From positions 1 through 64,000 of the IMG/VR virus record IMGVR_UViG_3300045988_175722: a stretch of DNA of 64,000 nt, one strand, 5' to 3'. The DNA is from a virus. Positions 1-64,000 of this stretch are shown here, piece by piece. A program made the position numbers and the translations under genes. Under the pieces are notes generated by a model. It worked only from the letters and a program-made list of their open reading frames with translations. It had not been told where the DNA came from and did not search any database. Within the stretch, counting starts at the first letter, position 1. Each line of letters starts with the position of its first letter.

Positions 1-10
1 TACTATAAGA

Positions 11-42
11 AGTAGGATTCCTTAAAAAAGGAAATCCTACTT
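11..42. terminator. imperfect hairpin at left window edge
   Basis: AGTAGGATTCC (11-21) pairs with GGAAATCCTACT (31-42) with one bulge and is followed by TTT. The gene it would serve lies outside the window. Confidence 0.3.
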
Positions 43-148
43 TATAGAGCAACATGCCTAAAATAATCTTTCAACCACTTATGATTTGAAATCCGCCGTT
101 AAAAAATGTCATAACCTATCAAACCAGGGGATTTGCAATCCCCTCCCC

Positions 149-200
149 AAAAAAAAGAAGCCCTCTGCCCCTCAATCCGAGGAGCAGAAGGCTTCTTTTT
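149..200 (-). terminator. bidirectional intrinsic terminator after lipoprotein gene
   Basis: A8 run, GAAGCCCTCTGC (157-168) / GCAGAAGGCTTC (184-195) with 11 of 12 bp paired, then T5. It lies 20 nt past the stop of 220..1068(-). Confidence 0.7.
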
Positions 201-219
201 ATCCTCAAGCACACGCACA

Positions 220-1068
220 TCAATATCGGGCCGCATCTTCCCTGTTCTTAAACCATATAGACGAAAGATAGCCGTTCTCGCAGCTATACAGCTTAATCTC
301 TATACCGTAAAGGTTTGTGTAATAGAATGTAGCCACATGATTCTTTACCAGATAACCATTGATAGTAACCTTTCCGTTCTTCGTGGTGTAGGTAGTGGTA
401 TAATCTTGGTGGTCCTCAATCACCATGTGCATCGTGCCATCCTCATTAAACGTCATGGAGCCCATACAATCCTTCTTCTTTCCATCCTTGGTAATGGTAA
501 TGATACAATACCAGGTACCCCTTAGTGCTGCATCATGCTCCGTCTCGTCAGAAATATCATTCAGCGAACTGCCGCATCTCATCTGGCATTCATTTCCGTT
601 TGCAAAAGTACCCACAATCAACGGACGCATATCGACGCTGACGGTTACTCTACTGCCCGTAATCGTGCTATTCTCCTTCAGATGCACCCCTGAAATCGTT
701 TCGTTGAGCAGATTGCTGATATTAAAGCCTTCCGGACGGCCCACCTCGAATTTAGTAGTGAGTTTGTCGCCCGCCATCTGCCAGTAGCCGAAAGCAACAT
801 TAGGCTCACCAAAAAGACCACCCGGAGTCCACTGCCCGCTACCCTCATAATATACCATGTGGTTCTTGTAATAAGAGTAAGTGCCGCTGGTACTATTGAT
901 GGTCCACTCGTTGCCGGCAAGATATTCCTTCACCTTTGCCGCATTCTTCTCACTCTCATCATCATTGCTGCTGCAAGCCGCCAGCGAAGCCGTAATCATT
1001 CCCGCAGCCACCACTGTGCAGATAGCTATCATGGAATGTTTCATCATAGTTAAAAAGTTCTTTTTCAT
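220..1068 (-). CDS. secreted lipoprotein, lipocalin-like (function unknown)
   Basis: 282-aa ORF. N-terminal signal peptide ends in the lipobox ASLAAC-S. GTW/GxW-rich beta-type repeats resemble Bacteroidota lipocalin-like lipoproteins. The overlapping + strand ORFs are treated as shadows. Confidence 0.75.
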   Translation of the reverse strand: MKKNFLTMMKHSMIAICTVVAAGMITASLAACSSNDDESEKNAAKVKEYLAGNEWTINSTSGTYSYYKNHMVYYEGSGQWTPGGLFGEPNVAFGYWQMAGDKLTTKFEVGRPEGFNISNLLNETISGVHLKENSTITGSRVTVSVDMRPLIVGTFANGNECQMRCGSSLNDISDETEHDAALRGTWYCIITITKDGKKKDCMGSMTFNEDGTMHMVIEDHQDYTTTYTTKNGKVTINGYLVKNHVATFYYTNLYGIEIKLYSCENGYLSSIWFKNREDAARY

Positions 1069-1118
1069 TTCTTTGTTCTTGTTTTAAGAGTTATACTTTG
1101 TTTAATCACTAATCACTA

Positions 1119-1580
1119 TCAATCATCTAACAGTACCACTCCCACCCTTACTTTCTTTCCGCAGTGAGGGCAGAAAGTGGAAGTCTGAATCATCTGCTGC
1201 TGTTGGTCCTCTGATACCAATCCGTTTTCGTGAACTGGGCAGGCTGGGGCATTCTCTGCTCCCTGCTGCACGAACTTCACGTCTCTACAAATGGTACCTT
1301 CCGGCAAATCGCCCCGTAGCGTTGCGTTCAGAGCTTCACCCTCACTTCCCGTTTCTGCAGGAATCTCTTTTTTCTCTGCTTCTTCCGCTGGGTCGGGATA
1401 GAAGAGGTCGGTGATGTCACAGCCGATACCTTCGGCAATCTGCATAAGCTTGGCAACGGTAGGATTGTTGTTCTTGATGATCATGCAGATGGCTTGCGGC
1501 GACATACCGATTTTCTGATTGAGGTCAGCCTGCGTCATGTTGTGCTCGCTTAGGGCACGCTTAATATCTAGTTTTTTCAT
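1119..1580 (-). CDS. XRE-family HTH regulator with C-terminal zinc-ribbon-like tail
   Basis: HTH segment MTQADLNQKIGMSPQAICMIIKNNNPTVAKLMQIAEGIGCDITDLF. Tail is PVHENGLVSEDQQQ...FCPHCGKKVRVGVV. Start moved to MKKLDIK (1580) because the -7 box at 1614-1621 lies inside the longer track ORF. Paralogue of 2979..3413. Confidence 0.75.
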   Translation of the reverse strand: MKKLDIKRALSEHNMTQADLNQKIGMSPQAICMIIKNNNPTVAKLMQIAEGIGCDITDLFYPDPAEEAEKKEIPAETGSEGEALNATLRGDLPEGTICRDVKFVQQGAENAPACPVHENGLVSEDQQQQMIQTSTFCPHCGKKVRVGVVLLDD

Positions 1581-1613
1581 CTTTACTTGGAGTTTATTGT
1601 TAATATTTCGCTG

Positions 1614-1645
1614 CAAAAGTACAAAGAAATATTGATATAAACAAG
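1614..1645 (-). promoter_or_regulatory. Bacteroidota-type promoter for 1119..1580
   Basis: Minus strand reads CTTG (1645-1642), 20 nt, TACTTTTG (1621-1614). This matches the -33 TTTG / -7 TAnnTTTG consensus. The box ends 33 nt before ATG 1580. Confidence 0.6.
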
Positions 1646-1692
1646 ATTTTTGTAGAAATATTCATGTAAAAATGAATTTTTCTTAGAAAATG

Positions 1693-1724
1693 TTTGGTAG
1701 TTTCGAGAAATCTCCTTATCTTTG
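1693..1724 (+). promoter_or_regulatory. Bacteroidota-type promoter (extended -33 TTTGGTAGTT)
   Basis: TTTG 1693-1696, 20-nt spacer, TATCTTTG 1717-1724. Near-identical to the promoter at 12634-12665. Confidence 0.65.
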
Positions 1725-2028
1725 CACCGTCTAAAAAATAAAATATCGGAGCGAATGTAGCATTGGAGTATCAGAGTGTATCGTAAGATATATCTTTGGT
1801 ATGGATGTGTCGCATACATACTTGCAAGATTGATAATACAATAGATGTATAAACATATTTGCAGTACGTACTCCCTTGCTTACACTCGTAATGATGTAAG
1901 CGTGGCTGTTTTTGTTCGCTCCGGATATTAAGCCATTAGACAAAGGGCGAGGCGTACTGCCTTTTTACGAGATAGTTTTATCTCGTATATAATAAAAGGT
2001 ACGTAAATGTCTAATAATATAAATTAAT

Positions 2029-2226
2029 ATGGAGCGAACAAAAGAAACAACTATTACCCTACCAATGGGTAAAGCTGACCTCCAGGAGGCAGCCACGGCA
2101 GTAATCGAGCAGCTTGTCACTGCACCACCCGATACTGGGAGTATGAGTCAAGAACAGTCCATATCCTATAATATGGGCTTAAGCATCCTTTTTGCGTGTT
2201 TGCGCTCTACCTTTGTGCAAGCATGA
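2029..2226 (+). CDS. hypothetical small protein (weak)
   Basis: 65-aa ORF downstream of the structured leader. No motif and no conserved leader. Confidence 0.3.
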   Translation: MERTKETTITLPMGKADLQEAATAVIEQLVTAPPDTGSMSQEQSISYNMGLSILFACLRSTFVQA

Positions 2227-2253
2227 AGTTTCACCTTTAAAGAGATTAAGATT

Positions 2254-2931
2254 ATGAATCAGTTAACTAAGAAAAGTAGCGAGAGTGAGATTAAAGCATA
2301 CTTCGAGGGTATTGCTAAATTGATGCAGAGTAATGAGCCGTTTCCGGTTAACCTGGAAGACGTTTGGCAACTGGTATATGCCACCAAAAGTAAGGCTGTG
2401 CAGGTGCTTCGCAGAAGCGAATTGTTTATGGAAGGCGTTGATTATCAAGTTTTGAACCAAAAGGTACAAAATTCGGGTGTTTTGTACCGAGATGGTAATG
2501 ATGCAAATATGGTGGGTCGCCCAGCATCCACTTATATGCTTTCCGTCCCTTGTTTGGAGTTCTTCATCGCTCGAAAGGTTCGTCCGGTGTTCGATGTTTA
2601 CCGCAAGGTATTCCACAAGGTAGTAGATACGGTGCAGGCTTCCACGGTTTCCTCCTTTCAGCCTATCAGTTATATTGATACGCTTGAACCGTTGTCCAAG
2701 TTTCATAATAGCATCACGCCTCGATTCAAGCGTTTACTTGAAATGACGAATGATTGCGTCTGTGTAAAGAGCCTTTGGTGTGATTATTATAAGGAGTACG
2801 ACCAGATGCGTTATCTTCTCGCCCTGTTAACGTTTTACGAGGGAGTAGCCAAGATTGATGGCGTTTCAGCCCTCAAGATAGTGCGAATAATAGATGATGG
2901 GAACGTACCAATTCCGCGACCTACTGATTGA
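2254..2931 (+). CDS. phage regulatory protein, possibly antirepressor/Rha-like (weak functional call)
   Basis: 225-aa ORF between two divergent or convergent XRE regulators. The N-terminal part (VNLEDVWQLVY...AVQVLRRSELFMEGVDYQVL) resembles phage antirepressor-type DNA-binding domains by eye only. Confidence 0.6.
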   Translation: MNQLTKKSSESEIKAYFEGIAKLMQSNEPFPVNLEDVWQLVYATKSKAVQVLRRSELFMEGVDYQVLNQKVQNSGVLYRDGNDANMVGRPASTYMLSVPCLEFFIARKVRPVFDVYRKVFHKVVDTVQASTVSSFQPISYIDTLEPLSKFHNSITPRFKRLLEMTNDCVCVKSLWCDYYKEYDQMRYLLALLTFYEGVAKIDGVSALKIVRIIDDGNVPIPRPTD

Positions 2932-2978
2932 TTTTAGCAAATAGCCCAGAGCAAAAAGCCCTGGGCTATATCATTTCG

Positions 2979-3413
2979 TTATTTTGCTTCCTGAATCATC
3001 ACCACACCCAGCTTTACTCTGGTGCCGCAATGTGGGCAGAAGGTTTCCGCCTGCATCATGCTACTTGCAGGAATCATTACTTCTCCTTGCTGCTGATTTT
3101 CCGCCACCAATCCGTTTTCGTGAACTGGATAGGCTGACTTTGCCTCTGCTGCTACCTCATTCTCGCTCTTATCAGTATTCGAGAAAAGATCATCCTTCTC
3201 CTCTGTCGGGAAGAACATATCACGAGGGTCTATATCCAGAGCCATAGCTATGCGATAGATGGTGTTTGTCGTTAACGACTTGTTGCGGAGGAACTGCGAC
3301 ATTGATTGCGATGACATGCCGCATTTCTCGGCAAATGCATTTGTGCCCAAGCCTAATTTCTGCATCAGTTTACGGAGGTTGATTTCCGATTTTGGTTTAT
3401 TATTTTCTTCCAT
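2979..3413 (-). CDS. XRE-family HTH regulator with C-terminal zinc-ribbon-like tail (paralogue of 1119..1580)
   Basis: HTH segment LGLGTNAFAEKCGMSSQSMSQFLRNKSLTTNTIYRIAMALDIDPRDMFFP. Tail is PVHENGLVAENQQQ...FCPHCGTRVKLGVV. Start set at MEENNKP (3413), below the -7 box. Confidence 0.75.
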   Translation of the reverse strand: MEENNKPKSEINLRKLMQKLGLGTNAFAEKCGMSSQSMSQFLRNKSLTTNTIYRIAMALDIDPRDMFFPTEEKDDLFSNTDKSENEVAAEAKSAYPVHENGLVAENQQQGEVMIPASSMMQAETFCPHCGTRVKLGVVMIQEAK

Positions 3414-3452
3414 AATTTCTATATTTATATATATGTTCTTTAAATTTCGGTG

Positions 3453-3484
3453 CAAAGGTAATATATTTATTTGGTTTTTGCAAA
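3453..3484 (-). promoter_or_regulatory. Bacteroidota-type promoter for 2979..3413
   Basis: Minus strand reads TTTG (3484-3481), 20 nt, TACCTTTG (3460-3453). Confidence 0.7.
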
Positions 3485-3815
3485 TATTTATAGTTAAAAG
3501 TTATATATTTATTTGTTTTTCGTATATTTTTAATTAAAATAGCGCATATTTGAGGTTCTTTTATCTAAGATTTTAGATGATATGACTTATTTCCGAATAA
3601 TTTTAAATCCCCTCTAAACTATTGGTATTTAAGGTATTACAAGAGATAGCCTTTTGTTTTTACCGCCCAAGAGGAGAAGATAAATAATTGATAATTAGAG
3701 AAATCCCAACTTCGGAGAAAACCCGAGAATCTTCTTTCAGCCGCACGACCCCAGCCGCCCTGAGATGACTGCCCCGTGCCCGCCTGCCTGGGTCCGTCTG
3801 GATATATGCCGCCGG

Positions 3816-3977
3816 CACCCACTAGATGAGGAACACCCCACCGCCTCCCAGGTGTACCCGCTGCCTGAACGAGTGCACCCACTAGATGAGGAACACCCCA
3901 CCGCCTCCCAGGGGTACCCGCTGCCTGAACGAGTGCACCCACTAGATGAGGAATACCCCACCGCCTCCCAGGTGTAC
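3816..3977. repeat. 60-bp GC-rich tandem repeat, 2.7 copies
   Basis: Unit CACCCACTAGATGAGGAACACCCCACCGCCTCCCAGGTGTACCCGCTGCCTGAACGAGTG at 3816-3875, 3876-3935 and 3936-3977 (partial), with 2-3 substitutions. A degenerate copy lies just upstream (about 3770-3815). Confidence 0.9.
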
Positions 3978-4152
3978 ACCGTTTTATTTTTCCTATATAT
4001 AATAATGTATACTATATAATAAGCAATGATTAAGGCAAACGGATAAAAACACGTAACAAATAAGTTTATTTGCAAATATATGTAAATTTAAGGCGTTTAT
4101 TTGTGTACAAAGGTTAAAAATAAAGGAAAATATAAACTTTTTGCGGAAAATA

Positions 4153-4184
4153 TTTGCGTGGAACAAATAAATTTATTACCTTTG
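4153..4184 (+). promoter_or_regulatory. Bacteroidota-type promoter heading the early + strand gene block
   Basis: TTTG 4153-4156, 20 nt, TACCTTTG 4177-4184. Confidence 0.6.
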
Positions 4185-4607
4185 CAAACGTAAAACAAAA
4201 GATAATGGTTTTACATTTGATCTTTGACTTATTTACATATTATATATAACTGAAGGCGGTTATTTAAAATCGCAAACGAATTGAACGTGTTTAATGAGTA
4301 GCAAATACTTATTAATAGATATATAAGGATTTTTGCCGTTAACCTTCAGGAAACGGCGGGTACTAAACATTAGGCTATTATAAAGAAATGTAGCGAGCTA
4401 TTTTGCAATGTATCTTATTATAGGCGCGGGCGTTATTTGGAGTACTGCAACGGCCGGAAACGGTAACAACACAAGCCAAATAGAAAATAAAATACATTAT
4501 ATTATAGACGGTGAAAACATTTAGCTTTTTGAAAAGGGGCAGTTCCTTTTATAGCCGCAAAAAGTAAACAATAAATAAAGTATTAAACAATTAAATTTTT
4601 AAAAGTT

Positions 4608-4976
4608 ATGAAAAAGAATGTAGTAATTTCAAGTGTAGCTGCTATTGCAGCAATGAGTCCAGAAGGTTTTACTGTTAACGCTGCAAAATTGCAGCCGGTC
4701 ACTTCAGGCTACGCTGTAGCATTGAAGCGCACACAAAACAGTTTTGGCGCTGAGGGCCTGGCAAAGGTAGTAAATGTTATTGAGGAACTCCAGGCTTCAG
4801 GCAAATTGGCCGGCCGCACCCTGGCGTTCGGCGGCTGGTATGATTCAGAAAGCGGACTTTATTATTATGATGCCACCGTGATTTTCCAGGATCGCGCTGA
4901 AGCTATTGAGGCGGGCCGTGCAAATGATCAGATAGCAATTTTTGATCTTGCAAATCTGGAGGAGATCCGCTTGTAA
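4608..4976 (+). CDS. hypothetical early protein
   Basis: 122-aa ORF. It is the first ORF after promoter 4153-4184 and is preceded by a degenerate Leader-A (TATTAAACAATTAAATTTTTAAAAGTT-ATG). Confidence 0.65.
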   Translation: MKKNVVISSVAAIAAMSPEGFTVNAAKLQPVTSGYAVALKRTQNSFGAEGLAKVVNVIEELQASGKLAGRTLAFGGWYDSESGLYYYDATVIFQDRAEAIEAGRANDQIAIFDLANLEEIRL

Positions 4977-5008
4977 TATATAGTTAACGGGACCGTTCCG
5001 GCGGTTCC

Positions 5009-5038
5009 TATTATAGGAACATTTTAAAATTTAGAATC
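5009..5038 (+). promoter_or_regulatory. Leader-A copy (TATTATAG-N22-ATG)
   Basis: TATTATAGGAACATTTTAAAATTTAGAATC then ATG 5039. Core start to ATG is 30 nt. A CGGAACGGTCCC/GGGACCGTTCCG-type hairpin region lies just upstream. Confidence 0.6.
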
Positions 5039-5287
5039 ATGAAGGAATTTTTAAAGGTATTATCAAATATGCAAGTAATGAGTTTTATTCTTGTTATTAT
5101 TCCCGTACCTTTTTTGTTGGGTGTTTTTGTTGCCGCTTACGATCTAGTATTTAACGAAGTAGCTAAAAAGCAGATAGCAATCGAAAATTTGTTGTTACTG
5201 TCTGTCATTGCCATCTTGATGTATGTTATTTTTGGCATGATGTTTAAGATGGATTATAACGACACAAAACGAGAATTAGGCAAATAA
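5039..5287 (+). CDS. small membrane protein
   Basis: 82-aa ORF with two hydrophobic helices (FILVIIPVPFLLGVFVAAY, LLLLSVIAILMYVIFGMMF). Leader-A upstream. Confidence 0.7.
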   Translation: MKEFLKVLSNMQVMSFILVIIPVPFLLGVFVAAYDLVFNEVAKKQIAIENLLLLSVIAILMYVIFGMMFKMDYNDTKRELGK

Positions 5288-5334
5288 CATAGGTAGAATT
5301 ATATAAGATACGAACATTTAAAAATATAGAAATT

Positions 5335-5772
5335 ATGGCTACAAAAAGATATAATAACAAGGATTTTGAGTTCACAGTTAACGGCGAACGTATTAGTTTT
5401 TATTGCTGGACTACAGACACAAAAAACGGTTTTTGTCATCATGTTTACGCTGTAGGTGGCGGCAAAGATTACGAACACACCCGTGTATCATATTACAACC
5501 GTACTTGGGAATCGTTTGAGTACGAAAGCGCACTAAAAAGCGCGGTTGCTAAGTTCCGTAAATGTTTTCGTGAACCTTTGCGCCTAGAGCTCCAGGCTAT
5601 TTCTTTAGGTGAAGGGGAAAAGGCGGAAAAATTTGTCCAGGCGTTTAAGGCTAATTTTGCGGCACTGAGTGACAAGCAAAAGAAATTTGTGCGTGATCAT
5701 ACACCAGTTATTAATAACATGAACCAGGCTAAAATGGTTAGTACGGCGGTTGCAATGTTAGCAGCTATCTAA
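5335..5772 (+). CDS. hypothetical early protein
   Basis: 145-aa ORF. A degenerate Leader-A (GAACATTTAAAAATATAGAAATT-ATG) lies upstream. Confidence 0.7.
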   Translation: MATKRYNNKDFEFTVNGERISFYCWTTDTKNGFCHHVYAVGGGKDYEHTRVSYYNRTWESFEYESALKSAVAKFRKCFREPLRLELQAISLGEGEKAEKFVQAFKANFAALSDKQKKFVRDHTPVINNMNQAKMVSTAVAMLAAI

Positions 5773-5783
5773 TGATGATATAT

Positions 5784-5834
5784 CAGGGTGCAAAGGTAGC
5801 CAGGCCAGAACGGCGGACCATTCCCGCCGGCACC
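5784..5834 (+). repeat. R-element copy 1 (structured intergenic repeat)
   Basis: CAGGGTGCAAAGGTAGCCAGGCCAGAACGGCGGACCATTCCCGCCGGCACC. Inner stem CGGCGG/CCGCCG with a 7-nt loop; outer GGTGC/GCACC. Confidence 0.8.
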
Positions 5835-5837
5835 CCC

Positions 5838-5868
5838 TATTATAGAACAATTTAATTTTTGAAAAGTT
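5838..5868 (+). promoter_or_regulatory. Leader-A copy
   Basis: TATTATAGAACAATTTAATTTTTGAAAAGTT then ATG 5869 (31 nt). Confidence 0.6.
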
Positions 5869-6012
5869 ATGGCAAAGATCACAAAGGAAATGGAATACAA
5901 CGAGCTCGCAAAGTTCGGGGAGTGTTTACCCGCTGTGCCTAAAAAAAACGGTGCCCTGGCTCCTCCAGGGTACCCACAAAATAACCATATTATAGAATCT
6001 TTAAAATATTAG
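5869..6012 (+). CDS. small hypothetical protein (47 aa, below ORF-track cutoff)
   Basis: Hand translation gives MAKITKEMEYNELAKFGECLPAVPKKNGALAPPGYPQNNHIIESLKY with stop TAG at 6010-6012. A canonical Leader-A sits at the correct distance. Confidence 0.55.
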   Translation: MAKITKEMEYNELAKFGECLPAVPKKNGALAPPGYPQNNHIIESLKY

Positions 6013-6016
6013 GATC
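5988..6016 (+). promoter_or_regulatory. Leader-A copy (overlaps the 3' end of the previous small ORF)
   Basis: TATTATAGAATCTTTAAAATATTAGGATC then ATG 6017 (29 nt). Confidence 0.55.
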
Positions 6017-6277
6017 ATGAATAAAAGTAATATCACCTTTTCACGCCGTACCAGTACGGCGGATTTATTAAGCGTATTATTTGCCGTGTGTGCCCTTCTT
6101 TTTGTGCGCATGACTAAATGTATCTTTGCGGCTGCAAAAAGCGCATGGAGCTGGTTATTTGCACCAAAAACGTACTTTGCAAGCGACGGCGAAGGGGTGA
6201 CAGTAAACGGGCTGCAATTTATAGGCATTAATTTAATTGCCGCGGCCGTGTGTGTGTTGTTATCAGTATCTTTATAA
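6017..6277 (+). CDS. small membrane protein
   Basis: 86-aa ORF with hydrophobic segments (LLSVLFAVCALLFV, INLIAAAVCVLLSVSL). Leader-A upstream. Preferred over the antisense ORF 6001..6294. Confidence 0.65.
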   Translation: MNKSNITFSRRTSTADLLSVLFAVCALLFVRMTKCIFAAAKSAWSWLFAPKTYFASDGEGVTVNGLQFIGINLIAAAVCVLLSVSL

Positions 6278-6305
6278 AGATATTCTTTTTTCAAACTTTA
6301 AATAT

Positions 6306-6356
6306 CAGGGTGCAAAGGTAATCAGGCCAAAACGGCGGATCATTCCCGCCGGCACC
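6306..6356 (+). repeat. R-element copy 2
   Basis: CAGGGTGCAAAGGTAATCAGGCCAAAACGGCGGATCATTCCCGCCGGCACC. Confidence 0.8.
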
Positions 6357-6359
6357 TTC

Positions 6360-6389
6360 TATTATAGAACATTTTAAAAATTAGGAATT
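6360..6389 (+). promoter_or_regulatory. Leader-A copy
   Basis: TATTATAGAACATTTTAAAAATTAGGAATT then ATG 6390 (30 nt). Confidence 0.6.
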
Positions 6390-6590
6390 ATGGAAACTAT
6401 CTTTATATCTTCAAAAGATTATAGCCACGAAGACATGGCGGAAATCTATTTGGGCCGTCGAGCCGCTGAAGAAGGGTACCAAAGTATTTGGGATCTTATT
6501 TCAGACTTACCAAACAGGACACCAAAGGAAAAGCGGAGCGGGTTCGGTATCTGGTCTTTATGTTTTAAAAAACAGGGTGCAAAGGTTTGA
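6390..6590 (+). CDS. hypothetical early protein
   Basis: 66-aa ORF with Leader-A upstream. Its last 6 codons (KQGAKV) are encoded by R-element copy 3. Confidence 0.6.
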   Translation: METIFISSKDYSHEDMAEIYLGRRAAEEGYQSIWDLISDLPNRTPKEKRSGFGIWSLCFKKQGAKV

Positions 6591-6622
6591 GGCCAAAATG
6601 GCGGATCATTCCCGCCGGCACC
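6573..6622 (+). repeat. R-element copy 3 (overlaps the CDS 3' end)
   Basis: CAGGGTGCAAAGGTTTGAGGCCAAAATGGCGGATCATTCCCGCCGGCACC. Confidence 0.75.
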
Positions 6623-6689
6623 TTCTAATAAGGTGATAAAAGCCGCTATTATAGCGGCTGCAAAATATCACCAGGGAATTAATGAAATA

Positions 6690-6718
6690 TATTATAGAAC
6701 ATTTAAATTTTTAGAGTT
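6690..6718 (+). promoter_or_regulatory. Leader-A copy
   Basis: TATTATAGAACATTTAAATTTTTAGAGTT then ATG 6719 (29 nt). Confidence 0.6.
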
Positions 6719-7105
6719 ATGAAGACTTTTCATTTTAGTTACACTGTGACCCCTTCCGAATCATACGACAAGGAAGGCGACGTAAAAAGTGCGGATTTTT
6801 GGATTGATATTAGAAATCAGCATAGCGAGATCCAGGCGGAAAACCTGAAGGAGGCGTGCCAGGCATTCAGCGAGATTTTAAGTCGTAATTGGTGTATAGA
6901 TTTAACCAAAAACGGTATCAAAACCGCTACAGGTATATATCGAGACACCGACGAAGGAGCGGAACAAATAGGCCTTGTATTTAAGGCGCGCACGGAGGTT
7001 GAATTTGATTACGTTTATAAAAGACGTAATATTCAGGTATGGGCATCTATTCGCGAGGAGTTCATTCCAGATTTCGAGAAAGAAGGATTTAAGTCTTCAT
7101 TATAG
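6719..7105 (+). CDS. hypothetical early protein
   Basis: 128-aa ORF with Leader-A upstream. Confidence 0.7.
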   Translation: MKTFHFSYTVTPSESYDKEGDVKSADFWIDIRNQHSEIQAENLKEACQAFSEILSRNWCIDLTKNGIKTATGIYRDTDEGAEQIGLVFKARTEVEFDYVYKRRNIQVWASIREEFIPDFEKEGFKSSL

Positions 7106-7124
7106 AGTATGTGATTTATCACCC

Positions 7125-7154
7125 TATTATAAAACATCTAAAATATTAAGCAAT
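7125..7154 (+). promoter_or_regulatory. Leader-A copy (variant TATTATAA)
   Basis: TATTATAAAACATCTAAAATATTAAGCAAT then ATG 7155 (30 nt). Confidence 0.55.
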
Positions 7155-7550
7155 ATGGCAAAGATAACATTAAAAGACGTATCAGGCACTCCGGAGTTTG
7201 CACCCGCAAAGTGCGATATTTTCCCGAAGGATAAATTCCAGGAGGCAAAGAGACTCTTTGCCCGTGTGATTAAACAGACTTGCGAAGATGGTAAGAAGAA
7301 GACGGCTAACTACCTGAAAGGTTTGATAGTTTGCGCTGATATTCCAGCAGCAGAAAAGGGCAAATATAACAATGCCCTGGCGATGCTGGCCAACGGCGGC
7401 GATCGTGCGAACGGTTCCGGATCATTCACGGTTAACGATATAACCGGAGAAAGTTATCTTTATGTAGCCGCAAACGGCGCATACTGCATCGCGCAATATG
7501 ACTACAGCGACGGAATCAAATTATCATACCTTCAGATTATTGAAGGTTAA
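7155..7550 (+). CDS. hypothetical early protein
   Basis: The track ORF 6975..7550 is trimmed to the internal MAKITLKD start, which sits exactly 30 nt after a Leader-A core. This removes the overlap with 6719..7105. 131 aa. Confidence 0.65.
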   Translation: MAKITLKDVSGTPEFAPAKCDIFPKDKFQEAKRLFARVIKQTCEDGKKKTANYLKGLIVCADIPAAEKGKYNNALAMLANGGDRANGSGSFTVNDITGESYLYVAANGAYCIAQYDYSDGIKLSYLQIIEG

Positions 7551-7572
7551 GAAAAAAAAAAGAATATCACTC

Positions 7573-7602
7573 TATTATAGAACATTTTAAATTTTACGAA
7601 TT
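7573..7602 (+). promoter_or_regulatory. Leader-A copy
   Basis: TATTATAGAACATTTTAAATTTTACGAATT then ATG 7603 (30 nt). Confidence 0.6.
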
Positions 7603-8430
7603 ATGGAAGCAAAGATAAATTTTGAGAATATCCAGAACGAGGACCAGGAGAAAATCATGACTAGATATAAGGAACTGGCAGCAGATAGTGGCGACGTGTA
7701 CGCCTGGCAGACTAGCAAAGATACTCCACCTTCAGCCCGTACCTTCAGCAGCGAGGAAAACGCGAAGGAGTACGAAGTATTGAACAATGAACGTTTGCGC
7801 CGCTGGCTAGGTGATCGTGTACTCGCAAAATCCTATATTATAGGCACGGAAAAAGATTACCTGAACGCGGTGAAAAATTGGGAACATGACCGCGCAAAGA
7901 TGGAGGCTAAACAATACGCCGAACATGTTGCAAAGGTAGTAGATGTTTACCAGCAGCAAATAAAAGCCCTGGAGGCGTTAAAACCCGTTTGCCGCACCTT
8001 TGACGGCAAAGTGATAAATAAGCGCTTCAATGAGGCAGTAAAAGCCGCTACGGGCTTTTCTTGCTACTTTGAGGATAACAGCATGAGTTTATATAAATAT
8101 AATTGTGCCGGTCCTTATGAGAAATTTGACATTTATCTCTATTATAGAGATTATGAAGGAATGGAGAATTTCTGGCAGTGGACCACGGGCGACCGTATGG
8201 AGGCAGAGAAGGCCGTATCTATTATGGATATAAAGATAAATAAGCTTCAGAAGGATATTCAGCGACTCCAGGGCACCAAGAAAGAATACGCAAAGTACGT
8301 GGCAAAGGTGCGCAAAGTGGAAAAACTCATCGATGAACTTCGCTGCGAGAATATGGATATGCGCTATTTTGCGATGGAGCATGACCTGAAAAAATATCCT
8401 TTAGTTTCCAGTATTTGGAAGTGTTATTAA
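7603..8430 (+). CDS. hypothetical early protein
   Basis: 275-aa ORF with Leader-A upstream. Charged, coiled-coil-like central part. Confidence 0.75.
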   Translation: MEAKINFENIQNEDQEKIMTRYKELAADSGDVYAWQTSKDTPPSARTFSSEENAKEYEVLNNERLRRWLGDRVLAKSYIIGTEKDYLNAVKNWEHDRAKMEAKQYAEHVAKVVDVYQQQIKALEALKPVCRTFDGKVINKRFNEAVKAATGFSCYFEDNSMSLYKYNCAGPYEKFDIYLYYRDYEGMENFWQWTTGDRMEAEKAVSIMDIKINKLQKDIQRLQGTKKEYAKYVAKVRKVEKLIDELRCENMDMRYFAMEHDLKKYPLVSSIWKCY

Positions 8431-8443
8431 ACACGCGGGGCAG

Positions 8444-8462
8444 CCCTGGGCATCACCCAGGG
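8444..8462 (+). terminator. hairpin between cassettes
   Basis: CCCTGGG / CATCA / CCCAGGG. It is followed by GCACC and then Leader-A, the same junction as in the R-elements. No T tract. Confidence 0.4.
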
Positions 8463-8466
8463 CACC

Positions 8467-8524
8467 TATTATAGAACATGTGAATTTTTACTATATTATA
8501 GAACCATTTAAATTTTGAGGATTT
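8467..8524 (+). promoter_or_regulatory. Leader-A, duplicated core
   Basis: TATTATAGAAC at 8467 and again at 8494. ATG 8525 is 31 nt from the second core. Confidence 0.6.
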
Positions 8525-9232
8525 ATGATTAATACGAAATTATATGTAGATATTTTGAGCGACCAGGCAAAGGAAGACGGGCGACCACACGAGATGGCGC
8601 TGAGTGATTTCTGTGATTACCTTCTGGATTTATTCAGCGAGGAGGCATTCCGCGGCGGAACCCAGAATTTTATAAACTGGTATCAGGAACGTGTGATAGC
8701 CAAGCCAAATTTCGCTATCCTTGCCGCTACCTGGCTAAACGATGTGGCTGCATCAATGAAAAAAGGCGATTGGCTTGACGTGTTCGGAACCCTCTATGAG
8801 GATATGTATCTATCACCGGGTAAGGCTTCCCAGACGGGGCAATTTTTCACTCCTCATGACATTTCAGATCTGATTAGTGATATTATAGTCCCTGCGGAAA
8901 ATCAGGCTTCATGCCCTAAGATTTCAGGGAATCGTGTGAATGATTGTGCAGCCGGAAGCGGCCGTCTCCTTCTGTCGCACTTCGCAAAGGTTAGCCGTAA
9001 GAATCCGTACGGAGGCCGTCGATATAAGTATGTAGCCCAAGACTCTGATCCGCTGGTATGCAAGATGTGCGCGCTGAACATGATGGCGCACGGCATGAAC
9101 GGAACGGTGATTTGTCAAAACACCCTGGCATTAAATACCCCTTCCGTGATATACCACATCAACGGCATAAGGTACCCGTTTATCACACCTTATTATAGCG
9201 TACGTACAGTATCAGGGAATCCTAAGAAATAG
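8525..9232 (+). CDS. HsdM/N6_Mtase-like protein lacking a canonical catalytic motif IV
   Basis: 235-aa ORF. GQFFTPHDISDLISDII (motif X), VNDCAAGSGRLLL (motif I) and YVAQDSDPLVCKMCALNMMAHGMNGTVICQNTL follow the gamma-class N6-adenine methylase order. RYPF stands where NPPF/Y is expected, and the ORF ends 16 aa later. Confidence 0.6.
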   Translation: MINTKLYVDILSDQAKEDGRPHEMALSDFCDYLLDLFSEEAFRGGTQNFINWYQERVIAKPNFAILAATWLNDVAASMKKGDWLDVFGTLYEDMYLSPGKASQTGQFFTPHDISDLISDIIVPAENQASCPKISGNRVNDCAAGSGRLLLSHFAKVSRKNPYGGRRYKYVAQDSDPLVCKMCALNMMAHGMNGTVICQNTLALNTPSVIYHINGIRYPFITPYYSVRTVSGNPKK

Positions 9233-9241
9233 GATTCCCTG
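9213..9241 (+). terminator. perfect 11-bp hairpin over the stop codon of 8525..9232
   Basis: CAGGGAATCCT / AAGAAAT / AGGATTCCCTG. No T tract. Confidence 0.45.
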
Positions 9242-9257
9242 GCAATAAAAAGAAACA

Positions 9258-9286
9258 TATTATAGAACATTTAAATTTTTAAGGTT
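9258..9286 (+). promoter_or_regulatory. Leader-A copy
   Basis: TATTATAGAACATTTAAATTTTTAAGGTT then ATG 9287 (29 nt). Confidence 0.6.
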
Positions 9287-9931
9287 ATGGAAAAGAAGAA
9301 GGAATTAGATGTATCAAACATCAACCTGGTAAGTTTTGAAGGTTTCTACCAGACGATCTGGTGCCCGGAGTTCGAGATTTCAGATTATGAACTCGAAAAT
9401 GAAGTGGAGGAAGACAAGGATTTCACCTTTAACAATGACGGGTACGAAAAGGCAATTAGCGAGGCTTACGCCCAGCAGTGGGAGCGCTGGCTTCAGCAGT
9501 ATATTTGCAAGGATATAAAATTATCCTTCGTAGGCGTTCAACATCCACTTTTCTACAATTATAGTACTGATACCATCCAGGTAAAAATCGGGCTTACCAA
9601 TGAAGCAAAGAAGGCTATTATGGCAAAGGTAAAAGAACATCGTAAAAAAATAGGTACCTGGATTGAGCAGGGCTTTACGTCTTATGATGGCTTTTTCTCA
9701 AATTTGAGTCACTACAGAAAAGACTGGAACCGCCGCAGCTTCTTTGATCACAGCGAAAAGAACCAGGAGTCATATTTGGCCTATATTCTCTACTTCCTGG
9801 TGTTAGCTGAAGTCTATAAAAAAGATGGTTCTACTAGTGATAGCCTGGAAATGCAGGCTTACTGGAATATCAGTGAACAAATAAGCATCGCTGAGTTTAT
9901 CACGTACCTAGGCAACAATAAGGCAGCGTAG
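9287..9931 (+). CDS. hypothetical early protein
   Basis: 214-aa ORF with Leader-A upstream. Confidence 0.75.
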   Translation: MEKKKELDVSNINLVSFEGFYQTIWCPEFEISDYELENEVEEDKDFTFNNDGYEKAISEAYAQQWERWLQQYICKDIKLSFVGVQHPLFYNYSTDTIQVKIGLTNEAKKAIMAKVKEHRKKIGTWIEQGFTSYDGFFSNLSHYRKDWNRRSFFDHSEKNQESYLAYILYFLVLAEVYKKDGSTSDSLEMQAYWNISEQISIAEFITYLGNNKAA

Positions 9932-9939
9932 CGCTGCCC

Positions 9940-10002
9940 TATTATAGCCCATCGGAAAAATTAGAAATCACCCATTATAGAACATTTAAAATATTAGGAA
10001 TT
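9940..10002 (+). promoter_or_regulatory. Leader-A, duplicated core
   Basis: TATTATAGCCC at 9940 and CATTATAGAAC at 9973. ATG 10003 is 30 nt from the second core. The hairpin GCAGCG/CGCTGC lies just upstream. Confidence 0.6.
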
Positions 10003-10992
10003 ATGGCAAACAAAGTTACAGACTTATTCAAGAAGTCTTCATCATACGATAAGAAACATATTAAGAATTTGAGCACAAAGAAGGTTCCGGCAGCACTGCT
10101 GCAGGCAGTAGAGAAGGGATGCAGCATTGAAGCCCTGGAGAAGCTGGCAAAGGGCTTCCCTATCTGCAAATATCAGACTCAGATTACCGTCCACGGCATC
10201 TTCGATGATCCGGGTACCCGATGTGTAGGCGCTTACGTAAACTTGACGAAAAACAAAAACCAGTCACTAGGCATCAGATGGACCGCCATCGACCACAAGA
10301 AGAAAGAGAAGCTCTTCCACTATATTTCTGCAGCGGATGGAGAATGGCGAATCCTGGAGGACAGCAGCAGTTTTTATATCCGAAAAATGGTACGCGTACC
10401 AGGCAGAGAAGCCGGGCTAAAAGCTTTGGAAAAGTATCAGGCGGAGGCGGAAAAGATAAATGTAAATCTTTTCACAGGTAGTGCCAGTGCGTTCCGACAG
10501 GTGAACATCTGGGGCATGGTGTACGTTTGTCTTGTATTGGACATCCAGTGTTTCCCTGAAGGCAATTTATGGCAGATAGCGGAGAATATCACGGGCAAGA
10601 AAAAAGCGGAGATCCTGGCAGTAGAAGCAGCAAAGACGGCGGAGGAAAAGAAACGTAACGAAGAGTATGAGGCAGAATTGGGAAAGAATCGCCTGAAAAT
10701 TGCGCTCAGATTCAAGGCGTACGAGGAGCGCCGCGAAGCTTGGAAGGCAAAGAATCCAGCCCCTAAGAGTTTTCAGAAGATGGTAAATTACACCTTCAAG
10801 CCGGGAGATATTGAGCTAACAGAACCGTATGAACTCGGCGACAAATCAGGTTTTGCGTACCGCTATCGCACCTATTACAAGTGCTTCGGCAAGTTATGCC
10901 GCTGCCTGTGCGATATAAACGGAAAGCGCCTGGAACGTGGCAGTGAGGTATGGAAGCCGACAGTGGCGGAAGCATACGTCAAGACGGCGTAA
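10003..10992 (+). CDS. hypothetical early protein
   Basis: 329-aa ORF with Leader-A upstream. Confidence 0.75.
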   Translation: MANKVTDLFKKSSSYDKKHIKNLSTKKVPAALLQAVEKGCSIEALEKLAKGFPICKYQTQITVHGIFDDPGTRCVGAYVNLTKNKNQSLGIRWTAIDHKKKEKLFHYISAADGEWRILEDSSSFYIRKMVRVPGREAGLKALEKYQAEAEKINVNLFTGSASAFRQVNIWGMVYVCLVLDIQCFPEGNLWQIAENITGKKKAEILAVEAAKTAEEKKRNEEYEAELGKNRLKIALRFKAYEERREAWKAKNPAPKSFQKMVNYTFKPGDIELTEPYELGDKSGFAYRYRTYYKCFGKLCRCLCDINGKRLERGSEVWKPTVAEAYVKTA

Positions 10993-11021
10993 ATATTCAC
11001 CCTTTATAGAATATGTAGAAA

Positions 11022-11378
11022 ATGAAGAAATCATCAATTATATATAATTTCGCTATCTCGCAGCAGGATGGCAAGACCATCCTGGCTGCCCAGGAGTACC
11101 CGTGGAGTGTGCTCCAGGTTATCACCTTCGACCCAAAGTACTTCGATAAGGTAGTGCAGCTTTTCAAGCGCCGCGGCATGGTAGCCGCCCACGACAAGGA
11201 CCGCTCATTCTGTATCATCCATCTTTGCAGTGGAGATCAGGGCAGGAAATATCCAGATAAGCACATCGACACTGATACGCCAGCGGCTATCAACAAATAT
11301 CTGGAGGCACTGAAAGATGCGATGGCGCAAGCAGTGGTTTGGTATTTTACGAATATTATAGAACGTGTGAAAAATTAG
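11022..11378 (+). CDS. hypothetical early protein
   Basis: 118-aa ORF. Short degenerate leader (CTTTATAGAATATGTAGAAA-ATG). Confidence 0.65.
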   Translation: MKKSSIIYNFAISQQDGKTILAAQEYPWSVLQVITFDPKYFDKVVQLFKRRGMVAAHDKDRSFCIIHLCSGDQGRKYPDKHIDTDTPAAINKYLEALKDAMAQAVVWYFTNIIERVKN

Positions 11379-11383
11379 AAATT
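11354..11383 (+). promoter_or_regulatory. Leader-A copy (inside the 3' end of the previous CDS)
   Basis: TATTATAGAACGTGTGAAAAATTAGAAATT then ATG 11384 (30 nt). Confidence 0.55.
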
Positions 11384-11647
11384 ATGGCAAAGTTAACAAA
11401 GAATGATAAGGTGTATCTCCAGAGTATAGGCTATCTCAAAACAGATTTTACTCAGATAGAGGAAGCTAATTATGAGTACTACGCTGAAGGCAATCAGAAA
11501 ATCAGCGAAGAGGAAGCTATTAAAAAGCTAGGTAGAGAGTGCTGGTTATCTGGTATAGGTGGAGCTTGTTTCCACGCTTCATCTGTAAGAATTTGCAAGT
11601 GTGGTTCAGAAATTATATATATTACTAGCGACATTTTCGGTAAATAA
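11384..11647 (+). CDS. hypothetical early protein
   Basis: The track ORF 11339..11647 is trimmed to MAKLTKND at the Leader-A distance. 87 aa. Confidence 0.65.
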   Translation: MAKLTKNDKVYLQSIGYLKTDFTQIEEANYEYYAEGNQKISEEEAIKKLGRECWLSGIGGACFHASSVRICKCGSEIIYITSDIFGK

Positions 11648-11660
11648 TATCACAATATCA

Positions 11661-11690
11661 TATTATAATAACATTTAAAAATTAGAAATT
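11661..11690 (+). promoter_or_regulatory. Leader-A copy (variant TATTATAA)
   Basis: TATTATAATAACATTTAAAAATTAGAAATT then ATG 11691 (30 nt). Confidence 0.55.
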
Positions 11691-11816
11691 ATGGAAGCAA
11701 AGAGTAATAATAAGAACGGTATGAACGTTATAGAGAATGTAGAGAACGAAATGCAGGTGACAGAAGAGAGCCGCAAGGCATACGGCCGACCATCCGTTAA
11801 CGAGGCGAAAGGATGA
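11691..11816 (+). CDS. 41-aa ORF ending at a TGA that is in frame with the next ORF
   Basis: Hand translation gives MEAKSNNKNGMNVIENVENEMQVTEESRKAYGRPSVNEAKG, with TGA at 11814-11816. Leader-A upstream. Confidence 0.45.
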   Translation: MEAKSNNKNGMNVIENVENEMQVTEESRKAYGRPSVNEAKG

Positions 11817-11891
11817 AAGCTGGATCACGTTATCCCTTTCGATTTTTATCATAATGCCTACATCAAGAGCCGCAAGGGCATCGACGAGCTT

Positions 11892-12251
11892 GTGGAGATG
11901 GTGCTGAAGGAGTGCAATATCAGCCTGGATGATACCAGCTCATGGGCAAAGGACATCCGTATTATTACCAAGTATGAAATCATGACGTATGACAAGCAGC
12001 TAGATGAAAGCGAGGAAACTCCCGACGAGTGGAATCGAATCGTATCAGGGCAATCGATAGGTGACTCTATCGAGTTACGCAATGAGGCTTACTCCACTGC
12101 TGAAGGTTTCGCTCCTCATACCTTTGAGGAAATGAAGGAGGAATATATCCGAGAAGGAACCTGGACAAGATTCCTCGCATTAAACAGCATGACGGAGGCG
12201 GAATGCAAAGAATACCGTGATAGCCGCTACGGTAATCTATATGAAGCCTAG
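11892..12251 (+). CDS. hypothetical protein, possibly the C-terminal part of a gene interrupted at TGA 11814
   Basis: 119-aa track ORF (GTG start) in the same frame as 11691. The frame is open from 11817, and this ORF has no leader of its own. Confidence 0.55.
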   Translation: MEMVLKECNISLDDTSSWAKDIRIITKYEIMTYDKQLDESEETPDEWNRIVSGQSIGDSIELRNEAYSTAEGFAPHTFEEMKEEYIREGTWTRFLALNSMTEAECKEYRDSRYGNLYEA

Positions 12252-12297
12252 AAGGATATATTATAACCATACGTTATAGATTATATTATATATCACA

Positions 12298-12540
12298 CGA
12301 GGGGAGTTTGCTCCCCTACCCCGTCCGGCAGACCGGCAAAAGCGGAGCGACACCGCCACGGGGTGCGTTATTTTAAACATAACTTTAAAATTTTAATTGT
12401 TCGCGCTGAAGCGTCAGCGCGGTGTTTAGTTTTACTCGCTGCCTGCGGTCCGGGAGGATAGCAGCAGCAAATTTCGCCCATGGTTGGCCGAGGATGATAT
12501 ACTTCATCCTTCAGGGTCCGAATCCCTGGTGGGTGACAAG
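12298..12540 (+). other. GC-rich, hairpin-dense non-coding island
   Basis: GGGGAG/CTCCCC (12301-12316). ACCCCG...CGGGGT (12318-12364) encloses CCGG-CAGA-CCGG and GCGG-N7-CCGC. CGCGCTGA/TCAGCGCG (12402-12421). T-arm-like CAGGG-TCCGAAT-CCCTG (12512-12528). Confidence 0.4.
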
Positions 12541-12633
12541 AGAAAAAGAAGATAAAAAAGGTAGCAAGAATTTACTTTGAAAATAAAACAAAGGTTAAAA
12601 ATGCACCTAAAATAGCATTTTAAGTGCATTTTA

Positions 12634-12665
12634 TTTGGTAGTTTCAGAAATTCTTTGTACCTTTG
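12634..12665 (+). promoter_or_regulatory. Bacteroidota-type promoter heading the Leader-B gene block
   Basis: TTTG 12634-12637 (extended TTTGGTAGTTTC), 20 nt, TACCTTTG 12658-12665. An imperfect palindrome lies just upstream at 12602-12630. Confidence 0.65.
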
Positions 12666-12713
12666 CATCAGAAATAAAACAAGAAGATAAATAAAAACAA
12701 TAATAATCATTTT

Positions 12714-12746
12714 AGCCCTAGCGCATCACGGTTAAGCGACGAACGT
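12714..12746 (+). promoter_or_regulatory. Leader-B copy 1 (5' stem-loop)
   Basis: AGCCCTA GCGC ATCACGGTTAA GCGA CGAACGT then ATG 12747. CGC/GCG pair. Confidence 0.65.
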
Positions 12747-13013
12747 ATGAAGACAATGTTAGAAGAAGAGTTGATTAAGACAGGTTATCGTTATCGTGAA
12801 AACGATGATAACTCCTTCGATGTATGCTACGACCATTCTCAGGATTCATTTTTTGACGGTATCAGTTCGTATCATGTAGCAACCGTTAAAGAGGATGATG
12901 ATCTCTGGTACATTGACAATAATGAAGGTGCCGGCTGGGGCGAATATCCTAAAGCAGACTGGAGTTTATCAAAGGCCATCTATGATCAGTGTATCGACGA
13001 ACACATCAATTAA
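12747..13013 (+). CDS. hypothetical protein
   Basis: 88-aa acidic ORF with Leader-B upstream. Confidence 0.7.
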   Translation: MKTMLEEELIKTGYRYRENDDNSFDVCYDHSQDSFFDGISSYHVATVKEDDDLWYIDNNEGAGWGEYPKADWSLSKAIYDQCIDEHIN

Positions 13014-13033
13014 TAACTATTATCAATCATCTA

Positions 13034-13067
13034 AGCCCTAAGCGCATCACGGTTAAGCGACAAGAAT
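13034..13067 (+). promoter_or_regulatory. Leader-B copy 2
   Basis: AGCCCTAA GCGC ATCACGGTTAA GCGA CAAGAAT then ATG 13068. Confidence 0.65.
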
Positions 13068-13397
13068 ATGACTATCAAAACTACAGAAGAAGCAAAAGAA
13101 AAACTTAACAGCATTATTGCACGATTAAATTCTCTCTATGACGCAGAGGATATGTTGGATGACGGACGCGATGATAATAATCAGAGCCAGAACCGCCGTT
13201 TTGTGAGTGCAAATAGTGTTATCAACTCGATTCATTCAGAGTTGGCTGGTTACGACTTCGATATGATTCCTTTCTCAGATTGTGATAGAATTTGGAAGGA
13301 GGCTTGGAATGGTGGTACAAATTTCCATCTTCCAGAAGAGAGATACAATCATGCTATAGAGTATGCAAACAGACTCCTTGCTGTTATAAATAAGTAA
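13068..13397 (+). CDS. hypothetical protein
   Basis: 109-aa ORF with Leader-B upstream. Confidence 0.7.
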   Translation: MTIKTTEEAKEKLNSIIARLNSLYDAEDMLDDGRDDNNQSQNRRFVSANSVINSIHSELAGYDFDMIPFSDCDRIWKEAWNGGTNFHLPEERYNHAIEYANRLLAVINK

Positions 13398-13405
13398 TCA
13401 CATTC

Positions 13406-13439
13406 AGCCCTAGGCGCATCACGGTTAAGCGCAAGCGAT
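13406..13439 (+). promoter_or_regulatory. Leader-B copy 3
   Basis: AGCCCTAG GCGC(13414-17) ATCACGGTTAA GCGC(13429-32) AAGCGAT then ATG 13440. Confidence 0.65.
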
Positions 13440-13805
13440 ATGAAAACAATTTCCTTTAATTTGAATTTTGTAGAAATCCAAGCCTTGCTTACATCTATTA
13501 TCAATATAGATAAGTTGATGGGTGTGCATGATTGTTCAGATCAAGACTATCCACGAACACCGCAGGAGGTAAAGATTGCGGTTGCCATCGAGTTGAAGGC
13601 GATGGGCGTGCTAGCCTACGACCTCGACAATATCACCGACAAGACCCGCGATACCTTGGAAAACCGAGGATATACGGGAGAGTGGCAGGACGAACACGAA
13701 ACCTTCTGGCTGAAAGGGCAGTATGTATGGGTACGAGTAAGAATGCTCTATAAGACAGACGGAACGCCTGTTATAGCTTTGGAGGCAAAAGCTAATAATC
13801 AATAA
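13440..13805 (+). CDS. hypothetical protein
   Basis: 121-aa ORF with Leader-B upstream. Confidence 0.7.
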   Translation: MKTISFNLNFVEIQALLTSIINIDKLMGVHDCSDQDYPRTPQEVKIAVAIELKAMGVLAYDLDNITDKTRDTLENRGYTGEWQDEHETFWLKGQYVWVRVRMLYKTDGTPVIALEAKANNQ

Positions 13806-13819
13806 TACATTTATAGTTC

Positions 13820-13853
13820 AGCCCTAGGCGCATCACGGTTAAGCGCGAACAAT
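13820..13853 (+). promoter_or_regulatory. Leader-B copy 4
   Basis: AGCCCTAG GCGC(13828-31) ATCACGGTTAA GCGC(13843-46) GAACAAT then ATG 13854. Confidence 0.65.
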
Positions 13854-14444
13854 ATGAAGAAGTTTTTTGTATATTTCGACAAGAAAGTTATTATTGACTC
13901 GGCAGAAAAAGCCGAGGAGTTTATTAACAGCCTGACCGACAAAAACGAGCCTGGCGGCAGAAAGTTGGAGGTTAACGACAACGTTCATGCCCTTCTGAAG
14001 AAGATCTATCAGGACGAGCAGGCGGGCAGAAAATTGCAGACTACAGGCTGTAGCCCTTCATCTTTTATTTACTGCTACCCCGCCCTTGCTGATACCCCAG
14101 AGGAGTGCGAGAAGGCTATCATAGCGAAAGAGGCAGCAGACCGCAAGCGCAAGCAGGATGAGGAGATACAGGAGAAGCAGCGCATCGCCCGAGAAATCAA
14201 TGAGCGCCGCAAGAAGCTGGCTGCGATGCCGAAAGGCTTCTTCACCGTCTGTCTTTATGCAACCGTCAGTTTTTCATATAAATATTATGAGTATGAAGGC
14301 TATGCCGAGAATGGCGAGGAGGCATATAAAATGGCAGTAGCGAAGCTGAAGAAAGATTTCGGTGCCCACCTCTGGGATTACGATAGCATCCTTGATGCTG
14401 AAATCATTCCCCGCCTTCACGGTAACGAAGTTTATTCGTTATAA
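13854..14444 (+). CDS. hypothetical protein
   Basis: 196-aa ORF with Leader-B upstream. K/E/R-rich central helix. Confidence 0.7.
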   Translation: MKKFFVYFDKKVIIDSAEKAEEFINSLTDKNEPGGRKLEVNDNVHALLKKIYQDEQAGRKLQTTGCSPSSFIYCYPALADTPEECEKAIIAKEAADRKRKQDEEIQEKQRIAREINERRKKLAAMPKGFFTVCLYATVSFSYKYYEYEGYAENGEEAYKMAVAKLKKDFGAHLWDYDSILDAEIIPRLHGNEVYSL

Positions 14445-14481
14445 CATCGGAGATTTTTTACTAGATTTAGTAACACATTAT

Positions 14482-14512
14482 AGCCCTCGACATCACGGTT
14501 AAGTCAGTAGAT
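14482..14512 (+). promoter_or_regulatory. Leader-B copy 5 (stem GAC/GTC)
   Basis: AGCCCT CGAC(14488-91) ATCACGGTTAA GTCA(14503-06) GTAGAT then ATG 14513. Two stem positions are changed on both sides. Confidence 0.65.
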
Positions 14513-15466
14513 ATGAAAGCGATTACGAAAAGCGGAACTGCTTACGATGTGAAGTTTCAAAATAATAAAGACCCTTTCTGTTTATATCTATGCGAGAAGG
14601 ACGGAAGAGCATTATCTTGGCAAGATTTTGACGGTCTTATAAACATATCCGGAGAATGGTATCATTGTCTTATGAAGGTTGGAATATCCAATAATGAGGC
14701 AATACCGGCTGTTTGTTTGTGCCAAGATGCAAAAGACGCTTTGGGCCTGAACACCAAAGAAAGTGTATATATCCGTCTTGATTCTACCCCTAAAGAAGAG
14801 TTTAATGCTTTTTATAGAGAAGTACTCAAGTCGATTAAAGAAAAAGCAAAGGATTTAAGTTTTACTTACATAGAGTTTACTGATGATTTCATTTGCGGTA
14901 GCGACTGTGCGGAAAACTACAGATTCCTTTATTTCAACGAAAAGGCGTTAAACATCTTGAATGCTTTTAAGGCAATAGATAAGTTTGAGGACAGATTGAA
15001 GTTTACGTCGTGCTTTGAAGGACATGATACGACCTATCGTGTCGATGATACGAATATGGATAAACTTTTTGCGCTTGCTGCTCCAAAACTTAAAGAGGTT
15101 GAGGAGAGAAAGGAAAAGAATGCAATAAAGAATGAGAAGATCAGAAGAGTTAAAGAGGCTATAGAAAATGGCGCTATCTCTTTTCACTGCGAATCGGCAC
15201 CACATGACGAAGATTTGAGTGAGGCCATTTTAACCCGTCCTTGTCCTAATTCAGGTACCTTCACCTTGACGCATCGCATACCTGCCGAAGTGTTCTCAAA
15301 GATAAAGAAATTCGGTGTGTATTACAACGACGATTTCTTAGAGGAGTGCGATATGTTCTGGTCTGTTCCTGGATGGCGTTTCGGGAAGGAAGCTATTGAA
15401 ACCTTGTTGCGTGATAACTTCAAGGTGTTTGTAGATTACGAAGAAGTTTCTCTGACCAAAGATTAG
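14513..15466 (+). CDS. hypothetical protein
   Basis: 317-aa ORF with Leader-B upstream. Confidence 0.75.
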   Translation: MKAITKSGTAYDVKFQNNKDPFCLYLCEKDGRALSWQDFDGLINISGEWYHCLMKVGISNNEAIPAVCLCQDAKDALGLNTKESVYIRLDSTPKEEFNAFYREVLKSIKEKAKDLSFTYIEFTDDFICGSDCAENYRFLYFNEKALNILNAFKAIDKFEDRLKFTSCFEGHDTTYRVDDTNMDKLFALAAPKLKEVEERKEKNAIKNEKIRRVKEAIENGAISFHCESAPHDEDLSEAILTRPCPNSGTFTLTHRIPAEVFSKIKKFGVYYNDDFLEECDMFWSVPGWRFGKEAIETLLRDNFKVFVDYEEVSLTKD

Positions 15467-15477
15467 GAAACGAAAAA

Positions 15478-15517
15478 GCCCCGACCTAAGCCGGGGCACC
15501 GCGAGCCTTCCGGCTCG
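15478..15517 (+). terminator. tandem GC hairpins after 14513..15466
   Basis: GCCCCG-N8-CGGGGC (15478-15497) then CGAGCC-TTCC-GGCTCG (15502-15517). A further hairpin, CAGACTTTTGAAAGTCTG, lies about 55 nt downstream. Confidence 0.5.
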
Positions 15518-15614
15518 AATCTACTATAGTAGAAATTTGGCTCTCTAAGAGCGTTTAAATCCGCAGACTTTTGAAAGTCTGACCGTCAACGGAAGCTCTA
15601 TGTTTCTTTCTATT

Positions 15615-15660
15615 CCATAAAGGTACGATTAAATCAATATCCATAAAGGTACGATTGAAT
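15615..15660 (+). repeat. direct repeat CCATAAAGGTACGATTRAAT x2
   Basis: 15615-15634 and 15641-15660, 19/20 identical, period 26. The 11-mer AAGGTACGATT recurs immediately before the rep ATG (21166-21176). Confidence 0.8.
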
Positions 15661-15748
15661 GATCTTCCGAAGACGGGTGCAAATTTAAGAAATAAAATAA
15701 TACGGTGCAAGTATTTGCCCAAAAAATTATAGAATTTTAAGTTTTAAA

Positions 15749-15781
15749 AGCCCTACCGCATCGCGGATAAGCGGAATAAAG
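15749..15781 (+). promoter_or_regulatory. Leader-B copy 6 (stem CCGC/GCGG)
   Basis: AGCCCTA CCGC(15756-59) ATCGCGGATAA GCGG(15771-74) AATAAAG then ATG 15782. Confidence 0.6.
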
Positions 15782-16060
15782 ATGTTTAAGATATTGCACG
15801 CCTTCCTTGATTATCCCTTCTGCTCGTTCGAGTTTCTGAACCTCGATACCCAGGAGCATATATTTGCTTCATTCTTCGATGATCCTCTTTATGAGCTTCT
15901 GAAAGAGTGCGGAGTGAATTACGACCACGAGTTGGAAGGGAAGATAATAGAGAAGATTCCGTCCGATCTGCGCATACATACCAAGGAGTATGCCGTTATC
16001 AGGGCGCAACAGCATTTGGAAGGTTCCTGGTTCTTTCCTTGGTTAAAGAAGAAAAAGTAA
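15782..16060 (+). CDS. hypothetical protein
   Basis: 92-aa ORF with Leader-B upstream. Confidence 0.7.
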   Translation: MFKILHAFLDYPFCSFEFLNLDTQEHIFASFFDDPLYELLKECGVNYDHELEGKIIEKIPSDLRIHTKEYAVIRAQQHLEGSWFFPWLKKKK

Positions 16061-16071
16061 TATAATCATTC

Positions 16072-16104
16072 AGCCCTACCGCATCACGGCAAAGCGGAAA
16101 AGAT
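16072..16104 (+). promoter_or_regulatory. Leader-B copy 7 (stem CCGC/GCGG)
   Basis: AGCCCTA CCGC(16079-82) ATCACGGCAAA GCGG(16094-97) AAAAGAT then ATG 16105. Confidence 0.6.
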
Positions 16105-16290
16105 ATGGAGATCAATAAAACAACGAATAAGAAAGGTCGCCCCGCAGCAGAGGGCAAGGTTCATAAGTATGTAGTGCCCGATGATGTGCACGACTGGATT
16201 TCAAAGCATGGGGGCAGTAGATATATCACTGATACTTTCCGAGCTATCAAGGCTGTAACCTTGCAGGCTCAGGAAAATCCTTCTTTATAA
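16105..16290 (+). CDS. small basic protein
   Basis: 61-aa ORF with a basic N-terminus (KKGRPAAEGK). Leader-B upstream. Confidence 0.65.
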   Translation: MEINKTTNKKGRPAAEGKVHKYVVPDDVHDWISKHGGSRYITDTFRAIKAVTLQAQENPSL

Positions 16291-16312
16291 CATCGGTGAA
16301 ACATCACCGATG
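16291..16312 (+). terminator. 9-bp hairpin directly after stop of 16105..16290
   Basis: CATCGGTGA / AACA / TCACCGATG, flanked by conserved TATAACATCGG ... GCTGCGATAAAA. Confidence 0.45.
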
Positions 16313-16364
16313 CTGCGATAAAAATATAATATCAATATTAATACTTTAAAGATTATAGGCAATT

Positions 16365-16487
16365 ATGAAAAAAGCAATTACTTACTCTCTTGCAGCCCTC
16401 GCCTTCGTAGGCGTAGCCGTGCTGCTCTTCTCTACCATCGGCGTAGCAGTGTTCTTCCTCCCACTTCTGGCAGGAGCATTCAAGTAA
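16365..16487 (+). CDS. 40-aa hydrophobic peptide (below ORF-track cutoff)
   Basis: Hand translation gives MKKAITYSLAALAFVGVAVLLFSTIGVAVFFLPLLAGAFK with TAA at 16485-16487. AT-rich leader AAAGATTATAGGCAATT-ATG. Preferred over antisense ORF 16382..16582. Confidence 0.5.
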   Translation: MKKAITYSLAALAFVGVAVLLFSTIGVAVFFLPLLAGAFK

Positions 16488-16690
16488 GATATAACAATTT
16501 TAATACTTTCGATTTTAAAGATTATAAGATAACTGTGCCAACGGGGAGAAATAATGGCGCAGGTGCGAAGAAAATGCACCATCTGGTTGGCGTAGCAGTA
16601 AAAGCTATGCCGCCACCCAGGTGCTAGCCAGCAAAAAAAAAGCGCGAAGGTATATAATAATTCCGGAAACCTTTGCGTTACTTAGATATA

Positions 16691-16720
16691 TATTATAGAA
16701 CAATTTTAAAACTTAGAATT
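16691..16720 (+). promoter_or_regulatory. Leader-A copy
   Basis: TATTATAGAACAATTTTAAAACTTAGAATT then ATG 16721 (30 nt). Confidence 0.6.
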
Positions 16721-17530
16721 ATGGAAGAAGACGGAAAAGTAATATGGGCTATTCCTTGCGCTGATCATGCTATCTTTATAGATACGAATGGCTACCTATC
16801 GGAACGTTATGGCATGGCCAGTGTGATGGGTAAATATGGTGAAGAAATTAATTTTATTGATGAGGACGGGCTAACAATGGAACCGTATGGTAATATGCCA
16901 TCAGATTCTATTATCGGAAGACGCGGCGAAACCATTCCTATTTGTCGCTTGAGTGAAGCGGTTGCTTATACTCTCGATGTAGAATCGATATTTTTTGATT
17001 TGGACGAGTTAGGCTTGAACGTAGATGTTTCAAGTATGAAGCAGACCCTAGAAGTTCATTTTATACGCAATAATGCCACACAAAAGCCTACTTATAGTAT
17101 GTATATTAATATTAAGGATGGAGCGGTTGTATTTGATGATCTTTCTTACAACTTCGTGTATATGGATAATCTGGAGTGCGTTGGCGTAAAATTTATGCAA
17201 GATAGAGATATTGATCCGCGCCGTTTGAGCGGAAGTGTCATCCAGTATCTATATGAATACAGCTGCTATCGTGATGCCCTGGTCGATGTTGAGATATATT
17301 TCGATAAGAGGATTTATTGCGGTGTGTGTGATGATAAGGATGCAGCATACAATAAGGAAGTTTACGCTGATGAGGAGAAATATCTGGGTAAATTACGTAA
17401 GTACGTTCGCGATACATTGAAAAAAATGTGGGATGAGCACAAAAATGAGGCAGCTCGTATCAAGGATTACCAGAAAGCAAGGCTGCAGGTTGCCAGCAAG
17501 TACGATAAGGACCCTAACCTGATAGAGTAA
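16721..17530 (+). CDS. hypothetical protein
   Basis: The track ORF 16673..17530 is trimmed to MEEDGKV at the Leader-A distance. 269 aa. Confidence 0.7.
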   Translation: MEEDGKVIWAIPCADHAIFIDTNGYLSERYGMASVMGKYGEEINFIDEDGLTMEPYGNMPSDSIIGRRGETIPICRLSEAVAYTLDVESIFFDLDELGLNVDVSSMKQTLEVHFIRNNATQKPTYSMYINIKDGAVVFDDLSYNFVYMDNLECVGVKFMQDRDIDPRRLSGSVIQYLYEYSCYRDALVDVEIYFDKRIYCGVCDDKDAAYNKEVYADEEKYLGKLRKYVRDTLKKMWDEHKNEAARIKDYQKARLQVASKYDKDPNLIE

Positions 17531-17621
17531 GAAACAACTACGTTATAGCATCGGGGAGGAATGACTGATTTCTCCCTCGCTGCGACAAAATTATAATATA
17601 AACTTTTAAATTTTTGGGCTT

Positions 17622-18664
17622 ATGAAAACTAAGACGTTTTTATTTGCCACCACCTTTGCGATGATGGCAGCCTGCATGGGTATCAATACCTCATGCAGCA
17701 AGTTGGCGATGGACGATGTAGTAGAGAATGGCAACGGGGATGAGGACGGCAGTCAGGCGACTCCTGCGGGTAAGGAGCATGTGAAGCTGAACTTTTCTAC
17801 CAGTTTGCCTACGGTAGAAACAAGCGGTACCCGTGGCTCCCATGGGGCGAATGGTACCCGTGGTGTTGATGGTGCGGCCGGAGTGGCTGGTACCCGTGCA
17901 TCCTTGCAGGCAGATGGCAAGGATATGACCGACATCTATATCTTTGACTACGACAAGACGAGCGGAAAGCTTCTGCAGGTGTTGCACCAGACGAACTCTT
18001 CCGCCGATTTCGCTCAGCCAGATATGACGCTGGCATACGGCGATCATACATTGAAGGTGATTGCTACCCGTAGCCTCTCCCCTACCCTGACGGATGCGGA
18101 GAAGACAACGTGGGCGGTGAATGATAATGTGCTCACGGCAGTGGGCGACGCTACCCCTGCCATCTGGACGAGCGAGAAGACATCTGATAGCTTCGGAGCG
18201 ATTAAGGATATTAGTGTGGTTCCGGCAAGGTTCAGATGGTGAACATTGCCCTGGAGCGTATCGTGGCAAAGTTGATACTGAACTGTACGGAGACTTATCC
18301 GGAGGATTGTGACGCGATGGTGGCCGAGTTCAGCGAGTACAAAGATTTCTCATTGAGCAGTTTTGACGTTATGAGCGCCGTGAAAAATCAGCGTACCTAT
18401 GACGTTACACCTTATGCAGGACTTAGCGGTAAGGGTGTATATTACTATGTACTGGTGCCAAAAACGGGTTACACCACGGATATTGCTGTAACAATGACCA
18501 GAAAGAACAGCGAGAAGCCTTATTCACAATTCACCATCACTGATGTGCCATTGGAGAGAAATAAGGTTACTACCGTGAAGGGTCAGTATTATAGCCACCA
18601 ATCCGGCATCACCTTTTCTCTGAAGTCAGAGTGGGATAAGAACGGGAATGATATTGCTATTTAG
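17622..18664 (+). pseudogene. fimbrillin-like surface lipoprotein with collagen-like G-X-Y run, split by a frameshift near 18215-18240
   Basis: ORF 17622..18242 has a signal peptide plus lipobox (INTSC) and eight G-X-Y triplets (GTRGSHGANGTRGVDGAAGVAGTR). ORF 18236..18664 continues in the +2 frame, which is open from 18215 (SGKVQMVNIALERIVAKL...), a motif typical of FimB/Mfa2-type proteins. One extra base around GTGGTTCCGG would explain the split. Confidence 0.5.
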
Positions 18665-18691
18665 TTTATAGTTTATAGAATAGAATAAAAA

Positions 18692-18729
18692 GGTGCAATC
18701 GTACTATAGCACTCTAGTACGATTGCACC
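18692..18729 (+). terminator. intrinsic terminator after the lipoprotein gene
   Basis: GGTGCAATCGTACTA (18692-18706) / 8-nt loop / TAGTACGATTGCACC (18715-18729). Perfect 15-bp stem followed by a T-rich tract. Confidence 0.7.
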
Positions 18730-18752
18730 TTTCACCTTTTCTTTATTCCTCT

Positions 18753-19399
18753 TTGGTACTATGGTGCATTTGCACCTTCGCACCTTCACATATTAACACT
18801 ATGGGGCATTCGCTCAATCGCACTTTGGTACGATTTAGTATTCGTACTATTCCACCTTGGTACTATGGAGCATTTGTACTACTATACATTGGTACGATTA
18901 AACATCCATACTATTTAAGTATTTGCACTATTGTACATTAGTGCGATGGTACATTGGTACGATGGGGCATTTGCACCAATGTACATAAGCCACGGGTAAA
19001 CGGTTTCGTAGATATGATTTTCTTTTCTTTTCTTCTGATACATAAGCATATATATATTCCCCCGATGCAGTAAATGAGAAAATAAATGAGAAGATAAATG
19101 AGAGAGCAAATGAATTTTTGCTCTATAGTTCTATTCGCCTTTCGTATTATAACACTTTCGTACAATACCGCTTTTACACTATAGTACTTTTGTACTATTC
19201 CTATTCTTAATAATTAAATAAGATTAAAATCTTAAAAATATATGCGGATTTTCTTGCAGGTTCCGATATTTTTTTGTACTTTTGCACCGTAGTACTTTGG
19301 TACGATGGAACATTTGAACTTTGGTTCATTTGCACATTGTACGTTGGAACGTATATTCATTTGCACCTTTGTACATTGGTACGTTAGTGCATTTGTGCT
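18753..19399 (+). repeat. centromere-like (parS/parC) repeat array upstream of parA
   Basis: Five full 24-nt units TTGGTACNATGGNNCATTTGCACC at 18753, 18857, 18954, 19297 and 19376, plus many half units (TTGGTAC, CATTTGCAC). About 650 bp with no credible ORF. Confidence 0.6.
19253..19284 (+). promoter_or_regulatory. probable parA promoter embedded in the repeat array
   Basis: CTTG 19253-19256, 20 nt, TACTTTTG 19277-19284. Repeat units 19297-19399 lie between it and the parA ATG. Confidence 0.55.
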
Positions 19400-19448
19400 T
19401 TAGTACTCGTAGTTTAAATTTAATTATTAATACTTTAAAATAAAGATT

Positions 19449-20342
19449 ATGGCAGAAGATAGATTGAAAGAAGTTTTGGCCTTTGTAAATCACAAGGGTG
19501 GCGTTGGTAAGACTACAACCGTACAGAATCTTGCTGTAGGTTTGCGTCGATTCGGCAAAGGCAAGTTTGGATTGAATGCGGCTGGCAAGCAGCGCTTACC
19601 ACGCATCCTGCTCATCGACCTCGATCCCCAGGGTTCGCTCTCCTTCCTTTTCGACCGCAGCGGGACCAAGCATCCCGAGCAGCTCACTATCTACGATTCG
19701 CTGGTAGAGCAGAAGCCTATCCCTATCTATCAGGTGAGAGAGGGCATCTACCTGGCTCCTGCATCCAAGAAATTGATTTCCATTGAGCCTTTTTTAAATC
19801 TGCGTGCAGTGCCAAGAAAGGCACTCTTCAAGCTGATGGCGAAGCCGCTTGCCCTGATGAGCGAGGAGGATGGCGACCTGGCGAGTGATGGCATTGATTA
19901 CAAGGATGGTGTAAACATAATGGAGGCATTCGATTTTGTGTTACTAGATTGCCCACCTGCGCTGTCCCTGCTCACCTATAATGCACTCACGGCTGCATCG
20001 GGTGCCGTGCTTCCGGTGCAACTGGAAGCATTGGCAACGAAGGGTATTTCCGAAATCATTAATGCCATCAAGGAGACGCGAGAGGATTTGAATGCTAATC
20101 TGAATATCCGCGGAATGTTAATGGTTATGAGTAATGATCAGACTAGAGCCACCAAGGAATATAAGGAATATTTGGGTGATACGTTCGAGAAGTATCTTTT
20201 TAAAGCCTACACCCGTCGTGATACCAAGATGGTAGAGGCGCAGTCGCTGAAAAAGTCTATTTTTGAGCGTACGCCTTATTGCAGAGTAGGTTTAGACTAC
20301 GAGCAGTTTACCAAGGAAGTGATGGACACCATGCCTGATTAA
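19449..20342 (+). CDS. parA: ParA/Soj-family partition ATPase
   Basis: 297 aa. Deviant Walker A NHKGGVGKTTT at the N-terminus, then LLIDLDPQGS and VLLDCPPALS motifs. Confidence 0.9.
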   Translation: MAEDRLKEVLAFVNHKGGVGKTTTVQNLAVGLRRFGKGKFGLNAAGKQRLPRILLIDLDPQGSLSFLFDRSGTKHPEQLTIYDSLVEQKPIPIYQVREGIYLAPASKKLISIEPFLNLRAVPRKALFKLMAKPLALMSEEDGDLASDGIDYKDGVNIMEAFDFVLLDCPPALSLLTYNALTAASGAVLPVQLEALATKGISEIINAIKETREDLNANLNIRGMLMVMSNDQTRATKEYKEYLGDTFEKYLFKAYTRRDTKMVEAQSLKKSIFERTPYCRVGLDYEQFTKEVMDTMPD

Positions 20343-20367
20343 TATTTAATATAATGATTTATAGATT

Positions 20368-20757
20368 ATGGTAGAGAAAGTAAAAAAGCCGTATAACGCA
20401 TTTACGCTTGAAGGTTCTGACCTCGTAGAGGAGAACGAGAAGGTTTTGAATGATGATGCAGCACCTGTTTCTTCGTCATCTGCTGCATCATCTACATCGC
20501 AGCAGGAGCAATCCTCACAGCAGGAGCCCCCAGAGCAGCCAGCGCAGCGCATTGCACCTGTAGTAAATGTGCAGCCTACAAAGACTACAAAGACCGTGAA
20601 GCTGATTCTCCCGATAGAGTATTATTTCTCGTTAGCGAGAATCAAAGAGTGCACAAATAAGTCTTTGCAGGACTTGGCAGCCCAGGCCGTGATGGACTTC
20701 GTAGATAATTTCGGAAAGAAGCAGGTAAACGAAAAGTCAGATTTGGTACCGAAATAG
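20368..20757 (+). CDS. small partition adaptor, ParG/RHH-like centromere-binding protein (by context)
   Basis: 129 aa immediately after parA. Disordered Ser/Gln/Pro-rich N-half. The C-terminal KTVKLILPIEYYFSLARIKECTNKSLQDLAAQAVMDFVDNF fits a strand-helix-helix (ribbon-helix-helix) pattern. Confidence 0.5.
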   Translation: MVEKVKKPYNAFTLEGSDLVEENEKVLNDDAAPVSSSSAASSTSQQEQSSQQEPPEQPAQRIAPVVNVQPTKTTKTVKLILPIEYYFSLARIKECTNKSLQDLAAQAVMDFVDNFGKKQVNEKSDLVPK

Positions 20758-20786
20758 TACCGAAGGGTATAGTTTTTGGAACCAAC

Positions 20787-20874
20787 TCACTACATTTATG
20801 GCCAGGTTTCACTACATTTATGGCCGGGTTTCACTACATTTATGGCTAAGTTTCACTACAAATGTGGCTAAGTT
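20787..20874 (+). repeat. iteron array, 4 contiguous 22-bp direct repeats
   Basis: TCACTACATTTATGGCCAGGTT at 20787, 20809, 20831 and 20853 (1-5 substitutions each). Confidence 0.9.
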
Positions 20875-21044
20875 TGAAACTTAACTATCTATGTTTCAGA
20901 AAGTTAGTGTTTTCGGAATATCGAATATAGAAGATGGAATATATTATATATAAGAGTTTATCTTTATATATATCAAAGATTCTATATTTAATATTCTATA
21001 TTCCGAGATAGCTAATTTGGTGGCTATCAATAAGTTGGATATCA
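20875..21044. other. AT-rich spacer of the origin (candidate unwinding region)
   Basis: 170 bp between the two opposed iteron arrays. Long ATAT/TATA runs (for example ATATATTATATATAAGAG and TTTATATATATC). Confidence 0.55.
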
Positions 21045-21154
21045 AAGTTATCCATAAATGTAGCGAAACTTAGCCATAAATGTAGTGAAACCTGGCCACA
21101 AATGTAGTGAAACCTGGCCACAAATGTAGTGAAACCTGGCCACAAATGTAGTGA
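21045..21154 (-). repeat. iteron array, 5 contiguous 22-bp repeats in inverted orientation
   Basis: AACCTGGCCACAAATGTAGTGA at 21089, 21111 and 21133; variants at 21045 and 21067. These are the reverse complement of the left array. The array ends 22 nt before the rep ATG. Confidence 0.9.
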
Positions 21155-21176
21155 CATTATATAATAAGGTACGATT

Positions 21177-22634
21177 ATGGATAAAAACAAGCAAATAGAC
21201 AACCGATATATTAATACGCCCTTTGCCTATACGAAGACTCAGAACGGATTGACGTTACTCCAGCAGAACGTGATGGTAAGGGTGTCAGCGCATCTTCAGA
21301 AGTATATCGAGAAGTTTTATAAAGATCCTCAGTTGCTGGCTTCAAAGGATGATCCGAAGCCGCTGATGCACTCTTACGAGAAGGAGCACGTGCCTCCTGT
21401 TCGTATCAGGTTGTCAGAGCTGGGTATTGCATCGAACGTTTACAGCCGTGTCCGAGCGGCCTTAGAAGGCATTCTTGACGTGAAAGTTGAGCAACCTGGA
21501 TATGATGAAGAAGGAAGACCGGTAATGAATATACTTCCTTTATTCAATAGAATAAGTATTCCTGTTACCGACCATGGTACAGTAGTAAAGAAGCGCTTAT
21601 TAAAAGATGACGAGGACTTAACAGAAGTGTTTGTTGATAGAGTTCGTGGTTATGTAGAAATCTCTCTGAATCCTGGGGCAATCGACGACATGTTTAACAT
21701 GAACCTTGGATATGTTACCCACCCGGTAGATATAGCTCGTATAGGCAAGGTAGATAAGATGCCTTTGATGTATTATTTCATTCGTCACAAGATGTTGAAC
21801 TTTAAGAAGGCGAGCACGCAGGTATCTGTAGAGGAGATACGTGACTATCTGGGTATGATAGTAAGAGATTTCGATGGAAACATTATTAAGGTTCAATATC
21901 CTCATTATAGCCGATTCAAGGCTCGTGTGATAGACACGGCACTGAATGACATTAAAAGGGTGTACGAGGCAGGGCAGATAGATTTCTACTTTGAAATGAA
22001 GGAAATTCGTGCATCTGGCAAGAAGATAGGTGAACCTGATTTTTTGGAGTTCAAAAAGGTAGGAACCGTGAAGAATGATAATGCCAAGTATAGAACCAAC
22101 TCCGAGCGCAAGCTAATTGACACCCTGCTTACATCTTATCCTACTCTCGATAAGAGCAGGGTAGTGGCTATCCTTTCAGGCATTACTGAAGACAAATGGA
22201 ATGAGTTTAAGAATTACGCCTATAAAGATGTGCCGAGGATGGCAGAGCAGCCACATCGATGGAACGGAACAAACGAGGAATTTATCTATCACTTACTCGA
22301 GCATTGGGAGAAGGGGCGGTCTGTTCAACAGACAACAAATAAGCCGCCGCAGCAGCTTGATTTATTTGCCAACGTTCTCCCTGTTTCCTCGAAGATAGAA
22401 ACGAAGGTAGGCGAGGGCGCTGATAAATGGAAGGCGTTCTGCAAGCTCATTATAGGCGACGCTGAAAAATCACTGATTTCCCGTCTTTCCTTTGTCGGCA
22501 TGAAGAACGACCGCTTCTGCGTGGAGTGCAGCGATGAGGATTTTGATATGATCCGAAAATTAGGTATCGAGGATAAAGCGAAAGAGTTCTTTGGATGTGT
22601 CGGCTCGTTTGCTCCTGTGTTCTATCGAGGATAG
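21177..22634 (+). CDS. rep: plasmid-type replication initiator (iteron-binding Rep)
   Basis: 485-aa ORF directly downstream of the iterons. The N-terminus NTPFAYTKTQNGLTLLQQNVMVRVSAHL resembles the Rep_3/RepB-type initiator signature by eye. Confidence 0.7.
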   Translation: MDKNKQIDNRYINTPFAYTKTQNGLTLLQQNVMVRVSAHLQKYIEKFYKDPQLLASKDDPKPLMHSYEKEHVPPVRIRLSELGIASNVYSRVRAALEGILDVKVEQPGYDEEGRPVMNILPLFNRISIPVTDHGTVVKKRLLKDDEDLTEVFVDRVRGYVEISLNPGAIDDMFNMNLGYVTHPVDIARIGKVDKMPLMYYFIRHKMLNFKKASTQVSVEEIRDYLGMIVRDFDGNIIKVQYPHYSRFKARVIDTALNDIKRVYEAGQIDFYFEMKEIRASGKKIGEPDFLEFKKVGTVKNDNAKYRTNSERKLIDTLLTSYPTLDKSRVVAILSGITEDKWNEFKNYAYKDVPRMAEQPHRWNGTNEEFIYHLLEHWEKGRSVQQTTNKPPQQLDLFANVLPVSSKIETKVGEGADKWKAFCKLIIGDAEKSLISRLSFVGMKNDRFCVECSDEDFDMIRKLGIEDKAKEFFGCVGSFAPVFYRG

Positions 22635-22693
22635 TGATTAGTGAGCAGTGATTAATGAGTAGTGATTAGTGATTAGTGATTATTGATTAGTGG
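22633..22693 (+). repeat. array of short tandem repeats (GTGATTAGT-like), left arm of a large palindrome
   Basis: AGTGATTAGTGAGCAGTGATTAATGAGTAGTGATTAGTGATTAGTGATTATTGATTAGTGGG. Confidence 0.85.
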
Positions 22694-22754
22694 GTATAGA
22701 GAGGGGCGTAATTTCGGATTGCGCTCCTTTTTTTTGTGTTATAAACGCCAGCTT

Positions 22755-22806
22755 AGTTAATCACTAATCACTACCATCCCCTAATCACTACCCATTAATC
22801 ACTAAC
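22755..22806 (+). repeat. inverted array (TAATCACTA-like), right arm
   Basis: TTAGTTAATCACTAATCACTACCATCCCCTAATCACTACCCATTAATCACTAACC. Reverse-complement sense of 22633-22693. A T8 tract lies between the arms. Confidence 0.85.
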
Positions 22807-22836
22807 CCTTGTCCCCCTCATTTCAGAGAAAATGGC

Positions 22837-22844
22837 TACCTTTG
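22837..22844 (+). promoter_or_regulatory. -7 box TACCTTTG upstream of 22875
   Basis: Exact TAnnTTTG 31 nt before ATG 22875. No clear -33 TTTG. Confidence 0.45.
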
Positions 22845-22874
22845 CACCAGAAATATTAAACGAAATGAAAACGT

Positions 22875-23504
22875 ATGAAAAGGAAAGAGATTATTCATCT
22901 ACTCTTGATAGCAGTAGCGATGATGATGCTTGCGGCATGCGCCTCTTCTCGACGAGTGGTTACTGATAACCATCAGGAGACAAAGGATAGCGTAAAGACC
23001 GTACAGACGGATAGCGTGCATAAGCAGATAACGGCGAACGATAGCCTTGCCACCAAGGTAATCGAAGATAGGCATACCGCAGCCACCTCCACGGAATCGG
23101 ATGAATATGAGGAAACCATTCAGGAGAATATCACCGAATCCACCGATTCTTCCGGTAACAAGCAGAAGACTACCCATCGTACCACTCACCGCAAAGGCAG
23201 CCGCAGCAGCCAGTCTTCCTACGATGAGCGATTGCAGCATCAGCAGCAGGAAATCAGTCAGATGCAGAAAACCATCGATAGCCTTGCCCTCAACAACCGC
23301 AGTGATGTAGGCACCCACTGGGCAGCTACCGATAGTTTATCAGATACGCAGGAAAAGAATACCAAGGATGTAAGAAAGGCTACCTGGCTACAGGCAGCTA
23401 AAAAAAACGCCTTTGCGTTGTTCCTGATATTAGTAATAGCATTGTTATTGACCACTTTTAAAAAGCATAGCGACCATGGGCAAGAAGAAAAAAAACGATC
23501 CTGA
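22875..23504 (+). CDS. lipoprotein/membrane protein, S/T/Q-rich
   Basis: 209 aa. Signal peptide plus lipobox MLAAC-A, and a C-terminal TM helix AFALFLILVIALLLTTF. Confidence 0.7.
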   Translation: MKRKEIIHLLLIAVAMMMLAACASSRRVVTDNHQETKDSVKTVQTDSVHKQITANDSLATKVIEDRHTAATSTESDEYEETIQENITESTDSSGNKQKTTHRTTHRKGSRSSQSSYDERLQHQQQEISQMQKTIDSLALNNRSDVGTHWAATDSLSDTQEKNTKDVRKATWLQAAKKNAFALFLILVIALLLTTFKKHSDHGQEEKKRS

Positions 23505-23778
23505 CATCGTGGATAATGACGGACAGGCAGAGGTAACACTCAATGATTTCGTCATTCCATCAAAAATACTCGCTTTCTCCAGGCAGTTCGAGCCGATGGA
23601 TCACTGGACGGAAGACTGCGAGGTATTCAATGATGCCCGGCTTCGAGAATATTTTAAGGCGATAGTCTGCCCGCTTGGAGACCCGCTTTCTCTCTATCTG
23701 CAGGAGTTAGACTACAAAGGTTTCCACATGCAGCACGACGAGAGCGGGGAGCCGGTTATCTATTGCAGGGCAATTTAA
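23476..23778 (+). CDS. hypothetical protein
   Basis: 100-aa ORF that overlaps the previous gene by 29 nt. Confidence 0.6.
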   Translation: MGKKKKNDPDIVDNDGQAEVTLNDFVIPSKILAFSRQFEPMDHWTEDCEVFNDARLREYFKAIVCPLGDPLSLYLQELDYKGFHMQHDESGEPVIYCRAI

Positions 23779-23818
23779 AAGGTAAAAAGATAAAAAGATA
23801 AAATCTCTTAGCCCTTTT

Positions 23819-23852
23819 GCGTCCTCGTTCCCAGCGATTCCATCGCTGGTCC
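23819..23852 (+). repeat. HP32 hairpin element copy 1
   Basis: GCGTCCTCGTTC CCAGCGAT TCC ATCGCTGG TCC. 40 nt after stop 23778. Confidence 0.85.
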
Positions 23853-23860
23853 GCAAAAAC

Positions 23861-23906
23861 ACAATATTCCGCCGAAAATATATACAATATTTCGCCAAAA
23901 ATATAT
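23861..23906 (+). repeat. 23-bp tandem direct repeat upstream of 23941
   Basis: ACAATATTCCGCCGAAAATATAT / ACAATATTTCGCCAAAAATATAT (20/23 identical). Confidence 0.8.
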
Positions 23907-23940
23907 AATAGATTTCTAATTACTTTAAATACAAGGATTT

Positions 23941-24498
23941 ATGGGTAAAGATAAAAGACCTCACAACTATTTGAAGATAGCAGAGGAGAGTGGAGTAGGC
24001 AAGAAGCTGAAAACCTTTCTTGCCGAGTGCAGTGAAGCAAGCGAGAAGGCGAGAGCCTGGGTAGAGAAGCAGGGAGGCGACATCTATTACGAATCACCCG
24101 AAGGCTTTGCCGGAGGTGTATCGATGGTAGAGTTCCCGACTGCTATCAGCAAAGAAGGCTGGAAAAACATCCAGGTTCCTACTAAGGACGGATGGCAGAG
24201 CACCCATCTCTTCGTACCAGAAGAAGATAGTGACCTGGAAAAGGAAATGATGACGCTTCCGGTGGTGAGCGAAACGGCGCTTATAACCATCCTGCAGTTC
24301 AAACCTAAGATGGCGAAGGGCAAGGATGAAAAGGAAGTGCAACTTCCGTTCACCTTTGGCAATGCCACGCCAGCCATCTTCCTCCATCATGGCTTTTTCT
24401 TCACCGATGTTCCCTATGAGAGCATGAGTAATGACTGCCAGCCCATCTCAGAGAAGGAGTTCCTTCGCCGCAGGATGGCAGCCGTGAACGAACGATAA
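23941..24498 (+). CDS. hypothetical protein
   Basis: 185-aa ORF. The antisense ORFs are treated as shadows. Confidence 0.7.
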   Translation: MGKDKRPHNYLKIAEESGVGKKLKTFLAECSEASEKARAWVEKQGGDIYYESPEGFAGGVSMVEFPTAISKEGWKNIQVPTKDGWQSTHLFVPEEDSDLEKEMMTLPVVSETALITILQFKPKMAKGKDEKEVQLPFTFGNATPAIFLHHGFFFTDVPYESMSNDCQPISEKEFLRRRMAAVNER

Positions 24499-24571
24499 TT
24501 TTTCTTCTGAATTGAATATATTTTAACTAATTCAGCCAGCCGTCCGTGACGGATAGCTGGCTTTTTATTTA

Positions 24572-25282
24572 TCATTCGTCATGGCGCAGTTCTTTTGCCA
24601 CCATGCCGTATCCCGCTTGCGGCAAATTACCTCCATCCTGCTGAGAGTTCAATCGACGGGTCAGTTCACCGATGAGCTTCTGCTGGTCGCCTATCTGCTT
24701 TTGCTGCTCGGCTATGATGTCGAGCATGCGGTTAAGCGTAGTCATACTGATGCCATGCCCCATATCTGGAACATGTGCGCCATTTTCTTCTTTAGCTAGA
24801 GCACGAGCACCCACTTCTTCTTCTCTCTCTTTCTTCTTTCCTCTTCCATTCCAATCACTCTCGCCCCCATTTCCAGCGATTCCATCGCTGGTCCACCCCG
24901 GCACCACCGATTTAATCCTATCCACATCGAGCGGGTCACGGAGCGCACGTGTGCCCAGTTTCCGCTTGGCATCATTCCCCAGATAACCGCCATCCGGCTC
25001 AAACTGGTCTCCCGCACCTGGGCACACATACTCCATCTTGCGGCAATCGCCATCCCCCAACGGGCTGGCATCAACATCCACAATAAAAGCTGATAGCGGG
25101 ACGTGAAACGCATTGCAGAAACGCAGCAGCGCAATGGTAGGCAGTGGCGACTTCATCCGTTCCCAACTATCAAGGCAAGTATTACTCGTAGTACCCATGG
25201 CGCGCATCATCTGCTTATTAGTGATGTCCTTATTGGCTTCCATCCATCTGTTCAGGAAGCTGTAGTTATAACAGTACTTCAT
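24572..25282 (-). CDS. HTH transcriptional regulator (candidate repressor) with coiled-coil C-terminus
   Basis: 236 aa. The N-terminal ITNKQMMRAMGTTSNTCLDSWERMKSPLPTIALLRFCNAFHVPLSAFIV fits an XRE-like HTH. C-terminal heptad-like QQKQIGDQQKLIGELTRRL. Divergent from 25454..25948. HP32 copy 2 sits in frame in the linker. Confidence 0.7.
   Translation of the reverse strand: MKYCYNYSFLNRWMEANKDITNKQMMRAMGTTSNTCLDSWERMKSPLPTIALLRFCNAFHVPLSAFIVDVDASPLGDGDCRKMEYVCPGAGDQFEPDGGYLGNDAKRKLGTRALRDPLDVDRIKSVVPGWTSDGIAGNGGESDWNGRGKKKEREEEVGARALAKEENGAHVPDMGHGISMTTLNRMLDIIAEQQKQIGDQQKLIGELTRRLNSQQDGGNLPQAGYGMVAKELRHDE
24862..24893 (+). repeat. HP32 hairpin element copy 2 (inside a minus-strand CDS)
   Basis: CGCCCCCATTT CCAGCGAT TCC ATCGCTGG TC. 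Read on the minus strand it encodes WTSDGIAGN. Confidence 0.85.
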
Positions 25283-25395
25283 ATTTCAACTATATTTTAA
25301 AGATGAATAACTCTAATATGTTCACTGAAAAATCAATTAATATAACTAACCTATGTTAAATTCCCCTAATTTTCGGCAAAAAAATATAGGTAACA

Positions 25396-25427
25396 TTTGG
25401 TAGTTGCAATTTTATTATTTAAATTTG
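25396..25427 (+). promoter_or_regulatory. Bacteroidota-type promoter for 25454..25948
   Basis: TTTG 25396-25399 (extended TTTGGTAGTT), 20 nt, TAAATTTG 25420-25427. Confidence 0.65.
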
Positions 25428-25453
25428 CACCAAAATTAAGAAATAAAATTGAA

Positions 25454-25948
25454 ATGACAAAGGAAATCTTAGAAAAAATATGTAGAAAAAATACTCCATT
25501 AGAGGTAAATGACATCTCGGTGGAGGAAAAGAAGAACTTAGCTGAGTTTTTATCGGTTAAAGGATTCTCTACATCTACATTCTATCTCAGATTTTTTCAG
25601 AAAGGTTTCGATGCCTGGGAAATTCAGGGTATCAACAACTGCAAAAGTCAGTTCTTAGCTATACCGGATGTAGGTAAGCTATTAGCGGAATATGTAGAAA
25701 CCGATGCCCTGGGTAACGAGATTGGCAAAAAGGGCTATCTCGTAGAGCTCGCGCAGAGCAAAGAACCGGGCGTGTTCTATACCTGCTTGAAGAAAGTAAA
25801 CAACGGTCTCTGCATCAAGTTCTTTGCCTACATGGAAGAGAGAGGCATGAGCCGTACCACCGTTATTAAGCGTTTCACCGCTGACGATTGGAAGCCATGG
25901 GAGCAGGAGGGAATAAAAGCACTTTTAAAGGTAAAAGCCTGTGCTTAG
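25454..25948 (+). CDS. hypothetical protein divergent from the HTH regulator
   Basis: The track ORF is trimmed to MTKEILEK (ATG 25454) because the promoter lies inside the longer ORF. 164 aa. Confidence 0.65.
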   Translation: MTKEILEKICRKNTPLEVNDISVEEKKNLAEFLSVKGFSTSTFYLRFFQKGFDAWEIQGINNCKSQFLAIPDVGKLLAEYVETDALGNEIGKKGYLVELAQSKEPGVFYTCLKKVNNGLCIKFFAYMEERGMSRTTVIKRFTADDWKPWEQEGIKALLKVKACA

Positions 25949-25961
25949 TTAAATCCTCTCT

Positions 25962-25993
25962 CACCCCCGTTTCCAGCGATTCTATCGCTGGTT
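25962..25993 (+). repeat. HP32 hairpin element copy 3
   Basis: CACCCCCGTTT CCAGCGAT TCT ATCGCTGG TT. 13 nt after stop 25948. Confidence 0.85.
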
Positions 25994-26030
25994 TAAGAAG
26001 AATGTAACTACAAATGATAGATGTAACTGA

Positions 26031-26720
26031 ATGATAGACATTACTGTCGATTTAGAAACCTGTTCGCTTTCGCCCACCGCAGCGGTGATGAGCATTGCTG
26101 CGGTGGCGTGGAAGCGCTACGGTAAAGAGTCGCCTTTCTTCGATGAAGGCGACGGAGTATTGAGAAATTCCACATATTCTGCACACGTGGACTTGAGAAG
26201 CATGTTCCTTAACGGGTTCACCTTCGACCAGAGCACGGCAGATTGGTGGGCGAAGCAGAGCGACGAGGCAAAAGCTGCCTTGCTCGACAATGACAGCGAC
26301 GAGTCGCCCTGCCAGCCTATAGACGTGATAGTAAATGACCTCTTCGAGTGGATAGAAGACATCAAGAAGAAACTCGGTGATGAAGACCTCTGCCTTTGGG
26401 CGCAGGGTACTGATTTCGACGTGGCTATTCTGAAATATATCTGCTACAAGATGGGCATTGAGTTCAGAGTTAAACATACCCAGTTGAGAGACCACCGCAC
26501 GTTCTATCTCGAACTTGCGAGAATCTTATGGGATGCAGCCGAGCCTAACGAGGAGAAATTCACCCTCGACAAGGCTTACTCCCTGACCACGGACTACAAG
26601 GACATCGCTGATGATGAAGGTGCGGCTCATAACCCGATCTTCGACTGCAAGCGAAGTATCTATAGCACTTGGCAGATGATGAAGAAGATAAGAGAAGAAG
26701 TTTATGCCTCGTCTGTTTGA
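26031..26720 (+). CDS. DEDDh 3'-5' exonuclease (DnaQ-like fold)
   Basis: 229 aa. The three exonuclease motifs appear in the right order: ITVDLET (Exo I D-x-E), WAQGTDFDVAIL (Exo II) and HNPIFD (Exo III H-x4-D). Confidence 0.7.
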   Translation: MIDITVDLETCSLSPTAAVMSIAAVAWKRYGKESPFFDEGDGVLRNSTYSAHVDLRSMFLNGFTFDQSTADWWAKQSDEAKAALLDNDSDESPCQPIDVIVNDLFEWIEDIKKKLGDEDLCLWAQGTDFDVAILKYICYKMGIEFRVKHTQLRDHRTFYLELARILWDAAEPNEEKFTLDKAYSLTTDYKDIADDEGAAHNPIFDCKRSIYSTWQMMKKIREEVYASSV

Positions 26721-27120
26721 TTTGCCCTATATCCCTACCCGGACGAGCATCCATCGTAGGCATAGAAATCTATCCCGATATAAACTGCTGCACCGTTTCG
26801 CCTATACCGAAACGATGAGCGGGCTAAGGGATGATATACCGACCCTGCTATTCTATGCGCCCTTCGCCCTGTTGAAAGATACCTGCGAGTATCTTTGCAG
26901 GATGATGGCAGGCAGCGTGGAAGATATAATCATCACGCCCTCGCATAGCTGCCGCCGCAAGAACGGCAAGATATACTGGAGGCAGGAGGTGCAGATCATC
27001 GGTCTCGATACCAACTTCCTTACGATGGAAAGTCTCTCGCAGATGATAGTACATCGTATGGAAATTATCTGCAACTGCAAGATACGGCGCTATCGCCTGG
27101 AAACATTCTTGAATTTATAA
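26704..27120 (+). CDS. hypothetical protein (uncertain)
   Basis: 138-aa ORF that overlaps the exonuclease end by 17 nt. No motif. Confidence 0.45.
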   Translation: MPRLFDLPYIPTRTSIHRRHRNLSRYKLLHRFAYTETMSGLRDDIPTLLFYAPFALLKDTCEYLCRMMAGSVEDIIITPSHSCRRKNGKIYWRQEVQIIGLDTNFLTMESLSQMIVHRMEIICNCKIRRYRLETFLNL

Positions 27121-27717
27121 AAATATAAAGATATGAAGAAATAAACAAAGATATACTGCATGACATCATGCGCCATCAGAGATACACTACATTTCTGATA
27201 CGTTTTATTTTGTTAGACAACCAAGCCATCGGTTAAAATGGCAGGAAGACCTGACGGGCGATAGGTGGACGCTGGAAAGCTTCACTAATAAGTTAATACC
27301 CCCCCCACCGCAGTCTTGGAACGATAAGTGAAAAGTCTGATTAAAAAGCCTGAGGAATACCTATCGATGCGGTAAGCGGGGCATCCTCGAAATTTGGCGG
27401 TGTCGCCCCGAAGGTCTTCTTTCTTTGACAATATTGATATAAAGAGAATAGGGGAGGCATTCTGGAAACACTCTTATGCAAGGGTAGTGGGAGCAGTAAT
27501 GTCCCATGACTACGCTGCACACTGCATCTTTGCCGGCACTATGGAGAGACGTGATTAGCGTTATGCCGCGTCTTTGCGTTAGAATATTCAGCGGGCGAGT
27601 ACCACAGATTCACAAATGCTCCGACCGCTCGCTCTAGAATATAACCCGGCAAGGTGTAAACACTTGAAGTTTGGCCTACCCTCTGCGCCCCCGTCCCCAG
27701 CGATTCCATCGCTGGTC
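27121..27717 (+). ncRNA. candidate large non-coding RNA or cis element (ORF-free region ending in an HP32 hairpin)
   Basis: No ORF of 60 aa or more on either strand in the track between 27120 and 27780. Not AT-rich, unlike other spacers. Contains a C8 run (27299-27306). Ends with HP32 copy 4, as protein-coding units do. Confidence 0.3.
27685..27717 (+). repeat. HP32 hairpin element copy 4
   Basis: GCGCCCCCGTCC CCAGCGAT TCC ATCGCTGG TC. 63 nt upstream of ATG 27780. Confidence 0.85.
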
Positions 27718-27779
27718 AATGGTCAAGAGTGGTGCCTTCCCTGTCTCTTTTAACTCTATAAATACTCTTGATGTAAGAT

Positions 27780-30700
27780 ATGTTATTCCATCCTATATTG
27801 AATCAGCTAAGCAACATCGATATGGCTTTTCTCGTAAAACCAGCCGATGAGCAGCGCATCGAAGGGCAGACGGCTTGTTTCTGTCCGCTCTGCCAGAAGG
27901 AGGAGGCAGACGATGGCGAGCAGAGCAAAGCAGAGCAGACCCCACATCTCATTGTCTATAATAATGAGCGTGGCGGTATGTATAATGGTGTAGGGGTGGA
28001 AGGCAATACCAAAGCAGAGCATGGAGCCTTACGTTGGATGTGTACCAAGACTGGAAAGTATGGCTACGGAGCCTTAGAACTCTATGCCGCCATGCGTAAG
28101 CTGCCAATGCACGGAGCCAGCCTGTTGCGCCTTTGTCACGACCTCGTGGTAAAGGTGTATGGCGACAACGAAAAGACAAGAGCCAAATGGCCAATGCTCT
28201 TTGCCAGGATGGACTATCGCACCATCGCGAACCACACGATAGCGACATTTTCTTTTATCCCAAAGACAGACTTCAATCCCCAGGAGCTCGCAGCCCTGGG
28301 GTGCGAAGTCACAATGATAAAAGGAATTCCGCAATATGGTTTTGGCAAGGATTTCAACACTACGATGCTGAATGATGATTTCCGCATCTATGCCGTAGAT
28401 CAAGTAACCCTGCCCAATGTAGTGAGAAACGGGCAGCAGGTGAGCGAAGTGATTTACGGCACACCCTGGAACCCGTTATTCGTCTGCTTCGCTACAGATG
28501 TGATAGCGCCTCAAGGAAGTTGCGGATGTTTCTTCCGTCCAGCCATGCAGCAAGACCCAATCGTCTTCTCCACCTGCGAGGATCACAGTGTGAGGAAGGT
28601 GAGCAAGTGGCTCATGGGCGACAAGGTTTTTACTTATGCCATGGATCATCGGAGTAACAACTCTACTGCCGTTCACTCGGCAATAGAAAAGCTACAACCG
28701 GACGAGCCTTATACCGATAAGAAAGAAATATGGGTGGAGAACGAAACTAAGGATGGCGAACCGAAAGGCACCTTTCATGCAGAACAGAAACCCATAGAAG
28801 TTGGTGACATCAAGGCTCAGAACATCGTGTTCTGCAGAACATCCGAAGACGCATTAAGCGTTTATTACGCCATGCGTTCCCTGCGTCAGGATAAGGCGCA
28901 GGATAATCATTTTCAGAAATACTGCTGGTATCACGTAGCCTTCTCGCTTGGCAGAAGAAACTTCTGGTATATCGAGCGTGGGCAGTGGAGGCAGGAAAAG
29001 CTAGACTTCAATGCCGTGCAGTATCAGAAGATGAAGCGATTTGCCGAGAGGGTTATCATGCTTTACCCTAACGACATCGCCAGCCAAAGGGATTGCGGAG
29101 CCATCGCAACTAAGTATTGCGATATTTGCTATGCTACATTGCCCGATGGCTTTAGAAGTAGATATAATCAAAGGTGGAACTGGTTGTATGGTTGCTCACC
29201 ACGAAGTGTGAGAGATTATCTGATATGCTACCACATGGATGATGCCGACAACTTCAAGTTCGACCACGATATAAGATTGCCGTTATATTCGAGATTACGG
29301 GGAGCCAACAACACAGATCCATTCGAGATTGAATATCCCCGAGACCCGAGAAGTGGCAAACCTAAACCGCCTACCTGCAAGGTATCGCCTACCAAGGTGT
29401 GGCTCTTTATGACCTGCCGTGGTTATTACAGAATGATAGACCCTGAGAGTACTGACCTCGTAGGTCAGTATATCCATTTGGATAGATGTTTTGTGGAATA
29501 CATCGACCAGAAGAGTGTCATCCAGGCAACGAAAGTTCAACTTCTGCAGTTTATCGAACAGAGTTGGCGGTACAACGACAAGGAGCGTAAGATGATGTCG
29601 GATTGCGCTAACCTGATAGACAAGAATTTCAGCGAGAAATCGGCTGGAGGCTTACAGAGCATGGTGATAGATTTCACCGAAAGCTTCGATGCACATACGG
29701 AATATTTCTTCTTCCGAAATGTAGCGTTAAAGATTACGCCCGAAGCCATTACACCAGTCAGCTATGAGAAGCTGAATTTCTTCATCCCATCCCTGGCCAA
29801 GAAGCCGTATGATTTCACGATGAGGGTATTCAATCCTCCTTTTGTTATCAGCGAGAGTCAGGAGTATAAGGATAAGGTAGCAGCCATCGCCCAAGAGGAA
29901 GCGCAGGTTAACGAGGACGGTTCACCGGTTTTCTCAAGAGAGGAAATTGACCAGAAGAAGAAAGACCTCAAAGATTGGGCACAGACTTTCCGTTGGCAGG
30001 TGAATTGGCAAGGCAAGCAGGAAAAAGAGCTTTGGCCTGTGCTGAGAGTGATACGCGGTTGCTGCAATGTGCAGTGGAGACTGGAGCAGGATAGTATTCG
30101 CAACAAGAAGCCGATGCCCCCTGAAGCCATCGCCGACATCAACTCTCATTTCGCCAACATGATTTCCTGCTTGGGAAGAATCTGTTACCGCTCATGGGCT
30201 GACATGCAGAGTATCTGCCCCTATCTCCTCGAAGATGCGGTGGAGGACGAGAAGCAGGCTAGTGGCGGTTCGGGCAAATCATTGATGATAAACCTCGTGG
30301 TAGGTTCAGCGGTAAATGTACTGCGTGTCGATATGAAAGAGTTTGTAACGATTGCCGACGCAAAGTTTGCTCTTTCTGATTTACTGATATATCCGGGTAA
30401 GTTTAGAGTCATACACTGGGAAGACAAGCCTTCGGGTTTCCCGATGAAGTACTTCTATATTAAGGTAACGGCAGGTGCCAAGGTTGAGCGAAAGTTCGGC
30501 GACCCGATTGTATTCAAACTGGAGGAATCGCCATTGAACGTGATAACTAGTAACTATCAGCTAAGTGATAGTGAAGATAGTACGCTCAGACGTTTCCCCT
30601 TGGTGTCATTATCCGACAGATTTTGCTGTGAAAACCCAATGAAACATAAGTTGGCGCGCTCTCCTAAAGAGGTAATGAAGAATCTTGCCTCCGACCCTGA

Positions 30701-31460
30701 AAAGCTGAATGAGCGAGATCGCAATCAGGCGATATATATCTGTGCCCTTGCCGTGCAGTTCATCATGCGCTATCATACCTTTGCGGTTGCTCCTCAGAAG
30801 AATGTTCAGCGAAGATTGATGGTAAGAGAGCTGACCGAAAACACGGTGAACTACTTTGAGTGGTTCTTCAGCCGTAATGAGGTATATTCAGCACCTATCT
30901 GTGCAGATGAAATGTTTAATGAGTTCATGCGAGATTGGGCTGATGCCAGCGAGGGTAAGAGTAAGGAATACAGCCGAGCCACCTTCAAGAAGAAAATCAG
31001 GAAGTATTGCGAGAATATGAATATCGACTGCAATCCGGAGAATCTTCTGATTGGCGAGGATAACAAGCGCCATGGCTGTTTCAAGCTCAGAGCTTGGATA
31101 ACGGAGGAGTACTTCGTAGGACGGGAATGGGAGAATGATGAAAGTGTAGAGCCGAAACATATCCGCAGGGTAAAAACCAGCAAGCACGTCTATTTCTTCT
31201 TCCGTAAGGGTAAGGATCACATTCCAGAAAGCTACGATGAGTTAAAACGCATCGCCAAGGAATACGTAGAAGGTCCCGACCCATTACCATATCGTGATGA
31301 TGATGGCAACATCGTCTCCCTCACCCCAGAAGAGGAAGAACGCTGGAAGGCATTCACCTCCCGCAAGCAGGGCAGAAGGCAAGCCATGCAAAACGGCAGC
31401 GATAGCAACAACGCAGCAGAAATGGTAGGCGAAATAGATAAGAGCAATTTGCCATTCTAG
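27780..31460 (+). CDS. primase-helicase (CHC2-like zinc finger N-terminus, P-loop NTPase C-terminal half)
   Basis: 1226 aa. CFCPLCQKEE...TPHLIVYN...WMCTKTGKYGYGALELY resembles a DnaG-type zinc finger. Walker A is ASGGSGKSLMINLV near residue 820, as in P4/D5-type SF3 helicases. Ends in ...DKSNLPF. Confidence 0.7.
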   Translation: MLFHPILNQLSNIDMAFLVKPADEQRIEGQTACFCPLCQKEEADDGEQSKAEQTPHLIVYNNERGGMYNGVGVEGNTKAEHGALRWMCTKTGKYGYGALELYAAMRKLPMHGASLLRLCHDLVVKVYGDNEKTRAKWPMLFARMDYRTIANHTIATFSFIPKTDFNPQELAALGCEVTMIKGIPQYGFGKDFNTTMLNDDFRIYAVDQVTLPNVVRNGQQVSEVIYGTPWNPLFVCFATDVIAPQGSCGCFFRPAMQQDPIVFSTCEDHSVRKVSKWLMGDKVFTYAMDHRSNNSTAVHSAIEKLQPDEPYTDKKEIWVENETKDGEPKGTFHAEQKPIEVGDIKAQNIVFCRTSEDALSVYYAMRSLRQDKAQDNHFQKYCWYHVAFSLGRRNFWYIERGQWRQEKLDFNAVQYQKMKRFAERVIMLYPNDIASQRDCGAIATKYCDICYATLPDGFRSRYNQRWNWLYGCSPRSVRDYLICYHMDDADNFKFDHDIRLPLYSRLRGANNTDPFEIEYPRDPRSGKPKPPTCKVSPTKVWLFMTCRGYYRMIDPESTDLVGQYIHLDRCFVEYIDQKSVIQATKVQLLQFIEQSWRYNDKERKMMSDCANLIDKNFSEKSAGGLQSMVIDFTESFDAHTEYFFFRNVALKITPEAITPVSYEKLNFFIPSLAKKPYDFTMRVFNPPFVISESQEYKDKVAAIAQEEAQVNEDGSPVFSREEIDQKKKDLKDWAQTFRWQVNWQGKQEKELWPVLRVIRGCCNVQWRLEQDSIRNKKPMPPEAIADINSHFANMISCLGRICYRSWADMQSICPYLLEDAVEDEKQASGGSGKSLMINLVVGSAVNVLRVDMKEFVTIADAKFALSDLLIYPGKFRVIHWEDKPSGFPMKYFYIKVTAGAKVERKFGDPIVFKLEESPLNVITSNYQLSDSEDSTLRRFPLVSLSDRFCCENPMKHKLARSPKEVMKNLASDPEKLNERDRNQAIYICALAVQFIMRYHTFAVAPQKNVQRRLMVRELTENTVNYFEWFFSRNEVYSAPICADEMFNEFMRDWADASEGKSKEYSRATFKKKIRKYCENMNIDCNPENLLIGEDNKRHGCFKLRAWITEEYFVGREWENDESVEPKHIRRVKTSKHVYFFFRKGKDHIPESYDELKRIAKEYVEGPDPLPYRDDDGNIVSLTPEEEERWKAFTSRKQGRRQAMQNGSDSNNAAEMVGEIDKSNLPF

Positions 31461-31490
31461 CCCCCGTTCCCAGCGATTCCATCGCTGGTC
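31459..31490 (+). repeat. HP32 hairpin element copy 5
   Basis: AGCCCCCGTTC CCAGCGAT TCC ATCGCTGG TC. It overlaps the TAG stop of the primase-helicase and is identical to copy 8. Confidence 0.9.
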
Positions 31491-31505
31491 TAAAATAAAA
31501 AAGTT

Positions 31506-31763
31506 ATGGCAAAGAAAGAAGAAACAAAGAAGAAGAAAGGCGTAAGAGTAGCCAATCGTCAAGCATGGGTAGATACCTTCGTATATCTCTGCCCTTATCA
31601 CCGAGGCGGAACAGGCCCCGGTGAATATTGCGAGGAACCCGACGGAACCCGCACCAACTGCACAGGCAGATGCACCTACACGGGCAGCGGAGCCTGTTCG
31701 CATGTAACGCAGTTCTTCAAAACATATCTCAAGTTCGTAAACAAGGAAATTGAATTTTTATAA
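31506..31763 (+). CDS. small Cys-rich protein
   Basis: 85 aa. Basic N-terminus and 6 Cys (CPYH...C...C..RC...C). Confidence 0.6.
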   Translation: MAKKEETKKKKGVRVANRQAWVDTFVYLCPYHRGGTGPGEYCEEPDGTRTNCTGRCTYTGSGACSHVTQFFKTYLKFVNKEIEFL

Positions 31764-31774
31764 AATTACAAAAT

Positions 31775-32383
31775 ATGGCAAGTTATACAGGAAACGTTAA
31801 TCTCATGGCACTGAATGGTGCCAAAGTTCTAGTTGGTCTCGATGAGAAGAATGCGCAGCGTCCTTACATCTGTATTCCACTCGATGTTAACGAAATTAGG
31901 ATGGAAGCATCCAAAAATGATCCCAACAAGCAGATGGCCAAGTTGAGAATCAGCATTTGGCCATTCAACGAGCAGTACAAGGCAAAGGTACGCCAGAGCC
32001 TTGCCGAGCGTGGCGACAGCAATGTGAGTGTGCCTACCCACGAAATGCAGCTCTCGTTCTCCGCCGAGTACGTCAAGGCGGTAGCCAAGGCGTTCCCCAA
32101 GCTTGTAGAGCAGGTGAAGGAAGCCAACAAGGAAAGAGACCCAGAAATCGTAAATCAGGATTTCAATGATGAGAATACTCATCTCTTCAAGGCAATCCGC
32201 ACCCGCATGAATAAACGCATTGCGCAGCTCTATCAACCACAAGTCACCCCTCAGCAGACGTATCCACAGCAAGCCTACGGCACGGCTGGCAACGCCACCG
32301 CATACGTGCCACCAGCAGATGGAGCAAATGATTATACCTCAATGCCAGGTTACAATGACCCGAACAGCGACCTGCCATTCTAA
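31775..32383 (+). CDS. putative ssDNA-binding/replication accessory protein with SSB-like C-terminal tip
   Basis: 202 aa. Q/P/Y-rich disordered tail ending in ...DPNSDLPF, compared with the bacterial SSB tip D-D-D-I/L-P-F. Located between the primase-helicase and the clamp. Confidence 0.4.
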   Translation: MASYTGNVNLMALNGAKVLVGLDEKNAQRPYICIPLDVNEIRMEASKNDPNKQMAKLRISIWPFNEQYKAKVRQSLAERGDSNVSVPTHEMQLSFSAEYVKAVAKAFPKLVEQVKEANKERDPEIVNQDFNDENTHLFKAIRTRMNKRIAQLYQPQVTPQQTYPQQAYGTAGNATAYVPPADGANDYTSMPGYNDPNSDLPF

Positions 32384-32405
32384 TTAATAATTAATCATTG
32401 GCTAT

Positions 32406-32438
32406 GCGCCCCAGTTCCCAGCGATTCTATCGCCGGTC
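32406..32438 (+). repeat. HP32 hairpin element copy 6
   Basis: GCGCCCCAGTTC CCAGCGAT TCT ATCGCCGG TC. One A.C mismatch in the stem. Confidence 0.8.
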
Positions 32439-32465
32439 CATCATCATCAACAAAAAAGCAGAAAA

Positions 32466-33662
32466 ATGAAAATACAAGCACAATCATCATTGACACTTCG
32501 CAAAGCCCTACAGAAAGCCGCGAAGTGCATTGATAGTAAGAGTGCCATCGTCATCATGACCCAGGTGCTTCTTACCCAACGCAAATCAGATGGAAAGTTC
32601 TTTTTTGTATCAGCCACCACTGATTCAGAACTTACCATCCCTGCCCCTCTCAGCATCGTAGAGGGCAGTTTCAAGGAAGATGCAGTTTTACCGATAGGCA
32701 ATTTGCTCTCCCTTCTTTCCACCCTTCCTGCCGACTGTGTAGTCACCATGGAGCTATCTCAGGACAAGGAGCACAACATGAACATCGAGTACTGTACCCA
32801 AAACGGTGACAACGTGAAGAAAGGAACCGTAAGCCTGGTTTATTTCAGCGCCGAGGATTTCACCCGTGCCGTGCAGCCCGAGAATATCAGTCTCCATATA
32901 TCTTTGCCAATGGCAACCTTTGGCAATGTGCTCGCTCATGCAGGAAAATTCGTTGGAGACTCAGAGCTTAGACCTATCATGAACTGCCTCTGTATCGATG
33001 TATCAGAGGATAGGAGCGACGTTAAGTTCGTCGCATCAAATGGGCATGTCCTTATCAAGCTCACCCATACCAACGACCCTGAGACAGGAGGCAGCGATTT
33101 CTTCCGTGAGGGAACACCAGGCAAAATCCTGGTTCATAGCAGTTATTTCAAGACCTTGGCAATTTTTGATGATTGTGAGGATGTTGATATTGAGTGCAAC
33201 GAGAACATGGTGCGCTTTACATCGGGTGATATTACCTTCGTATGCAAGAAGGTAGAAGGTAAATATCCTAATTACGATTCTGTTATCCCTAAAAATAACC
33301 CTCATACGGTTATCTTGGATAAGCGAGAGTTGGCAAGCGTCGTAAAACGTGTAGCTCTCTTTTCTTCCGAAAGTAGTAATCTTATCGTGTTGAAGAAGAA
33401 CGGCATGTTCCTGGATATTACTGCCCAGGATCAGGACTTCAATATGTCGGCAACCGACCAGGTGCTTATCAATGACGGAACGTGCCCGGAAGGGTACCGA
33501 ATCGGTTTCAAGGCAAGCAGCTTGCTTGATTCTCTTGCACCTATCCCAAGCAATGAAGTCTGCCTGCATCTGGGCGACGTTAGTCGTGCGGGTACGATTA
33601 CCGCCAATGAGTCTTCGCCACTTGCATTGGCCCTGCTCATGCCGATGATTATGAATGATTAA
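32466..33662 (+). CDS. dnaN: DNA polymerase III beta subunit (sliding clamp) homologue
   Basis: 398 aa. The N-terminus LTLRKALQKAAKCIDSKSAIVIMTQVLLTQ...FFFVSATTDSELTI follows the DnaN pattern. Three-domain length and an LLMPMIM C-terminal end, like the MPM(R/K)L ends of bacterial clamps. Confidence 0.75.
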   Translation: MKIQAQSSLTLRKALQKAAKCIDSKSAIVIMTQVLLTQRKSDGKFFFVSATTDSELTIPAPLSIVEGSFKEDAVLPIGNLLSLLSTLPADCVVTMELSQDKEHNMNIEYCTQNGDNVKKGTVSLVYFSAEDFTRAVQPENISLHISLPMATFGNVLAHAGKFVGDSELRPIMNCLCIDVSEDRSDVKFVASNGHVLIKLTHTNDPETGGSDFFREGTPGKILVHSSYFKTLAIFDDCEDVDIECNENMVRFTSGDITFVCKKVEGKYPNYDSVIPKNNPHTVILDKRELASVVKRVALFSSESSNLIVLKKNGMFLDITAQDQDFNMSATDQVLINDGTCPEGYRIGFKASSLLDSLAPIPSNEVCLHLGDVSRAGTITANESSPLALALLMPMIMND

Positions 33663-33694
33663 CTTACATCAACTGATAAGATTAAGATAAGAAT

Positions 33695-34411
33695 ATGGAC
33701 GATACCTTACTCTTTATTCCGCCCTGCTGTGTAGATAAAAAACTGCCCAAGGCTGTAATGCAGGCACCACGGCGGGCGTTGAGCTTCTATACTCAGGGCG
33801 ATGTGAAGATAGACCAATTCTTCCATGCCATCGGATATTTAGCCGACCCTGCCCTCAGCCGAGCAACAAAGAACCATTTCAGTGTCATGGTGCTAGCCAT
33901 GACCGTGAGCCGAACTTCAGCCACCGGGTACATCACTCACTACCTTCAACTTTGTTTTGAGCGTGGATGGATCACTCACCTGGTACTATCTACCGATAGA
34001 AATGTAGAGGATTGGCTGAACGTTCATCTTCGGGAATACAAGGATAGAATCCTTTACGTACATCACAAAGACGTAACTGCCCAGACTTCACACATGGTTC
34101 TCTATAACGAGGAGAAGGCTTTCACCTTGGCAGGGCCGATGCTCGACACATCTACAAGTAAGCTGTCACATTATTCGATGGTGTTCTACCCTGACTATGC
34201 TGCCTGGGACCATTCGTCCGATTGGTCTAACCCGCTAAGGAATATCTGCTTTCCTGATATATTGCGGCACAGACAAAAAGTAGTCAAAGAGAAGCGAAAG
34301 ATAAAGAGTATCATCCTCGACCGCTTCTTGCAAGCGTCTCTGCCTCCTTATGCAGAGGATATGGAGCCGGATAACCGTCATGATTATCATGATTTCGGTA
34401 ATGTAATGTAG
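33695..34411 (+). CDS. hypothetical protein
   Basis: 238-aa ORF after dnaN. No motif recognised. Confidence 0.7.
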   Translation: MDDTLLFIPPCCVDKKLPKAVMQAPRRALSFYTQGDVKIDQFFHAIGYLADPALSRATKNHFSVMVLAMTVSRTSATGYITHYLQLCFERGWITHLVLSTDRNVEDWLNVHLREYKDRILYVHHKDVTAQTSHMVLYNEEKAFTLAGPMLDTSTSKLSHYSMVFYPDYAAWDHSSDWSNPLRNICFPDILRHRQKVVKEKRKIKSIILDRFLQASLPPYAEDMEPDNRHDYHDFGNVM

Positions 34412-34441
34412 GCAGGCATGAACCAATAAATATATATCACC

Positions 34442-34753
34442 ATGGCAAGATATACCCAATCTTATCAAAGTCTTCGCCAGTTCTGCGAGAAGTGGCAATG
34501 GATAGACCCACGCAGCGGGCAGCAGGTAACTGGCTATGTGCATCCGCAGACGGCGAGGAAGGTAGAACGCAAGCCGTTCTACATCAAGTTCCTCACCAAG
34601 ACGGGGCATGTAGATGAAGGCGAATGCGTCTGCCTGAAGGTAGATGTGCTGCGCCACCAGCGAAAAGTGCAGTTCGTCAACAGTAAGCAGATAAGAGTGG
34701 TGAATGACATCCTGGTATTAGAAGTAGATGGCACTAGGTTCATCACCCATTGA
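34442..34753 (+). CDS. hypothetical protein
   Basis: 103-aa ORF. Confidence 0.65.
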   Translation: MARYTQSYQSLRQFCEKWQWIDPRSGQQVTGYVHPQTARKVERKPFYIKFLTKTGHVDEGECVCLKVDVLRHQRKVQFVNSKQIRVVNDILVLEVDGTRFITH

Positions 34754-35012
34754 CAAGTCTTCATGTTTTTAGATTTAAATAAATTTTGTTTTTAAACTCT
34801 AAGTTGTTCATCTTTTAGGTGATCTTTTTAGGTGAATCAAAACTATTTCATAATGGTTATTACGATAGGCTTTCAGTGGAAAGCAAAAACGTGATAATAG
34901 TGTGTTGTTAAAGCAATGTGGGGGCATTTTACTCATTTCCCCTACACCTCCCCGGTGCGTGAGCATAGGGCGTTTTTTGATTAGAATATTCATTTAAAAC
35001 AAGATATTTATT

Positions 35013-35633
35013 ATGGTAGAAATTCCATTATTAATAAAAGGCCTCGCTCTCATCCTGGTGGTAGCAGGCATCGCAGTCCTTATCTTCAAGAGGCTTAAGA
35101 AGAGAAAGACGGGGAATGCGTTAAAAAACATAAGCTCCATCGCCGCTTTAATTGCGAAGTGGGAGCGTTCGGGCTTGCTTCATTGGCAGGTAAAAGGCAA
35201 GACTCTTTTGCTGGAACAGAGCCTCGCGGTCTCTGTGATGTCGCTGGGAGAAGAACTTTTCAAGAAGTTTCTCAATCTTCTGGCGCAGTTTAAGAATGCT
35301 GAACTGGTAGGTAATGCCTACGAGCAGCAGCGTCTAGACCTGGAGACGACAGCCGTGCGCAAGGCACAGGAACAGACCCAGGCCAAACTCACCGATATTG
35401 ATATTCAGCGCATTCGTCAGGATGCACGCAAGGATATGCAGCACATCGACATGAAGAGCATCATGGATGCCATTCATGAATTTGATATAATGATTATCCG
35501 CAGTAACGCCATCTCATCTGCCGATGCCACCCAGGAAGGTGGGCAGTTAGTAGCCATCGGTCATTTCGACGGCAAGAAGGTGGAAATGGCAATGTGGGAT
35601 GAAATCAAGCACGATTTAAATACAGAAAAATAA
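35013..35633 (+). CDS. membrane-anchored hypothetical protein
   Basis: 206 aa. N-terminal TM helix LLIKGLALILVVAGIAVLIF. Confidence 0.7.
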   Translation: MVEIPLLIKGLALILVVAGIAVLIFKRLKKRKTGNALKNISSIAALIAKWERSGLLHWQVKGKTLLLEQSLAVSVMSLGEELFKKFLNLLAQFKNAELVGNAYEQQRLDLETTAVRKAQEQTQAKLTDIDIQRIRQDARKDMQHIDMKSIMDAIHEFDIMIIRSNAISSADATQEGGQLVAIGHFDGKKVEMAMWDEIKHDLNTEK

Positions 35634-35644
35634 AGTCCTCGCTT

Positions 35645-36013
35645 ATGAAAGCAATCGTGATAGCCAAAGAGTCTTGGCTGTGCAGTCAACTGAGCATAGC
35701 CAAGTATTCTGGAGGTATTGATATATCAGATCAGGAAAATGGTACACGCCATTTCCTGGTAGTAGATGGAAAAGGTAAGCCTTACCAAGGCAAACTACTC
35801 CCTAGTGTACCTGCCGATTTGATAGATAAGGAGTTTATTCCTCTCTATCGAAAATTGGGCAGAGAAAAGTTTATATCCCTCGTATCAGGGAATCCTCTAG
35901 CCTCCCGCAAGGAGTTAAAACAGATACTGTCTGATGCAGTTCTGTCAGAGAAAGCGGAAAAGGCGGCAAGAGAAGAGAAACTGAAAGCACAGAATCCTTC
36001 CCTTTTCGATTAG
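35645..36013 (+). CDS. hypothetical protein
   Basis: 122 aa. C-terminus is ...KAQNPSLFD. Confidence 0.7.
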   Translation: MKAIVIAKESWLCSQLSIAKYSGGIDISDQENGTRHFLVVDGKGKPYQGKLLPSVPADLIDKEFIPLYRKLGREKFISLVSGNPLASRKELKQILSDAVLSEKAEKAAREEKLKAQNPSLFD

Positions 36014-36052
36014 ATAAAATACTTTTTAATACAATTAAAGATTTATAGAGAA

Positions 36053-36538
36053 ATGAGAACATTAGAAGAATTTCAGAAAGAAGTCCTTGCGCCATTGCGT
36101 AAGGAGAGAGATGACAAGCATGCAGCAGCTTTGAAGATCAAGACCGATGCCGGTGCTGCGTTTGCAAAGCGCAAGAAGGAAATCGTAGAGAAGGAAGGGG
36201 AGTACAAGGAGTATCAGAAACTTTGTCTGAAAGAATTTCTTAGCAAGCAGGCCTTAGAGAAGAAATCTTTCTTCGTCTTGCAAGATGCCGAGCGTACCGA
36301 TGCTCACGCCCAGTATTTAAAAGCGAATCAAGAATACAAGGCAGCTAAACGCCGTGCCAACGAGGAGTATATGGATAAGTTAGCCGTAGCCTTCGCTGAG
36401 TACAACAAGGACAGGGTAGCAGCAGGTGAACAGCCTGTATCTTACGACAACTGCCGCGAGAAATCACCCGAGGGTTGTAAGGCAGTTTATAGCGAAAATG
36501 GGTGGCCAGCAGACCCGGCACAGGAGGCAGAAGCATGA
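36053..36538 (+). CDS. hypothetical K/E-rich protein
   Basis: 161-aa ORF. Leader is AAAGATTTATAGAGAA-ATG. Confidence 0.7.
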   Translation: MRTLEEFQKEVLAPLRKERDDKHAAALKIKTDAGAAFAKRKKEIVEKEGEYKEYQKLCLKEFLSKQALEKKSFFVLQDAERTDAHAQYLKANQEYKAAKRRANEEYMDKLAVAFAEYNKDRVAAGEQPVSYDNCREKSPEGCKAVYSENGWPADPAQEAEA

Positions 36539-36632
36539 GTTTCCGGAACACGAAAACCCCGTTTAAACCTACCGGCAAGGCGAAGTACCAGGCTGTGGTA
36601 AGTAACGACAAACAATAAACAACAATAAAAAC

Positions 36633-37727
36633 ATGAACACAAGACAACAAAATATACTTCGCTCTCTCTTGAAGAAGTACAAATATAAGAGCGTAAGCAA
36701 CGTGGTTCGTCAGGCACTTGAAATCAACTTCGAGAATTTCCTGCAGAAGACGGAACCCCTCTACGTTATCCCTCGCATCGCTTCCTGCTACGCCGATGAG
36801 CAGGATAAGCAAAAACTGAATGGCATCATTTATAAGGAGTGGCTTAAAGACGTGGTGGAGAAAGCCTGGGTAGCGCCACTTAATGCCTACACCGAGGAAT
36901 ACGGCGAGCGCATCGTACTCTCAGCCATCTACTACCTCATCGACAATGGCCTATGGGAGTCCTACGAGGGTCGCCTGGCCCTCGATGTCCAGGAAGATAA
37001 TTACTACGACAAACTGGGAGATATGCCTTCCGCCATCGCCATGGTCCAGGAGCAGCAAGCCGAGGAGAAAAAGGCAGAAGAAAAGAAAGCCGCCGAGCAA
37101 GCCGCCACCCAGCAGCGAGCCGATGCCTCGTCACGTCCCCCTCTCGCATCCGTCCCCAGCGATTCCATCGCTGGTCAAAAAGAAGCCGCTCCCGGCTATA
37201 CCCTAACTGCCGAAGAAGCCGCAACCCTCATCGCTACCACTTCCGATACCTGCTCTCAGCTAAAGCAGAATATTGAGCGCTTGTTTGATTTCATCCATAC
37301 CGCCACTGATGCCGATACCTTGCGTCAGAAGCTTGCCACTCTTCAGCATCAGCTAGAAGATCAGAAAGCCGAGCATCAGAAAGAAGTTACCGCCATGCAG
37401 CAGAAAATCGATGATGCCTATACTACAGCGAATAAGGCAAGCGATTATATCTCAACTCTGCGCCAGAAAGCCCAGGAAGCCCAGAAGCAATACGATGAGC
37501 TGAATGCCAAATACAAGAAAGCCCTGGACGAGCGTGATGATGCTGACAAGGAGTTGGAAACCTGCAAGAAGCTCCTCGAAGAGGAAGCCAATCGTGAGCA
37601 GCTTCCCAAGAAGAAAATCATCCCTTACAGCGTATTGGATGCTGTTCCTCTTTTGGGCAAGGGAGTAATGACGGGCTTGGTACCCGTCCTCGCTAAGTAC
37701 AACATCGTGATAGATTACAACAAGTAG
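36633..37727 (+). CDS. hypothetical coiled-coil protein carrying an in-frame HP32 insertion
   Basis: 364 aa. Low-complexity AEEKKAEEKKAAEQAA linker, and VPSDSIAGQ encoded by HP32 copy 7. The C-terminal half is heptad-rich. Confidence 0.7.
   Translation: MNTRQQNILRSLLKKYKYKSVSNVVRQALEINFENFLQKTEPLYVIPRIASCYADEQDKQKLNGIIYKEWLKDVVEKAWVAPLNAYTEEYGERIVLSAIYYLIDNGLWESYEGRLALDVQEDNYYDKLGDMPSAIAMVQEQQAEEKKAEEKKAAEQAATQQRADASSRPPLASVPSDSIAGQKEAAPGYTLTAEEAATLIATTSDTCSQLKQNIERLFDFIHTATDADTLRQKLATLQHQLEDQKAEHQKEVTAMQQKIDDAYTTANKASDYISTLRQKAQEAQKQYDELNAKYKKALDERDDADKELETCKKLLEEEANREQLPKKKIIPYSVLDAVPLLGKGVMTGLVPVLAKYNIVIDYNK
37145..37176 (+). repeat. HP32 hairpin element copy 7 (inside a + strand CDS)
   Basis: CGCATCCGTCC CCAGCGAT TCC ATCGCTGG TC. 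Confidence 0.85.
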
Positions 37728-37739
37728 AAGGTATAGCGT

Positions 37740-38441
37740 ATGGATCAAGGAGTAATCAATTTTGATAAGATATTCCCAAAGAATGATAGCGATGAACCTA
37801 TTGTAGTAGTTTCTACCTTTTATGGTGATGAATACACCGATAGGTCAGCCTACCTAAAGTTCAATAATGCCATCATGCGTATGGGTGAACCCAGGGATGT
37901 GGATCATACAGAAACAGATGTGGAGTTCGTTACTCGTAATGAGGCGGGTAGTCTTTATGCCGTGGTATATCATTATCGGGATGGTAGTGTAGATTCCGAT
38001 ATGTTGGTTAAGGCGAAAATTGGAGGTTGGATGTTCCATCGTTTCAAGTTGCGCTTCCATCCTAATTTCGTGAGTGCCTATATCCCGTCGATATACGGTT
38101 ACAAGCGACTCACAGAACCGCAGATAGCACAAGAGTTGGCTCAGGTTCCTGCGTTTCCAACCAAGATGGCAACGATAGAAGATTATGTTTTTGCACTGTT
38201 CCCTGGAGGTATAATGATTGCGAAGTGTGCCATCAATAATGAGAATGAAGCAACTTCCATTGAAGCGATAGATTTTGTTCCTTACGAATCTTTTGCGCGA
38301 GATGAAATCAGGTATTTTTATCAGCGATTACTCCATCGCTATATATCAATCGGAGACTTGAATGTCGATGATTTCCCCGAAGACTTGATAAGGAAAGTTC
38401 TGGAGAATAGTCTTAAAAAAAATGAAAAAGAAATATGGTAA
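37740..38441 (+). CDS. hypothetical protein
   Basis: 233-aa ORF. Start context TAGCGTATG. Confidence 0.7.
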   Translation: MDQGVINFDKIFPKNDSDEPIVVVSTFYGDEYTDRSAYLKFNNAIMRMGEPRDVDHTETDVEFVTRNEAGSLYAVVYHYRDGSVDSDMLVKAKIGGWMFHRFKLRFHPNFVSAYIPSIYGYKRLTEPQIAQELAQVPAFPTKMATIEDYVFALFPGGIMIAKCAINNENEATSIEAIDFVPYESFARDEIRYFYQRLLHRYISIGDLNVDDFPEDLIRKVLENSLKKNEKEIW

Positions 38442-38458
38442 ATAAGTAAAACAAAGTT

Positions 38459-38839
38459 ATGAAAGAAGAAAATAATAATAATGTAAACGAGCAGCAGGCT
38501 AAAATCGAAGAAAGACGTAAAGTTATGACTATCTACAATAAGATAATAGCCATTGCTGATAAAATCACCGATGATTATAACGATGATTTTGATACAACTC
38601 CAAATCACGAATTGTTAGCTATCGGAGTCTTCCTGCGCCGTATGGAGTCTTCACTGATAGATAAAGATGCAATACGCAAGGATGGCAAGCCTTGGGGCGA
38701 TCAGACTCCCGGCTCAAACGAGGAGCCTACCTACGCCAGTATGCTGGATGTTATCGAGAAAGGCTACGAGATAGGACAAATGACCGAATGTAAAACTTCG
38801 GAAGAACCGGACCAAACATCTGAAGACAATGGCAAATAA
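38459..38839 (+). CDS. hypothetical protein
   Basis: 126-aa ORF. Confidence 0.65.
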   Translation: MKEENNNNVNEQQAKIEERRKVMTIYNKIIAIADKITDDYNDDFDTTPNHELLAIGVFLRRMESSLIDKDAIRKDGKPWGDQTPGSNEEPTYASMLDVIEKGYEIGQMTECKTSEEPDQTSEDNGK

Positions 38840-39434
38840 AATAAAGATAAGCGGTTCCACTCCTGTTAAGTATGGACCGCACGATTTTCAGTTGGGCGAT
38901 TACGTTTATGCTCCCGTATCTCTCAATGATCCGTCACAGGGGAATCAGTTGGCTTATATCACCCAGCAGGATGATGAGTTTTGTCTTATCATCTTTGCAC
39001 AGACAGGCTGCATGGCTAGCAGAGAGTATGAAGACCTTTACCTTGTGCCGATAACGGAGGAATGGTTGAAGGAGAATCCGCAGGTATTTACATCTGCAGG
39101 TTATGTAGCTCAGCCGGGTAATGGTTTTCGTTTCGCATTTCAATATATGTTCTCTGCCAAGCGCTTTAACAGTGATTACTATATCTTGGCCTACGAACTG
39201 CATTACGAAAATGAAGAAGAATACCAGCGTTTGGTAGGAGAGGGTTTGAATTATTTCACCTGTCTCAAAGAGTCGCAGGGTAAGATTACGGTTGCACAGA
39301 TTGCTCGCAGTTCTAATACCGCGAAGTTGGTAATCGGAGTCGCGCAGGCAATAAGCATTCACGACCTGCAGCATTTCCTCCGTTTTTGCGGTTGCGGGGA
39401 GTTAAAGATTCCCCAGTCTTTACTTGAAGATTAA
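38829..39434 (+). CDS. hypothetical protein
   Basis: 201-aa ORF with an 11-nt overlap with the previous gene. Confidence 0.7.
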   Translation: MANKIKISGSTPVKYGPHDFQLGDYVYAPVSLNDPSQGNQLAYITQQDDEFCLIIFAQTGCMASREYEDLYLVPITEEWLKENPQVFTSAGYVAQPGNGFRFAFQYMFSAKRFNSDYYILAYELHYENEEEYQRLVGEGLNYFTCLKESQGKITVAQIARSSNTAKLVIGVAQAISIHDLQHFLRFCGCGELKIPQSLLED

Positions 39435-39465
39435 GAATTGAAGAATAAGATAAAATAATAAGTAT

Positions 39466-40035
39466 ATGAAGATATTCAAACTAAAAGAAGGCACCAAGTC
39501 CTACGATTGGGTAAAAGACGTGATGGCAAAAGAACTCGAAGAAAAGAATGCGTATGGCAGACGAGTTCAGGAGGCGATGGGCATTCCTCTAGGTAATTGT
39601 ATCTATCGTCACGCCAATTTTTCCTATGCCCGAAAAACGATTATCCACAAGTTTGAGTTTACTCTCGAAGAGTATGCTAAAATGGATAAAGACGTATGGA
39701 AGAAACTCGGTGGCGGTGAATCTGTCGTATATGTGGTCCCTAACCCGATAAACGAGCAGGGCAAACGTATCAGAGAGGCAATGCAATCGTACAATCCTGC
39801 AACCTGCCATGCCGAAATTTTGAAAAAGCTAGGCTTAAAGTCCATGGTTCGGGAAATTGATACCACTCCCGTTAGTCTTTTCACTCACGAGAGTAAATAT
39901 TACTTCGTCCTTGCAGATGACAACATCATTCTCGCCGATGATAATAACGATGAGATAGAGCTGATAACTGAGGACGATGCCAAACGCCTAACCGGTTTCA
40001 AAGATGAGCGGATAGATTATAGCAAGAAGCAGTAA
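39466..40035 (+). CDS. paralogue family member 1 (unknown function)
   Basis: 189 aa. It shares K-x-G-[ST]-K-[AS]-Y-[ED]-[YW]-[IV]-K ... AY..RV.EA.G ... VW ... Y[VC].[VA]PN.....QGK ... IL.KLG with 42516..43037 and 43994..44542. Confidence 0.7.
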   Translation: MKIFKLKEGTKSYDWVKDVMAKELEEKNAYGRRVQEAMGIPLGNCIYRHANFSYARKTIIHKFEFTLEEYAKMDKDVWKKLGGGESVVYVVPNPINEQGKRIREAMQSYNPATCHAEILKKLGLKSMVREIDTTPVSLFTHESKYYFVLADDNIILADDNNDEIELITEDDAKRLTGFKDERIDYSKKQ

Positions 40036-40163
40036 TATGGTTATGACACTTGGACAATGTTTAGATTTACGGCTTATACTTCTTGTAGTATTCGTAATAT
40101 CCCTTATCGTGTTGATGGAGCAGATAGCAGAGTATTTTTATTTTAAAAAAAGATAATAGTGGT

Positions 40164-40385
40164 ATGAAGATAAAAATTGTTTCGGAATGCCTTCCTGGAT
40201 TCTTTGATGGGGATAGACTTCCAGCTTTTGCGGATAAAATGAAGTATTTCATCATGTACAAAAAACATTGGTGGCAGAGGTATAGATACTTTAATGATTA
40301 TTTCGGCCGCCCCATGAAGTTTGGCAGCCAAGAGGAAGCCGAAGAGTATCTGGAAAGGAAAGGTATAAATTATAAGGGAAAATAA
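40164..40385 (+). CDS. hypothetical small protein
   Basis: 73-aa ORF. Confidence 0.5.
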   Translation: MKIKIVSECLPGFFDGDRLPAFADKMKYFIMYKKHWWQRYRYFNDYFGRPMKFGSQEEAEEYLERKGINYKGK

Positions 40386-40387
40386 CT

Positions 40388-40843
40388 ATGGCAAAGAAAG
40401 AAGATCCAAAGAAAGAACCGGCAGAAGAATATGCAGGTTTAGGTAAGGAAGTCTTCATCTGTAAGAGAAAAGACTTCGGCAATCCTTCCCTGTGGCACAA
40501 AGTTTCTCTTGCCGATAATGGCACAGTTGCTATCTTCAGCGATTCTGCCACAGGTAAGCAAACGAGCAAGAAAAAGCCCCGTAGTTTCACCGGCACTTTC
40601 ATACTGGTAGATGATAAGAAAGCACGATATGAAGCTCAGATGTTGGCAGTAACGGTCTTGCCAGTATTCAGCAAGTCTATACTATCCATCACCATGCCTC
40701 ATGTGCCATTCCAGATGCGGGACGAGTTTACGAAGTTATATCGCAACCCTATCAATTTCTTCTATAATGAATTGGATGACCGCTTATCTTACTCTATCCG
40801 GAAGTCGAAGTGGTTTCCATCGTTGGTAAAAAAAAGTAGGTAA
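40388..40843 (+). CDS. hypothetical protein
   Basis: 151-aa ORF that starts 2 nt after the previous stop. Confidence 0.7.
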   Translation: MAKKEDPKKEPAEEYAGLGKEVFICKRKDFGNPSLWHKVSLADNGTVAIFSDSATGKQTSKKKPRSFTGTFILVDDKKARYEAQMLAVTVLPVFSKSILSITMPHVPFQMRDEFTKLYRNPINFFYNELDDRLSYSIRKSKWFPSLVKKSR

Positions 40844-40844
40844 T

Positions 40845-41600
40845 ATGGCAGAAGAAAGTTTTTCAAAGCAGATCTATACCCTCGAAGACTTGGCAAATGA
40901 TATGTTCTGGCGAGACTCGAAAGAATTCCCGGCAGACCAGGTTTATTGGAACCACGGTCTTTGGGCAGAACAGGAGCGTTTACGCAAAGCTCTCGATAAA
41001 GGTATAGTGATTGACAATGAATGGTGCAATGAGAACTTCTGCATTCCGAGAACCCTGCATCATGGAATGTATGAATACTTAAAAGGTGCCGACGAGTTTC
41101 GTCACAGAGTAGGAGTTGTCTTGAACTATGGCGATAAATTTACGCAAGATGGTGCGTGCTCGTCCTTCTATTCAGGAGATACGAAATACCAGCAGCGTCC
41201 TGCACCCGATTACGTCGCTCGTTATTTTGCTAAAAGAAGACAGACTATGACAGAGAAAAAAGTGTTATCCCTCGTCCTGGAAAAGAAATGGTTCAAGAAA
41301 ATCGTTTCGGGCGAGAAGACGGAAGAATATCGGGAAATCAAACCCTATTGGGCTTCCCGACTGGTAAATCAGCAAGCCGAAAGTGGCGAGGTATTGTTTG
41401 ATGAGTTTGGCGGCTATTGCCGTGTACTAGGCGAGCCGGAATACAAACCCTTTACCCACGTCCTCCTCTATGGCGGTTACGCCAAGGGGCGCCAGGTAGT
41501 AGAGAAGAAAATCGAAAGCATCTCCATCGGCAAACCGCAGAAGGGTATGTGTCCCGAAGAGTGGTTAAATAAAGATGTTTTCATCATCAAATTCAAGTAG
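40845..41600 (+). CDS. protein with C-terminal ASCH-like (PUA-fold) domain
   Basis: 251 aa. LSLVLEKKWFKKIVSGEKTEEYREIKPYWASRL matches the ASCH signature (I..G.KT.E.R) by eye. Confidence 0.6.
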   Translation: MAEESFSKQIYTLEDLANDMFWRDSKEFPADQVYWNHGLWAEQERLRKALDKGIVIDNEWCNENFCIPRTLHHGMYEYLKGADEFRHRVGVVLNYGDKFTQDGACSSFYSGDTKYQQRPAPDYVARYFAKRRQTMTEKKVLSLVLEKKWFKKIVSGEKTEEYREIKPYWASRLVNQQAESGEVLFDEFGGYCRVLGEPEYKPFTHVLLYGGYAKGRQVVEKKIESISIGKPQKGMCPEEWLNKDVFIIKFK

Positions 41601-41602
41601 CA

Positions 41603-41740
41603 ATGGTAAAGAGAGAAGAGAAATGTTGTGGTAACTGCTTCTGGTTTGACAACGAGGATGCTTATGGACAAGGCTGGTGTATTGATGAGCAGTGCGAAGT
41701 ATCCTGCGGCAGCATTTGTGGTAATCATTTAAACAGATAA
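41603..41740 (+). CDS. 45-aa Cys-rich mini-protein (below ORF-track cutoff)
   Basis: Hand translation gives MVKREEKCCGNCFWFDNEDAYGQGWCIDEQCEVSCGSICGNHLNR (8 Cys). It fills the gap between 41600 and 41745 exactly. Confidence 0.5.
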   Translation: MVKREEKCCGNCFWFDNEDAYGQGWCIDEQCEVSCGSICGNHLNR

Positions 41741-41744
41741 GCGT

Positions 41745-42167
41745 ATGACACAAGAAGAATATATTAAATCATATCCTACTATACCCTGTACTGAGAGTGT
41801 AGATGCTGATGAGCTGGCAGAAGGTAGAATATATGCCGCAGAAACAATAGAAGCGGATTCGATATTAAAAAGGTCGTTTCTTTGCGTGAAGCAGGTATAT
41901 CCTCAAGGCCTTGGAGTCTCACTTTATTTCGGAGTATATTTTGAAATAAATGGTACACTGGTTCATATATTGGATTCTCAAGCAGAACATTACCAGAGTG
42001 TGGCTTCTTCGCAATATGCCAATTTTATATATAAGAATATAGGCATACGACGAATTGACAATTACCATTTCTTTATCCCTGGCCAAGGGCAGGTAAAGAA
42101 CGCCTTAAATATTCTCAGCAGTTTGGGGTATGAGTTTGTGGACGGTGAGATAAGAAAAAAGAAGTAG
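41745..42167 (+). CDS. hypothetical protein
   Basis: 140-aa ORF. Start context TAAGCGTATG. Confidence 0.7.
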   Translation: MTQEEYIKSYPTIPCTESVDADELAEGRIYAAETIEADSILKRSFLCVKQVYPQGLGVSLYFGVYFEINGTLVHILDSQAEHYQSVASSQYANFIYKNIGIRRIDNYHFFIPGQGQVKNALNILSSLGYEFVDGEIRKKK

Positions 42168-42170
42168 CGT

Positions 42171-42308
42171 ATGAAAGAAAGTCTTAGAGATTATTATTAT
42201 CACCCGGAATTTACAATGATGGACAAGTCCTTTATGATAGTTCCTACCCCGAAAGATTTCGGGCAGTATTTACAACAGAAGAAACGTAATAGGAGAAGAA
42301 AGAAATGA
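42171..42308 (+). CDS. 45-aa basic mini-protein (below ORF-track cutoff)
   Basis: Hand translation gives MKESLRDYYYHPEFTMMDKSFMIVPTPKDFGQYLQQKKRNRRRKK. Start context TAGCGTATG, and an ATGA overlap with the next ORF. Confidence 0.45.
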   Translation: MKESLRDYYYHPEFTMMDKSFMIVPTPKDFGQYLQQKKRNRRRKK

Positions 42309-42562
42309 CGTTAGAGTTATCGACGGAGGAAAAGATAATCGTAACTATTCTTTGGGTATTTACGATATTCTTCCTGGTGTTGGTTTCCGGAATATTGGAA
42401 GGTAGGCATGAGCCTATAAAGCCGCCGAATATTCCGCCACCGCCGCCTCCATCTCGCCCTCGCCCTCTGCCATTCCGTCGCAGATCAAGAGTAAGAACTA
42501 ACAAAAGAAGAAAATATGTTATACGAAGCAAAACAAGGATCAAAGGCTTACGAATATATTAA
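42305..42562 (+). CDS. small membrane protein with poly-Pro and basic tail
   Basis: 85 aa. TM helix IIVTILWVFTIFFLVLVSGIL, then PPNIPPPPPPSRPRPLPFRRRSR. Confidence 0.55.
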   Translation: MTLELSTEEKIIVTILWVFTIFFLVLVSGILEGRHEPIKPPNIPPPPPPSRPRPLPFRRRSRVRTNKRRKYVIRSKTRIKGLRIY

Positions 42563-43037
42563 GAGTATTCTTGATGCGGAGAAAAGAGAGCGTCAGGCTT
42601 ATATGGAGAGAGTAAAAGAAGCTGCGGGCTTCGAGTTCGATGATTACCTATGTTGTCTAGCTAACGACAGCAATGATCGAAAAATCGAAATATCCTATAT
42701 CTGGGTGTCTTTTAAACGATACGAAACACTAGATAACAAGGCATGGCGAGTAATGAATTGGGATAAACGAGAGGATGGCCGATATGTAGCTATAGTGCCC
42801 AATAAGCGCTATAAGCAAGGAAGGCTATTAGCTGGCGTATTCGACTCCTATAAACCTGTCATCGGAAAAGATGAGATACTCAAGGAATTGGGAATAGATG
42901 TGTCTCATGTTAGCCCTTTTGGTAATAAAATTATGCTCTTTCGTCGTAAGGACTGCATTTTCGTTTCTTTTAATGACCGTGCCCGAGTCGAAGAGTGTAA
43001 TCTTGATTTCAATAAAGTCGAGATAGAAGGATATTAG
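42516..43037 (+). CDS. paralogue family member 2
   Basis: 173 aa. The first 16 residues (MLYEAKQGSKAYEYIK) are identical to 43994..44542. Confidence 0.7.
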   Translation: MLYEAKQGSKAYEYIKSILDAEKRERQAYMERVKEAAGFEFDDYLCCLANDSNDRKIEISYIWVSFKRYETLDNKAWRVMNWDKREDGRYVAIVPNKRYKQGRLLAGVFDSYKPVIGKDEILKELGIDVSHVSPFGNKIMLFRRKDCIFVSFNDRARVEECNLDFNKVEIEGY

Positions 43038-43070
43038 AATTTTATTAATAGTGATAAAAGAAAATAGCGT

Positions 43071-43652
43071 ATGATTGCAGTAACATCTCCTCTCTTGGTA
43101 ATTCTGTTTATGCTCTTAGTAATGCTTATATTTGTAATATGTGACAAGGTAAAAACAGAAAGATCTTATAGATTAAGTCATAGACTTTGGACAGGAGAGG
43201 AGAAATGCCAATGGGATATAGAGTCTCAGTTCATCACTGGAGATTTGGTGTCAATAGATTCACATCTTGTATATGAAGTCTTGGGGCGTATTTCGGAAAC
43301 GGAATATCTAGTCACTTATAATCGACTTTTGAAAAAGGGACACCTAGTCGTGCATGTATCTAACATGAATGGTATCAGAATTACACCTGAAAGATTGATA
43401 CGTGCAGGTTTTTCCTGTCCGGACTATGATCCGGAAGATATACGTTTCGATGTGCCTTATAAAAAGGTGTTCAAAAAGGATGGAACTGAAGTTATGATAA
43501 CTCATAGCGCCAAGAGCACTATACTAAGAGACTATTGGAATGTTCATTTAGAACATTACGATTTTGTTACCCCGTCCAAAAAAGATATTGTTTACATCCA
43601 CGAGTTGCAGCATTTTCTTTTTGGTCTAGGTCTTAATTATCGAGATGAATAA
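43071..43652 (+). CDS. membrane-anchored hypothetical protein
   Basis: 193 aa. N-terminal TM helix LLVILFMLLVMLIFVI. Start context TAGCGTATG. Confidence 0.7.
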   Translation: MIAVTSPLLVILFMLLVMLIFVICDKVKTERSYRLSHRLWTGEEKCQWDIESQFITGDLVSIDSHLVYEVLGRISETEYLVTYNRLLKKGHLVVHVSNMNGIRITPERLIRAGFSCPDYDPEDIRFDVPYKKVFKKDGTEVMITHSAKSTILRDYWNVHLEHYDFVTPSKKDIVYIHELQHFLFGLGLNYRDE

Positions 43653-43726
43653 TTTTTAAAGCGTATAAAAGAAGGAGAACGTGCAGCCTTGGCTGCGAGA
43701 TTAAAGTAATAAAAACATTAAAGATT

Positions 43727-43990
43727 ATGGCATGTGATTGTATTAGCAGAGTTGAAAAACTTATCAAGGCGCAGACCAACGAGAGTGGTTGTCTTGACAC
43801 AAGTATCGGTGTTCCATCGGGCATTGTGATGGTAAACATTTATGGTCTGTTCCATAAGCAGAAGAAGGATGGTTCCTTCTGCGAGAAGTGGAACAAGGTA
43901 AATATCCTCCCAGAGTATTGTCCTTTCTGCGGCAAGAAGTATGTGGATGATAAGAAAGAAGATGTTCAACAGAAAGAAAAGGAGAAATAG
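43727..43990 (+). CDS. small Cys-containing protein (zinc-ribbon-like)
   Basis: 87 aa. CDC...C...C and CPFCGKK pairs. Confidence 0.6.
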   Translation: MACDCISRVEKLIKAQTNESGCLDTSIGVPSGIVMVNIYGLFHKQKKDGSFCEKWNKVNILPEYCPFCGKKYVDDKKEDVQQKEKEK

Positions 43991-43993
43991 TGT

Positions 43994-44542
43994 ATGTTAT
44001 ACGAAGCTAAACAAGGTTCAAAGGCCTACGAATACATTAAGGGTATTCTCGAAGCTGAAGAAAAAGAGTATCAAGCCTACATGAAAAGAGTAGATGAAGC
44101 CGTTGGCTTCGAGTTTGAGAAGTGGCAAGGTTATCAGCCTAACCGCAGTCTGCTGCGAGAGTATGAGATAACCGCTATCTGGGTACCGTCCGAGCGATAT
44201 GAAACGCTGGATAAGAAGGTATGGCGAGAGGTAGGTAGCCAGTTGTTTAATGATGGCCGTTACGTTTGCGTAGCGCCTAACAAGCGATACAAGCAAGGTA
44301 AGGCTATCGCCGCTGTACTTGCCTCCTATAAAGCTACCACCAATCATTTCAAGATATTGAAGGAGTTAGACATAGGGGGTTCTCAAGGTAACTCTATCTC
44401 CATCACTCAGCTTCTCCGTTGCAAGGACCGCATCTTCGCTTTCTTTGATGATAGCATTCGAGCCGAGAAGCGCAATCCTGATTTCACGGAAATCACGATA
44501 GGAGAGTATGAGGATCTTATTAATAGTGATAAAGAAGGATAG
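43994..44542 (+). CDS. paralogue family member 3
   Basis: 182 aa. See 42516..43037. Confidence 0.7.
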   Translation: MLYEAKQGSKAYEYIKGILEAEEKEYQAYMKRVDEAVGFEFEKWQGYQPNRSLLREYEITAIWVPSERYETLDKKVWREVGSQLFNDGRYVCVAPNKRYKQGKAIAAVLASYKATTNHFKILKELDIGGSQGNSISITQLLRCKDRIFAFFDDSIRAEKRNPDFTEITIGEYEDLINSDKEG

Positions 44543-44545
44543 CGT

Positions 44546-45010
44546 ATGAAGATAAATATGAATCATGTAAAGGAGAAGATAGCAGGCATTATCTTTGACC
44601 TTATCATAGAATCGGGCAGTAAGTCTAAATTCTTCCGTAAGTACACCAACCATCGCTTCCGTAAGCAGTACGAACGATTGAAGGATGATTCCTATTTTCA
44701 TCAGTATAAACGCAACAACGCTTTAGAAAAAGCAAATAGTAAGCTGCATGAAAGGATCAGCGCTTTAAATTACAGACTTCACTCTATTTATGATGCGGTG
44801 AAAGTCGTAGCTACGGAGTACCCTAAGAACATCCCGTGCCCTCACGGAGAAAAAGATGAAGAAAACGATTGCCCCGTCAGAACAGATTCCACTGAATGCT
44901 GGTGCTGCCCAGGTTTCGTATGTAGAATACCTGAAAAAGGTACCATTATCTGTTGGAACGAGAACTTTGAACAGAGTGAGGATTTAGAAAATAAAGAAAA
45001 AGAAGAGTAA
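44546..45010 (+). CDS. hypothetical protein, Cys-rich C-terminus
   Basis: 154 aa. CPHGE...CPVRTDSTECWCCPGFVC. Start context TAGCGTATG. Confidence 0.7.
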   Translation: MKINMNHVKEKIAGIIFDLIIESGSKSKFFRKYTNHRFRKQYERLKDDSYFHQYKRNNALEKANSKLHERISALNYRLHSIYDAVKVVATEYPKNIPCPHGEKDEENDCPVRTDSTECWCCPGFVCRIPEKGTIICWNENFEQSEDLENKEKEE

Positions 45011-45043
45011 TAATCAGTAACAAAGAAATTAATAGAAAAAGAT

Positions 45044-45868
45044 ATGGCAAAGAATAACGATTATCTTGTAAAAGCAAAAGAGTACCTAGCCGCAATGAAG
45101 ACTATGTACAACCTAGAGCAGTTGGCAGATGGGGTCCGCCCTGATAAATACAAGTACATCTGTCAAAAGTATGGTATTGATGAGGGCGAAGCCATGAACA
45201 TGTACTCTGTTCTTCAGAAGATGAAGAAGGAGTATTACATGGTGAACTATAAGGACTCGGCAGCCTTGGAGCGCGTCCTGTCTATCGCTGAGGAAGCCTA
45301 TGTTACCTACAAGCATGATCGTGTTGATTTTTATGTAGAGCTACACTCCCCTGAAACAAGATACAAGTATATTCTTGTAAGTTTCCACAAACCAGGCGAA
45401 AAGTTGGTTCAACAGGAATTCAATATAACAGACCCGAAAACCTTTCCGGCTGTTACCGACATGATGAATAACGGCTTCGAGATTGTCGGAATGTCACGAC
45501 AGGCAGACGAGATAGAAAGTACAAAGTACGATGGAGTCGATGACAATAGAAGGATTTACATCCCTATCTATGATGGCGACGTGCTCCTCTGCTACTTAGA
45601 GAATCCTGACAGTATTTTCTCTCATCATAAAGAATGTGGTCTCTATCTCTGCCATGCTGGTGTTTATCATCGCCTCGTCTATACTCCTGGCAAGGGGTAC
45701 GTAAGACATCATGAGCCAGATGAGGATGAAGATTTCGAGTTGGATATTAGCGAAGAGCCTTTCAGCCAGTACGTCTTGACATTATCTAAGAGATTTCGTA
45801 AGTTGGGTAATATTCATTCCGGCATCGGGTTCCTCATGGAAGAAGATAACAAGAAAGAAGAGAAATAG
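45044..45868 (+). CDS. hypothetical protein
   Basis: 274-aa ORF. Confidence 0.7.
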   Translation: MAKNNDYLVKAKEYLAAMKTMYNLEQLADGVRPDKYKYICQKYGIDEGEAMNMYSVLQKMKKEYYMVNYKDSAALERVLSIAEEAYVTYKHDRVDFYVELHSPETRYKYILVSFHKPGEKLVQQEFNITDPKTFPAVTDMMNNGFEIVGMSRQADEIESTKYDGVDDNRRIYIPIYDGDVLLCYLENPDSIFSHHKECGLYLCHAGVYHRLVYTPGKGYVRHHEPDEDEDFELDISEEPFSQYVLTLSKRFRKLGNIHSGIGFLMEEDNKKEEK

Positions 45869-45871
45869 CCT

Positions 45872-46213
45872 ATGACAAAGCAAGAGTTGTTATCTAGCCC
45901 TGCCTTTCAGACGGCGGGGGATGATGCTATTATCTATCTCGTAGCATGGTTCGATGGTGGTCCATGGATAAGATATGTTACAGCTCCTAAGAAAGAGGAT
46001 CAAACTAGAGATTGCATTCGTTTCCGCTCATTTGAACCGCTGATTAGCAAGATACGTCTGTTGACAAATCTTTCTTTTCTCCATTCAAGGGGAGGTAAAG
46101 TTTTGACCTTCCAGTATCCAAATGGCTGGCATAAAACGGGAGAATGCAGCGTTGATATTGACTCAGACGAAAATATCGTAATTAGAGAAAAAAATAAAAG
46201 AAGAAGATTATGA
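45872..46213 (+). CDS. hypothetical protein
   Basis: 113-aa ORF. Confidence 0.65.
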   Translation: MTKQELLSSPAFQTAGDDAIIYLVAWFDGGPWIRYVTAPKKEDQTRDCIRFRSFEPLISKIRLLTNLSFLHSRGGKVLTFQYPNGWHKTGECSVDIDSDENIVIREKNKRRRL

Positions 46214-46917
46214 AAAGTAAATTAAAGTATTACACCCAGGTTATAGGTGTTAATTTGTTGGCGGCATTGGTACCGATCCTTGCCGTTATCCTTATCTATG
46301 GTCTCGGCAAGCTGAAGAATATCTATACACACCCTTGCGTTTTATCGCAGGAGATATACGATTGCTGCCTAGAGGCAACCATTGTAGTATTGGCTGGGTT
46401 CTCCGTAGGTCTCTTGTTTGTCGGTTGGGCTGATAAGTGGCGAAAGACAAAACTCAGTGTTCTAAAAATCAAAAGAGAGCGTGAGGAAGAAAAAAGAGCT
46501 GCCAAAATCTGTCTTGCTATGGGAGTAGATCCTACTATAGATAGAGTAGAGCCTGAAGTGAATACGGCAGAGCAGGAGAATGCGCCTGTACCTGGTGATT
46601 CCGAGTTCGAGGATATTTCCGGATTGACAGTTAAGGAGATTTGGGAACTCTATAAGGGGCGTGAGATAGATCTTTTAGGTGGTAATGTTTTTATTGCTGG
46701 TTACGACGAGGCGCCTAACTTCGTTGTTGTCGGCACTAAATTAGCTCAACCTAGTATAAGTTATGACGAGATGGTAGAAAGGATGGCTAGTAAAGACCCC
46801 GATAAGTGGCATGTAGAAAAAGGCTATGCGGATTACGGAACACTTTCTACCGAATACGTCCACGTTTACAAAAAAGAAGCAATAATTAGATGCAGAAGCT
46901 TATGGCAGCACGCCTAA
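46210..46917 (+). CDS. membrane protein
   Basis: 235 aa. Two N-terminal TM helices. ATGA overlap with the previous gene. Confidence 0.7.
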   Translation: MKSKLKYYTQVIGVNLLAALVPILAVILIYGLGKLKNIYTHPCVLSQEIYDCCLEATIVVLAGFSVGLLFVGWADKWRKTKLSVLKIKREREEEKRAAKICLAMGVDPTIDRVEPEVNTAEQENAPVPGDSEFEDISGLTVKEIWELYKGREIDLLGGNVFIAGYDEAPNFVVVGTKLAQPSISYDEMVERMASKDPDKWHVEKGYADYGTLSTEYVHVYKKEAIIRCRSLWQHA

Positions 46918-47234
46918 GTGATTACAAGACGTATTACGCCAATCTTTATTATACAAACCCATCGGCATGTGAAGGTAAGGCATTCTTTATGCGTCCTATC
47001 CCGGAACACATGAAGCAGTTCTTACCTGTTGCCGATGCGGATGCAGCTATAGCGCAAGCTCTATCTTTTGCGAAAGCTCATCCCGATTTCTGCATGAAAA
47101 GGTTATGTGTAGTAACGTCTTTCTATACAAAGAAAGACAATTATAATTACCGTACAGATTACCAGTGGTACAGATGGGATAAAACTTTGCATAATTTTGA
47201 GCGAGACGAATATCAGAAAGATGTGCATTGGTAA
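46890..47234 (+). CDS. hypothetical protein
   Basis: 114-aa ORF. An alternative start lies at 46902. Confidence 0.6.
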   Translation: MQKLMAARLSDYKTYYANLYYTNPSACEGKAFFMRPIPEHMKQFLPVADADAAIAQALSFAKAHPDFCMKRLCVVTSFYTKKDNYNYRTDYQWYRWDKTLHNFERDEYQKDVHW

Positions 47235-47262
47235 TATAGAAAGAATAATAAAAAGAATTGTT

Positions 47263-47880
47263 ATGAAGAAGAATTATTTGTTTGATGTTGGCGGCTTGCT
47301 ACAGGTGCTGCAAGCCATCCAGGAGGGAAAGCCCGTGGAGTATCGTCCATTAGAGGAACCTAATTGGCGAGAGTTCAACCCAGAGGATTGCGGTATTGAT
47401 ACTGAGAACTGTAAATATCGCGTTAAGCCTTGCGAGTATGGAGACAGCTCGGGTATAGAACCTATCCGTCCGGAAGATTTAGAGGAAGACAGAATCTATC
47501 TTTTGAGAAGCCGAGATTACGGTAATGATAAGGGATTTCTTTGCGTAAAAAGTAATATGTGGAAATGGAATAAGTTAATGTCTTTGCATTTTTCTTATAT
47601 TATTGAGAATGACAGTAGCGCTGTGTTGAGTATATGCGATCCTAATACCTGGAAATGTAGTCATAGCGAGTACTCGGAAAGTTTTGCCAACAGCATTTCC
47701 TCTAATCTCGCAGTTTGTAACTTTGATGATGTAGTGTGCTATGAGCCATCTTTAGCACAAGTTCAGATGCTGGAGTCTAAGCTGCGCGAAATAGGTTATG
47801 AGCTCAAAAACGGAGAAATGATAAAGATAGATGAAAACGAAGAACAAACAACAAGGCATGAATGCAGAACAGCAAAATGA
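47263..47880 (+). CDS. hypothetical protein
   Basis: The track ORF 47197..47880 is trimmed to MKKNYLF (ATG 47263), just past the previous stop at 47234. 205 aa. Confidence 0.65.
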   Translation: MKKNYLFDVGGLLQVLQAIQEGKPVEYRPLEEPNWREFNPEDCGIDTENCKYRVKPCEYGDSSGIEPIRPEDLEEDRIYLLRSRDYGNDKGFLCVKSNMWKWNKLMSLHFSYIIENDSSAVLSICDPNTWKCSHSEYSESFANSISSNLAVCNFDDVVCYEPSLAQVQMLESKLREIGYELKNGEMIKIDENEEQTTRHECRTAK

Positions 47881-48205
47881 TACGGCGAGTTTCTTGCGTA
47901 TACCCGTTCCTTGCTTCATGCTTCCTTTGTATAAGGAAAGAAAAATAAACATAGCATTCGTACCTTTTTACTCAGAGTGGAAGAAAGAATTGCTTTTGTC
48001 AGAAAAGCCTACAGGTGATGGAGGCATGGAATACATTTTTAAGCAATATGATTTCGTGCAGATATACAATGAAGATGATCCATCCATGCAGGTAACGAGA
48101 ATGTTTCAGGGATTTGCCCTGGATAGTTGCGGAACTCCCGAGGAGAAGAAGAAAACTCCATCGGTAGGCATTAACTTTAATCAGGTTGTTATCTATTTCA
48201 GATAG
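47831..48205 (+). CDS. hypothetical protein (start uncertain)
   Basis: 124-aa ORF that overlaps the previous gene by 50 nt. Internal ATGs at 47858 and 47918 are alternative starts. Confidence 0.5.
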   Translation: MKTKNKQQGMNAEQQNDTASFLRIPVPCFMLPLYKERKINIAFVPFYSEWKKELLLSEKPTGDGGMEYIFKQYDFVQIYNEDDPSMQVTRMFQGFALDSCGTPEEKKKTPSVGINFNQVVIYFR

Positions 48206-48257
48206 ATAAAGTAATTTGCCCGTAGGTAAGTCAAGAAAATAAAAAGATTTATAGATT

Positions 48258-48911
48258 ATGGAAAAGATTGAATTTACGAAGGAACAGATAGAAAAGATAG
48301 CTGAAGACATCAGCGTAATCTGCTTCCGCTCTAACTCGGAGGCAAAGAAGTTTTTGCTTATGGAATATCCGAAGGTTAAAGATGTGTTTGGTAACTCTTG
48401 TATCTGGGATGATCCTATCTATAATAAGGAACACCCCCAGGAAGTGAAAAGCGTGCTGCCTAGTTTTGAGGCAGTGCATACTTTTGGCTCACCGGCTTTA
48501 TTCAAACCAACTCTTGCTGAGATTATCCAGGCTTGCCCTATCAACCTTCTTGGGAACTTTAACGCTGTCACTATCCATTATAATGGTTTTGCAGAGAATG
48601 CTTCCAAGCATCAGAGTATCGTGACTCCTTACGTGATTTGTGAGAAGAAGAAGCCATTCGTTCCTTGTTTCAGTGATGAAGAGGAGAAGAAGCTGCATCC
48701 TTCGCCATTGAAGATAGGCGACCTTGTAGGTACTATCATTGACGAGTTCTGCCAGGTAAGCATTGATACTATCCAGCCTGATACCCGCAACCTTCAGACC
48801 TTATTTGAGGGTCCGATGAATGAAGTCCCCGAGAAGTACCTGGATAAGCATTTCCGTCCGATAGAGATTATTAAGGACTACGGAGATGAGATACATTTAA
48901 TCATTAACTAA
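48258..48911 (+). CDS. hypothetical protein
   Basis: 217-aa ORF. The leader AAAGATTTATAGATT-ATG is identical to that of 20368. Confidence 0.7.
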   Translation: MEKIEFTKEQIEKIAEDISVICFRSNSEAKKFLLMEYPKVKDVFGNSCIWDDPIYNKEHPQEVKSVLPSFEAVHTFGSPALFKPTLAEIIQACPINLLGNFNAVTIHYNGFAENASKHQSIVTPYVICEKKKPFVPCFSDEEEKKLHPSPLKIGDLVGTIIDEFCQVSIDTIQPDTRNLQTLFEGPMNEVPEKYLDKHFRPIEIIKDYGDEIHLIIN

Positions 48912-48919
48912 GCTTTATC

Positions 48920-49501
48920 ATGTTTGAGATATACGTTAAAATGAAGAGAAAGAAGTGCTGGAAACTCGCTATAGAGGTTCCCAACGCTTGGGGTGGAATG
49001 CCTCACCTTTGGATGTATTTAGAAAAGAAATACCTTCCATCTTACGTACCGGTAGGAGTTGATGGGAAACCGCTGGATATGGAATGGGTGAAGGAAAAAC
49101 AGGCAAAAGGTGAATATGCAAGCCGTTGGGTCTATGCTTCATCCAAAAAGGAGATTGAGGACCTACAGAAAGATTTCCGCCTAACTTATGAGGAAATGAT
49201 GGTATTCAGATCTACTTTTGATTTTGCAAAGGTTCTAGGCGAAGATATACCAGTTTACCTTGAATGCTTGAAGGTTGTCGCTGATGAATGTGGAGGCATA
49301 TATCCACAACAATACGAAAAGCTGAGAGCCTTTATTAAGGTTCATAGCATAAATGACATAGAGGCAATCGCCTTCAACCAGACAAGCGTAAACTGTGCCT
49401 ATGATTTCTTTGGCAACAGATATAATGCGCCAGTAGATAACTTTTGGGACTGTATGTGTCCAAAGGATTTTTACAACAACCTCAGAAAAGAAACGAAATG
49501 A
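48920..49501 (+). CDS. hypothetical protein
   Basis: 193-aa ORF. Confidence 0.7.
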   Translation: MFEIYVKMKRKKCWKLAIEVPNAWGGMPHLWMYLEKKYLPSYVPVGVDGKPLDMEWVKEKQAKGEYASRWVYASSKKEIEDLQKDFRLTYEEMMVFRSTFDFAKVLGEDIPVYLECLKVVADECGGIYPQQYEKLRAFIKVHSINDIEAIAFNQTSVNCAYDFFGNRYNAPVDNFWDCMCPKDFYNNLRKETK

Positions 49502-50004
49502 ATGCAAGAGCGTTTTTCGATCTGGTGACTAATATAAATAGTAAGATTATGAAAAGAAATTTTAAGTATATGATTAAAAAAGCTGTCGTTAAGCTGAATG
49601 ACGCATTAGAACTTCTCTTGTCGGCCACCCTAATCTATGCTTTAGAAAAACTGGCGATTATCGTTCTCTCTCCTAACCCACCAACGCAAGAGGTGCAAGC
49701 CCGCTTCATTTTTGCTCTAATAGTAGTCTTTCTCGACATCATTTATTATTTCATTATCGATTTCTTCACGATAAACTGGAGAAGATGGAGAAGAAGAAGG
49801 CTTGCGAAGTTAAAGGCGCAGAAAGATACAGAAAAGTCTCGAACAGCAGCAGAGAATAGTAAGCTAGCGGCTGCGATTATCCAGGCAGAAATAGAGAAGG
49901 GCATGGCGGGTTTTTGGGGAGGTATAGAAATTCCGCAAAGGCGGATGAGTAAGGAAGGTATCAATAAGACTGAAACGTTAAAAGATAAAAAGAAAAAACA
50001 ATAA
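49498..50004 (+). CDS. membrane protein
   Basis: Trimmed to MNARAFF (ATG 49498), which gives an ATGA overlap with the previous stop. 168 aa with two TM helices and an RRWRRRRL patch. Confidence 0.65.
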   Translation: MNARAFFDLVTNINSKIMKRNFKYMIKKAVVKLNDALELLLSATLIYALEKLAIIVLSPNPPTQEVQARFIFALIVVFLDIIYYFIIDFFTINWRRWRRRRLAKLKAQKDTEKSRTAAENSKLAAAIIQAEIEKGMAGFWGGIEIPQRRMSKEGINKTETLKDKKKKQ

Positions 50005-50011
50005 GATTACT

Positions 50012-50043
50012 AGCCCCCGTTCCCAGCGATTCCATCGCTGGTC
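50012..50043 (+). repeat. HP32 hairpin element copy 8
   Basis: AGCCCCCGTTC CCAGCGAT TCC ATCGCTGG TC. 8 nt after stop 50004. Confidence 0.9.
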
Positions 50044-50141
50044 AGCAGGCAAAAGCAGCGGCGGGCAATACCCTTTTGTCCCCGCCATCCAAAAATTAAG
50101 TATTAACTTTGCAAATAGAAAAATAAAGATTTATAGAGAAT

Positions 50142-50612
50142 ATGACAGAATTGGAACAATATGAACTCCTGGGGGAGTTGAAAGACCTTGCAGAATGGAT
50201 GCAAAATAGCGCACCTGGTTTCGATGTAGAGGAGTATAGATCGCTCGAAGAGCAGATAAAGAGTCTGAATCAGGATTCGGGTGATTTCTATGAGGTCATT
50301 ATTGAAATCCATTTTAATAATGGCAGATACATCATTCTCCACAATCAAGCCTTTGAGGCTTTGGTGCAGGATTCATATATAGGTGATGAGATTGATGCTA
50401 CGTCGAAGGATACGGTGATAGGAGTTACATACACAGACCCAGAGACAGACTATACGCAGATGGTGATTCCTATCAGTTCCATCTGCTACATTTCTGCCTA
50501 CACCCAAGAAATCAAGTGGCAGGAGCGATGGGATGCACTGAGCAGAGATAAGAAAGATGACTGCATTGCAGCCTTCGACAAATGGTATTCCAAGAGCCAG
50601 CAAGAGAAATAA
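50142..50612 (+). CDS. acidic hypothetical protein
   Basis: 156-aa ORF. Leader AAAGATTTATAGAGAAT-ATG. Confidence 0.7.
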   Translation: MTELEQYELLGELKDLAEWMQNSAPGFDVEEYRSLEEQIKSLNQDSGDFYEVIIEIHFNNGRYIILHNQAFEALVQDSYIGDEIDATSKDTVIGVTYTDPETDYTQMVIPISSICYISAYTQEIKWQERWDALSRDKKDDCIAAFDKWYSKSQQEK

Positions 50613-50808
50613 GAATTTTTCATTCTTCTAAATAATATATATAATAGTTTTCAATCTTGTTTTATAAGATAGTTTTTATTTATAATGTATTTAGATTACC
50701 TAAGCCCTCCTTCGTTGTGATAACGCGGGAGGCTTCTTTAGTCAAGGTCAAACGTGTAATAATGTAGTTTTTGTATTCTTACAAATAATTGGTTTTGTAT
50801 AAAGAAGA

Positions 50809-50837
50809 GGGGCGATTGTCGTGATGACAGTCGCCCC
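50809..50837. terminator. bidirectional terminator between convergent 50142..50612 and terL
   Basis: GGGGCGATTGTC / GTGAT / GACAGTCGCCCC (one G.T pair). Flanked by AAAGAAGA and TTTGTTCTTT. 16 nt from the terL stop. Confidence 0.7.
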
Positions 50838-50852
50838 TTTGTTCTTTACTTG

Positions 50853-52856
50853 CTATACGTTCCTTCCGTCCGGCAATACGAACCAGCCGATATTGCCTCG
50901 CCAGAACTTGCAGCCAAGATATAAGGAGTCGAAGGCATCAGTGAAGTCTGTTCTCTGCTGCAACGGCAGGTTGTCTTCCGTCTCCGCTTTCTTCTCCTGA
51001 CTTTTATCCTTTCGGAATCCCTGGTAGCCGATGCTCACTTCACAGAGCTGCATGGCGATAATCAAATCGGGGTTCTGAGTCTGATTGATACGGATGGCAG
51101 GATATTCTATGCCGGCAAGAGAATTATTGATAATGCGATGTTTCACCTCGTGCTTCTCCGGCACACCCATATCTATCGCCGTCACATTCCATCCATTACG
51201 CTCCAATTCTTTAATTACAGCCTGATAGAATCTCTCATCAGTCAGTGCATACGATGCACCCTGCTTGGCGGTGGCATCGTAGAAGTAAACCACGTCTCTG
51301 TTGATGGCTCTCTTCGGAGCATAGTAATGCGAGAAATCATCTACCAACTCCCTCAGTTTGCGCTCGTTCTTCACATAAAAACTCTTGATAACATTCACTG
51401 CCTCTACTCCGTCACGCTGATATACCTGGCCTACCACCAGGGTATTGATGTTGGCATTATAGTCAAATGCGAGATAGAGAGGAAGGTCGTTCACGCAGTC
51501 AGCATCCATACGGCAATCGTTTCTCTCGGACAGTTCCTTCAAGTTCGGCTGATAACTTTCCGAAGTAATCTTCTTGCCGCCGATGATACCCATAGCCTTC
51601 TGGGTGCTCCAGTTGGCTTGACTCAGAGGGTCTATTCCCTCGTCAGGAATATAACCGTGAACATGATCTATATCCAGATTAGAATAGAAACCATCGTTCG
51701 ATTTCTTGATTTTTACGTTCAAAATACTGACCATGAAGGTGTAATTAGGCAAATCTCGCTTCATGGTGCGGATGTAGTCTTCACTCAATAAGTCCACATT
51801 GTCGAGGGTAGAAGCACGCCTAACGAGAAATGCCGAGCGGCGAAGCTCTCTCAGTTCGTCTTCCCGAAACTCTTTTGATTTGTCGAACTTTTGCATCTCC
51901 CACCATTCTTCATCAGTTACCAGATATTCGTAATCATAGATGAGTTCTGCATCCGCTGCATCCACCAGCTTGTAGTTTACCGCCATATCCACCATGTTCT
52001 TGGTGAGCTGGTTGCCGTGGTTAGGCAGAATCTTAAACTGCCCCTCGTGCTTAATCATCTTGAGGGCGATGGCACGTATCATCAATCTCAAATCGGGTGG
52101 CACGGCATGAGGGGTATGCCCGGTCTTTTTGGCATTATAGATAAGGTCGTTGTAACGGATAATCTTGTTTGCATAGTCTTCCAACTGCTCCTGCACCCAT
52201 CGGTAAGTCTTGCCTTGAAATTTACCTGATTCTATCGTAAGGTCAAGTTTCTCCTCCTCGCGCTCCAGCCAACTGCCCTTGGTAGTAAGCGAAGCATCAG
52301 ATAGGAATCTTGTCGATTTATAGAGTGGGTTGTAATCAGTAAAGTTGATGTTGCCCAAGGGGTGAGTCTGGCCTGATAATGCCGGCATCAACTCATCGGT
52401 TACTTTCTTGTAAGGGAAGAACCTGGCTTCGTCACCTACCATCGCGGAAAAAGTGTAACTGTTGGCACTTGCGGTCTGCGAGAGGGAGATGAGCACCCAC
52501 TGGGCACCATTCGCAAACCAAATAATATTGTCATAGCTTTTCGGCTTAAAGATAGCCTCACGGGCGTGCTTCGGTGGTCGTCCCCAACCGAAATGAATGC
52601 CCTGCGTAAAGCCGAACATTCTCTCCATGGCAGCCATGGTACCAGGAATAGTTTTGCCGAATCCCTGCTGCCGTGATACGGCTACCCAGGCTCCCAGCAT
52701 ACCGGGCATAGAGTTAGAAGCCATCCAGACGTAAGGAGCCACAAGACCGTCGGTTTTACCCACACGTCTTGCGGCAATCACCCTTTCATCCTTCGCAGCC
52801 ATATATAATGACTGCTGCTGGAATTTGGTTAGGTATATCAAATGTGGTTGTTGCAT
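50853..52856 (-). CDS. terL: terminase large subunit
   Basis: 667 aa. Walker A-like AARRVGKTDG near the N-terminus and Walker B-like AMVGDEARFF. The C-terminal nuclease-type acidic motifs (LAFDYNAN, FYDATAKQG, DAFDSL) are in the order expected for TerL. Confidence 0.7.
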   Translation of the reverse strand: MQQPHLIYLTKFQQQSLYMAAKDERVIAARRVGKTDGLVAPYVWMASNSMPGMLGAWVAVSRQQGFGKTIPGTMAAMERMFGFTQGIHFGWGRPPKHAREAIFKPKSYDNIIWFANGAQWVLISLSQTASANSYTFSAMVGDEARFFPYKKVTDELMPALSGQTHPLGNINFTDYNPLYKSTRFLSDASLTTKGSWLEREEEKLDLTIESGKFQGKTYRWVQEQLEDYANKIIRYNDLIYNAKKTGHTPHAVPPDLRLMIRAIALKMIKHEGQFKILPNHGNQLTKNMVDMAVNYKLVDAADAELIYDYEYLVTDEEWWEMQKFDKSKEFREDELRELRRSAFLVRRASTLDNVDLLSEDYIRTMKRDLPNYTFMVSILNVKIKKSNDGFYSNLDIDHVHGYIPDEGIDPLSQANWSTQKAMGIIGGKKITSESYQPNLKELSERNDCRMDADCVNDLPLYLAFDYNANINTLVVGQVYQRDGVEAVNVIKSFYVKNERKLRELVDDFSHYYAPKRAINRDVVYFYDATAKQGASYALTDERFYQAVIKELERNGWNVTAIDMGVPEKHEVKHRIINNSLAGIEYPAIRINQTQNPDLIIAMQLCEVSIGYQGFRKDKSQEKKAETEDNLPLQQRTDFTDAFDSLYLGCKFWRGNIGWFVLPDGRNV

Positions 52857-52922
52857 ATTTTAAAATTTTGTTATCCTGAATGTATGTTGATTTAGCCGCG
52901 TCCTTGCGCCCGTTAGGCGTTC

Positions 52923-52943
52923 CTGCGGATTTGAAATCCGCAG
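52923..52943 (-). terminator. 9-bp hairpin between 52965..53246 and terL
   Basis: CTGCGGATT / TGA / AATCCGCAG. No clear T tract on the minus strand. Confidence 0.3.
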
Positions 52944-52964
52944 ACATGCCAGTTTTTTACAGTC

Positions 52965-53246
52965 TTAGAGAAATTTTGCGGGCTGGCAATCATCGATTAG
53001 CTTGCGTGTTTCTTTGGCACACTCAGCCACGCATCTCTCGACTGCCTCGGTGATGTCTTGAATTTGATTCTCACGCATATTGCCGTATTTATCGCAAGTA
53101 TCGTTTATTATTTTGTAGAGAACCTGATTTTGTAAAGCCTCCATATAATCTACGTACTCCTTGCAAGTACTGCGCCGAGGTGCTTGCACCCATTTAAGGA
53201 AGTCCTGTTTCCAGTCTTTCCATGTTTTTATTTTTATTACTATCAT
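52965..53246 (-). CDS. hypothetical protein
   Basis: 93-aa ORF in the minus-strand operon. Confidence 0.6.
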   Translation of the reverse strand: MIVIKIKTWKDWKQDFLKWVQAPRRSTCKEYVDYMEALQNQVLYKIINDTCDKYGNMRENQIQDITEAVERCVAECAKETRKLIDDCQPAKFL

Positions 53247-53252
53247 TGTTGC

Positions 53253-53576
53253 TTACATTTTAAATTGTCGTTTCAAAAACTGGTTGCTCTTTATGAGTTC
53301 TATCATTTCTTCTTCTGAGTGTACTCCCTCCCAGAAGAGTTCGGTATGGTCTCCGACCCTATCTTCATCTACAGAGAAAGGCACGCCATAGTTAGTATAG
53401 GTTTCGCCGTGGTGTTGAATCAGGTGACGACCTGGATTTTTCCGGATGTTTTCTATCCAGACTTCATTATCACACTCGCACCATTTATTATACTCCTCTC
53501 CTGTCAGTGTCATATCAATACCGATAGGGTAGTGCCCGGAGCACCCATTGGTTCCGAAGTAAATAATCTTTGCCAT
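53253..53576 (-). CDS. hypothetical protein
   Basis: 107-aa ORF in the minus-strand operon. Confidence 0.65.
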   Translation of the reverse strand: MAKIIYFGTNGCSGHYPIGIDMTLTGEEYNKWCECDNEVWIENIRKNPGRHLIQHHGETYTNYGVPFSVDEDRVGDHTELFWEGVHSEEEMIELIKSNQFLKRQFKM

Positions 53577-53588
53577 AATTTCGCAGAT

Positions 53589-54359
53589 TTAAAATAGGCT
53601 AGGCTGCGCCATTTCGAGCTGAATACGCTTGCAAGCCTTGTCGTAATATTCTTTGTTCAGCTCAAAGCCGATGAAGTTCCTCTTTTCTCTGATGCAGGCG
53701 ATTGCGGTAGTTCCGCTGCCCATGCAATTATCGAGAACGCACCCCCCCACATTAGTATAAGTACATATAAGATACTGGATAAGAGCTACTGGCTTTTGCG
53801 TAGGGTGGAAGGTATCGGCAGAATGTTCTTTATCAAAGCAGATAATGCTCTTTGGGAATTTTTCATCTGATACGATAGTAGGCACTTCTTTATGGTCTCC
53901 ATAACAGCCTCGCTTCAAACTATGCGAGCCATCTCCCCTTCGATGATTCCTTTGATGTGGCGCACATTTTACCATTTGAGGATTGTAGACAGGTTGTTTT
54001 CGATAAAATACAGCAATATCCTCATGTGAGCGCAGAGGCATCTTGTTGGCATTCAGAAAGCCTGTTACCCGTTGTTTGCTCCAAATAAGATTATATTTCC
54101 AGAGTTTCGGCTGCGACATCATAAGTTGTGCGGTAAACATACCTTGGCAGAAAAGGATAATGGCTGCATTGGGTTTGGTTATGCGCAGATATTCCTTCCA
54201 TAATGGCTCAAGCGGGATAATGCTATCCCAGCCACCGCCCTCACTCTTTTTATTGAGAACGCCATACGGCAAATCGCAGATAATGCAATCCACGCTTGCG
54301 TCCGGAATCTTTTTCATTCCTACCAGGCAATCCTCATTATAAATCTTATTTAATTCCAT
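53589..54359 (-). CDS. DNA methyltransferase, N4/N6 beta-class
   Basis: 256 aa. Motif IV variant CIICDLPYG is near the N-terminus. The SAM motif CMGSGTTAIAC followed by RNFIGFELNKEYY is near the C-terminus, the typical N6_N4_Mtase order. Confidence 0.8.
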   Translation of the reverse strand: MELNKIYNEDCLVGMKKIPDASVDCIICDLPYGVLNKKSEGGGWDSIIPLEPLWKEYLRITKPNAAIILFCQGMFTAQLMMSQPKLWKYNLIWSKQRVTGFLNANKMPLRSHEDIAVFYRKQPVYNPQMVKCAPHQRNHRRGDGSHSLKRGCYGDHKEVPTIVSDEKFPKSIICFDKEHSADTFHPTQKPVALIQYLICTYTNVGGCVLDNCMGSGTTAIACIREKRNFIGFELNKEYYDKACKRIQLEMAQPSLF

Positions 54360-54379
54360 CCTCTATAAAACTGTTTTTA

Positions 54380-54977
54380 TCAATTAAACCATTTTAGAAT
54401 AGTTTCTCCTTTATATCCTTTTTCCCAGATAAACCAGGCATAGGCTTGAGCGCTACCAGCCATTGCATCGAAATCGCCATTGGCAGCACATTTCAGTCGT
54501 GAACTGCTTACCCATACTCTGCATGGAGGCTGTGTTCTAAACAGATGCCTTCTTCCTTTCCCTTCAAGAAAAGTAAGTTTTAGAAACATAGCAACCTTTC
54601 TTCCTTTCGGAATAATCTGCAAAGCCTTTTCCACGAACTCTAACGCAAATCGGTATGGTGGATTGGTAACAATATCTCCATTCCATTCTATGTTGTCGAT
54701 GGAAAGAAAATCTGCAACATCACCATAACCTCTATCTATCAAGTCACGGCTGACTACATCGTAGCCATGAGCCTTTAACACTTTGCTAATATGTCCTTCG
54801 CCGCAGGAAGGTTCCAAAATTACCCCCCCCCGTAAAATGCTCTATCTTACAGAGCCATTCGGTAGCTGCGGGTTCTGTGGCATAGTAGTCTTCTTTTTGG
54901 CGCTCACCATTTTTGTGATTGCTAGCGCCCAAAGTCTTAAACACGGCAGCCTTGCCGCCTACCCAGTCTTTTGCCAT
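54380..54977 (-). pseudogene. N6-adenine DNA methyltransferase, out of frame at a G9 homopolymer (phase-OFF state or sequencing error)
   Basis: N-terminal ORF 54786..54977 (...DYYATEPAATEWLCKIEHFTGGG) and C-terminal ORF 54380..54817 (LEPSCGEGH...TNPPY) are in different frames. They are joined by C9 on the + strand (54823-54831). G8 would give ...HFTGGVILEPSCGEG... in frame. Confidence 0.75.
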
Positions 54978-55010
54978 AAAGTCTATAAACTATTAACTAT
55001 AAATTATTAA

Positions 55011-55238
55011 CTATCTTAACTTTCCAATGTGCCATTTCGAGCACACCTTGCACTGATAAGCCGTATATCCTGCAGCCATGATTTTTTGGTGCAGCTTCAG
55101 AAACTCGCAGGCTTCATCTTCACTCTCGTAGGCAACCTTGGCTTTCCAGCCGTGACTGCTTTTCCTCGTCCAGTGTTCCGGATCAGGACGGAAGGGAGGT
55201 ATCTTGTTGGGATGATGATTTCCGTATCGCTTACTCAT
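55011..55238 (-). CDS. hypothetical small protein
   Basis: 75 aa. C-terminal CKVCSKWH motif. Confidence 0.6.
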   Translation of the reverse strand: MSKRYGNHHPNKIPPFRPDPEHWTRKSSHGWKAKVAYESEDEACEFLKLHQKIMAAGYTAYQCKVCSKWHIGKLR

Positions 55239-56016
55239 CGGCTGGTTCCTCCTTCATTTCTTTAGCCTGCTGACCAGCCTCCTTCTCTTCCATCACCTCT
55301 TCCATATAGTCGAAGTAATCAGGAGCTTTTTCCGGAGTAGCATTCAGACTCTCCTCATCGGCTATCTGCTGCATATCCTTCACCGTAAGACCGTACTTGC
55401 GAGCCATCTTGCGCTTATACTCATCGGTATAGTTGATGCGGTCGTGCTTCACGATGCTAACATCCTGCGTAATGGCAATGCGGCTCATATCCGGCATCTC
55501 ATCCGTAGCATCCTTATCCTCCACGAAGTTGCCATATACATTAGCCAGGGCTTGCATACCCTTATCCACCGCTCGGTCGTTGTTCTGCTGTTTGCCGGTA
55601 CGAATCAGCCATTCAGCGCTGCTCAGATACATCGCCTTGTGACGAGGGCTTTCATCGGTCTGGAAGAAACGGATGATGTGGTTGCATACCGCCACATCAT
55701 TATTCAGTTCCGTAACCGTTCGGGGTTTGATATTTCCTTCCTCGTCAATATCAATATGCAGCGCCATCACCATCTCCTGCGCCTCTTTGTTGCCCTGTCC
55801 TGCCTGGTTCACGAAGAGCGTATAATCGCGCCGTGCGATATTGCGGCAGGTGGTACGCGGGTCTATATCGTTGTTCTGCACCCATCGCTTGTAGAACTCG
55901 GCACAAATCTGCATGCGGTACCGCTGTTCCAGTTTGGGGAACATCGTCTCCATGCTGAGACCATTGGATAGCCACTTATCTATCCTCTGCAGGGTGTTTT
56001 GCGTTAATTGGCTCAT
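55231..56016 (-). CDS. hypothetical protein, first gene of the packaging/methylase operon (small terminase is possible but unsupported)
   Basis: 261-aa ORF. The + strand ORFs on top of it are treated as shadows. Confidence 0.7.
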   Translation of the reverse strand: MSQLTQNTLQRIDKWLSNGLSMETMFPKLEQRYRMQICAEFYKRWVQNNDIDPRTTCRNIARRDYTLFVNQAGQGNKEAQEMVMALHIDIDEEGNIKPRTVTELNNDVAVCNHIIRFFQTDESPRHKAMYLSSAEWLIRTGKQQNNDRAVDKGMQALANVYGNFVEDKDATDEMPDMSRIAITQDVSIVKHDRINYTDEYKRKMARKYGLTVKDMQQIADEESLNATPEKAPDYFDYMEEVMEEKEAGQQAKEMKEEPADE

Positions 56017-56056
56017 TTTGCTTTGCAGTGTTTAATGTTATTTTTATATCTGCCCA

Positions 56057-56064
56057 CAAAATTA
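56057..56064 (-). promoter_or_regulatory. -7 box TAATTTTG for the minus-strand operon
   Basis: The + strand CAAAATTA at 56057-56064 is TAATTTTG on the minus strand, 40 nt upstream of ATG 56016. Confidence 0.45.
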
Positions 56065-56101
56065 CGAAATCACCCCTAAATGATTGGGACAAGGGGGATG
56101 C

Positions 56102-56189
56102 AGTTGATAGTTGATAGTTTATAGTTAACAGCATCCTTGCTCAAAGGCGCTAGCTTCTATAAACTATAAACTGTAAACTATCAACTATA
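56102..56189. repeat. large imperfect palindrome built from short tandem repeats (GTTGATAG / TATAAACTA)
   Basis: The left arm AGTTGATAGTTGATAGTTTATAGTTAAC (56102-56129) is mirrored by TTCTATAAACTATAAACTGTAAACTATCAACTAT (56156-56189). An outer GGGACAA (56086-92) / TTGTCCC (56193-99) pair encloses it. Confidence 0.8.
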
Positions 56190-56220
56190 TTTTTGTCCCC
56201 GTCTTAGGGCAAAAATATTC

Positions 56221-56228
56221 TACCTTTG
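56221..56228 (+). promoter_or_regulatory. -7 box TACCTTTG upstream of the holin gene
   Basis: Exact TAnnTTTG 47 nt before ATG 56275. TTTG at 56192-56195 has a non-canonical 25-nt spacing. Confidence 0.45.
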
Positions 56229-56274
56229 TATCGTATTAAAGACAACATAGGATAACATTAAAAAGAAAAAAGAA

Positions 56275-56901
56275 ATGCAAAGTTTAATTCCAACCCTTAC
56301 CAGGTTTCTTGCAGCCATCATTGGCTTGTTGTGGTGTACACTGGAACCATCCCTTAACTACATCGCCGTATGCTTCTTCGCCCTTATCTGCGACTGCTAC
56401 ACGGCTTGGCGGTGCAACTGCCGCATCTATTCCCGCTATCGGGAGGCTATCAAGAAAGACCCTCGATGCAAAATCGACGGGAAACTGAAATCTAAGAAAA
56501 TGGCAAAGATGGTGAAAGATTTCTCCGTCCTCATCCTTGCGATATTCTTGGCCACGATGGTAGATACCGTGATACTCGATTTTCAGAACCCTTTCCATCT
56601 CGCCAACTATCTTGCTGCTATCTATTGTGGTGTGCAGCTCGTAAGTATTCTCGAAAACGAGAGTACCTGTAATGGGGCACCCTGGGCAAGAGTGATGCAG
56701 AAGATTGTGGCCGATAAAACCGAAAGGCACTTCAACGTGAAGCTGAAAGACTTGATGAAGGAAGAAGAGGAGGACAGCGAGAAAGAAGAGGTAAAGGATA
56801 AAGGTAAGGCAGATACAGATAATGCAGCCAAGCCGGATAATGGTGCAGATAAAGATGAGTGGATTCCGTCGAAATTAGGTGGAGATGCTTATGATATATA
56901 G
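56275..56901 (+). CDS. holin (phage_holin_4 / toxin-secretion holin-like)
   Basis: 208 aa with four hydrophobic helices. The signature VQLVSILENESTCNGAPW matches the E-x-x-S-I-x-E-N...G..P motif of that holin family. Highly charged C-terminal tail. Confidence 0.6.
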   Translation: MQSLIPTLTRFLAAIIGLLWCTLEPSLNYIAVCFFALICDCYTAWRCNCRIYSRYREAIKKDPRCKIDGKLKSKKMAKMVKDFSVLILAIFLATMVDTVILDFQNPFHLANYLAAIYCGVQLVSILENESTCNGAPWARVMQKIVADKTERHFNVKLKDLMKEEEEDSEKEEVKDKGKADTDNAAKPDNGADKDEWIPSKLGGDAYDI

Positions 56902-56963
56902 TGCCAACAACTCTTAATTTCTGTACGCCATCAGTTAATAATGTGTTAAAATCCTTTTGAATT

Positions 56964-57566
56964 ATGACAATATCAAATGTTTTGGAACACTGGGCTACGA
57001 TATACAAGCCCTTATCCCATGACCCGACAAGCAAGAAGCTGGAGGATCAGAGTTTCTTTCGCATTCGTGATATTGATGAGGAAAATATCTTTTCCCGAAA
57101 CGCCAATATCATTCACTCTCCCTGTATGCTCTATCGTGTAGTTAACTCCGGAGAGCTAAAATCGGATAAGCAAGCCCTGATTACCTATCAGGTCTGCTTC
57201 CTTACCCGACTGAAAGATTCCTCTGCTACGTTGGGCAGATATGATGGCAGCAAATTGCAGGCTGCATCGGATGATCTGATGGAGTATTGCGAAGACCTCG
57301 CCTCTTATCTCACTCAGCTTCGCCGCACGGGTATCTGTCCTATCACTGGCAGAAACTTCAAGACGGAAGAGCCTAAGTTGGGCATAGAGTTATCATCCGT
57401 CGATATAGAGAGTTTTGCCTATGGTGTAAACCCTCTTTTCCGTGGTCCGAGCTGGCTCCTCGCTGATTGCTATTGGCAGACCATCCGTCCGCTCTATAAC
57501 TTCCAATGCGGGAAGGAGCAGAAATATATCATTCCTGCATCAACAGAAGACGGAAAGGAGGGATAA
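56964..57566 (+). CDS. hypothetical protein upstream of the tape measure gene
   Basis: 200-aa ORF. Confidence 0.7.
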   Translation: MTISNVLEHWATIYKPLSHDPTSKKLEDQSFFRIRDIDEENIFSRNANIIHSPCMLYRVVNSGELKSDKQALITYQVCFLTRLKDSSATLGRYDGSKLQAASDDLMEYCEDLASYLTQLRRTGICPITGRNFKTEEPKLGIELSSVDIESFAYGVNPLFRGPSWLLADCYWQTIRPLYNFQCGKEQKYIIPASTEDGKEG

Positions 57567-57569
57567 GCT

Positions 57570-58124
57570 ATGCCTATCAGAACCCAACCCATCAAGTCGC
57601 CTTTTGCCCCCTTAAAAGAGGTGGCAGGTGTATATCTGAAGCAAGCCCTTCTTGATATAGAAGTTAACTTCAATACCCAGAAGATTTATCCGGTAGAGGT
57701 ATATCGTGGCTACGAGAAGGTGAATAAATATCGTGAGGAACACGGCATGTGGTACTCTACGGGTGAAGGCAAGAAATCCTTTGAGGGTACGGTATATCAG
57801 GCTGATGAAAAGACGGGTAATCTGATGGTAGGAATCCGTTATAACGATTATCTCCGCTATGTGGATATTGGTGTAGGTTTGACGGGTGATCCTCGTGACC
57901 CTGCAGCCCATATCACTGCCGATAAGGTGGACCGCTCGAAAAAAGCCAAGTTCAAAACCCGCTATATCGGCAAGTGGGATAGAAGGGCAGGTAAATCTCA
58001 CCGTCCTGCCATCATGCGAACCGTCCGCAGGTTGAAAACGAGATACGAAAACCATCTTGCCGATTACTACGGCTATCAAGGCTTGTTACAGATAATGAAC
58101 GCCCTGGAAGACAAAGGCGATTAA
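57570..58124 (+). CDS. hypothetical protein upstream of the tape measure gene
   Basis: 184-aa ORF that starts 3 nt after the previous stop. Confidence 0.7.
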   Translation: MPIRTQPIKSPFAPLKEVAGVYLKQALLDIEVNFNTQKIYPVEVYRGYEKVNKYREEHGMWYSTGEGKKSFEGTVYQADEKTGNLMVGIRYNDYLRYVDIGVGLTGDPRDPAAHITADKVDRSKKAKFKTRYIGKWDRRAGKSHRPAIMRTVRRLKTRYENHLADYYGYQGLLQIMNALEDKGD

Positions 58125-58130
58125 CCCATC

Positions 58131-58163
58131 TCGCCCCCGTTCCCGGTGATTCCATCGCCGGTC
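58131..58163 (+). repeat. HP32 hairpin element copy 9 (compensated stem variant)
   Basis: TCGCCCCCGTTC CCGGTGAT TCC ATCGCCGG TC. 6 nt after stop 58124. Confidence 0.85.
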
Positions 58164-58201
58164 TCATATCCCCCAAAAATAAACATTAAAAATAAAAAGC
58201 A

Positions 58202-61200
58202 ATGGCAAAGAATAAAACAGAGGCTATCATCACGCTCAATGGCCAGCAACCGCTCCAGGTACTGAAGCAGTTGCAGGAGGCTGCAGCGGGTATATCCGAG
58301 CAGATAGATGCGGCTCAGGCGAAGCTGAAAAACCTGAAGCCGAACACTGATCCATATAAAACGCTCGATGCCACCATCAAGGATTTGAAGAAGCAGTATG
58401 ATTTGCTGGCTTCTGCACAGATTAAGGATATAGCTGCCAATGAACGTTTGCAGAGTGTAGTGGACCAGCTTAGTAATACTTCTCTCCGCAATCTGCGCCG
58501 TGCATTGGGCGATGGCAAGCGTCAGCTCGAAGGTTTGTCGGAGGCAGAGCTGGAGCAGGCTAATTCCATCCGTGCGATGATGAAGGAAGTAGGCGATGAG
58601 ATACGTCTGCTCGAAGGTAAGTATGTGAAGATTAAAGAAGGATTGAAGGATGTTGATGAGCAATCCGACCAATGGCTCAGTAAGGCTCTTACTCAGCAGA
58701 GAGAACTCGTTTCCTCTTTAAAAAAAACCGATGCCAGCTATCAGTCTAATCTTGACACATTGAAACAACTGGAGGCGGAGGAGGATAGGCGCAAAGGCAA
58801 GATGAGTGTTTGGGAGGCTACTGGCATCGTTAACAGAAAGCACGCATCTGCATCTGATTTGCGCAGGGCAAAGACAACCCTCACGGAAGCTAGGGATAAT
58901 ACTGATTTATCTGATGAGAATAAGATTAATTCTTATAACGAAAGCCTTGCTACCATCGAAAAGCGTCTGGAGGCGGTTTCCGGTAAAGCTCAGAAGGCTT
59001 CTATGGATTCTATTACGCTCTTAAAAATTCTGAGTAACCCTAACGGACATCCTGCAGAAGATATTAAGGCGGCAATGGATGCTATTCAAAAGCAGATTCA
59101 AAAGTTGCCTGTAGGCTCACAGGAGGTGGCAAAACTCCGTCAGCAGTATGCTATGTTGGAGAAAGCCCTGAAAGGTACCTATCTTTCGCATAGTCAGCTT
59201 AATGATGTTATCGAGAGAGGAAGAAGGGGGAAAGCTTCTATCAATGAGTTGAAACAGGCTTACAATCAGCTTTCCGAAGAGTTGAATCAGTTAAACACCA
59301 AAAGCAAGGAGTTTAACGAGAAACAAAAAGAGCTGAAGGATTTAAAAAAGAATATCGATAATGCTACCGGGTCAATAAGCCAGCAAAGTAAATCCTGGCA
59401 GACGGCAGTGAAGAACCTTACGGCATACGTGGGTCTCTTCCAGGTCTTCAATGCTATCAAAGATACAGTTACTTCTGCTATCAAGAAAAACTTTGAATAT
59501 TCTTCGTCTTTGACGGATATTCGCAAGGTGTCCGGACTCACGATGCAGGATGTCAATAAACTGTCTGAGGAATTGGCTAAGATTGATACTCGTACTTCTG
59601 TTGATGGTTTGGCTCAACTTGCCTACCAGGGTGCAAAACTTGGTATGGGTAAGTATGGCGTGGAAGGTATGAAGCAGTTCGTAGCTGCTGCAGACCAAAT
59701 CAATGTAGCAATCGGTGAGGAGATGGGAGAGGAAGCGCTGCCGGCTCTGTCTAAGATGGTGGAGACGATGGGGCTTATCCCGAAGATGGGTATTGAAAAA
59801 GCGATGCTTGCTACGGGTTCGGCTATGTTCAAACTGTCTTCTACCTCTACATCTACATCTACTAATATCGTAGAGTTTGCCAAGCGATTAACCGGTGTGA
59901 GCCGTACTGCAGGTATCACTACCGACCAGTTGTTGGCTCTCGGTTCTGCATCCGATTCTCTCTTCCTGATGCCGGAGGTGAGTGCCACGGCGATGTCTAA
60001 GTTCATCGTAGCTTTGCAGAAGAATCATAACCTTATCGAGAAGGATTTGGGCATTCAGCAGGGTACTATCAAGAATATGTATGCCGCTGGCCATGCCATG
60101 GATGCCATCGTTCTTGTATTGGAGAAGATGCGTGACAAGGGCAACATGAATGCTCTTGGTGAAATCTTTAAAGACCTTGGTTCTGACGGACAAAGACTTA
60201 TTACTTCTATGGTAACTATGTCTAAGAACGTGGACGTACTGAAGGATCATCTCTATGAGTCTAAGGAGGCATTCGAGGAGGCAAGCGCTGTAACCAATGA
60301 GTACAAAATGCAGCAGCAGTCTGCTGCAGGTATATTGGATAGAGCCAACAACCTTTGGGAGAAGGCATTTGTCAACCCTGATGGCGTGGAGAGTGTAAAG
60401 GCTATGGCACAGGCTTGGTACGATATGTCGCAGATGATCTTGCAAAGTCCGGTGTTCAAGAATACGCTTCAGGCAGCCCTGTGGAGCGTGATAACTGCTT
60501 GCAAGGTATTTATAACCCTTCTTCCTCTTATCGCCAACTATTTCGCTGCTCTGGGTATTTACAAAACCGTTTCGTTTCTTTGGGAATTAGGCAAGGCTTT
60601 AAAAGCTGCAGCAGCTGCGCAAACGTTGTTTAATTCAGCAGCCAAGGTAAATCCTTATGTAGCTATTGCAAGTGCGATTCTTACCGCCGTAGGAGTGGTA
60701 TGGTCTTTTGCGGAAGCGAATAGAGAAGCTGCTGCTGCGGAAGCAGAGGCAACACGTAAAGCTAATTCCTGGAAAAAAACACTTAACGAGGCGGCAGTAG
60801 AAACGAGTAACCTTAACAAGAAACTCGATAATTATAAGCGAATGATGAATGAGGCGAACCTTTCGCAAAAGGAACGCCAAGGTCTCGTATCCAGATTCAA
60901 TCGGGATTTCCGCTCTTATATTGCTAATCTCGGTATAGAGATAAAGAATGTAAAAGACCTTCGTGACCATTATTCAGAGTTGGCACAGGAAGCGCAGAGG
61001 GCAACTTATTACCGTATGCGTGAGAAAGCCAAACAGCAGGCTTTGCCGAAATTTGATTCCGACAGAAACGCAGCTTCAAACGTTTTGATGGAAAAGGTTC
61101 GTGGTTTAGGTCTTGATAAGCTTGGAGTGTCTTTTCAGGATATAGACCGATGGGTCAGCAAGGGTGCAAGCGGTACCTCCGTGTTCTGGTACTTAGCTAA

Positions 61201-64000
61201 AAAACTGCCGAAAAATAAATCAGGCTTGATTAGCGGTGAAAATTGGAAAGTTGATAATAAGGGTTTCGTTTACCGCCAGGGTTATGACGGCAGAAAGATT
61301 TCTCCCTCTTCCAGTGACCCGCAAATGGTATTCAAACTTCGTGATTTGCTTTCTGCGTCTCGCTGGTACACAAACGCTACGCATCGTAGAGGCAATAAAG
61401 AAAAGGAAATTGAGAAGGCTTATGCGAATTGGGTTCCAGAAGGATATACTGATTATCCGGAAGAAAGTCCTGGCACTCTTGATAATAATGCACCCGATCC
61501 TGATGCTATCGCTGCTGCGAAGCGGGAGGCACGTGAACAGAAGCAGGCGTTGCGTGACCAGCAGCGTTCCTGGCGTGATGAGCTGAAGCAGAAGCAGGAC
61601 GAGGCGAGTGCTATCATGGATAACGTTCGCAACTTCTATGAGCGACAAATTAACGAGAAGCTATCCCAGGCAGTAAGCCTCGGAAGGGATGAGACAGAGC
61701 AGAAATTCTATATAGAACCGATAAAGAGACGTATGAATGAAGCTCTTGCTCAGGTGCGCCTTGCTATCGCTGGTCAGGCTAACACCTGGGAGGAGTTCAA
61801 GAAGACGATGGATAATGATCTTGTTGAGAAGACCGATGAGACTGGCGTGAATCTTTCTCAAAATCTCCTCGCTTCCATCCAAAAGAATAACGTCGATGCC
61901 CTGCGTGAGAAGATGGCTCAGTTGGGTAATAGTCTGAACCGCTCGATGAACTCCATCACGTCTGAAATCTTTGCCAAGGCTACCAAGAATCAGCAGAATA
62001 ATATAACGCTGGAGGCTCAACAGGCAGAAGCTCGGCGAAAGATAGCCCGAGAGCACAACTATACTGGAGCCGTGCAGCAGAGCATGTACGATGATTTCAA
62101 TCAGATGGGCTTCGCTAACCCAACCGGTTTTGAGCTAGCGGATGAGGAACGCGCAGAAAAACGCAAGGAGCATATCATCGCCATGTACGAGCAGGCAAGA
62201 AAGCAAATTGCCAACCTTTATACAGTTGATGTCAGCAGTAAAGAGGGTAGGGGATTGTTGATGCAGATGCTCTTTGGTGATGATCCTTATGCACTGGGTG
62301 CCCGTATTCAGAATATGTTGGGCGATAATGCGGAGGACTGGCATGTGTTCTATAATAAACTCATTCAGTATTCTGATGAATATACCGAAGCTCAGAAGAA
62401 GACCTTCGACCAGGCAAAGAAGATTGCCGAGCAGATGTGGAAGGTGAACCAGCGCAATCTTGCCAATCAGGAAGCCCTTCGCAAGATGCAGCAGGAAAGT
62501 GCGCTCTTCGGCAAGCGAACTAATATGTGGTCGAACCTTGGACTGGGTAATCTCACCGCTGACCCAGAGGTGGAGCTGATGAAGATGAAGATGCAGATGG
62601 CAGAAGATTACTATGCCTTTGTATTCAAGAACTCAAAGAACAAGCAGCTCCTCGATGAAGCTGACAAGGCTCGTCAGGAGGCAGAACTCGCCTACGTCAA
62701 CCAAATGGCTACGGCGATGAGGAACCGCCTTTCTCAGATGCAGCAGCTCGTGCAGCCTATCGAAACCTTCGGTGCAGAAGTAGGCAAGGCATTTGCCGAA
62801 ATGCGCAACGATGCAAAAAGCGCACAGGAGAGCATCAAGAACGCCCTGAAGTCTATGCTCGAATCGTGGGGTAACATGGCACTCAACGACGTGAATACGC
62901 AGATGTGGAAGGCTATCAATGATGCTGGCGCCAAGCGAGCCAAGAAGAAAGCACAACCTGGTATTGATGCAGCGAGAGCCAACGCTGATGCCAATGCCGT
63001 GAAGGAAGATTTCTCTCATCTCGGCACAAAGGCGAATCCGATGTATGTGCGACTGGTAGATGAGGGTGCATCTTATCTTACTCAGCAGCCGCAGTCTAGT
63101 TTCGAGAATATGAGTTCACGGCAGCAGCCTATCGGTTGGAATCCTGATGGCTCGCCTATCATGCCTGGCAAATCTCCTGTTGCGCCTGATAACACTCCCG
63201 TCGTGCCTTATGCGCCTACCGATACCAAGCAGCAGGGCACGCAAGAGCAGCAAAACGGTGCTCCTCATGCGTGGGCACATCGCAACCGAGACAATGCTAA
63301 TGCGTTCTACCAGGATGCAGCCACGCAAACGGGTGCAGCCGCAGCCGATGTTATCTCGGGCGGTAGCTCTTTCAATGATGCCGCAGCCGGTATCGCTGGT
63401 TCCTCCGTTGGAGGAATGATGAACACCGAGTTCAAAACTGGCGGCAAATCCAAGGAGGATAAGGAAAAAGCCGAGCAGTTGAAGAAGGAAAAGAAGCACC
63501 AGAAGGAGCTGAGTAAAGAGGTAAAGAAGGGCAACAAGGAACGTGAAAAGGTAACTACCCAGGGTGTTAAGAACATCACAGATGTAACCGCTGCCGGAAA
63601 CAAGGAGCAGAACGAGGGTACTAAGGTGACTTTGAATGCAGGTATGCAGATGACGGAAACGGCCCTTAATACCAACCTTGCAAAGACAAAGGAGAACAAC
63701 CAGGAAGTAACCGAGTCAGATGCCAGCCGCACGCAGGCTGAAATGACCTTCTCTATCGCTGGTGCGATGGCGAAGTGTTTCGAGTTCCTGGGTCCTATCG
63801 CTGGTCCTATTGCAGCCGCAGGCGTAATGGCCACCCTTATGGGCTTACTCCAGTGGGCACTCAACTCTGCCTTCAGCAGTGGCAAGAAAAAGAACACATC
63901 TTCTTCCACCAATACCAAGCTCACCTCCGGCATGCTTACCTACGATAGTGGTAACGTGCAGGATTTGAAGCCTTTCGTGGCCGATAATGGCGAGGTGTAT
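58202..64000 (+). CDS. tail tape measure protein (5' partial view, runs off the window)
   Basis: Not in the ORF track because no stop is reached. My hand translation from ATG 58202 stays open for 1933 codons to position 64000. The conserved TMP core is SSLTDIRKVSGLTMQDVNKLSEELAKIDTRTSVDGLAQLAYQGAKLGMG...AIGEEMGEEALPALSKMVETMGL. Hydrophobic segments occur mid-protein. All minus-strand ORFs here are shadows. Confidence 0.85.
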   Translation, partial: MAKNKTEAIITLNGQQPLQVLKQLQEAAAGISEQIDAAQAKLKNLKPNTDPYKTLDATIKDLKKQYDLLASAQIKDIAANERLQSVVDQLSNTSLRNLRRALGDGKRQLEGLSEAELEQANSIRAMMKEVGDEIRLLEGKYVKIKEGLKDVDEQSDQWLSKALTQQRELVSSLKKTDASYQSNLDTLKQLEAEEDRRKGKMSVWEATGIVNRKHASASDLRRAKTTLTEARDNTDLSDENKINSYNESLATIEKRLEAVSGKAQKASMDSITLLKILSNPNGHPAEDIKAAMDAIQKQIQKLPVGSQEVAKLRQQYAMLEKALKGTYLSHSQLNDVIERGRRGKASINELKQAYNQLSEELNQLNTKSKEFNEKQKELKDLKKNIDNATGSISQQSKSWQTAVKNLTAYVGLFQVFNAIKDTVTSAIKKNFEYSSSLTDIRKVSGLTMQDVNKLSEELAKIDTRTSVDGLAQLAYQGAKLGMGKYGVEGMKQFVAAADQINVAIGEEMGEEALPALSKMVETMGLIPKMGIEKAMLATGSAMFKLSSTSTSTSTNIVEFAKRLTGVSRTAGITTDQLLALGSASDSLFLMPEVSATAMSKFIVALQKNHNLIEKDLGIQQGTIKNMYAAGHAMDAIVLVLEKMRDKGNMNALGEIFKDLGSDGQRLITSMVTMSKNVDVLKDHLYESKEAFEEASAVTNEYKMQQQSAAGILDRANNLWEKAFVNPDGVESVKAMAQAWYDMSQMILQSPVFKNTLQAALWSVITACKVFITLLPLIANYFAALGIYKTVSFLWELGKALKAAAAAQTLFNSAAKVNPYVAIASAILTAVGVVWSFAEANREAAAAEAEATRKANSWKKTLNEAAVETSNLNKKLDNYKRMMNEANLSQKERQGLVSRFNRDFRSYIANLGIEIKNVKDLRDHYSELAQEAQRATYYRMREKAKQQALPKFDSDRNAASNVLMEKVRGLGLDKLGVSFQDIDRWVSKGASGTSVFWYLAKKLPKNKSGLISGENWKVDNKGFVYRQGYDGRKISPSSSDPQMVFKLRDLLSASRWYTNATHRRGNKEKEIEKAYANWVPEGYTDYPEESPGTLDNNAPDPDAIAAAKREAREQKQALRDQQRSWRDELKQKQDEASAIMDNVRNFYERQINEKLSQAVSLGRDETEQKFYIEPIKRRMNEALAQVRLAIAGQANTWEEFKKTMDNDLVEKTDETGVNLSQNLLASIQKNNVDALREKMAQLGNSLNRSMNSITSEIFAKATKNQQNNITLEAQQAEARRKIAREHNYTGAVQQSMYDDFNQMGFANPTGFELADEERAEKRKEHIIAMYEQARKQIANLYTVDVSSKEGRGLLMQMLFGDDPYALGARIQNMLGDNAEDWHVFYNKLIQYSDEYTEAQKKTFDQAKKIAEQMWKVNQRNLANQEALRKMQQESALFGKRTNMWSNLGLGNLTADPEVELMKMKMQMAEDYYAFVFKNSKNKQLLDEADKARQEAELAYVNQMATAMRNRLSQMQQLVQPIETFGAEVGKAFAEMRNDAKSAQESIKNALKSMLESWGNMALNDVNTQMWKAINDAGAKRAKKKAQPGIDAARANADANAVKEDFSHLGTKANPMYVRLVDEGASYLTQQPQSSFENMSSRQQPIGWNPDGSPIMPGKSPVAPDNTPVVPYAPTDTKQQGTQEQQNGAPHAWAHRNRDNANAFYQDAATQTGAAAADVISGGSSFNDAAAGIAGSSVGGMMNTEFKTGGKSKEDKEKAEQLKKEKKHQKELSKEVKKGNKEREKVTTQGVKNITDVTAAGNKEQNEGTKVTLNAGMQMTETALNTNLAKTKENNQEVTESDASRTQAEMTFSIAGAMAKCFEFLGPIAGPIAAAGVMATLMGLLQWALNSAFSSGKKKNTSSSTNTKLTSGMLTYDSGNVQDLKPFVADNGEVY

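Follow-up and report, generated by a model that had tools for sequence, protein, structure and literature searches.

The late promoter of phage T4 is TATAAATA, and the promoters of T7 and SP6 contain TATAG. In phage L5, the repressor acts at many oriented intergenic sites, the stoperators. These L5 stoperators are mentioned in PMC3203893, hairpins accompany the promoter-early stem-loops known as PeSLs (PMC2839356), and adenines at positions -12 and -13 promote translation initiation in Flavobacterium johnsoniae, following a rule of the Bacteroidia (PMC6847099). Here, we analyse a 64,000-nucleotide stretch of DNA (the window), which is part of an uncultured tailed gut phage of ~100 kb with a long tape-measure protein. 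The host is judged to be of the Bacteroidota type because canonical Bacteroidota promoters are present. The phage carries centromere-like or iteron-like repeats together with genes for ParA, a Rep3-like initiator and a helix-turn-helix (HTH) protein resembling repressors, a combination that suggests a temperate, plasmid-like life style.

The element under study, which we call the class-1 leader, consists of TATTATAGAAC followed by an AT-rich tail. It lies 29-31 nt ahead of 13 ATG codons, on the plus strand only and only between 5.0 and 16.7 kb. The first-pass annotation had proposed such a fixed-distance leader in front of at least 13 early genes, and this is borne out, as every one of the 13 primary copies has a distance of 29, 30 or 31 nt from the start of the core to the A of the ATG. 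Allowing up to one mismatch, TATTATAGAAC has 13 matches against 1.7 expected, a number reached in none of 100 shuffles, and 12 of the 13 lie on the plus strand between 5838 and 16691. A 26-nt position weight matrix (PWM) recovers the cores at 5009, 5838, 5988, 6360, 6690, 7125, 7573, 8467, 8494, 9258, 9973, 11354, 11661 and 16691 with scores of 24-38 bits and finds nothing comparable on either strand of the rest of the window, while shuffles yield 0.24 matches above 10 bits. Both sequence and PWM also reveal the degenerate versions described ahead of 4608, 5335, 11022 and 17622, and orphan cores are indeed present in the untranslated stretch, at 4370-4510. Degenerate copies, including that of the first cistron (4608), retain the 3' half of the leader and lose TATTATA. 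Moreover, the motif is, as had been noted, unlike the Bacteroidota consensus: TTTG...TAnnTTTG is absent from it and present at 1693, 4153, 12634 and 25396.

The leader is clustered in the window and kept nearly unchanged in more than 60 related viral contigs of ~100 kb, whose proteins are only 45-90% identical; its conservation thus exceeds that of the proteins across this phage family. Within the leader, conservation peaks at the core (0.95-1.0 per position), which is retained in relatives whose proteins are 35-58% identical even as the 3' half drifts. At this same level of identity, the distance between core and ATG varies by ~2 nt at most, even with a diverged intervening sequence.

A second leader class, missed by the first-pass annotation, occupies the class-1-free gap at 12.7-16.1 kb. 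It is composed of AGCCCU, a covarying hairpin of 3-4 bp with the loop AUCACGGUUAA, 8-10 nt and the ATG, and is found on the plus strand in seven copies (12714-12746, 13034-13067, 13406-13439, 13820-13853, 14482-14512, 15749-15781 and 16072-16104). Across 145 unique copies, two stem pairs are paired in 98% and 97%, as opposed to 72% and 50% in shuffles, and none of 500 shuffles reaches the covariation score; compensatory pairs characterise the class-2 leader, an element of the RNA type. The intergenic gaps of its array, mostly 42-68 nt with one of ~315 nt, hold neither a conserved -10-like element nor hairpins, and the array is clearly polycistronic. In addition, a 4.5-kb microvirus carries a class-2 leader with a TAccTTTG box upstream of it. 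Together, the polycistronic layout, the RNA pairing and the microvirus site argue that the fixed-distance leaders of these phages work in the 5' UTR. Both classes, like the Bacteroidia initiation determinants, put conserved adenines at -12 to -14: in class 1, the frequency of A at -14/-13/-12 is 0.92/0.93/0.75, and the invariant AA of the class-2 loop falls at -13/-12 or -12/-11 in 114 of the 145 copies. The distance from leader to ATG would thus be fixed because these adenines must sit at the Bacteroidia initiation positions.

Two long operons make up the accessory region, with promoters at 4153 and 12634 and terminator-like hairpins at 12401 and 18689. Promoter, 8-13 class-1 leaders, promoter and 3-6 class-2 leaders (seven in the window) follow one another in the window and most of 13 relatives, with departures at the loci L257, L041, L043 and L032, and no canonical promoter lies inside an array in the window and most of these relatives. 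The class-1 array is headed by the canonical Bacteroidota-type promoter TTTGCG-N-TAccTTTG at 4153-4184 on the plus strand (pattern TTTG N17-21 TAnnTTTG); a promoter of this type occupies the equivalent position in 12 of the 13 mapped relatives, and the L051 locus begins inside the array. The second canonical promoter, TTTGGTAGTTTC...TAccTTTG at 12634-12665 (plus strand), heads the class-2 array. The first operon is closed by a canonical terminator-like hairpin with a U-rich tail (12401-12432, plus strand) and the second by an 18-19 bp palindromic one (18689-18732), and these two, with a weak 5-bp site at 16413, are essentially the only hairpin-plus-U terminators in the plus-strand intergenic regions. 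The bracketing of genes as hairpin, leader and ORF, originally likened to PeSLs, is also present: stable hairpins (-12 to -41 kcal/mol) stand ahead of 9 of the 13 class-1 copies and, among relatives, upstream of 65% of 228 class-1 contexts versus 7% of class-2 contexts. This tie to class 1 fits the core as the 5' end of a transcript, produced either by initiation or by processing. About half of these hairpins have A-rich spacers of 10-18 nt instead of a U tract, so that the hairpins resemble RNA 3' stabilisers more than intrinsic terminators.

All features of the class-1 array lie on the plus strand. Downstream of its promoter, a non-coding insertion carrying the orphan cores (4200-4560) is probably a decayed cassette; it is missing from L032, L043 and L025, in which the alignments of 3931-4200 and of 4560 onward abut or overlap. 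The degenerate leader of the first cistron follows (4578-4607, PWM 11.1 bits). A hairpin at 4989-5008 (-12.5 kcal/mol) abuts the leader at 5009-5038 (TATTATAGGAAC..., ATG 5039), and the degenerate leader at 5305-5334 (ATG 5335) keeps GAACATTTAAAAATATAGAAATT with an interrupted core, deletion junctions running from 5031/5035 to 5312 in six loci. A Y-shaped hairpin occurs three times: at 5786-5835 (-24.5) before the leader at 5838-5868 (ATG 5869), at 6307-6358 (-23.0) before that at 6360-6389 (ATG 6390), and at 6574-6624, where another hairpin (6632-6672), whose loop contains TATTATAG, precedes the leader at 6690-6718 (ATG 6719). Between the first two copies, a hairpin at 5950-5974 (-19.0) is followed by the leader at 5988-6016 (ATG 6017), which sits within the 3' end of ORF 5869-6012. 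The leader at 7125-7154, TATTATAAAAC, has no hairpin, and the next, at 7573-7602 (ATG 7603), is identified by core match and PWM. A hairpin at 8443-8463 (-19.9), a spare leader without an ATG (8467-8493) and a functional one (8494-8524, ATG 8525) then precede an N6-methylase-like fragment. The products of all the other array genes are of unknown function, and the early, host-takeover or anti-defence character suggested for them is not supported.

Further along, a hairpin at 9212-9242 (-20.5), an A-rich spacer and the leader at 9258-9286 introduce the gene at 9287, which is missing from three loci (junction 9297/9974). A hairpin at 9922-9938 is followed by a hybrid scar at 9940-9972, TATTATAGCCCATCGG, in which a class-1 core (the hybrid TATTATAGCCC at 9940) is fused to a decayed class-2 start, and by the leader at 9973-10002 (ATG 10003); at least 16 loci lack the gene at 10003-10992, their junctions lying at 9984-10000/10994-11004 with overlaps of 10-48 nt. 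A short degenerate core, CTTTATAGAAT (11002-11021, PWM 13.8 bits), precedes ATG 11022, the leader at 11354-11383 lies within the 3' end of ORF 11022-11378, and the leader at 11661-11690 precedes ATG 11691. Beyond the class-2 array, a hairpin at 16641-16679 (-14.0) precedes the leader at 16691-16720, and a degenerate leader (17592-17621, PWM 12.1 bits) precedes ATG 17622.

Used to place start codons, the leader had redefined three of them. Those at 7155 and 11384 are supported because cassette junctions of relatives fall within their leaders: the alignments with L035, L051 and L042 start exactly at 7125, and insertions in relatives join inside 11354-11383. The start at 16721 is set by the motif only. 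The small ORF at 5869-6012, exposed by the motif, is conserved in 11 loci. The listing of 11691-11816 as a 41-aa ORF, by contrast, is wrong, since this is not a separate gene: the TGA that ends it (11814-11816) is in frame, the frame continues open to 12251, and the corresponding codon is TGG (Trp) in all 22 relatives aligned there. The ORF is the 5' part of a 186-aa gene (11691-12251) that this TGA interrupts.

We tentatively favour, at slightly less than even probability, a reading in which the class-1 module is intercistronic punctuation inside operons driven by host-type promoters, combining a 3' stabiliser hairpin, a core that generates 5' ends and a standard initiation region. The module, found before nearly every cistron of the first operon, would act on RNA and consist of an often present GC hairpin without a U tract, the near-invariant TATTATAGAAC and a short AU-rich stretch with AAA at -14 to -12 and purines between -3 and -7 relative to the AUG, as a Bacteroidia-type, Shine-Dalgarno-independent initiation region. 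The core would be a specific endonucleolytic or entry site creating the 5' end of the mRNA of each cistron, the upstream hairpin would protect the 3' end of the preceding segment, and the 3' half of the leader would recruit the ribosome at a fixed geometry. From sequence, we infer that the core does not act as a promoter but is present in the transcript, where it is cleaved or bound. The loss of TATTATA in the first cistron's and other degenerate leaders would be expected if the core only generates internal 5' ends. Several observations count against cleavage. A 10-bp near-invariant, TATA-like and -10-like core stands ahead of many phage genes, which is a classical phage-promoter signature, and a near-core, TATTATAGAG, lies at ~8141 inside ORF 7603-8430, an awkward place for a cleavage site. 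The bacterial endoribonucleases acting on AU-rich RNA have, to our knowledge, a loose specificity, so cleavage needs an additional specific factor. Moreover, the class-1 gene at 16721 comes after a 400-nt gap with the weak terminator-like site at 16413 and no host-type promoter, an arrangement that a promoter function of the core would explain more easily.

Indeed, a serious rival, possible but less probable in our judgement, is that these are internal phage-specific promoters, that is, true PeSLs. Here, TATTATAG(AAC) would be a -10-only or TATA-like promoter, read by the host RNA polymerase redirected by a phage protein (a gp55-like or phiEco32-gp36-like sigma, or an appropriator) or by a phage polymerase; transcripts would begin a few nt downstream with a 5' UTR of 15-20 nt, the upstream hairpins would attenuate read-through, and the host-type promoter at 4153 would drive the first gene or genes only, including the factor. 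The core, which outlasts the 3' half of the leader, holds TAnnnT then AG, and TATA(A/G)A, resembling both the T4 late promoter and the TATAG of T7 and SP6. The G of the core is 22-24 nt away from the ATG, near the 26-38 nt seen in the window for the G of TAnnTTTG at host-type promoters, and its hairpins recall those of PeSLs (PMC2839356). The position of gene 16721 would be accounted for and the internal near-core at 8141 would be harmless. However, the leader has neither a -33 element nor any conserved block upstream, and Pfam reveals no sigma factor or RNA polymerase, nor is the two-barrel polymerase motif D[FYW]DxD present, in the window and a further ~40 kb from the remainder of a relative's genome. 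This negative is weak evidence because the proteome of the phage is nearly all unannotatable. No PDB entry significantly matches the product of the first gene, whose fold is a generic alpha/beta one. About half of the hairpins are without a U tract despite canonical terminators at the operon ends, the sister array runs seven genes off one promoter, and a promoter has no need for tight spacing to the ATG over long divergence. Of the first-pass proposal of either a promoter class with its own sigma or polymerase specificity or a processing site, the idea of a 5' end fits the hairpin tie to class 1, and a dedicated sigma or polymerase was not found in the sequences searched.

It is unlikely that the core is a stoperator-like DNA site, an asymmetric 11-bp sequence bound by a phage protein such as the HTH protein of Cro/CI type with its gene at 1119-1616 (minus strand), whose binding would silence or block accessory-gene transcription in a carrier or plasmid-prophage state. 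The asymmetry, single orientation, intergenic location and many copies of the site would suit this, as would the temperate life style suggested by the repressor-like gene and the plasmid-type genes and repeats. Yet the copies are confined to one 12-kb array instead of being genome-wide, and neither the lock at 29-31 nt from start codons nor the coupling to hairpins is a property of stoperators. Operator sequences usually track immunity groups, whereas this core is unchanged among relatives with very different proteins.

The comparison of gene content with relatives agrees with the expectation that cassette boundaries coincide with the motif. Whole genes are absent or extra, with flanking alignments that overlap by 10-51 nt inside a leader; both ends lie in leaders, with overlapping alignments, in 9 of 14 distinct gene-absence events, and 51% of alignment ends fall in leaders, which cover 10.6% of the sequence. 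Since these gains and losses join inside the leader, the cassette picture holds. A dedicated recombination site (integron attC- or HUH-like), at which a specialised recombinase would cut and join hairpin and core to move cassettes, could be imagined from the small ORFs in one orientation, the hairpins adjoining a conserved core, the junctions at the element and the hybrid scars fusing class-1 and class-2 leaders at an ...ATAG junction (9940-9972), but is very improbable given that the hairpin sequence is not conserved and hairpins are missing in 35% of copies, inverse core sites are not seen, no integrase or HUH enzyme was found beyond a sub-threshold Phage_int_SAM_5 match, the 10-51 nt overlaps suit ordinary homologous recombination between repeats, and the fixed register to the ATG with its A-tract points to an expression signal.

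Returning to punctuation as the preferred reading, the leader probably defines both the ends of transcripts and the starts of translation in a host without Shine-Dalgarno sites. With ~13 occurrences of the same 30 nt, all oriented alike, the leaders would also serve as short homologies for the deletion, insertion and exchange of genes.

Thirteen start codons in the window are preceded by a class-1 leader, a module of about 30 nt with a core (TATTATAG) at its 5' end and an AT-rich 3' half. The 11-mer TATTATAGAAC, with at most one mismatch, occurs 13 times in the window against 1.7 expected, a number reached by no shuffle. A 26-nt weight matrix, which gives 0.24 matches above 10 bits in shuffled sequence, recovered every core listed by the first-pass annotation at 24-38 bits, all on the plus strand between 5009 and 16691, so that these cores are real. 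Weaker matches fall at 4578, 11002 and 17592, and nothing comparable was found elsewhere in the window; class-1 copies are thus limited to 4.6-17.6 kb of its 64 kb. The positions that annotation gave for the spare cores (8467 and 9940) and for the orphan cores (4376-4510) are also correct, and the constant spacing it described is exact, with 29, 30 or 31 nt from the core start to the A of the ATG in 13/13 primary copies. A minus-strand exact copy of the 11-mer at 62347, within the tape-measure ORF and without leader context, was treated as chance.

The same features recur in the relatives. Among 191 unique copies, core positions 1-9 are 95-100% invariant, positions 21-30, which lie outside the matrix, are likewise conserved, and the ATG is found at 28-32 nt in 87%. 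At 178 orthologous gene starts, mean identity is 73% for the protein, 81% for the 31-nt leader (ungapped) and 48% for the preceding 40 nt. In distant relatives, with proteins 35-58% identical, the core is kept as (T)ATTATAGA(A/C)C or TTATAAACC and the TTATA-to-ATG distance is 27-31 nt, while the 3' half has drifted. The class-1 element is under selection, with the core and the spacing as its most constrained features. A near-core, TATTATAGAGATTATGAAGG, also occurs at 8141-8160 inside ORF 7603-8430, with an ATG 3 nt further on, which is relevant to whether the core alone suffices for function. That the leader's second half might be a degenerate TAnnTTTG box was considered and rejected, since the register differs between copies.

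With the motif as a guide, three gene starts had been moved and two small ORFs proposed. Relatives back the revised starts at 7155 and 11384, while that at 16721 is proposed from the motif. The ORF at 5869-6012 is conserved in 11 loci. The supposed 41-aa ORF at 11691, however, is actually the N-terminus of a 186-aa gene (11691-12251) with an in-frame TGA at 11814-11816, where 22/22 relatives aligned there have TGG (Trp); this TGA is either a nonsense allele or a sequencing error. As for the array gene products, PHROGs and Pfam give a function only for a methylase-like fragment.

The first-pass annotation missed a second leader type, class-2, which occupies the motif-free gap with seven copies (12714-16104), in front of the gene starts at 12747, 13068, 13440, 13854, 14513, 15782 and 16105. 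The layout there is AGCCCU, a short stem, a loop AUCACGGUUAA, the return strand, 8-10 nt and the ATG; for the element in general, the stem has 3-4 bp and ends 7-10 nt before the AUG, and the loop is AUCACGGNNAA. The stem covaries (GCGC/GCGC, CCGC/GCGG, GAC/GTC), at a level reached by 0/500 shuffles for 38 copies. In 145 unique copies the stem has 3 bp in 92 and 4 bp in 46, the pair types include GC, AT, CG and GT, and the positions beside the invariant closing C-G are paired in 98% and 97%, against 72% and 50% when shuffled. A degenerate class-2 pattern is present in at least 119 stretches in IMG/VR. Among the matches listed, the ATG lies 25-35 nt after AGCCCU in 144/154, and these matches come mostly from contigs of 5-167 kb without class-1 leaders (copies on record at loci L429-L546, and at L547, MT135448, 1917-1946). 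In MT135448, a 4.5-kb microvirus from the porcine gut, a TAccTTTG box precedes the copy by 21 nt; because it follows such a box, the class-2 element works in the 5'UTR, and probably via host machinery. Rfam gave no match in the window at gathering thresholds and only two chance-level matches (E ~0.9) within 4-18 kb; neither leader motif was found in a literature search, and class-2 has no Rfam family. Complementarity of the loop to the 3' domain of 16S rRNA was considered and set aside, as the loop positions that vary would not keep the pairing. The class-2 hairpin may be a more novel object than the class-1 leader.

In both leaders, the 3' part is best interpreted as a Bacteroidia initiation region in standardised form, as the positions of its A residues match determinants known from Flavobacterium johnsoniae. 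Class-1 leaders aligned on the ATG have A at -14, -13 and -12 (frequencies 0.92, 0.93 and 0.75), purines from -7 to -3 and T at both -2 and -1. In 114/145 class-2 copies, the invariant AA that ends the loop on its 3' side falls at -13/-12 or -12/-11. In F. johnsoniae, A at -3, -6, -12 and -13 are positive initiation determinants, A is over-represented from -14 to -11 and, as in other Bacteroidia, Shine-Dalgarno pairing is not used (Baez et al. 2019, PMC6847099). The phage leaders thus resemble host initiation regions in the A at -12/-13 (A-rich from -14 to -11), the A at -3/-6 and the weak secondary structure near the start. However, the host regions are statistical tendencies, whereas the phage leaders are two frozen, near-identical portable modules, and the conserved class-2 hairpin has no described equivalent in the initiation regions of Bacteroidia hosts. 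Degenerate class-1 copies, before the genes starting at 4608, 5335 and 17622 and before an 810-aa gene of relative L257, keep the initiation part and have lost TATTATA. Leaderless transcription from the ATG was rejected, as there is no -7-like element at the proper place.

Full host-type promoters are scarce: on the plus strand of the first 27 kb they occur only at 1693, 4153, 12634 and 25396, that at 4153 heading the class-1 array and that at 12634 the class-2 array. Canonical Bacteroidota promoters are also present on the minus strand at 3484 and 25461, and three canonical promoters have a common extended -33 block, TTTGGTAGTT(T/G)C. As the first-pass annotation had noted, the class-1 motif does not resemble the Bacteroidota -33/-7 consensus: there is no TTTG...TAnnTTTG in it or at a fixed distance from it, nor did copies from relatives reveal a conserved block upstream of the core. 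Of the 13 relatives mapped, most have the same order of a promoter, 8-13 class-1 leaders, a promoter, 3-6 class-2 leaders and sometimes 1-2 further class-1 leaders, with no canonical promoter within the arrays in most of them. Four loci depart from this layout, L257 and L041 with one and three strong class-1 leaders, L043 with one class-2 match, and L032 with one extra promoter-pattern match inside the class-2 array. Intergenic terminator-like hairpins with U-rich tails are found on the plus strand at 12401 and 18689, where the units end, and a weak one at 16413. Between the operons, 12290-12545 is GC-rich, apparently structured and non-coding, and contains the tRNA T-arm-like GGGTCCGAATCCCTG; ARAGORN found no tRNA there and Rfam nothing. 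Outside the arrays, a further short leader, AAAGATTTATAGA(G/T)(A/T)(A/T)T-ATG, precedes the genes starting at 20368, 36053, 48258 and 50142.

The hairpins that had been described next to the class-1 copies are confirmed. A stable hairpin accompanies 9/13 copies in the window, and one of dG at or below -10 kcal/mol lies within 50 nt upstream in 65% of 228 class-1 contexts of the relatives, versus 7% of 171 class-2 contexts. Because hairpins accompany class-1 and only rarely class-2 contexts, the core is tied to a transcript boundary, beyond translation alone. About half of the hairpins have an A-rich spacer of 10-18 nt downstream, not a U tract, and their sequences are mutually unrelated, one triplicated element excepted. 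The latter is a 50-nt Y-shaped GC hairpin that closely precedes a class-1 leader at all three sites (5786-5835, 6307-6358 and 6574-6624); identity among the copies and with those of relatives is 83-95%. Two readings are left, namely a terminator followed by a promoter, or a 3' stabiliser followed by a processing site.

We tentatively prefer the second, in which the class-1 core would serve processing or RNA-level punctuation within one long transcript, and we give it nearly half of our confidence. A single transcript would start at the host promoter, the hairpin would stabilise each 3' end and processing would take place at the core. We favour RNA processing because each array has one host-type promoter and one canonical terminator, because the sister class-2 array is clearly polycistronic, because about half of the hairpins carry A-rich spacers instead of U tracts, because the core-to-ATG spacing is constrained, and because no sigma factor or RNA polymerase was found in the searched sequence.

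This last point bears directly on the other reading, that the cores are internal promoters, which we consider less likely but a serious rival. Phage motifs of this kind are promoters as a general rule, the core is TAnnnT/TATA-like and deeply conserved, the class-1 gene at 16721 lacks a nearby host promoter, and the near-core inside ORF 7603-8430 also speaks for it. However, neither Pfam sigma and RNA polymerase domains nor the catalytic motif D[FYW]DxD were found in the window and ~40 kb of a relative, a search in which ~6 kb went unseen and most proteins have no detectable family. The ~40 kb of the relative, followed across L057, L269, L349 and L260, encode a tape measure protein, a tail fibre, an S49 protease-like protein, LysR and a ketoacyl synthase. 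A polymerase fused to the tape-measure protein, as in P23-45, was rejected, there being no catalytic motif. The first array gene (4608-4976), checked as a candidate factor, has a generic alpha/beta fold in AlphaFold (pLDDT 79) with no PDB match at E <0.3. A smaller share of our confidence goes to a stoperator-like protein site; L5-type sites span early and late operons, whereas class-1 copies occur only at 4.6-17.6 kb.

The leaders also coincide with the boundaries of gene exchange. Individual array genes are present in 1 to 28 of the loci that were fetched, and 51% of the ends of alignments of at least 250 bp fall within leader windows that make up 10.6% of the region, a ~5-fold enrichment. 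Clean absence of a window gene from a relative was found in 14 distinct events, 9/14 with both ends in leaders, which upholds the proposal that the motif marks cassette boundaries. In these events the alignments on either side share 10-51 nt of the relative's sequence, therefore the junction lies inside a shared repeat. Examples are the absence of 5039-5287 (6 loci), 9287-9931 (3 loci), 10003-10992 (at least 16 loci) and, in L009, the five genes of 5879-7572. Similarly, gene 7155-7550 is carried by three loci whose alignments begin exactly at 7125.

Scars of gene gain and loss seem to be present in the tandem spare leaders at 8467/8494 and in the hybrid at 9940-9972. In the hybrid, a class-1 core passes at ...ATAG into a decayed class-2 start, TATTATAGCCCATCGG, followed by a class-1-like tail; the leader before 14513 also starts with cATTATAGCCCT, and an ...ATTnnAG junction is common to both leader classes. 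The 360-bp non-coding stretch at 4200-4560, which contains small hairpins and three orphan cores, is probably what is left of a cassette; it is missing in L032, L043 and L025, where the first gene's leader follows the promoter directly. A dedicated recombination site also receives a smaller share of our confidence: integron attC sites are imperfect palindromes with inverse core sites (RYYYAAC / GTTRRRY) and IntI nearby, which the class-1 element does not match, its hairpins are mutually unrelated but for the triplicated element, and no integrase domain scored above threshold.

The first-pass annotation had compared these genes with the promoter-early stem-loop (PeSL) cassettes of T4-type phages (Arbiol et al. 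2010, PMC2839356; Comeau et al. 2014, PMC4122927). Here too, one intergenic module comprises a stop codon, a stem-loop, a promoter-like motif, a ribosome-binding region and a start codon, the modules are concentrated in a plastic region of small ORFans in a single orientation, and indels or replacements between relatives join at them. PeSL cassettes are further characterised by demonstrated terminator activity and the formation of mini-circles. In contrast, PeSL promoters follow the host sigma-70 consensus, with -35, -10 and an AT-rich region upstream of them, and have been shown to be active (PMC2839356, PMC4122927), while the class-1 core departs from the Bacteroidota -33/-7 consensus, canonical host promoters occur only at the array heads, and the distance to the ATG is fixed. 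The parallel holds for the architecture, the stem-loop and the cassette junctions, but not for the host-consensus promoter that defines a PeSL. The class-1 module would work like a PeSL and yet falls outside its definition, because it holds no TTTG...TAnnTTTG and has no upstream block.

A further comparison is with the start-associated sequences (SAS/ESAS) of Cluster K mycobacteriophages (Pope et al. 2011, PMC3203893), which have yet to be assigned a role (PMC3203893; PMC12699233). Both are asymmetric, conserved and family-specific, have 11-19 copies in one orientation in the non-structural part of the genome only, lie at a fixed short distance before the ATG of unrelated genes, and have an extra upstream inverted repeat at half of the copies. 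However, SAS is a 13-bp sequence, GGGATAGGAGCCC, located 3-7 bp from the start and holding the Shine-Dalgarno core, whereas the class-1 core lies at -30 to -20, has a different sequence and belongs to a phage whose host is of another phylum and does not use Shine-Dalgarno pairing. Because sequence, position and host differ, the class-1 leader is a functional analogue of SAS and not a member; likewise, ESAS repeats show no covariation, unlike the class-2 hairpin.

The early polycistronic mRNA of T7 is processed at RNase III hairpins. The likeness lies in one or a few host-type promoters giving a long early transcript punctuated between cistrons, with hairpins remaining at the 3' ends of the segments. 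In T7, however, a double-strand-specific enzyme cuts within the hairpin, whereas cleavage in class-1 would involve a single-stranded AU-rich 11-mer beside variable hairpins. Phage promoters consisting of a -10 element only are known from T4 late genes (TATAAATA, gp55) and phiEco32 (TAATGTATA, gp36). These are also short, near-invariant, AT-rich single blocks without a -35, upstream of many genes, but each relies on an identified phage sigma factor, of which no counterpart was found in the sequence searched here, and their distance to the start codon is not fixed. The crAss-like phage phi14:2 was rejected as a parallel, its early genes having no common motif and its middle promoters being host-like.

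The window phage encodes a large terminase subunit (TerL; 50853-52856, minus strand), a 1226-aa primase/TOPRIM-like protein, a DnaN clamp, ParA, a Rep3-like initiator, a Cro/CI-type HTH protein, two methylases and a holin. A giant plus-strand ORF from 58196, running past the window end, is the tape measure (at least 1935 aa; 2257 aa in relative L057), and the 208-aa minus-strand ORF that it contains (63307-63933) is probably not a genuine gene. No GenBank phage matched 4-18 kb in Megablast, and TerL and primase have only remote matches, to Polaribacter and Microcystis phages, so that the phage is neither crAss-like nor represented by a relative in culture. An exact leader 18-mer is found in many IMG/VR contigs of 87-108 kb, each with 8-10 matrix matches on one strand within ~10 kb, protein-based retrieval gave >80 related contigs, and the first array gene has 569 homologues in public metagenomes; together with the lack of a close GenBank relative, this makes it an abundant uncultured family of ~100-kb tailed phages. 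Seven loci fetched with a 225-aa protein, L262-L268, were discarded as relatives, being unrelated phages with one domain in common. In the late region of a relative, a LysR-type regulator (L269 14125-15030) and a beta-ketoacyl synthase (L349 19420-20628) are unusual phage cargo.

The canonical TTTG-N(17-21)-TAnnTTTG promoters in the window point to a host in the Bacteroidota. Against bacterial genome contigs, the leader 18-mer gave only single chance matches among the 120 matches listed, with no host or prophage. Just upstream of parA (19449), 18750-19410 holds ~8 direct repeats TTGGTACGATGG(N)GCATTTGCAC that resemble centromere or iteron repeats. These repeats, ParA, the Rep3-like initiator (21177-22634), the HTH repressor-like gene (1119-1616, minus strand) and the absence of an integrase suggest a plasmid-like prophage state.

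It is tempting to speculate that both leaders are portable modules for a host phylum that ignores Shine-Dalgarno sequences, with class-2 as a 30S-docking RNA and the class-1 core as the site of a specific factor, although as a whole we hold this to be unlikely. The class-2 element, common to many unrelated gut viral contigs as well as the microvirus, would be an RNA docking directly on the Bacteroidota 30S subunit, and could, for example, mimic a Shine-Dalgarno duplex presenting A-12/A-13. The class-1 core would be the site for a factor cutting or starting the mRNA of each cistron, which could be a nuclease or a new sigma-like protein. If true, class-2 would be a previously undescribed RNA and the class-1 core the recognition site of a sequence-specific factor.

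The architecture itself has PeSL and SAS as precedents, and the mechanism is a proposal. Nevertheless, Bacteroidota are the dominant Gram-negative gut bacteria, the early gene expression of their phages is almost unknown, and initiation without Shine-Dalgarno pairing is still an open question. This phage family supplies two compact, highly conserved leaders in fixed register that are testable in Bacteroides reporters and that serve as a ruler for correcting gene starts. If the proposal is true, they would be ready-made expression-control parts for gut Bacteroidota. They also provide an example, beyond the T4-like phages, of accessory genes being exchanged along regulatory repeats that act as seams.

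Follow-up and report, generated by a model that had tools for sequence, protein, structure and literature searches.

Seven small genes in a 64,000-nt stretch of viral DNA (positions 1 to 64,000 of the IMG/VR record IMGVR_UViG_3300045988_175722, hereafter the window) start behind what looks like one and the same short leader. This raises the question of whether the leader is a functional element, in which molecule it acts and which partner reads it. A first-pass annotation, made from the sequence alone, had described it as a stem-loop with compensatory substitutions and had proposed a translational operator or processing site serving a single 3.4-kb module. According to our analysis, the motif is a real, new and structured leader element associated with start codons, and the pattern of its copies indicates that the hairpin probably controls the start of ribosomes on each gene.

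Results

All seven copies were found on the + strand at the positions annotated before, and re-reading gave the same motif start 31-34 nt 5' of each ATG as well as the same letters in the arms and the three loop variants. Each copy consists of AGCCCT, a helix of 3-4 bp and a ANCACGGNNAA loop and ends 6-8 nt 5' of the ATG. Five of them precede the five consecutive ORFs at 12747..15466 on the + strand (88, 109, 121, 196 and 317 aa), which are separated by intergenic gaps of 42-68 nt, have no match in Pfam and yield at most one marginal PHROG match (317-aa ORF, E 0.004, function unknown). Copy 1 (12714..12739; 5' arm 12721-24, loop 12725-35, 3' arm 12736-39) leads the 88-aa ORF, the first cistron of the operon (ATG 12747), with the arms (G)CGC/GCG(A) and the loop ATCACGGTTAA. 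Copy 2 (13034..13060; 5' arm 13042-45, loop 13046-56, 3' arm 13057-60) is intercistronic, with the preceding ORF stopping at 13013, and leads the 109-aa ORF (ATG 13068). The arms GCGC/GCGC are shared by copy 3 (13406..13432; 5' arm 13414-17, loop 13418-28, 3' arm 13429-32; 121-aa ORF, ATG 13440) and copy 4 (13820..13846; 5' arm 13828-31, loop 13832-42, 3' arm 13843-46; 196-aa ORF, ATG 13854). Copy 5 (14482..14506; 5' arm 14488-91, loop 14492-502, 3' arm 14503-06; 317-aa ORF, ATG 14513) carries (C)GAC/GTC(A), the type most frequent elsewhere.

Two more motif-led ORFs of 92 and 61 aa follow at 15782..16290 on the + strand, both with the arms CCGC/GCGG. Copy 6 (15749..15774; 5' arm 15756-59, loop 15760-70 reading ATCGCGGATAA, 3' arm 15771-74) precedes the 92-aa ORF, the first cistron of this second unit (ATG 15782), and copy 7 (16072..16097; 5' arm 16079-82, loop 16083-93 reading ATCACGGCAAA, 3' arm 16094-97) the 61-aa ORF (ATG 16105). 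A covariance model built from 150 distinct motif copies returned exactly these seven matches in the window, with 38.4, 38.8, 39.9, 41.2, 42.8, 37.8 and 40.5 bits for copies 1 to 7, and the eighth match scored 10.7 bits. The loop core CATCACGGTTAAG occurs in the window five times exactly and twice with two mismatches, and nowhere outside this region.

The element spans about 27 nt and is composed of an invariant, single-stranded AGCCCU box, a helix of 3-4 bp in which the sequence is free and the pairing is kept, a loop of 10-11 nt (A-N-C-A-C-G-G-N-N-A-A) and an A-rich spacer free of Shine-Dalgarno (SD) sequence, with the AUG 9-11 nt past the loop. Pairing was assessed in 150 distinct copies from other contigs (alignment A1). 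Standard pairs were formed between columns 12 and 28 in 147, between 13 and 27 in 146 and between 14 and 26 in 148 of the 150 copies (97-98%), and the arms occurred in 11 different combinations that are complementary throughout; the fourth pair, at the outer end, is optional and formed in 41 of 150. The covariation score was 0.60 compared to 0.19 in shuffles, none of 500 reaching 0.60, and it dropped to 0.07 or less when the partner was slid by 1-3 columns. The arms differ within one genome and stay complementary, as they do across the 11 types, which agrees with the earlier view of a hairpin in a single strand rather than a double-stranded operator. The compensatory substitutions claimed before, however, are mostly swaps among a limited number of whole arm types and not independent point compensations. 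Since the covariation reflects about 11 arm types that change as blocks, the independent events are fewer than the cells counted. Among the core pairs, five G-U cells were found next to three A-C cells, and because of this only slight excess wobble pairs alone do not prove which strand folds. A looser box-plus-loop pattern gave at least three pairs in 156 of 195 viral sites. As a control, the pattern was applied without requiring a stem to bacterial genomes, where it had 120 matches, nearly all by chance; at least three contiguous pairs were present in just 7 of them, and just 2 of these also had the ATG 9 nt past the loop.

Every copy is co-oriented with its downstream ORF, and in 143 of the 195 sites of the looser pattern, some of which are chance matches, the ATG lies 9-11 nt past the loop. 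A same-strand ORF precedes 174 of 212 copies, mostly ending 6-11 nt before the box, and the approximately 12 nt just 5' of the motif are A/T-rich with less than 10% G. In the window, the Bacteroidota-type promoter consensus TTTG-N20-TACCTTTG, which has 7 full matches there compared to 1.4 expected, is found at 12634..12665 on the + strand, 49 nt 5' of copy 1, hence copy 1 lies inside a 5' UTR. In the larger collection, a TAnnTTTG box is located 13-69 nt upstream of 27 of 67 'first' copies and of 1 of 117 intercistronic ones. The promoter data thus put the hairpin within the mRNA, as had been assumed, and its 3' edge, 6-8 nt from the AUG, falls in the initiation region as proposed. It is uncertain whether a G+C-rich 8-bp hairpin just 3' of the fifth ORF (15478..15497) represents the end of the first unit; the terminator call is on the - strand and the + strand lacks a T run. 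A ATTATAGAAT box belonging to the other start-associated motif of the window lies at 15726..15735 (+ strand), 13 nt 5' of copy 6, and may serve the second unit as a promoter element; that other motif starts about 33 nt from the ATG, the same distance as the hairpin motif.

On its own, the hairpin is weak. The folding z-scores of the seven leaders range from -0.9 to +1.6 and the covarying helix was predicted in just two of the seven, which is in line with the earlier notion that the stem needs a bound factor. Complements of AGCCCU or CACGG within 200 nt were not enriched but depleted, and a search for a helix enclosing the motif and the AUG region found none. The unstable helix and the lack of a cis partner for box and loop imply that a trans-acting factor is required.

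The motif is not private to the 3.4-kb module or to this phage, as had been supposed. About 185 copies were collected from 100 IMG/VR loci, and at least 119 IMG/VR loci contain the motif with its invariant letters unchanged. These contigs belong to gut (Prevotella-type) phages with at least two unrelated backbones, one of the iteron-Rep/ParA/primase type as in the window and the other that of integrase-bearing temperate phages. It is also present in a microvirus-like record of about 4.5 kb, which carries limited weight because it is marked UNVERIFIED and its capsid gene seems to be truncated. The two true matches in bacterial assemblies are both in Prevotella/Segatella MAGs. The flanks (±7 kb) share no protein family or candidate regulator, Rfam contains no family that matches the motif, and no published description of it was found in the literature.

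As genome comparison demonstrates, genes without known relatives are shuffled as cassettes whose borders are motif copies. The blastn blocks between the window and the loci L092, L080, L077, L081, L097, L099, L006, L100 and L045 start or stop at motif copies, and the cassette encoding the 92-aa protein (15782-16060) is missing in the relatives L099 and L006, in which one motif copy stands at the junction. Hybrid copies whose arms do not match (ACGC/GTCA in L025, CGCT/GTCA in L064) are rare and resemble crossovers inside the loop. The repeated identity of about 30 nt acts as a site of recombination through which cassettes are added, removed or exchanged.

Discussion

Collectively, the sequence patterns give about an even chance to the motif being a cis-acting RNA element of the translation-initiation region, with a host-supplied partner that sets the ribosome starts for each cistron. 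Ordinary host-type promoters drive the operons, and the element is repeated before every cistron, where a trans-acting factor would clamp the hairpin. This factor would most likely come from the Prevotellaceae host and be either the 30S subunit itself or an RNA-binding protein; from its site at about -34 to -7, it would define how frequently ribosomes start on each cistron. A host-supplied partner is favoured because identical box and loop letters occur in unrelated backbones and no shared phage protein is encoded within the ±7-kb flanks. Activation or ribosome recruitment is the favoured effect, in a phylum that does not use SD pairing, and repression is the less likely one. A positive expression signal is also indicated by the interchange of leaders in homologues and by the near-absence of SD sequences in motif-led genes: SD-like tetramers are present in 2 of 148, and motif-free homologues have a strong SD (GAGGAGGAATAATT-ATG), the other leader type or a plain promoter leader. 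In this regard, one study (PMC6847099) describes Bacteroidota mRNAs as mostly lacking an SD and relying on A-rich, unstructured start regions.

Alternatively, a phage-encoded RNA-binding repressor could occupy box and loop and thereby block the start region of a temporal gene class, in the style of RegA or a coat protein as suggested by the first-pass annotation. The weakness of the element alone and its placement at -34 to -7 would fit such an operator, as would its restriction to a defined set of small genes, given that other genes of the element use a different leader. The motif users in the window, 7 of about 85 genes, are all small and without known relatives, hence they resemble a specifically controlled regulon more than the targets of a general ribosome-recruiting signal. 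However, the same box and loop in unrelated backbones, down to the microvirus-like genome, the ±7-kb flanks without a conserved candidate protein and the interchangeability with SD-type leaders in homologous genes speak against it, and we regard a phage repressor as unlikely and less likely than a host partner. A site for RNA processing or stability likewise seems rather doubtful to us. An endoribonuclease of host or phage that cuts in or beside the A/U-rich, G-poor stretch and the hairpin, and so divides the polycistronic RNA into single-cistron units whose 5' ends are defined, would be consistent with a motif at every cistron boundary, 6-11 nt past the stop codon and directly behind the A/T-rich stretch, and a single-stranded conserved box plus hairpin is a typical layout for nuclease recognition. 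However, cleavage would not need a spacing to the AUG that is kept within ±1 nt, copy 1 and other first copies are located in 5' UTRs with no upstream cistron to be removed, and a helix of 3 bp would stabilise a 5' end poorly.

That the motif is mainly a DNA-level recombination sequence moving gene cassettes, comparable to PeSL shuffling or attC sites and with secondary effects on expression, agrees with the homology breakpoints, the presence or absence of the 15782-16060 cassette and the mismatched-arm hybrids. Nevertheless, it is quite improbable, because identity suffices for homologous recombination, which explains neither why pairing is selected for in 11 arm types nor why the asymmetric loop is invariant and the ATG distance fixed; moreover, about 27 nt with a stem of 3-4 bp are far from the attC architecture, and the adjoining integrases are phage-type with no integron-type enzyme associated. 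Even less probable, to the point of being hardly credible, is a promoter that a special RNA polymerase, as in phage N4, would read in hairpin form or on single-stranded DNA, giving very short leaders. DNA hairpin promoters of the N4 type are expected to covary, too, and the start of the window's other start-associated motif at about 33 nt from the ATG could be taken to point in this direction. But host-type promoters are retained upstream of first copies and lacking at intercistronic ones, the ATTATAGAAT box stands directly 5' of copy 6, the window contains no giant polymerase gene (its largest ORF, 1226 aa, is primase-like), and a stem of 3-4 bp with an 11-nt loop is unlike the N4 type.

Among described systems, the SAS/ESAS sequences of Cluster K mycobacteriophages (Pope et al. 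2011, PMC3203893) are likewise short, asymmetric and in one orientation, are located a few nt 5' of the start codon in some of the non-structural genes, travel with gene families across phages and have an undefined function and partner, host or phage. However, SAS is a 13-bp linear sequence with the SD core AGGAG, and an RNA hairpin at ESAS is unsupported according to its authors (PMC3203893), whereas the present motif has a covarying hairpin at its core, with a conserved loop and without an SD, belongs to phages whose host phylum makes no use of SD, and crosses unrelated backbones. The PeSL (promoter-early stem-loop) cassettes of T4-type phages (Arbiol et al. 2010, PMC2839356; PMC4122927) are also short regulatory cassettes in repeated copies; they lie beside small genes without known relatives in variable regions, where modular shuffling uses them as recombination points. 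PeSL combines a sigma-70-like promoter with a terminator stem-loop (PMC2839356; PMC4122927). In contrast, the motif has no promoter box at internal copies (1/117) and neither a stem resembling a terminator nor a U tract, and its distance to the AUG is fixed.

The hairpins bound by the MS2 and PP7 coat proteins are phage translational operators and, like the motif, small RNA sites in the initiation region. The same applies to the RegA sites of T4 (review PMC3014915). In both, single-stranded bases presented on a short helix are recognised and one factor can serve many genes. However, these operators include or overlap the AUG and need a protein of the same phage, whereas the motif ends before the AUG and has no evident cognate phage protein, its distribution suggesting a host partner. 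The nut sites of lambda consist of boxA and the boxB hairpin, hence they share the two-part layout in which a short hairpin with a recognised loop follows a conserved linear box, but a genome has just one or two of them and their effect is on transcription elongation, whereas the motif precedes every cistron at a fixed AUG distance. In U1A-type recognition, an RRM protein binds a hairpin loop, and its site also has a loop of 10-11 nt closed by a C-G pair, with conserved letters on the 5' side followed by variable ones. Bacteroidota lack Hfq and CsrA and have abundant single-RRM proteins (PMC11697453). By this resemblance, the RRM proteins RbpA, RbpB and RbpC of Bacteroides might be considered as candidate partners of the motif; the reported ligands of RbpB are single-stranded regions of small RNAs (PMC11697453).

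Seven leaders and a large motif family

Direct reading of positions 12400-16500 revealed plus-strand ORF starts at 12747, 13068, 13440, 13854, 14513, 15782 and 16105, each preceded by a copy of the same motif (copies 1-7, with box starts at 12714, 13034, 13406, 13820, 14482, 15749 and 16072). Each begins with AGCCCT and, after one to three free bases, continues with a 4-nt arm, the 11-nt loop, the complementary arm and six to eight mostly purine bases up to the ATG, which lies 31-34 nt from the box start in all seven copies. The loop reads ATCACGGTTAA in five of them, and ATCGCGGATAA and ATCACGGCAAA in one each. This reading confirmed the seven leaders, arm coordinates and spacing reported in the first-pass annotation. 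Outside these sites the loop core does not occur in the 64-kb window, and a covariance model built from 150 non-identical copies found exactly the seven, at 37.8-42.8 bits, with the next window match at 10.7 bits.

The motif is a large undescribed family, far wider than the window alone reveals. An exact-pattern scan of IMG/VR identified at least 119 loci carrying it, and about 185 copies scored above 30 bits with the covariance model in the first 100 of these loci (0.86 Mb). A variant with a 10-nt loop, A[TA][CA]ACGGCAA, reached 22.9-31.9 bits and has its ATG at the usual distance; it is found in L019 (4640-4670 and 6254-6284), L021 (6170-6200) and L078 (6298-6328), the L-numbers denoting other motif-bearing loci, mostly from IMG/VR. 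Queries of 40 nt comprising the motif retrieved only two unannotated metagenomic records from the reference phage collection and no motif-bearing record from the plasmid collection, and for the 4-kb region and for 19-34 kb of the window no similar DNA was detected in the phage or plasmid reference collections. Rfam 15 returned nothing at gathering score for the whole window; with E values up to 10, four chance-level matches to unrelated families appeared in 12300-16700, none of which covers the motif consistently. A full-text and supplement search of the literature found no description of it. Among 120 matches to a loosened pattern in bacterial genomes two were true and the rest due to chance, and this set was reused as negative control. 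Since the two true matches lie on MAG contigs of Candidatus Segatella albertsiae and a Prevotella sp., the hosts of the motif-bearing elements are probably Prevotellaceae.

Evidence for an RNA hairpin

Aligning 150 distinct copies required almost no gaps. The three core pairs that adjoin the loop are of a standard type in 147, 146 and 148 copies, respectively, and comprise CG, GC, AU, UA, GU and UG. Their covariation score was 0.60 compared to 0.19 ± 0.01 after shuffling, with none of 500 shuffles reaching the observed value; because the arms swap between types as blocks within homologous gene families, the number of independent covariation events behind this score is nearer to the number of types than to that of cells. 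When the 3' partner was slid by one to three columns, covariation fell to 0.07 or less, and RNAalifold predicted the same three pairs from this alignment. Eleven fully complementary arm combinations were found, including CGC/GCG, GAC/GTC, GCC/GGC, GCT/AGC, GGC/GCC, AAC/GTT, TAC/GTA and TGC/GCA, while a fourth, outer pair is present in only 41 of the 150 copies. At least three contiguous pairs were formed at 156 of 195 viral sites, but at only 7 of the 120 control matches to box plus loop that occur by chance in bacterial genomes. The claim that the arms build a hairpin rather than a double-stranded DNA operator was thus borne out by the 146-148 copies with retained pairs and the 11 complementary arm types, and the search for unpaired arm changes in other contigs pointed the same way, with 142 of the 150 distinct copies fully paired. 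Recognition by a dimeric DNA-binding protein, with the motif as palindromic operator, was rejected as a poor fit, because the arms vary within one genome whereas the loop, with the consensus A-N-C-A-C-G-G-N-N-A-A, is asymmetric and invariant. Collectively, the existence of an RNA hairpin is well supported.

Transcript context and leader anatomy

For promoters of Bacteroidota we assumed the consensus TTTG, 18-22 nt, TAnnTTTG, known from established Bacteroides promoter work. Full matches occur at seven sites in the window compared to 1.4 expected, one of them (12634-12665) 49 nt upstream of copy 1; a sigma-70 scan of 11000-18000 gave no promoter excess. Copies were regarded as first when no same-strand ORF ends within 60 nt upstream, and as internal when an ORF ends within 30 nt upstream. 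Across all loci, a TAnnTTTG box is found 13-69 nt upstream of 27 of the 67 first copies but of only 1 of the 117 internal ones, a distribution that rejects the motif itself as promoter. Moreover, 174 of 212 unique copies lie downstream of a same-strand ORF, the end of which is mostly 6-11 nt before the box. Hence, the transcription units are laid out as promoter, leader and repeated motif-ORF units.

The AUG is positioned 9-11 nt past the last loop base at 143 of 195 loosely matched sites, chance matches included. A/T-rich sequence fills the 12 nt in front of the box; G makes up 8% or less at most positions, A is preferred at -8, T at both -3 and -2, and either A or C at -1, and further upstream no conservation was seen. 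In the spacer before the start codon, the last base (-1) is mostly T and the two preceding ones (-2 and -3) are mostly A, and 146 of 148 motif-led leaders are devoid of a Shine-Dalgarno-like tetramer. The seven window leaders fold no better than their shuffled versions (z from -0.9 to +1.6), and only two of their seven predicted structures include the covarying helix. Within 200 nt, possible pairing partners of AGCCCU or CACGG are either missing or depleted. An enclosing helix that sequesters the AUG was rejected likewise, because the complementarity between upstream flank and AUG equals that of shuffled trans combinations. Given the weak folding and the missing cis partner, box and loop would thus be displayed single-stranded on a helix that probably needs outside help.

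Motif-led genes and cassette exchange

The genes behind the motif are small (median 92 aa) and often acidic. No Pfam or PHROG family could be assigned to the seven window genes and ten common cassette families; the only two marginal matches, to families of no known function, stayed below the reporting thresholds. Within gene families the motif is widely retained across loci (18 of 18, 11 of 12, 11 of 11, 9 of 9 and 8 of 9 members), and homologues without it carry instead a strong Shine-Dalgarno leader (GAGGAGGAATAATT-ATG), the other leader type of the window or a plain promoter leader. Since other leaders occupy its place, the motif can be exchanged for other expression signals. The strong Shine-Dalgarno leader, which precedes the ORFs of cluster 109 (123 aa) in L061, L097 and L079, is unusual for Bacteroidota-associated elements. 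For the 61-aa product of the seventh gene, only one encoding contig, of 2 kb, was found.

Comparison of 11-18 kb of the window with thirteen related loci by blastn, nine of which were informative, showed that homology blocks end at motif copies, namely at 12751-12756, 13071, 13817, 14515, 15775 and 16071-16072. For example, L092 and L080 match 12312-13071 and resume at 13817, so that genes 2 and 3 are replaced between copies 2 and 4, homology with L077 and L081 breaks at 12751-12756, and L097 matches 13817-14515 and then 15468-16111. The 92-aa gene (15782-16060) is missing from L099 and L006, where a single motif copy occupies the junction. The rare copies with mismatched arms, such as ACGC/GTCA in L025 and CGCT/GTCA in L064, look like crossovers within the loop.

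Between the two motif units of the window lies a non-coding stretch of about 280 nt (15467-15748), which is 78-89% conserved and recurs in L073, L097, L100, L099, L006, L045 and L082. It contains G+C-rich hairpins at 15478-15497 and around 15501-15516, a further hairpin around 15563-15583, and the 21-nt direct repeat TCCATAAAGGTACGATTRAAT at 15614-15634 and 15640-15660. It has no Rfam or tRNA match and may have a regulatory function or encode a small RNA.

Carriers of the motif

The window looks like a phage-plasmid-type replicon. A ParA gene (19449-20342) is adjacent to two opposed sets of 22-bp iterons (20787-20874 and 21052-21161), consisting of CCAYAAATGTAGTGAAACCTGG and its complement in four to six copies each, and a gene for a Rep3-like initiator (21177-22634) follows directly downstream. 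This arrangement is a plasmid-type origin, which makes replication of the element as a plasmid or phage-plasmid probable. The window also encodes an exonuclease (26031-26720), a sliding clamp (32466-33662), a primase-like protein of 1226 aa and DNA methyltransferases. Two full, facing matches to the Bacteroidota promoter consensus, 25396-25427 (+) and 25431-25461 (-), are situated between the divergent genes 24572-25282 (-) and 25454-25948 (+) and likely mark a divergent control region.

Close relatives of the window are L077, L080, L081 and L092, with contigs of up to about 105 kb (L077, L080). Most other motif-bearing loci are unlike the window type; a tyrosine integrase is the commonest neighbour (40 loci among the matches listed), followed by serine recombinase and an XRE-type HTH protein. 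The layout of promoter, motif and ORF recurs on a small scale in MT135448.1, a microvirus-like record of about 4.6 kb from pig gut, the proteins of which match the F capsid, Rep and Peptidase_M15 families. Its single motif copy, in the 1889-2165 region, stands 22 nt behind the promoter box TACCTTTG and is followed by a 72-aa accessory ORF without relatives. We give this record limited weight, because it is labeled UNVERIFIED and its capsid ORF is seemingly truncated.

Comparison with known elements

The nearest concept are the start-associated sequences (SAS/ESAS) of Cluster K mycobacteriophages, which share the placement and the same open question of the partner. Like the motif, they occur in one orientation a few nt upstream of the starts of a subset of non-structural genes and are conserved with gene families. 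However, the SAS consensus is the linear 13-bp GGGATAGGAGCCC with a Shine-Dalgarno core, for which the authors found no hairpin support (PMC3203893), whereas the motif has a different sequence and its leaders contain Shine-Dalgarno-like tetramers in only 2 of 148 cases. With the promoter-early stem-loops (PeSLs) of T4-type phages (PMC2839356, PMC4122927) it has in common that it flanks genes without known relatives and sits at recombination breakpoints, a parallel to the modular shuffling mediated by PeSLs. A PeSL is, however, a promoter-terminator unit, while the motif has no strong host-type early promoter (TAnnTTTG at 1 of 117 intercistronic copies) and differs from a terminator by its helix of 3-4 bp, its 11-nt loop, the missing U tract and its instability in folding. 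Operators of the RegA or coat-protein type are likewise small sites in the start region, designed for a bound protein. They include part of the AUG region itself and are served by a cognate protein of the phage, whereas the 3' arm of the motif ends 6-8 nt before the AUG.

The Pistol ribozyme, in which the loop of an upstream P1 hairpin pairs with a GCCCUA-like strand as a pseudoknot before P2/P3, shares with the motif the letters AAGCCCUAAGCG; it was rejected, because an [AG]GGG[CT]T partner occurs once in 11 kb of upstream sequence (200-nt flanks), conservation ceases upstream of -12 and no Rfam Pistol match was found. The attC site of integrons, recombined by IntI, is an imperfect inverted repeat of about 57-141 nt that carries R''/L''-L'/R' boxes and lies at the 3' end of a cassette. 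The motif does not agree with it, being about 27 nt long, with only 3-4 bp in its stem, an asymmetric invariant loop and a fixed distance to the next ATG. In all copies the layout recalls tRNA U8/N9 plus the D-arm (A14, G18-G19, A21): a U and one further base precede the stem of 3-4 bp, and the 11-nt loop starts and ends with A and has GG in the middle, but the second loop position is mostly U instead of a purine. Since the motif thus resembles SAS, PeSLs and operators in part and belongs to neither Rfam families nor pistol, N4-type or attC elements, we class it as a start-associated cis-regulatory leader element of phages.

Possible mode of action

Our data establish a conserved, transcribed hairpin whose place within the initiation region is the same for every cistron. 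This hairpin is not stable by itself, lacks a partner in cis, is common to unrelated backbones and lies at recombination breakpoints. We infer that box, loop and helix form the binding site of a factor acting in trans. This factor is more likely supplied by the host than encoded by the phage, because the recognized letters recur unchanged in different backbones without an accompanying phage protein; either the 30S subunit or some RNA-binding protein would then fill this role. In this regard, Bacteroidota are described as having RRM proteins and lacking Hfq and CsrA (PMC13370968), and RbpB is such an RRM protein (PMC11697453). Occupying -34 to -7, the factor should alter the initiation frequency. 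Activation is the favoured direction, since conservation in phages implies a benefit to them, since the motif takes the place of Shine-Dalgarno-type leaders in homologues, and since Bacteroidota mRNAs are described as devoid of Shine-Dalgarno sequences (PMC6847099). A further-reaching reading, possible although still doubtful, takes the hairpin as a ribosome-docking leader: a structured, Shine-Dalgarno-independent initiation signal in direct contact with the 30S subunit of Prevotellaceae or with a host protein associated with the ribosome. Such a portable element would start translation at internal cistrons in a phylum whose ribosomes hide the anti-Shine-Dalgarno sequence, and would travel with each gene cassette between unrelated viruses.

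Against activation speaks the restriction of the motif to a special gene class, which would also fit specific repression. Repression by a phage-encoded protein acting on the motif is an unlikely alternative to a host-supplied factor; in the flanks of loci with different backbones (about ±7 kb per locus) no common protein family was found. The earlier proposal of a RegA-like regulon of this 3.4-kb module finds partial support, in the site within the initiation region of the transcript, while its restriction to one module is at odds with the occurrence in unrelated backbones. That the motif is an RNA processing or stability site we regard as improbable, and a primarily recombinational role as very unlikely. 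A hairpin promoter is scarcely credible: N4-type hairpin promoters have a 5-7 bp stem and a 3-nt loop and act by themselves as promoter for a virion RNA polymerase, whereas the motif has a 3-4 bp stem and a 10-11-nt loop, host-type promoters are found upstream of first copies and the window contains no giant ORF.

Start-site choice without Shine-Dalgarno pairing is only partly understood in Bacteroidota, above all at internal cistrons of operons. An element of about 27 nt with strong covariation, standing before every cistron in many uncultured gut phages, offers a directly testable handle and could serve as an expression part when genetic tools are built for Prevotella/Segatella. For annotators it marks true start codons and cassette boundaries in those variable phage regions where genes without known relatives, which may have anti-defence roles, are frequent. 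The motif is also a second example, after the T4 PeSLs, of regulatory repeats driving modular gene exchange.

A second start-associated motif

Another start-associated motif in the window reads ATTATAGAAC-ATTTWAAAWWTTAGGAATT-ATG and often contains the Shine-Dalgarno-like TAGGA. Its boxes on the plus strand are located at 5839, 5989, 6361, 6691, 7126, 7574, 8468, 8495, 9259, 9974, 11355, 15726 and 16692, and start about 28-33 nt before the ATGs at 6017, 6390, 6719, 7155, 7603, 8525, 9287, 10003, 11384 and 16721; the box at 15726 sits 13 nt upstream of hairpin copy 6. Allowing one mismatch, 19 matches were found compared to 6 expected. This motif is restricted to window-like loci (eight copies in L080, seven in L081 and four in L102) and may act as a promoter-plus-leader cassette for another gene class.
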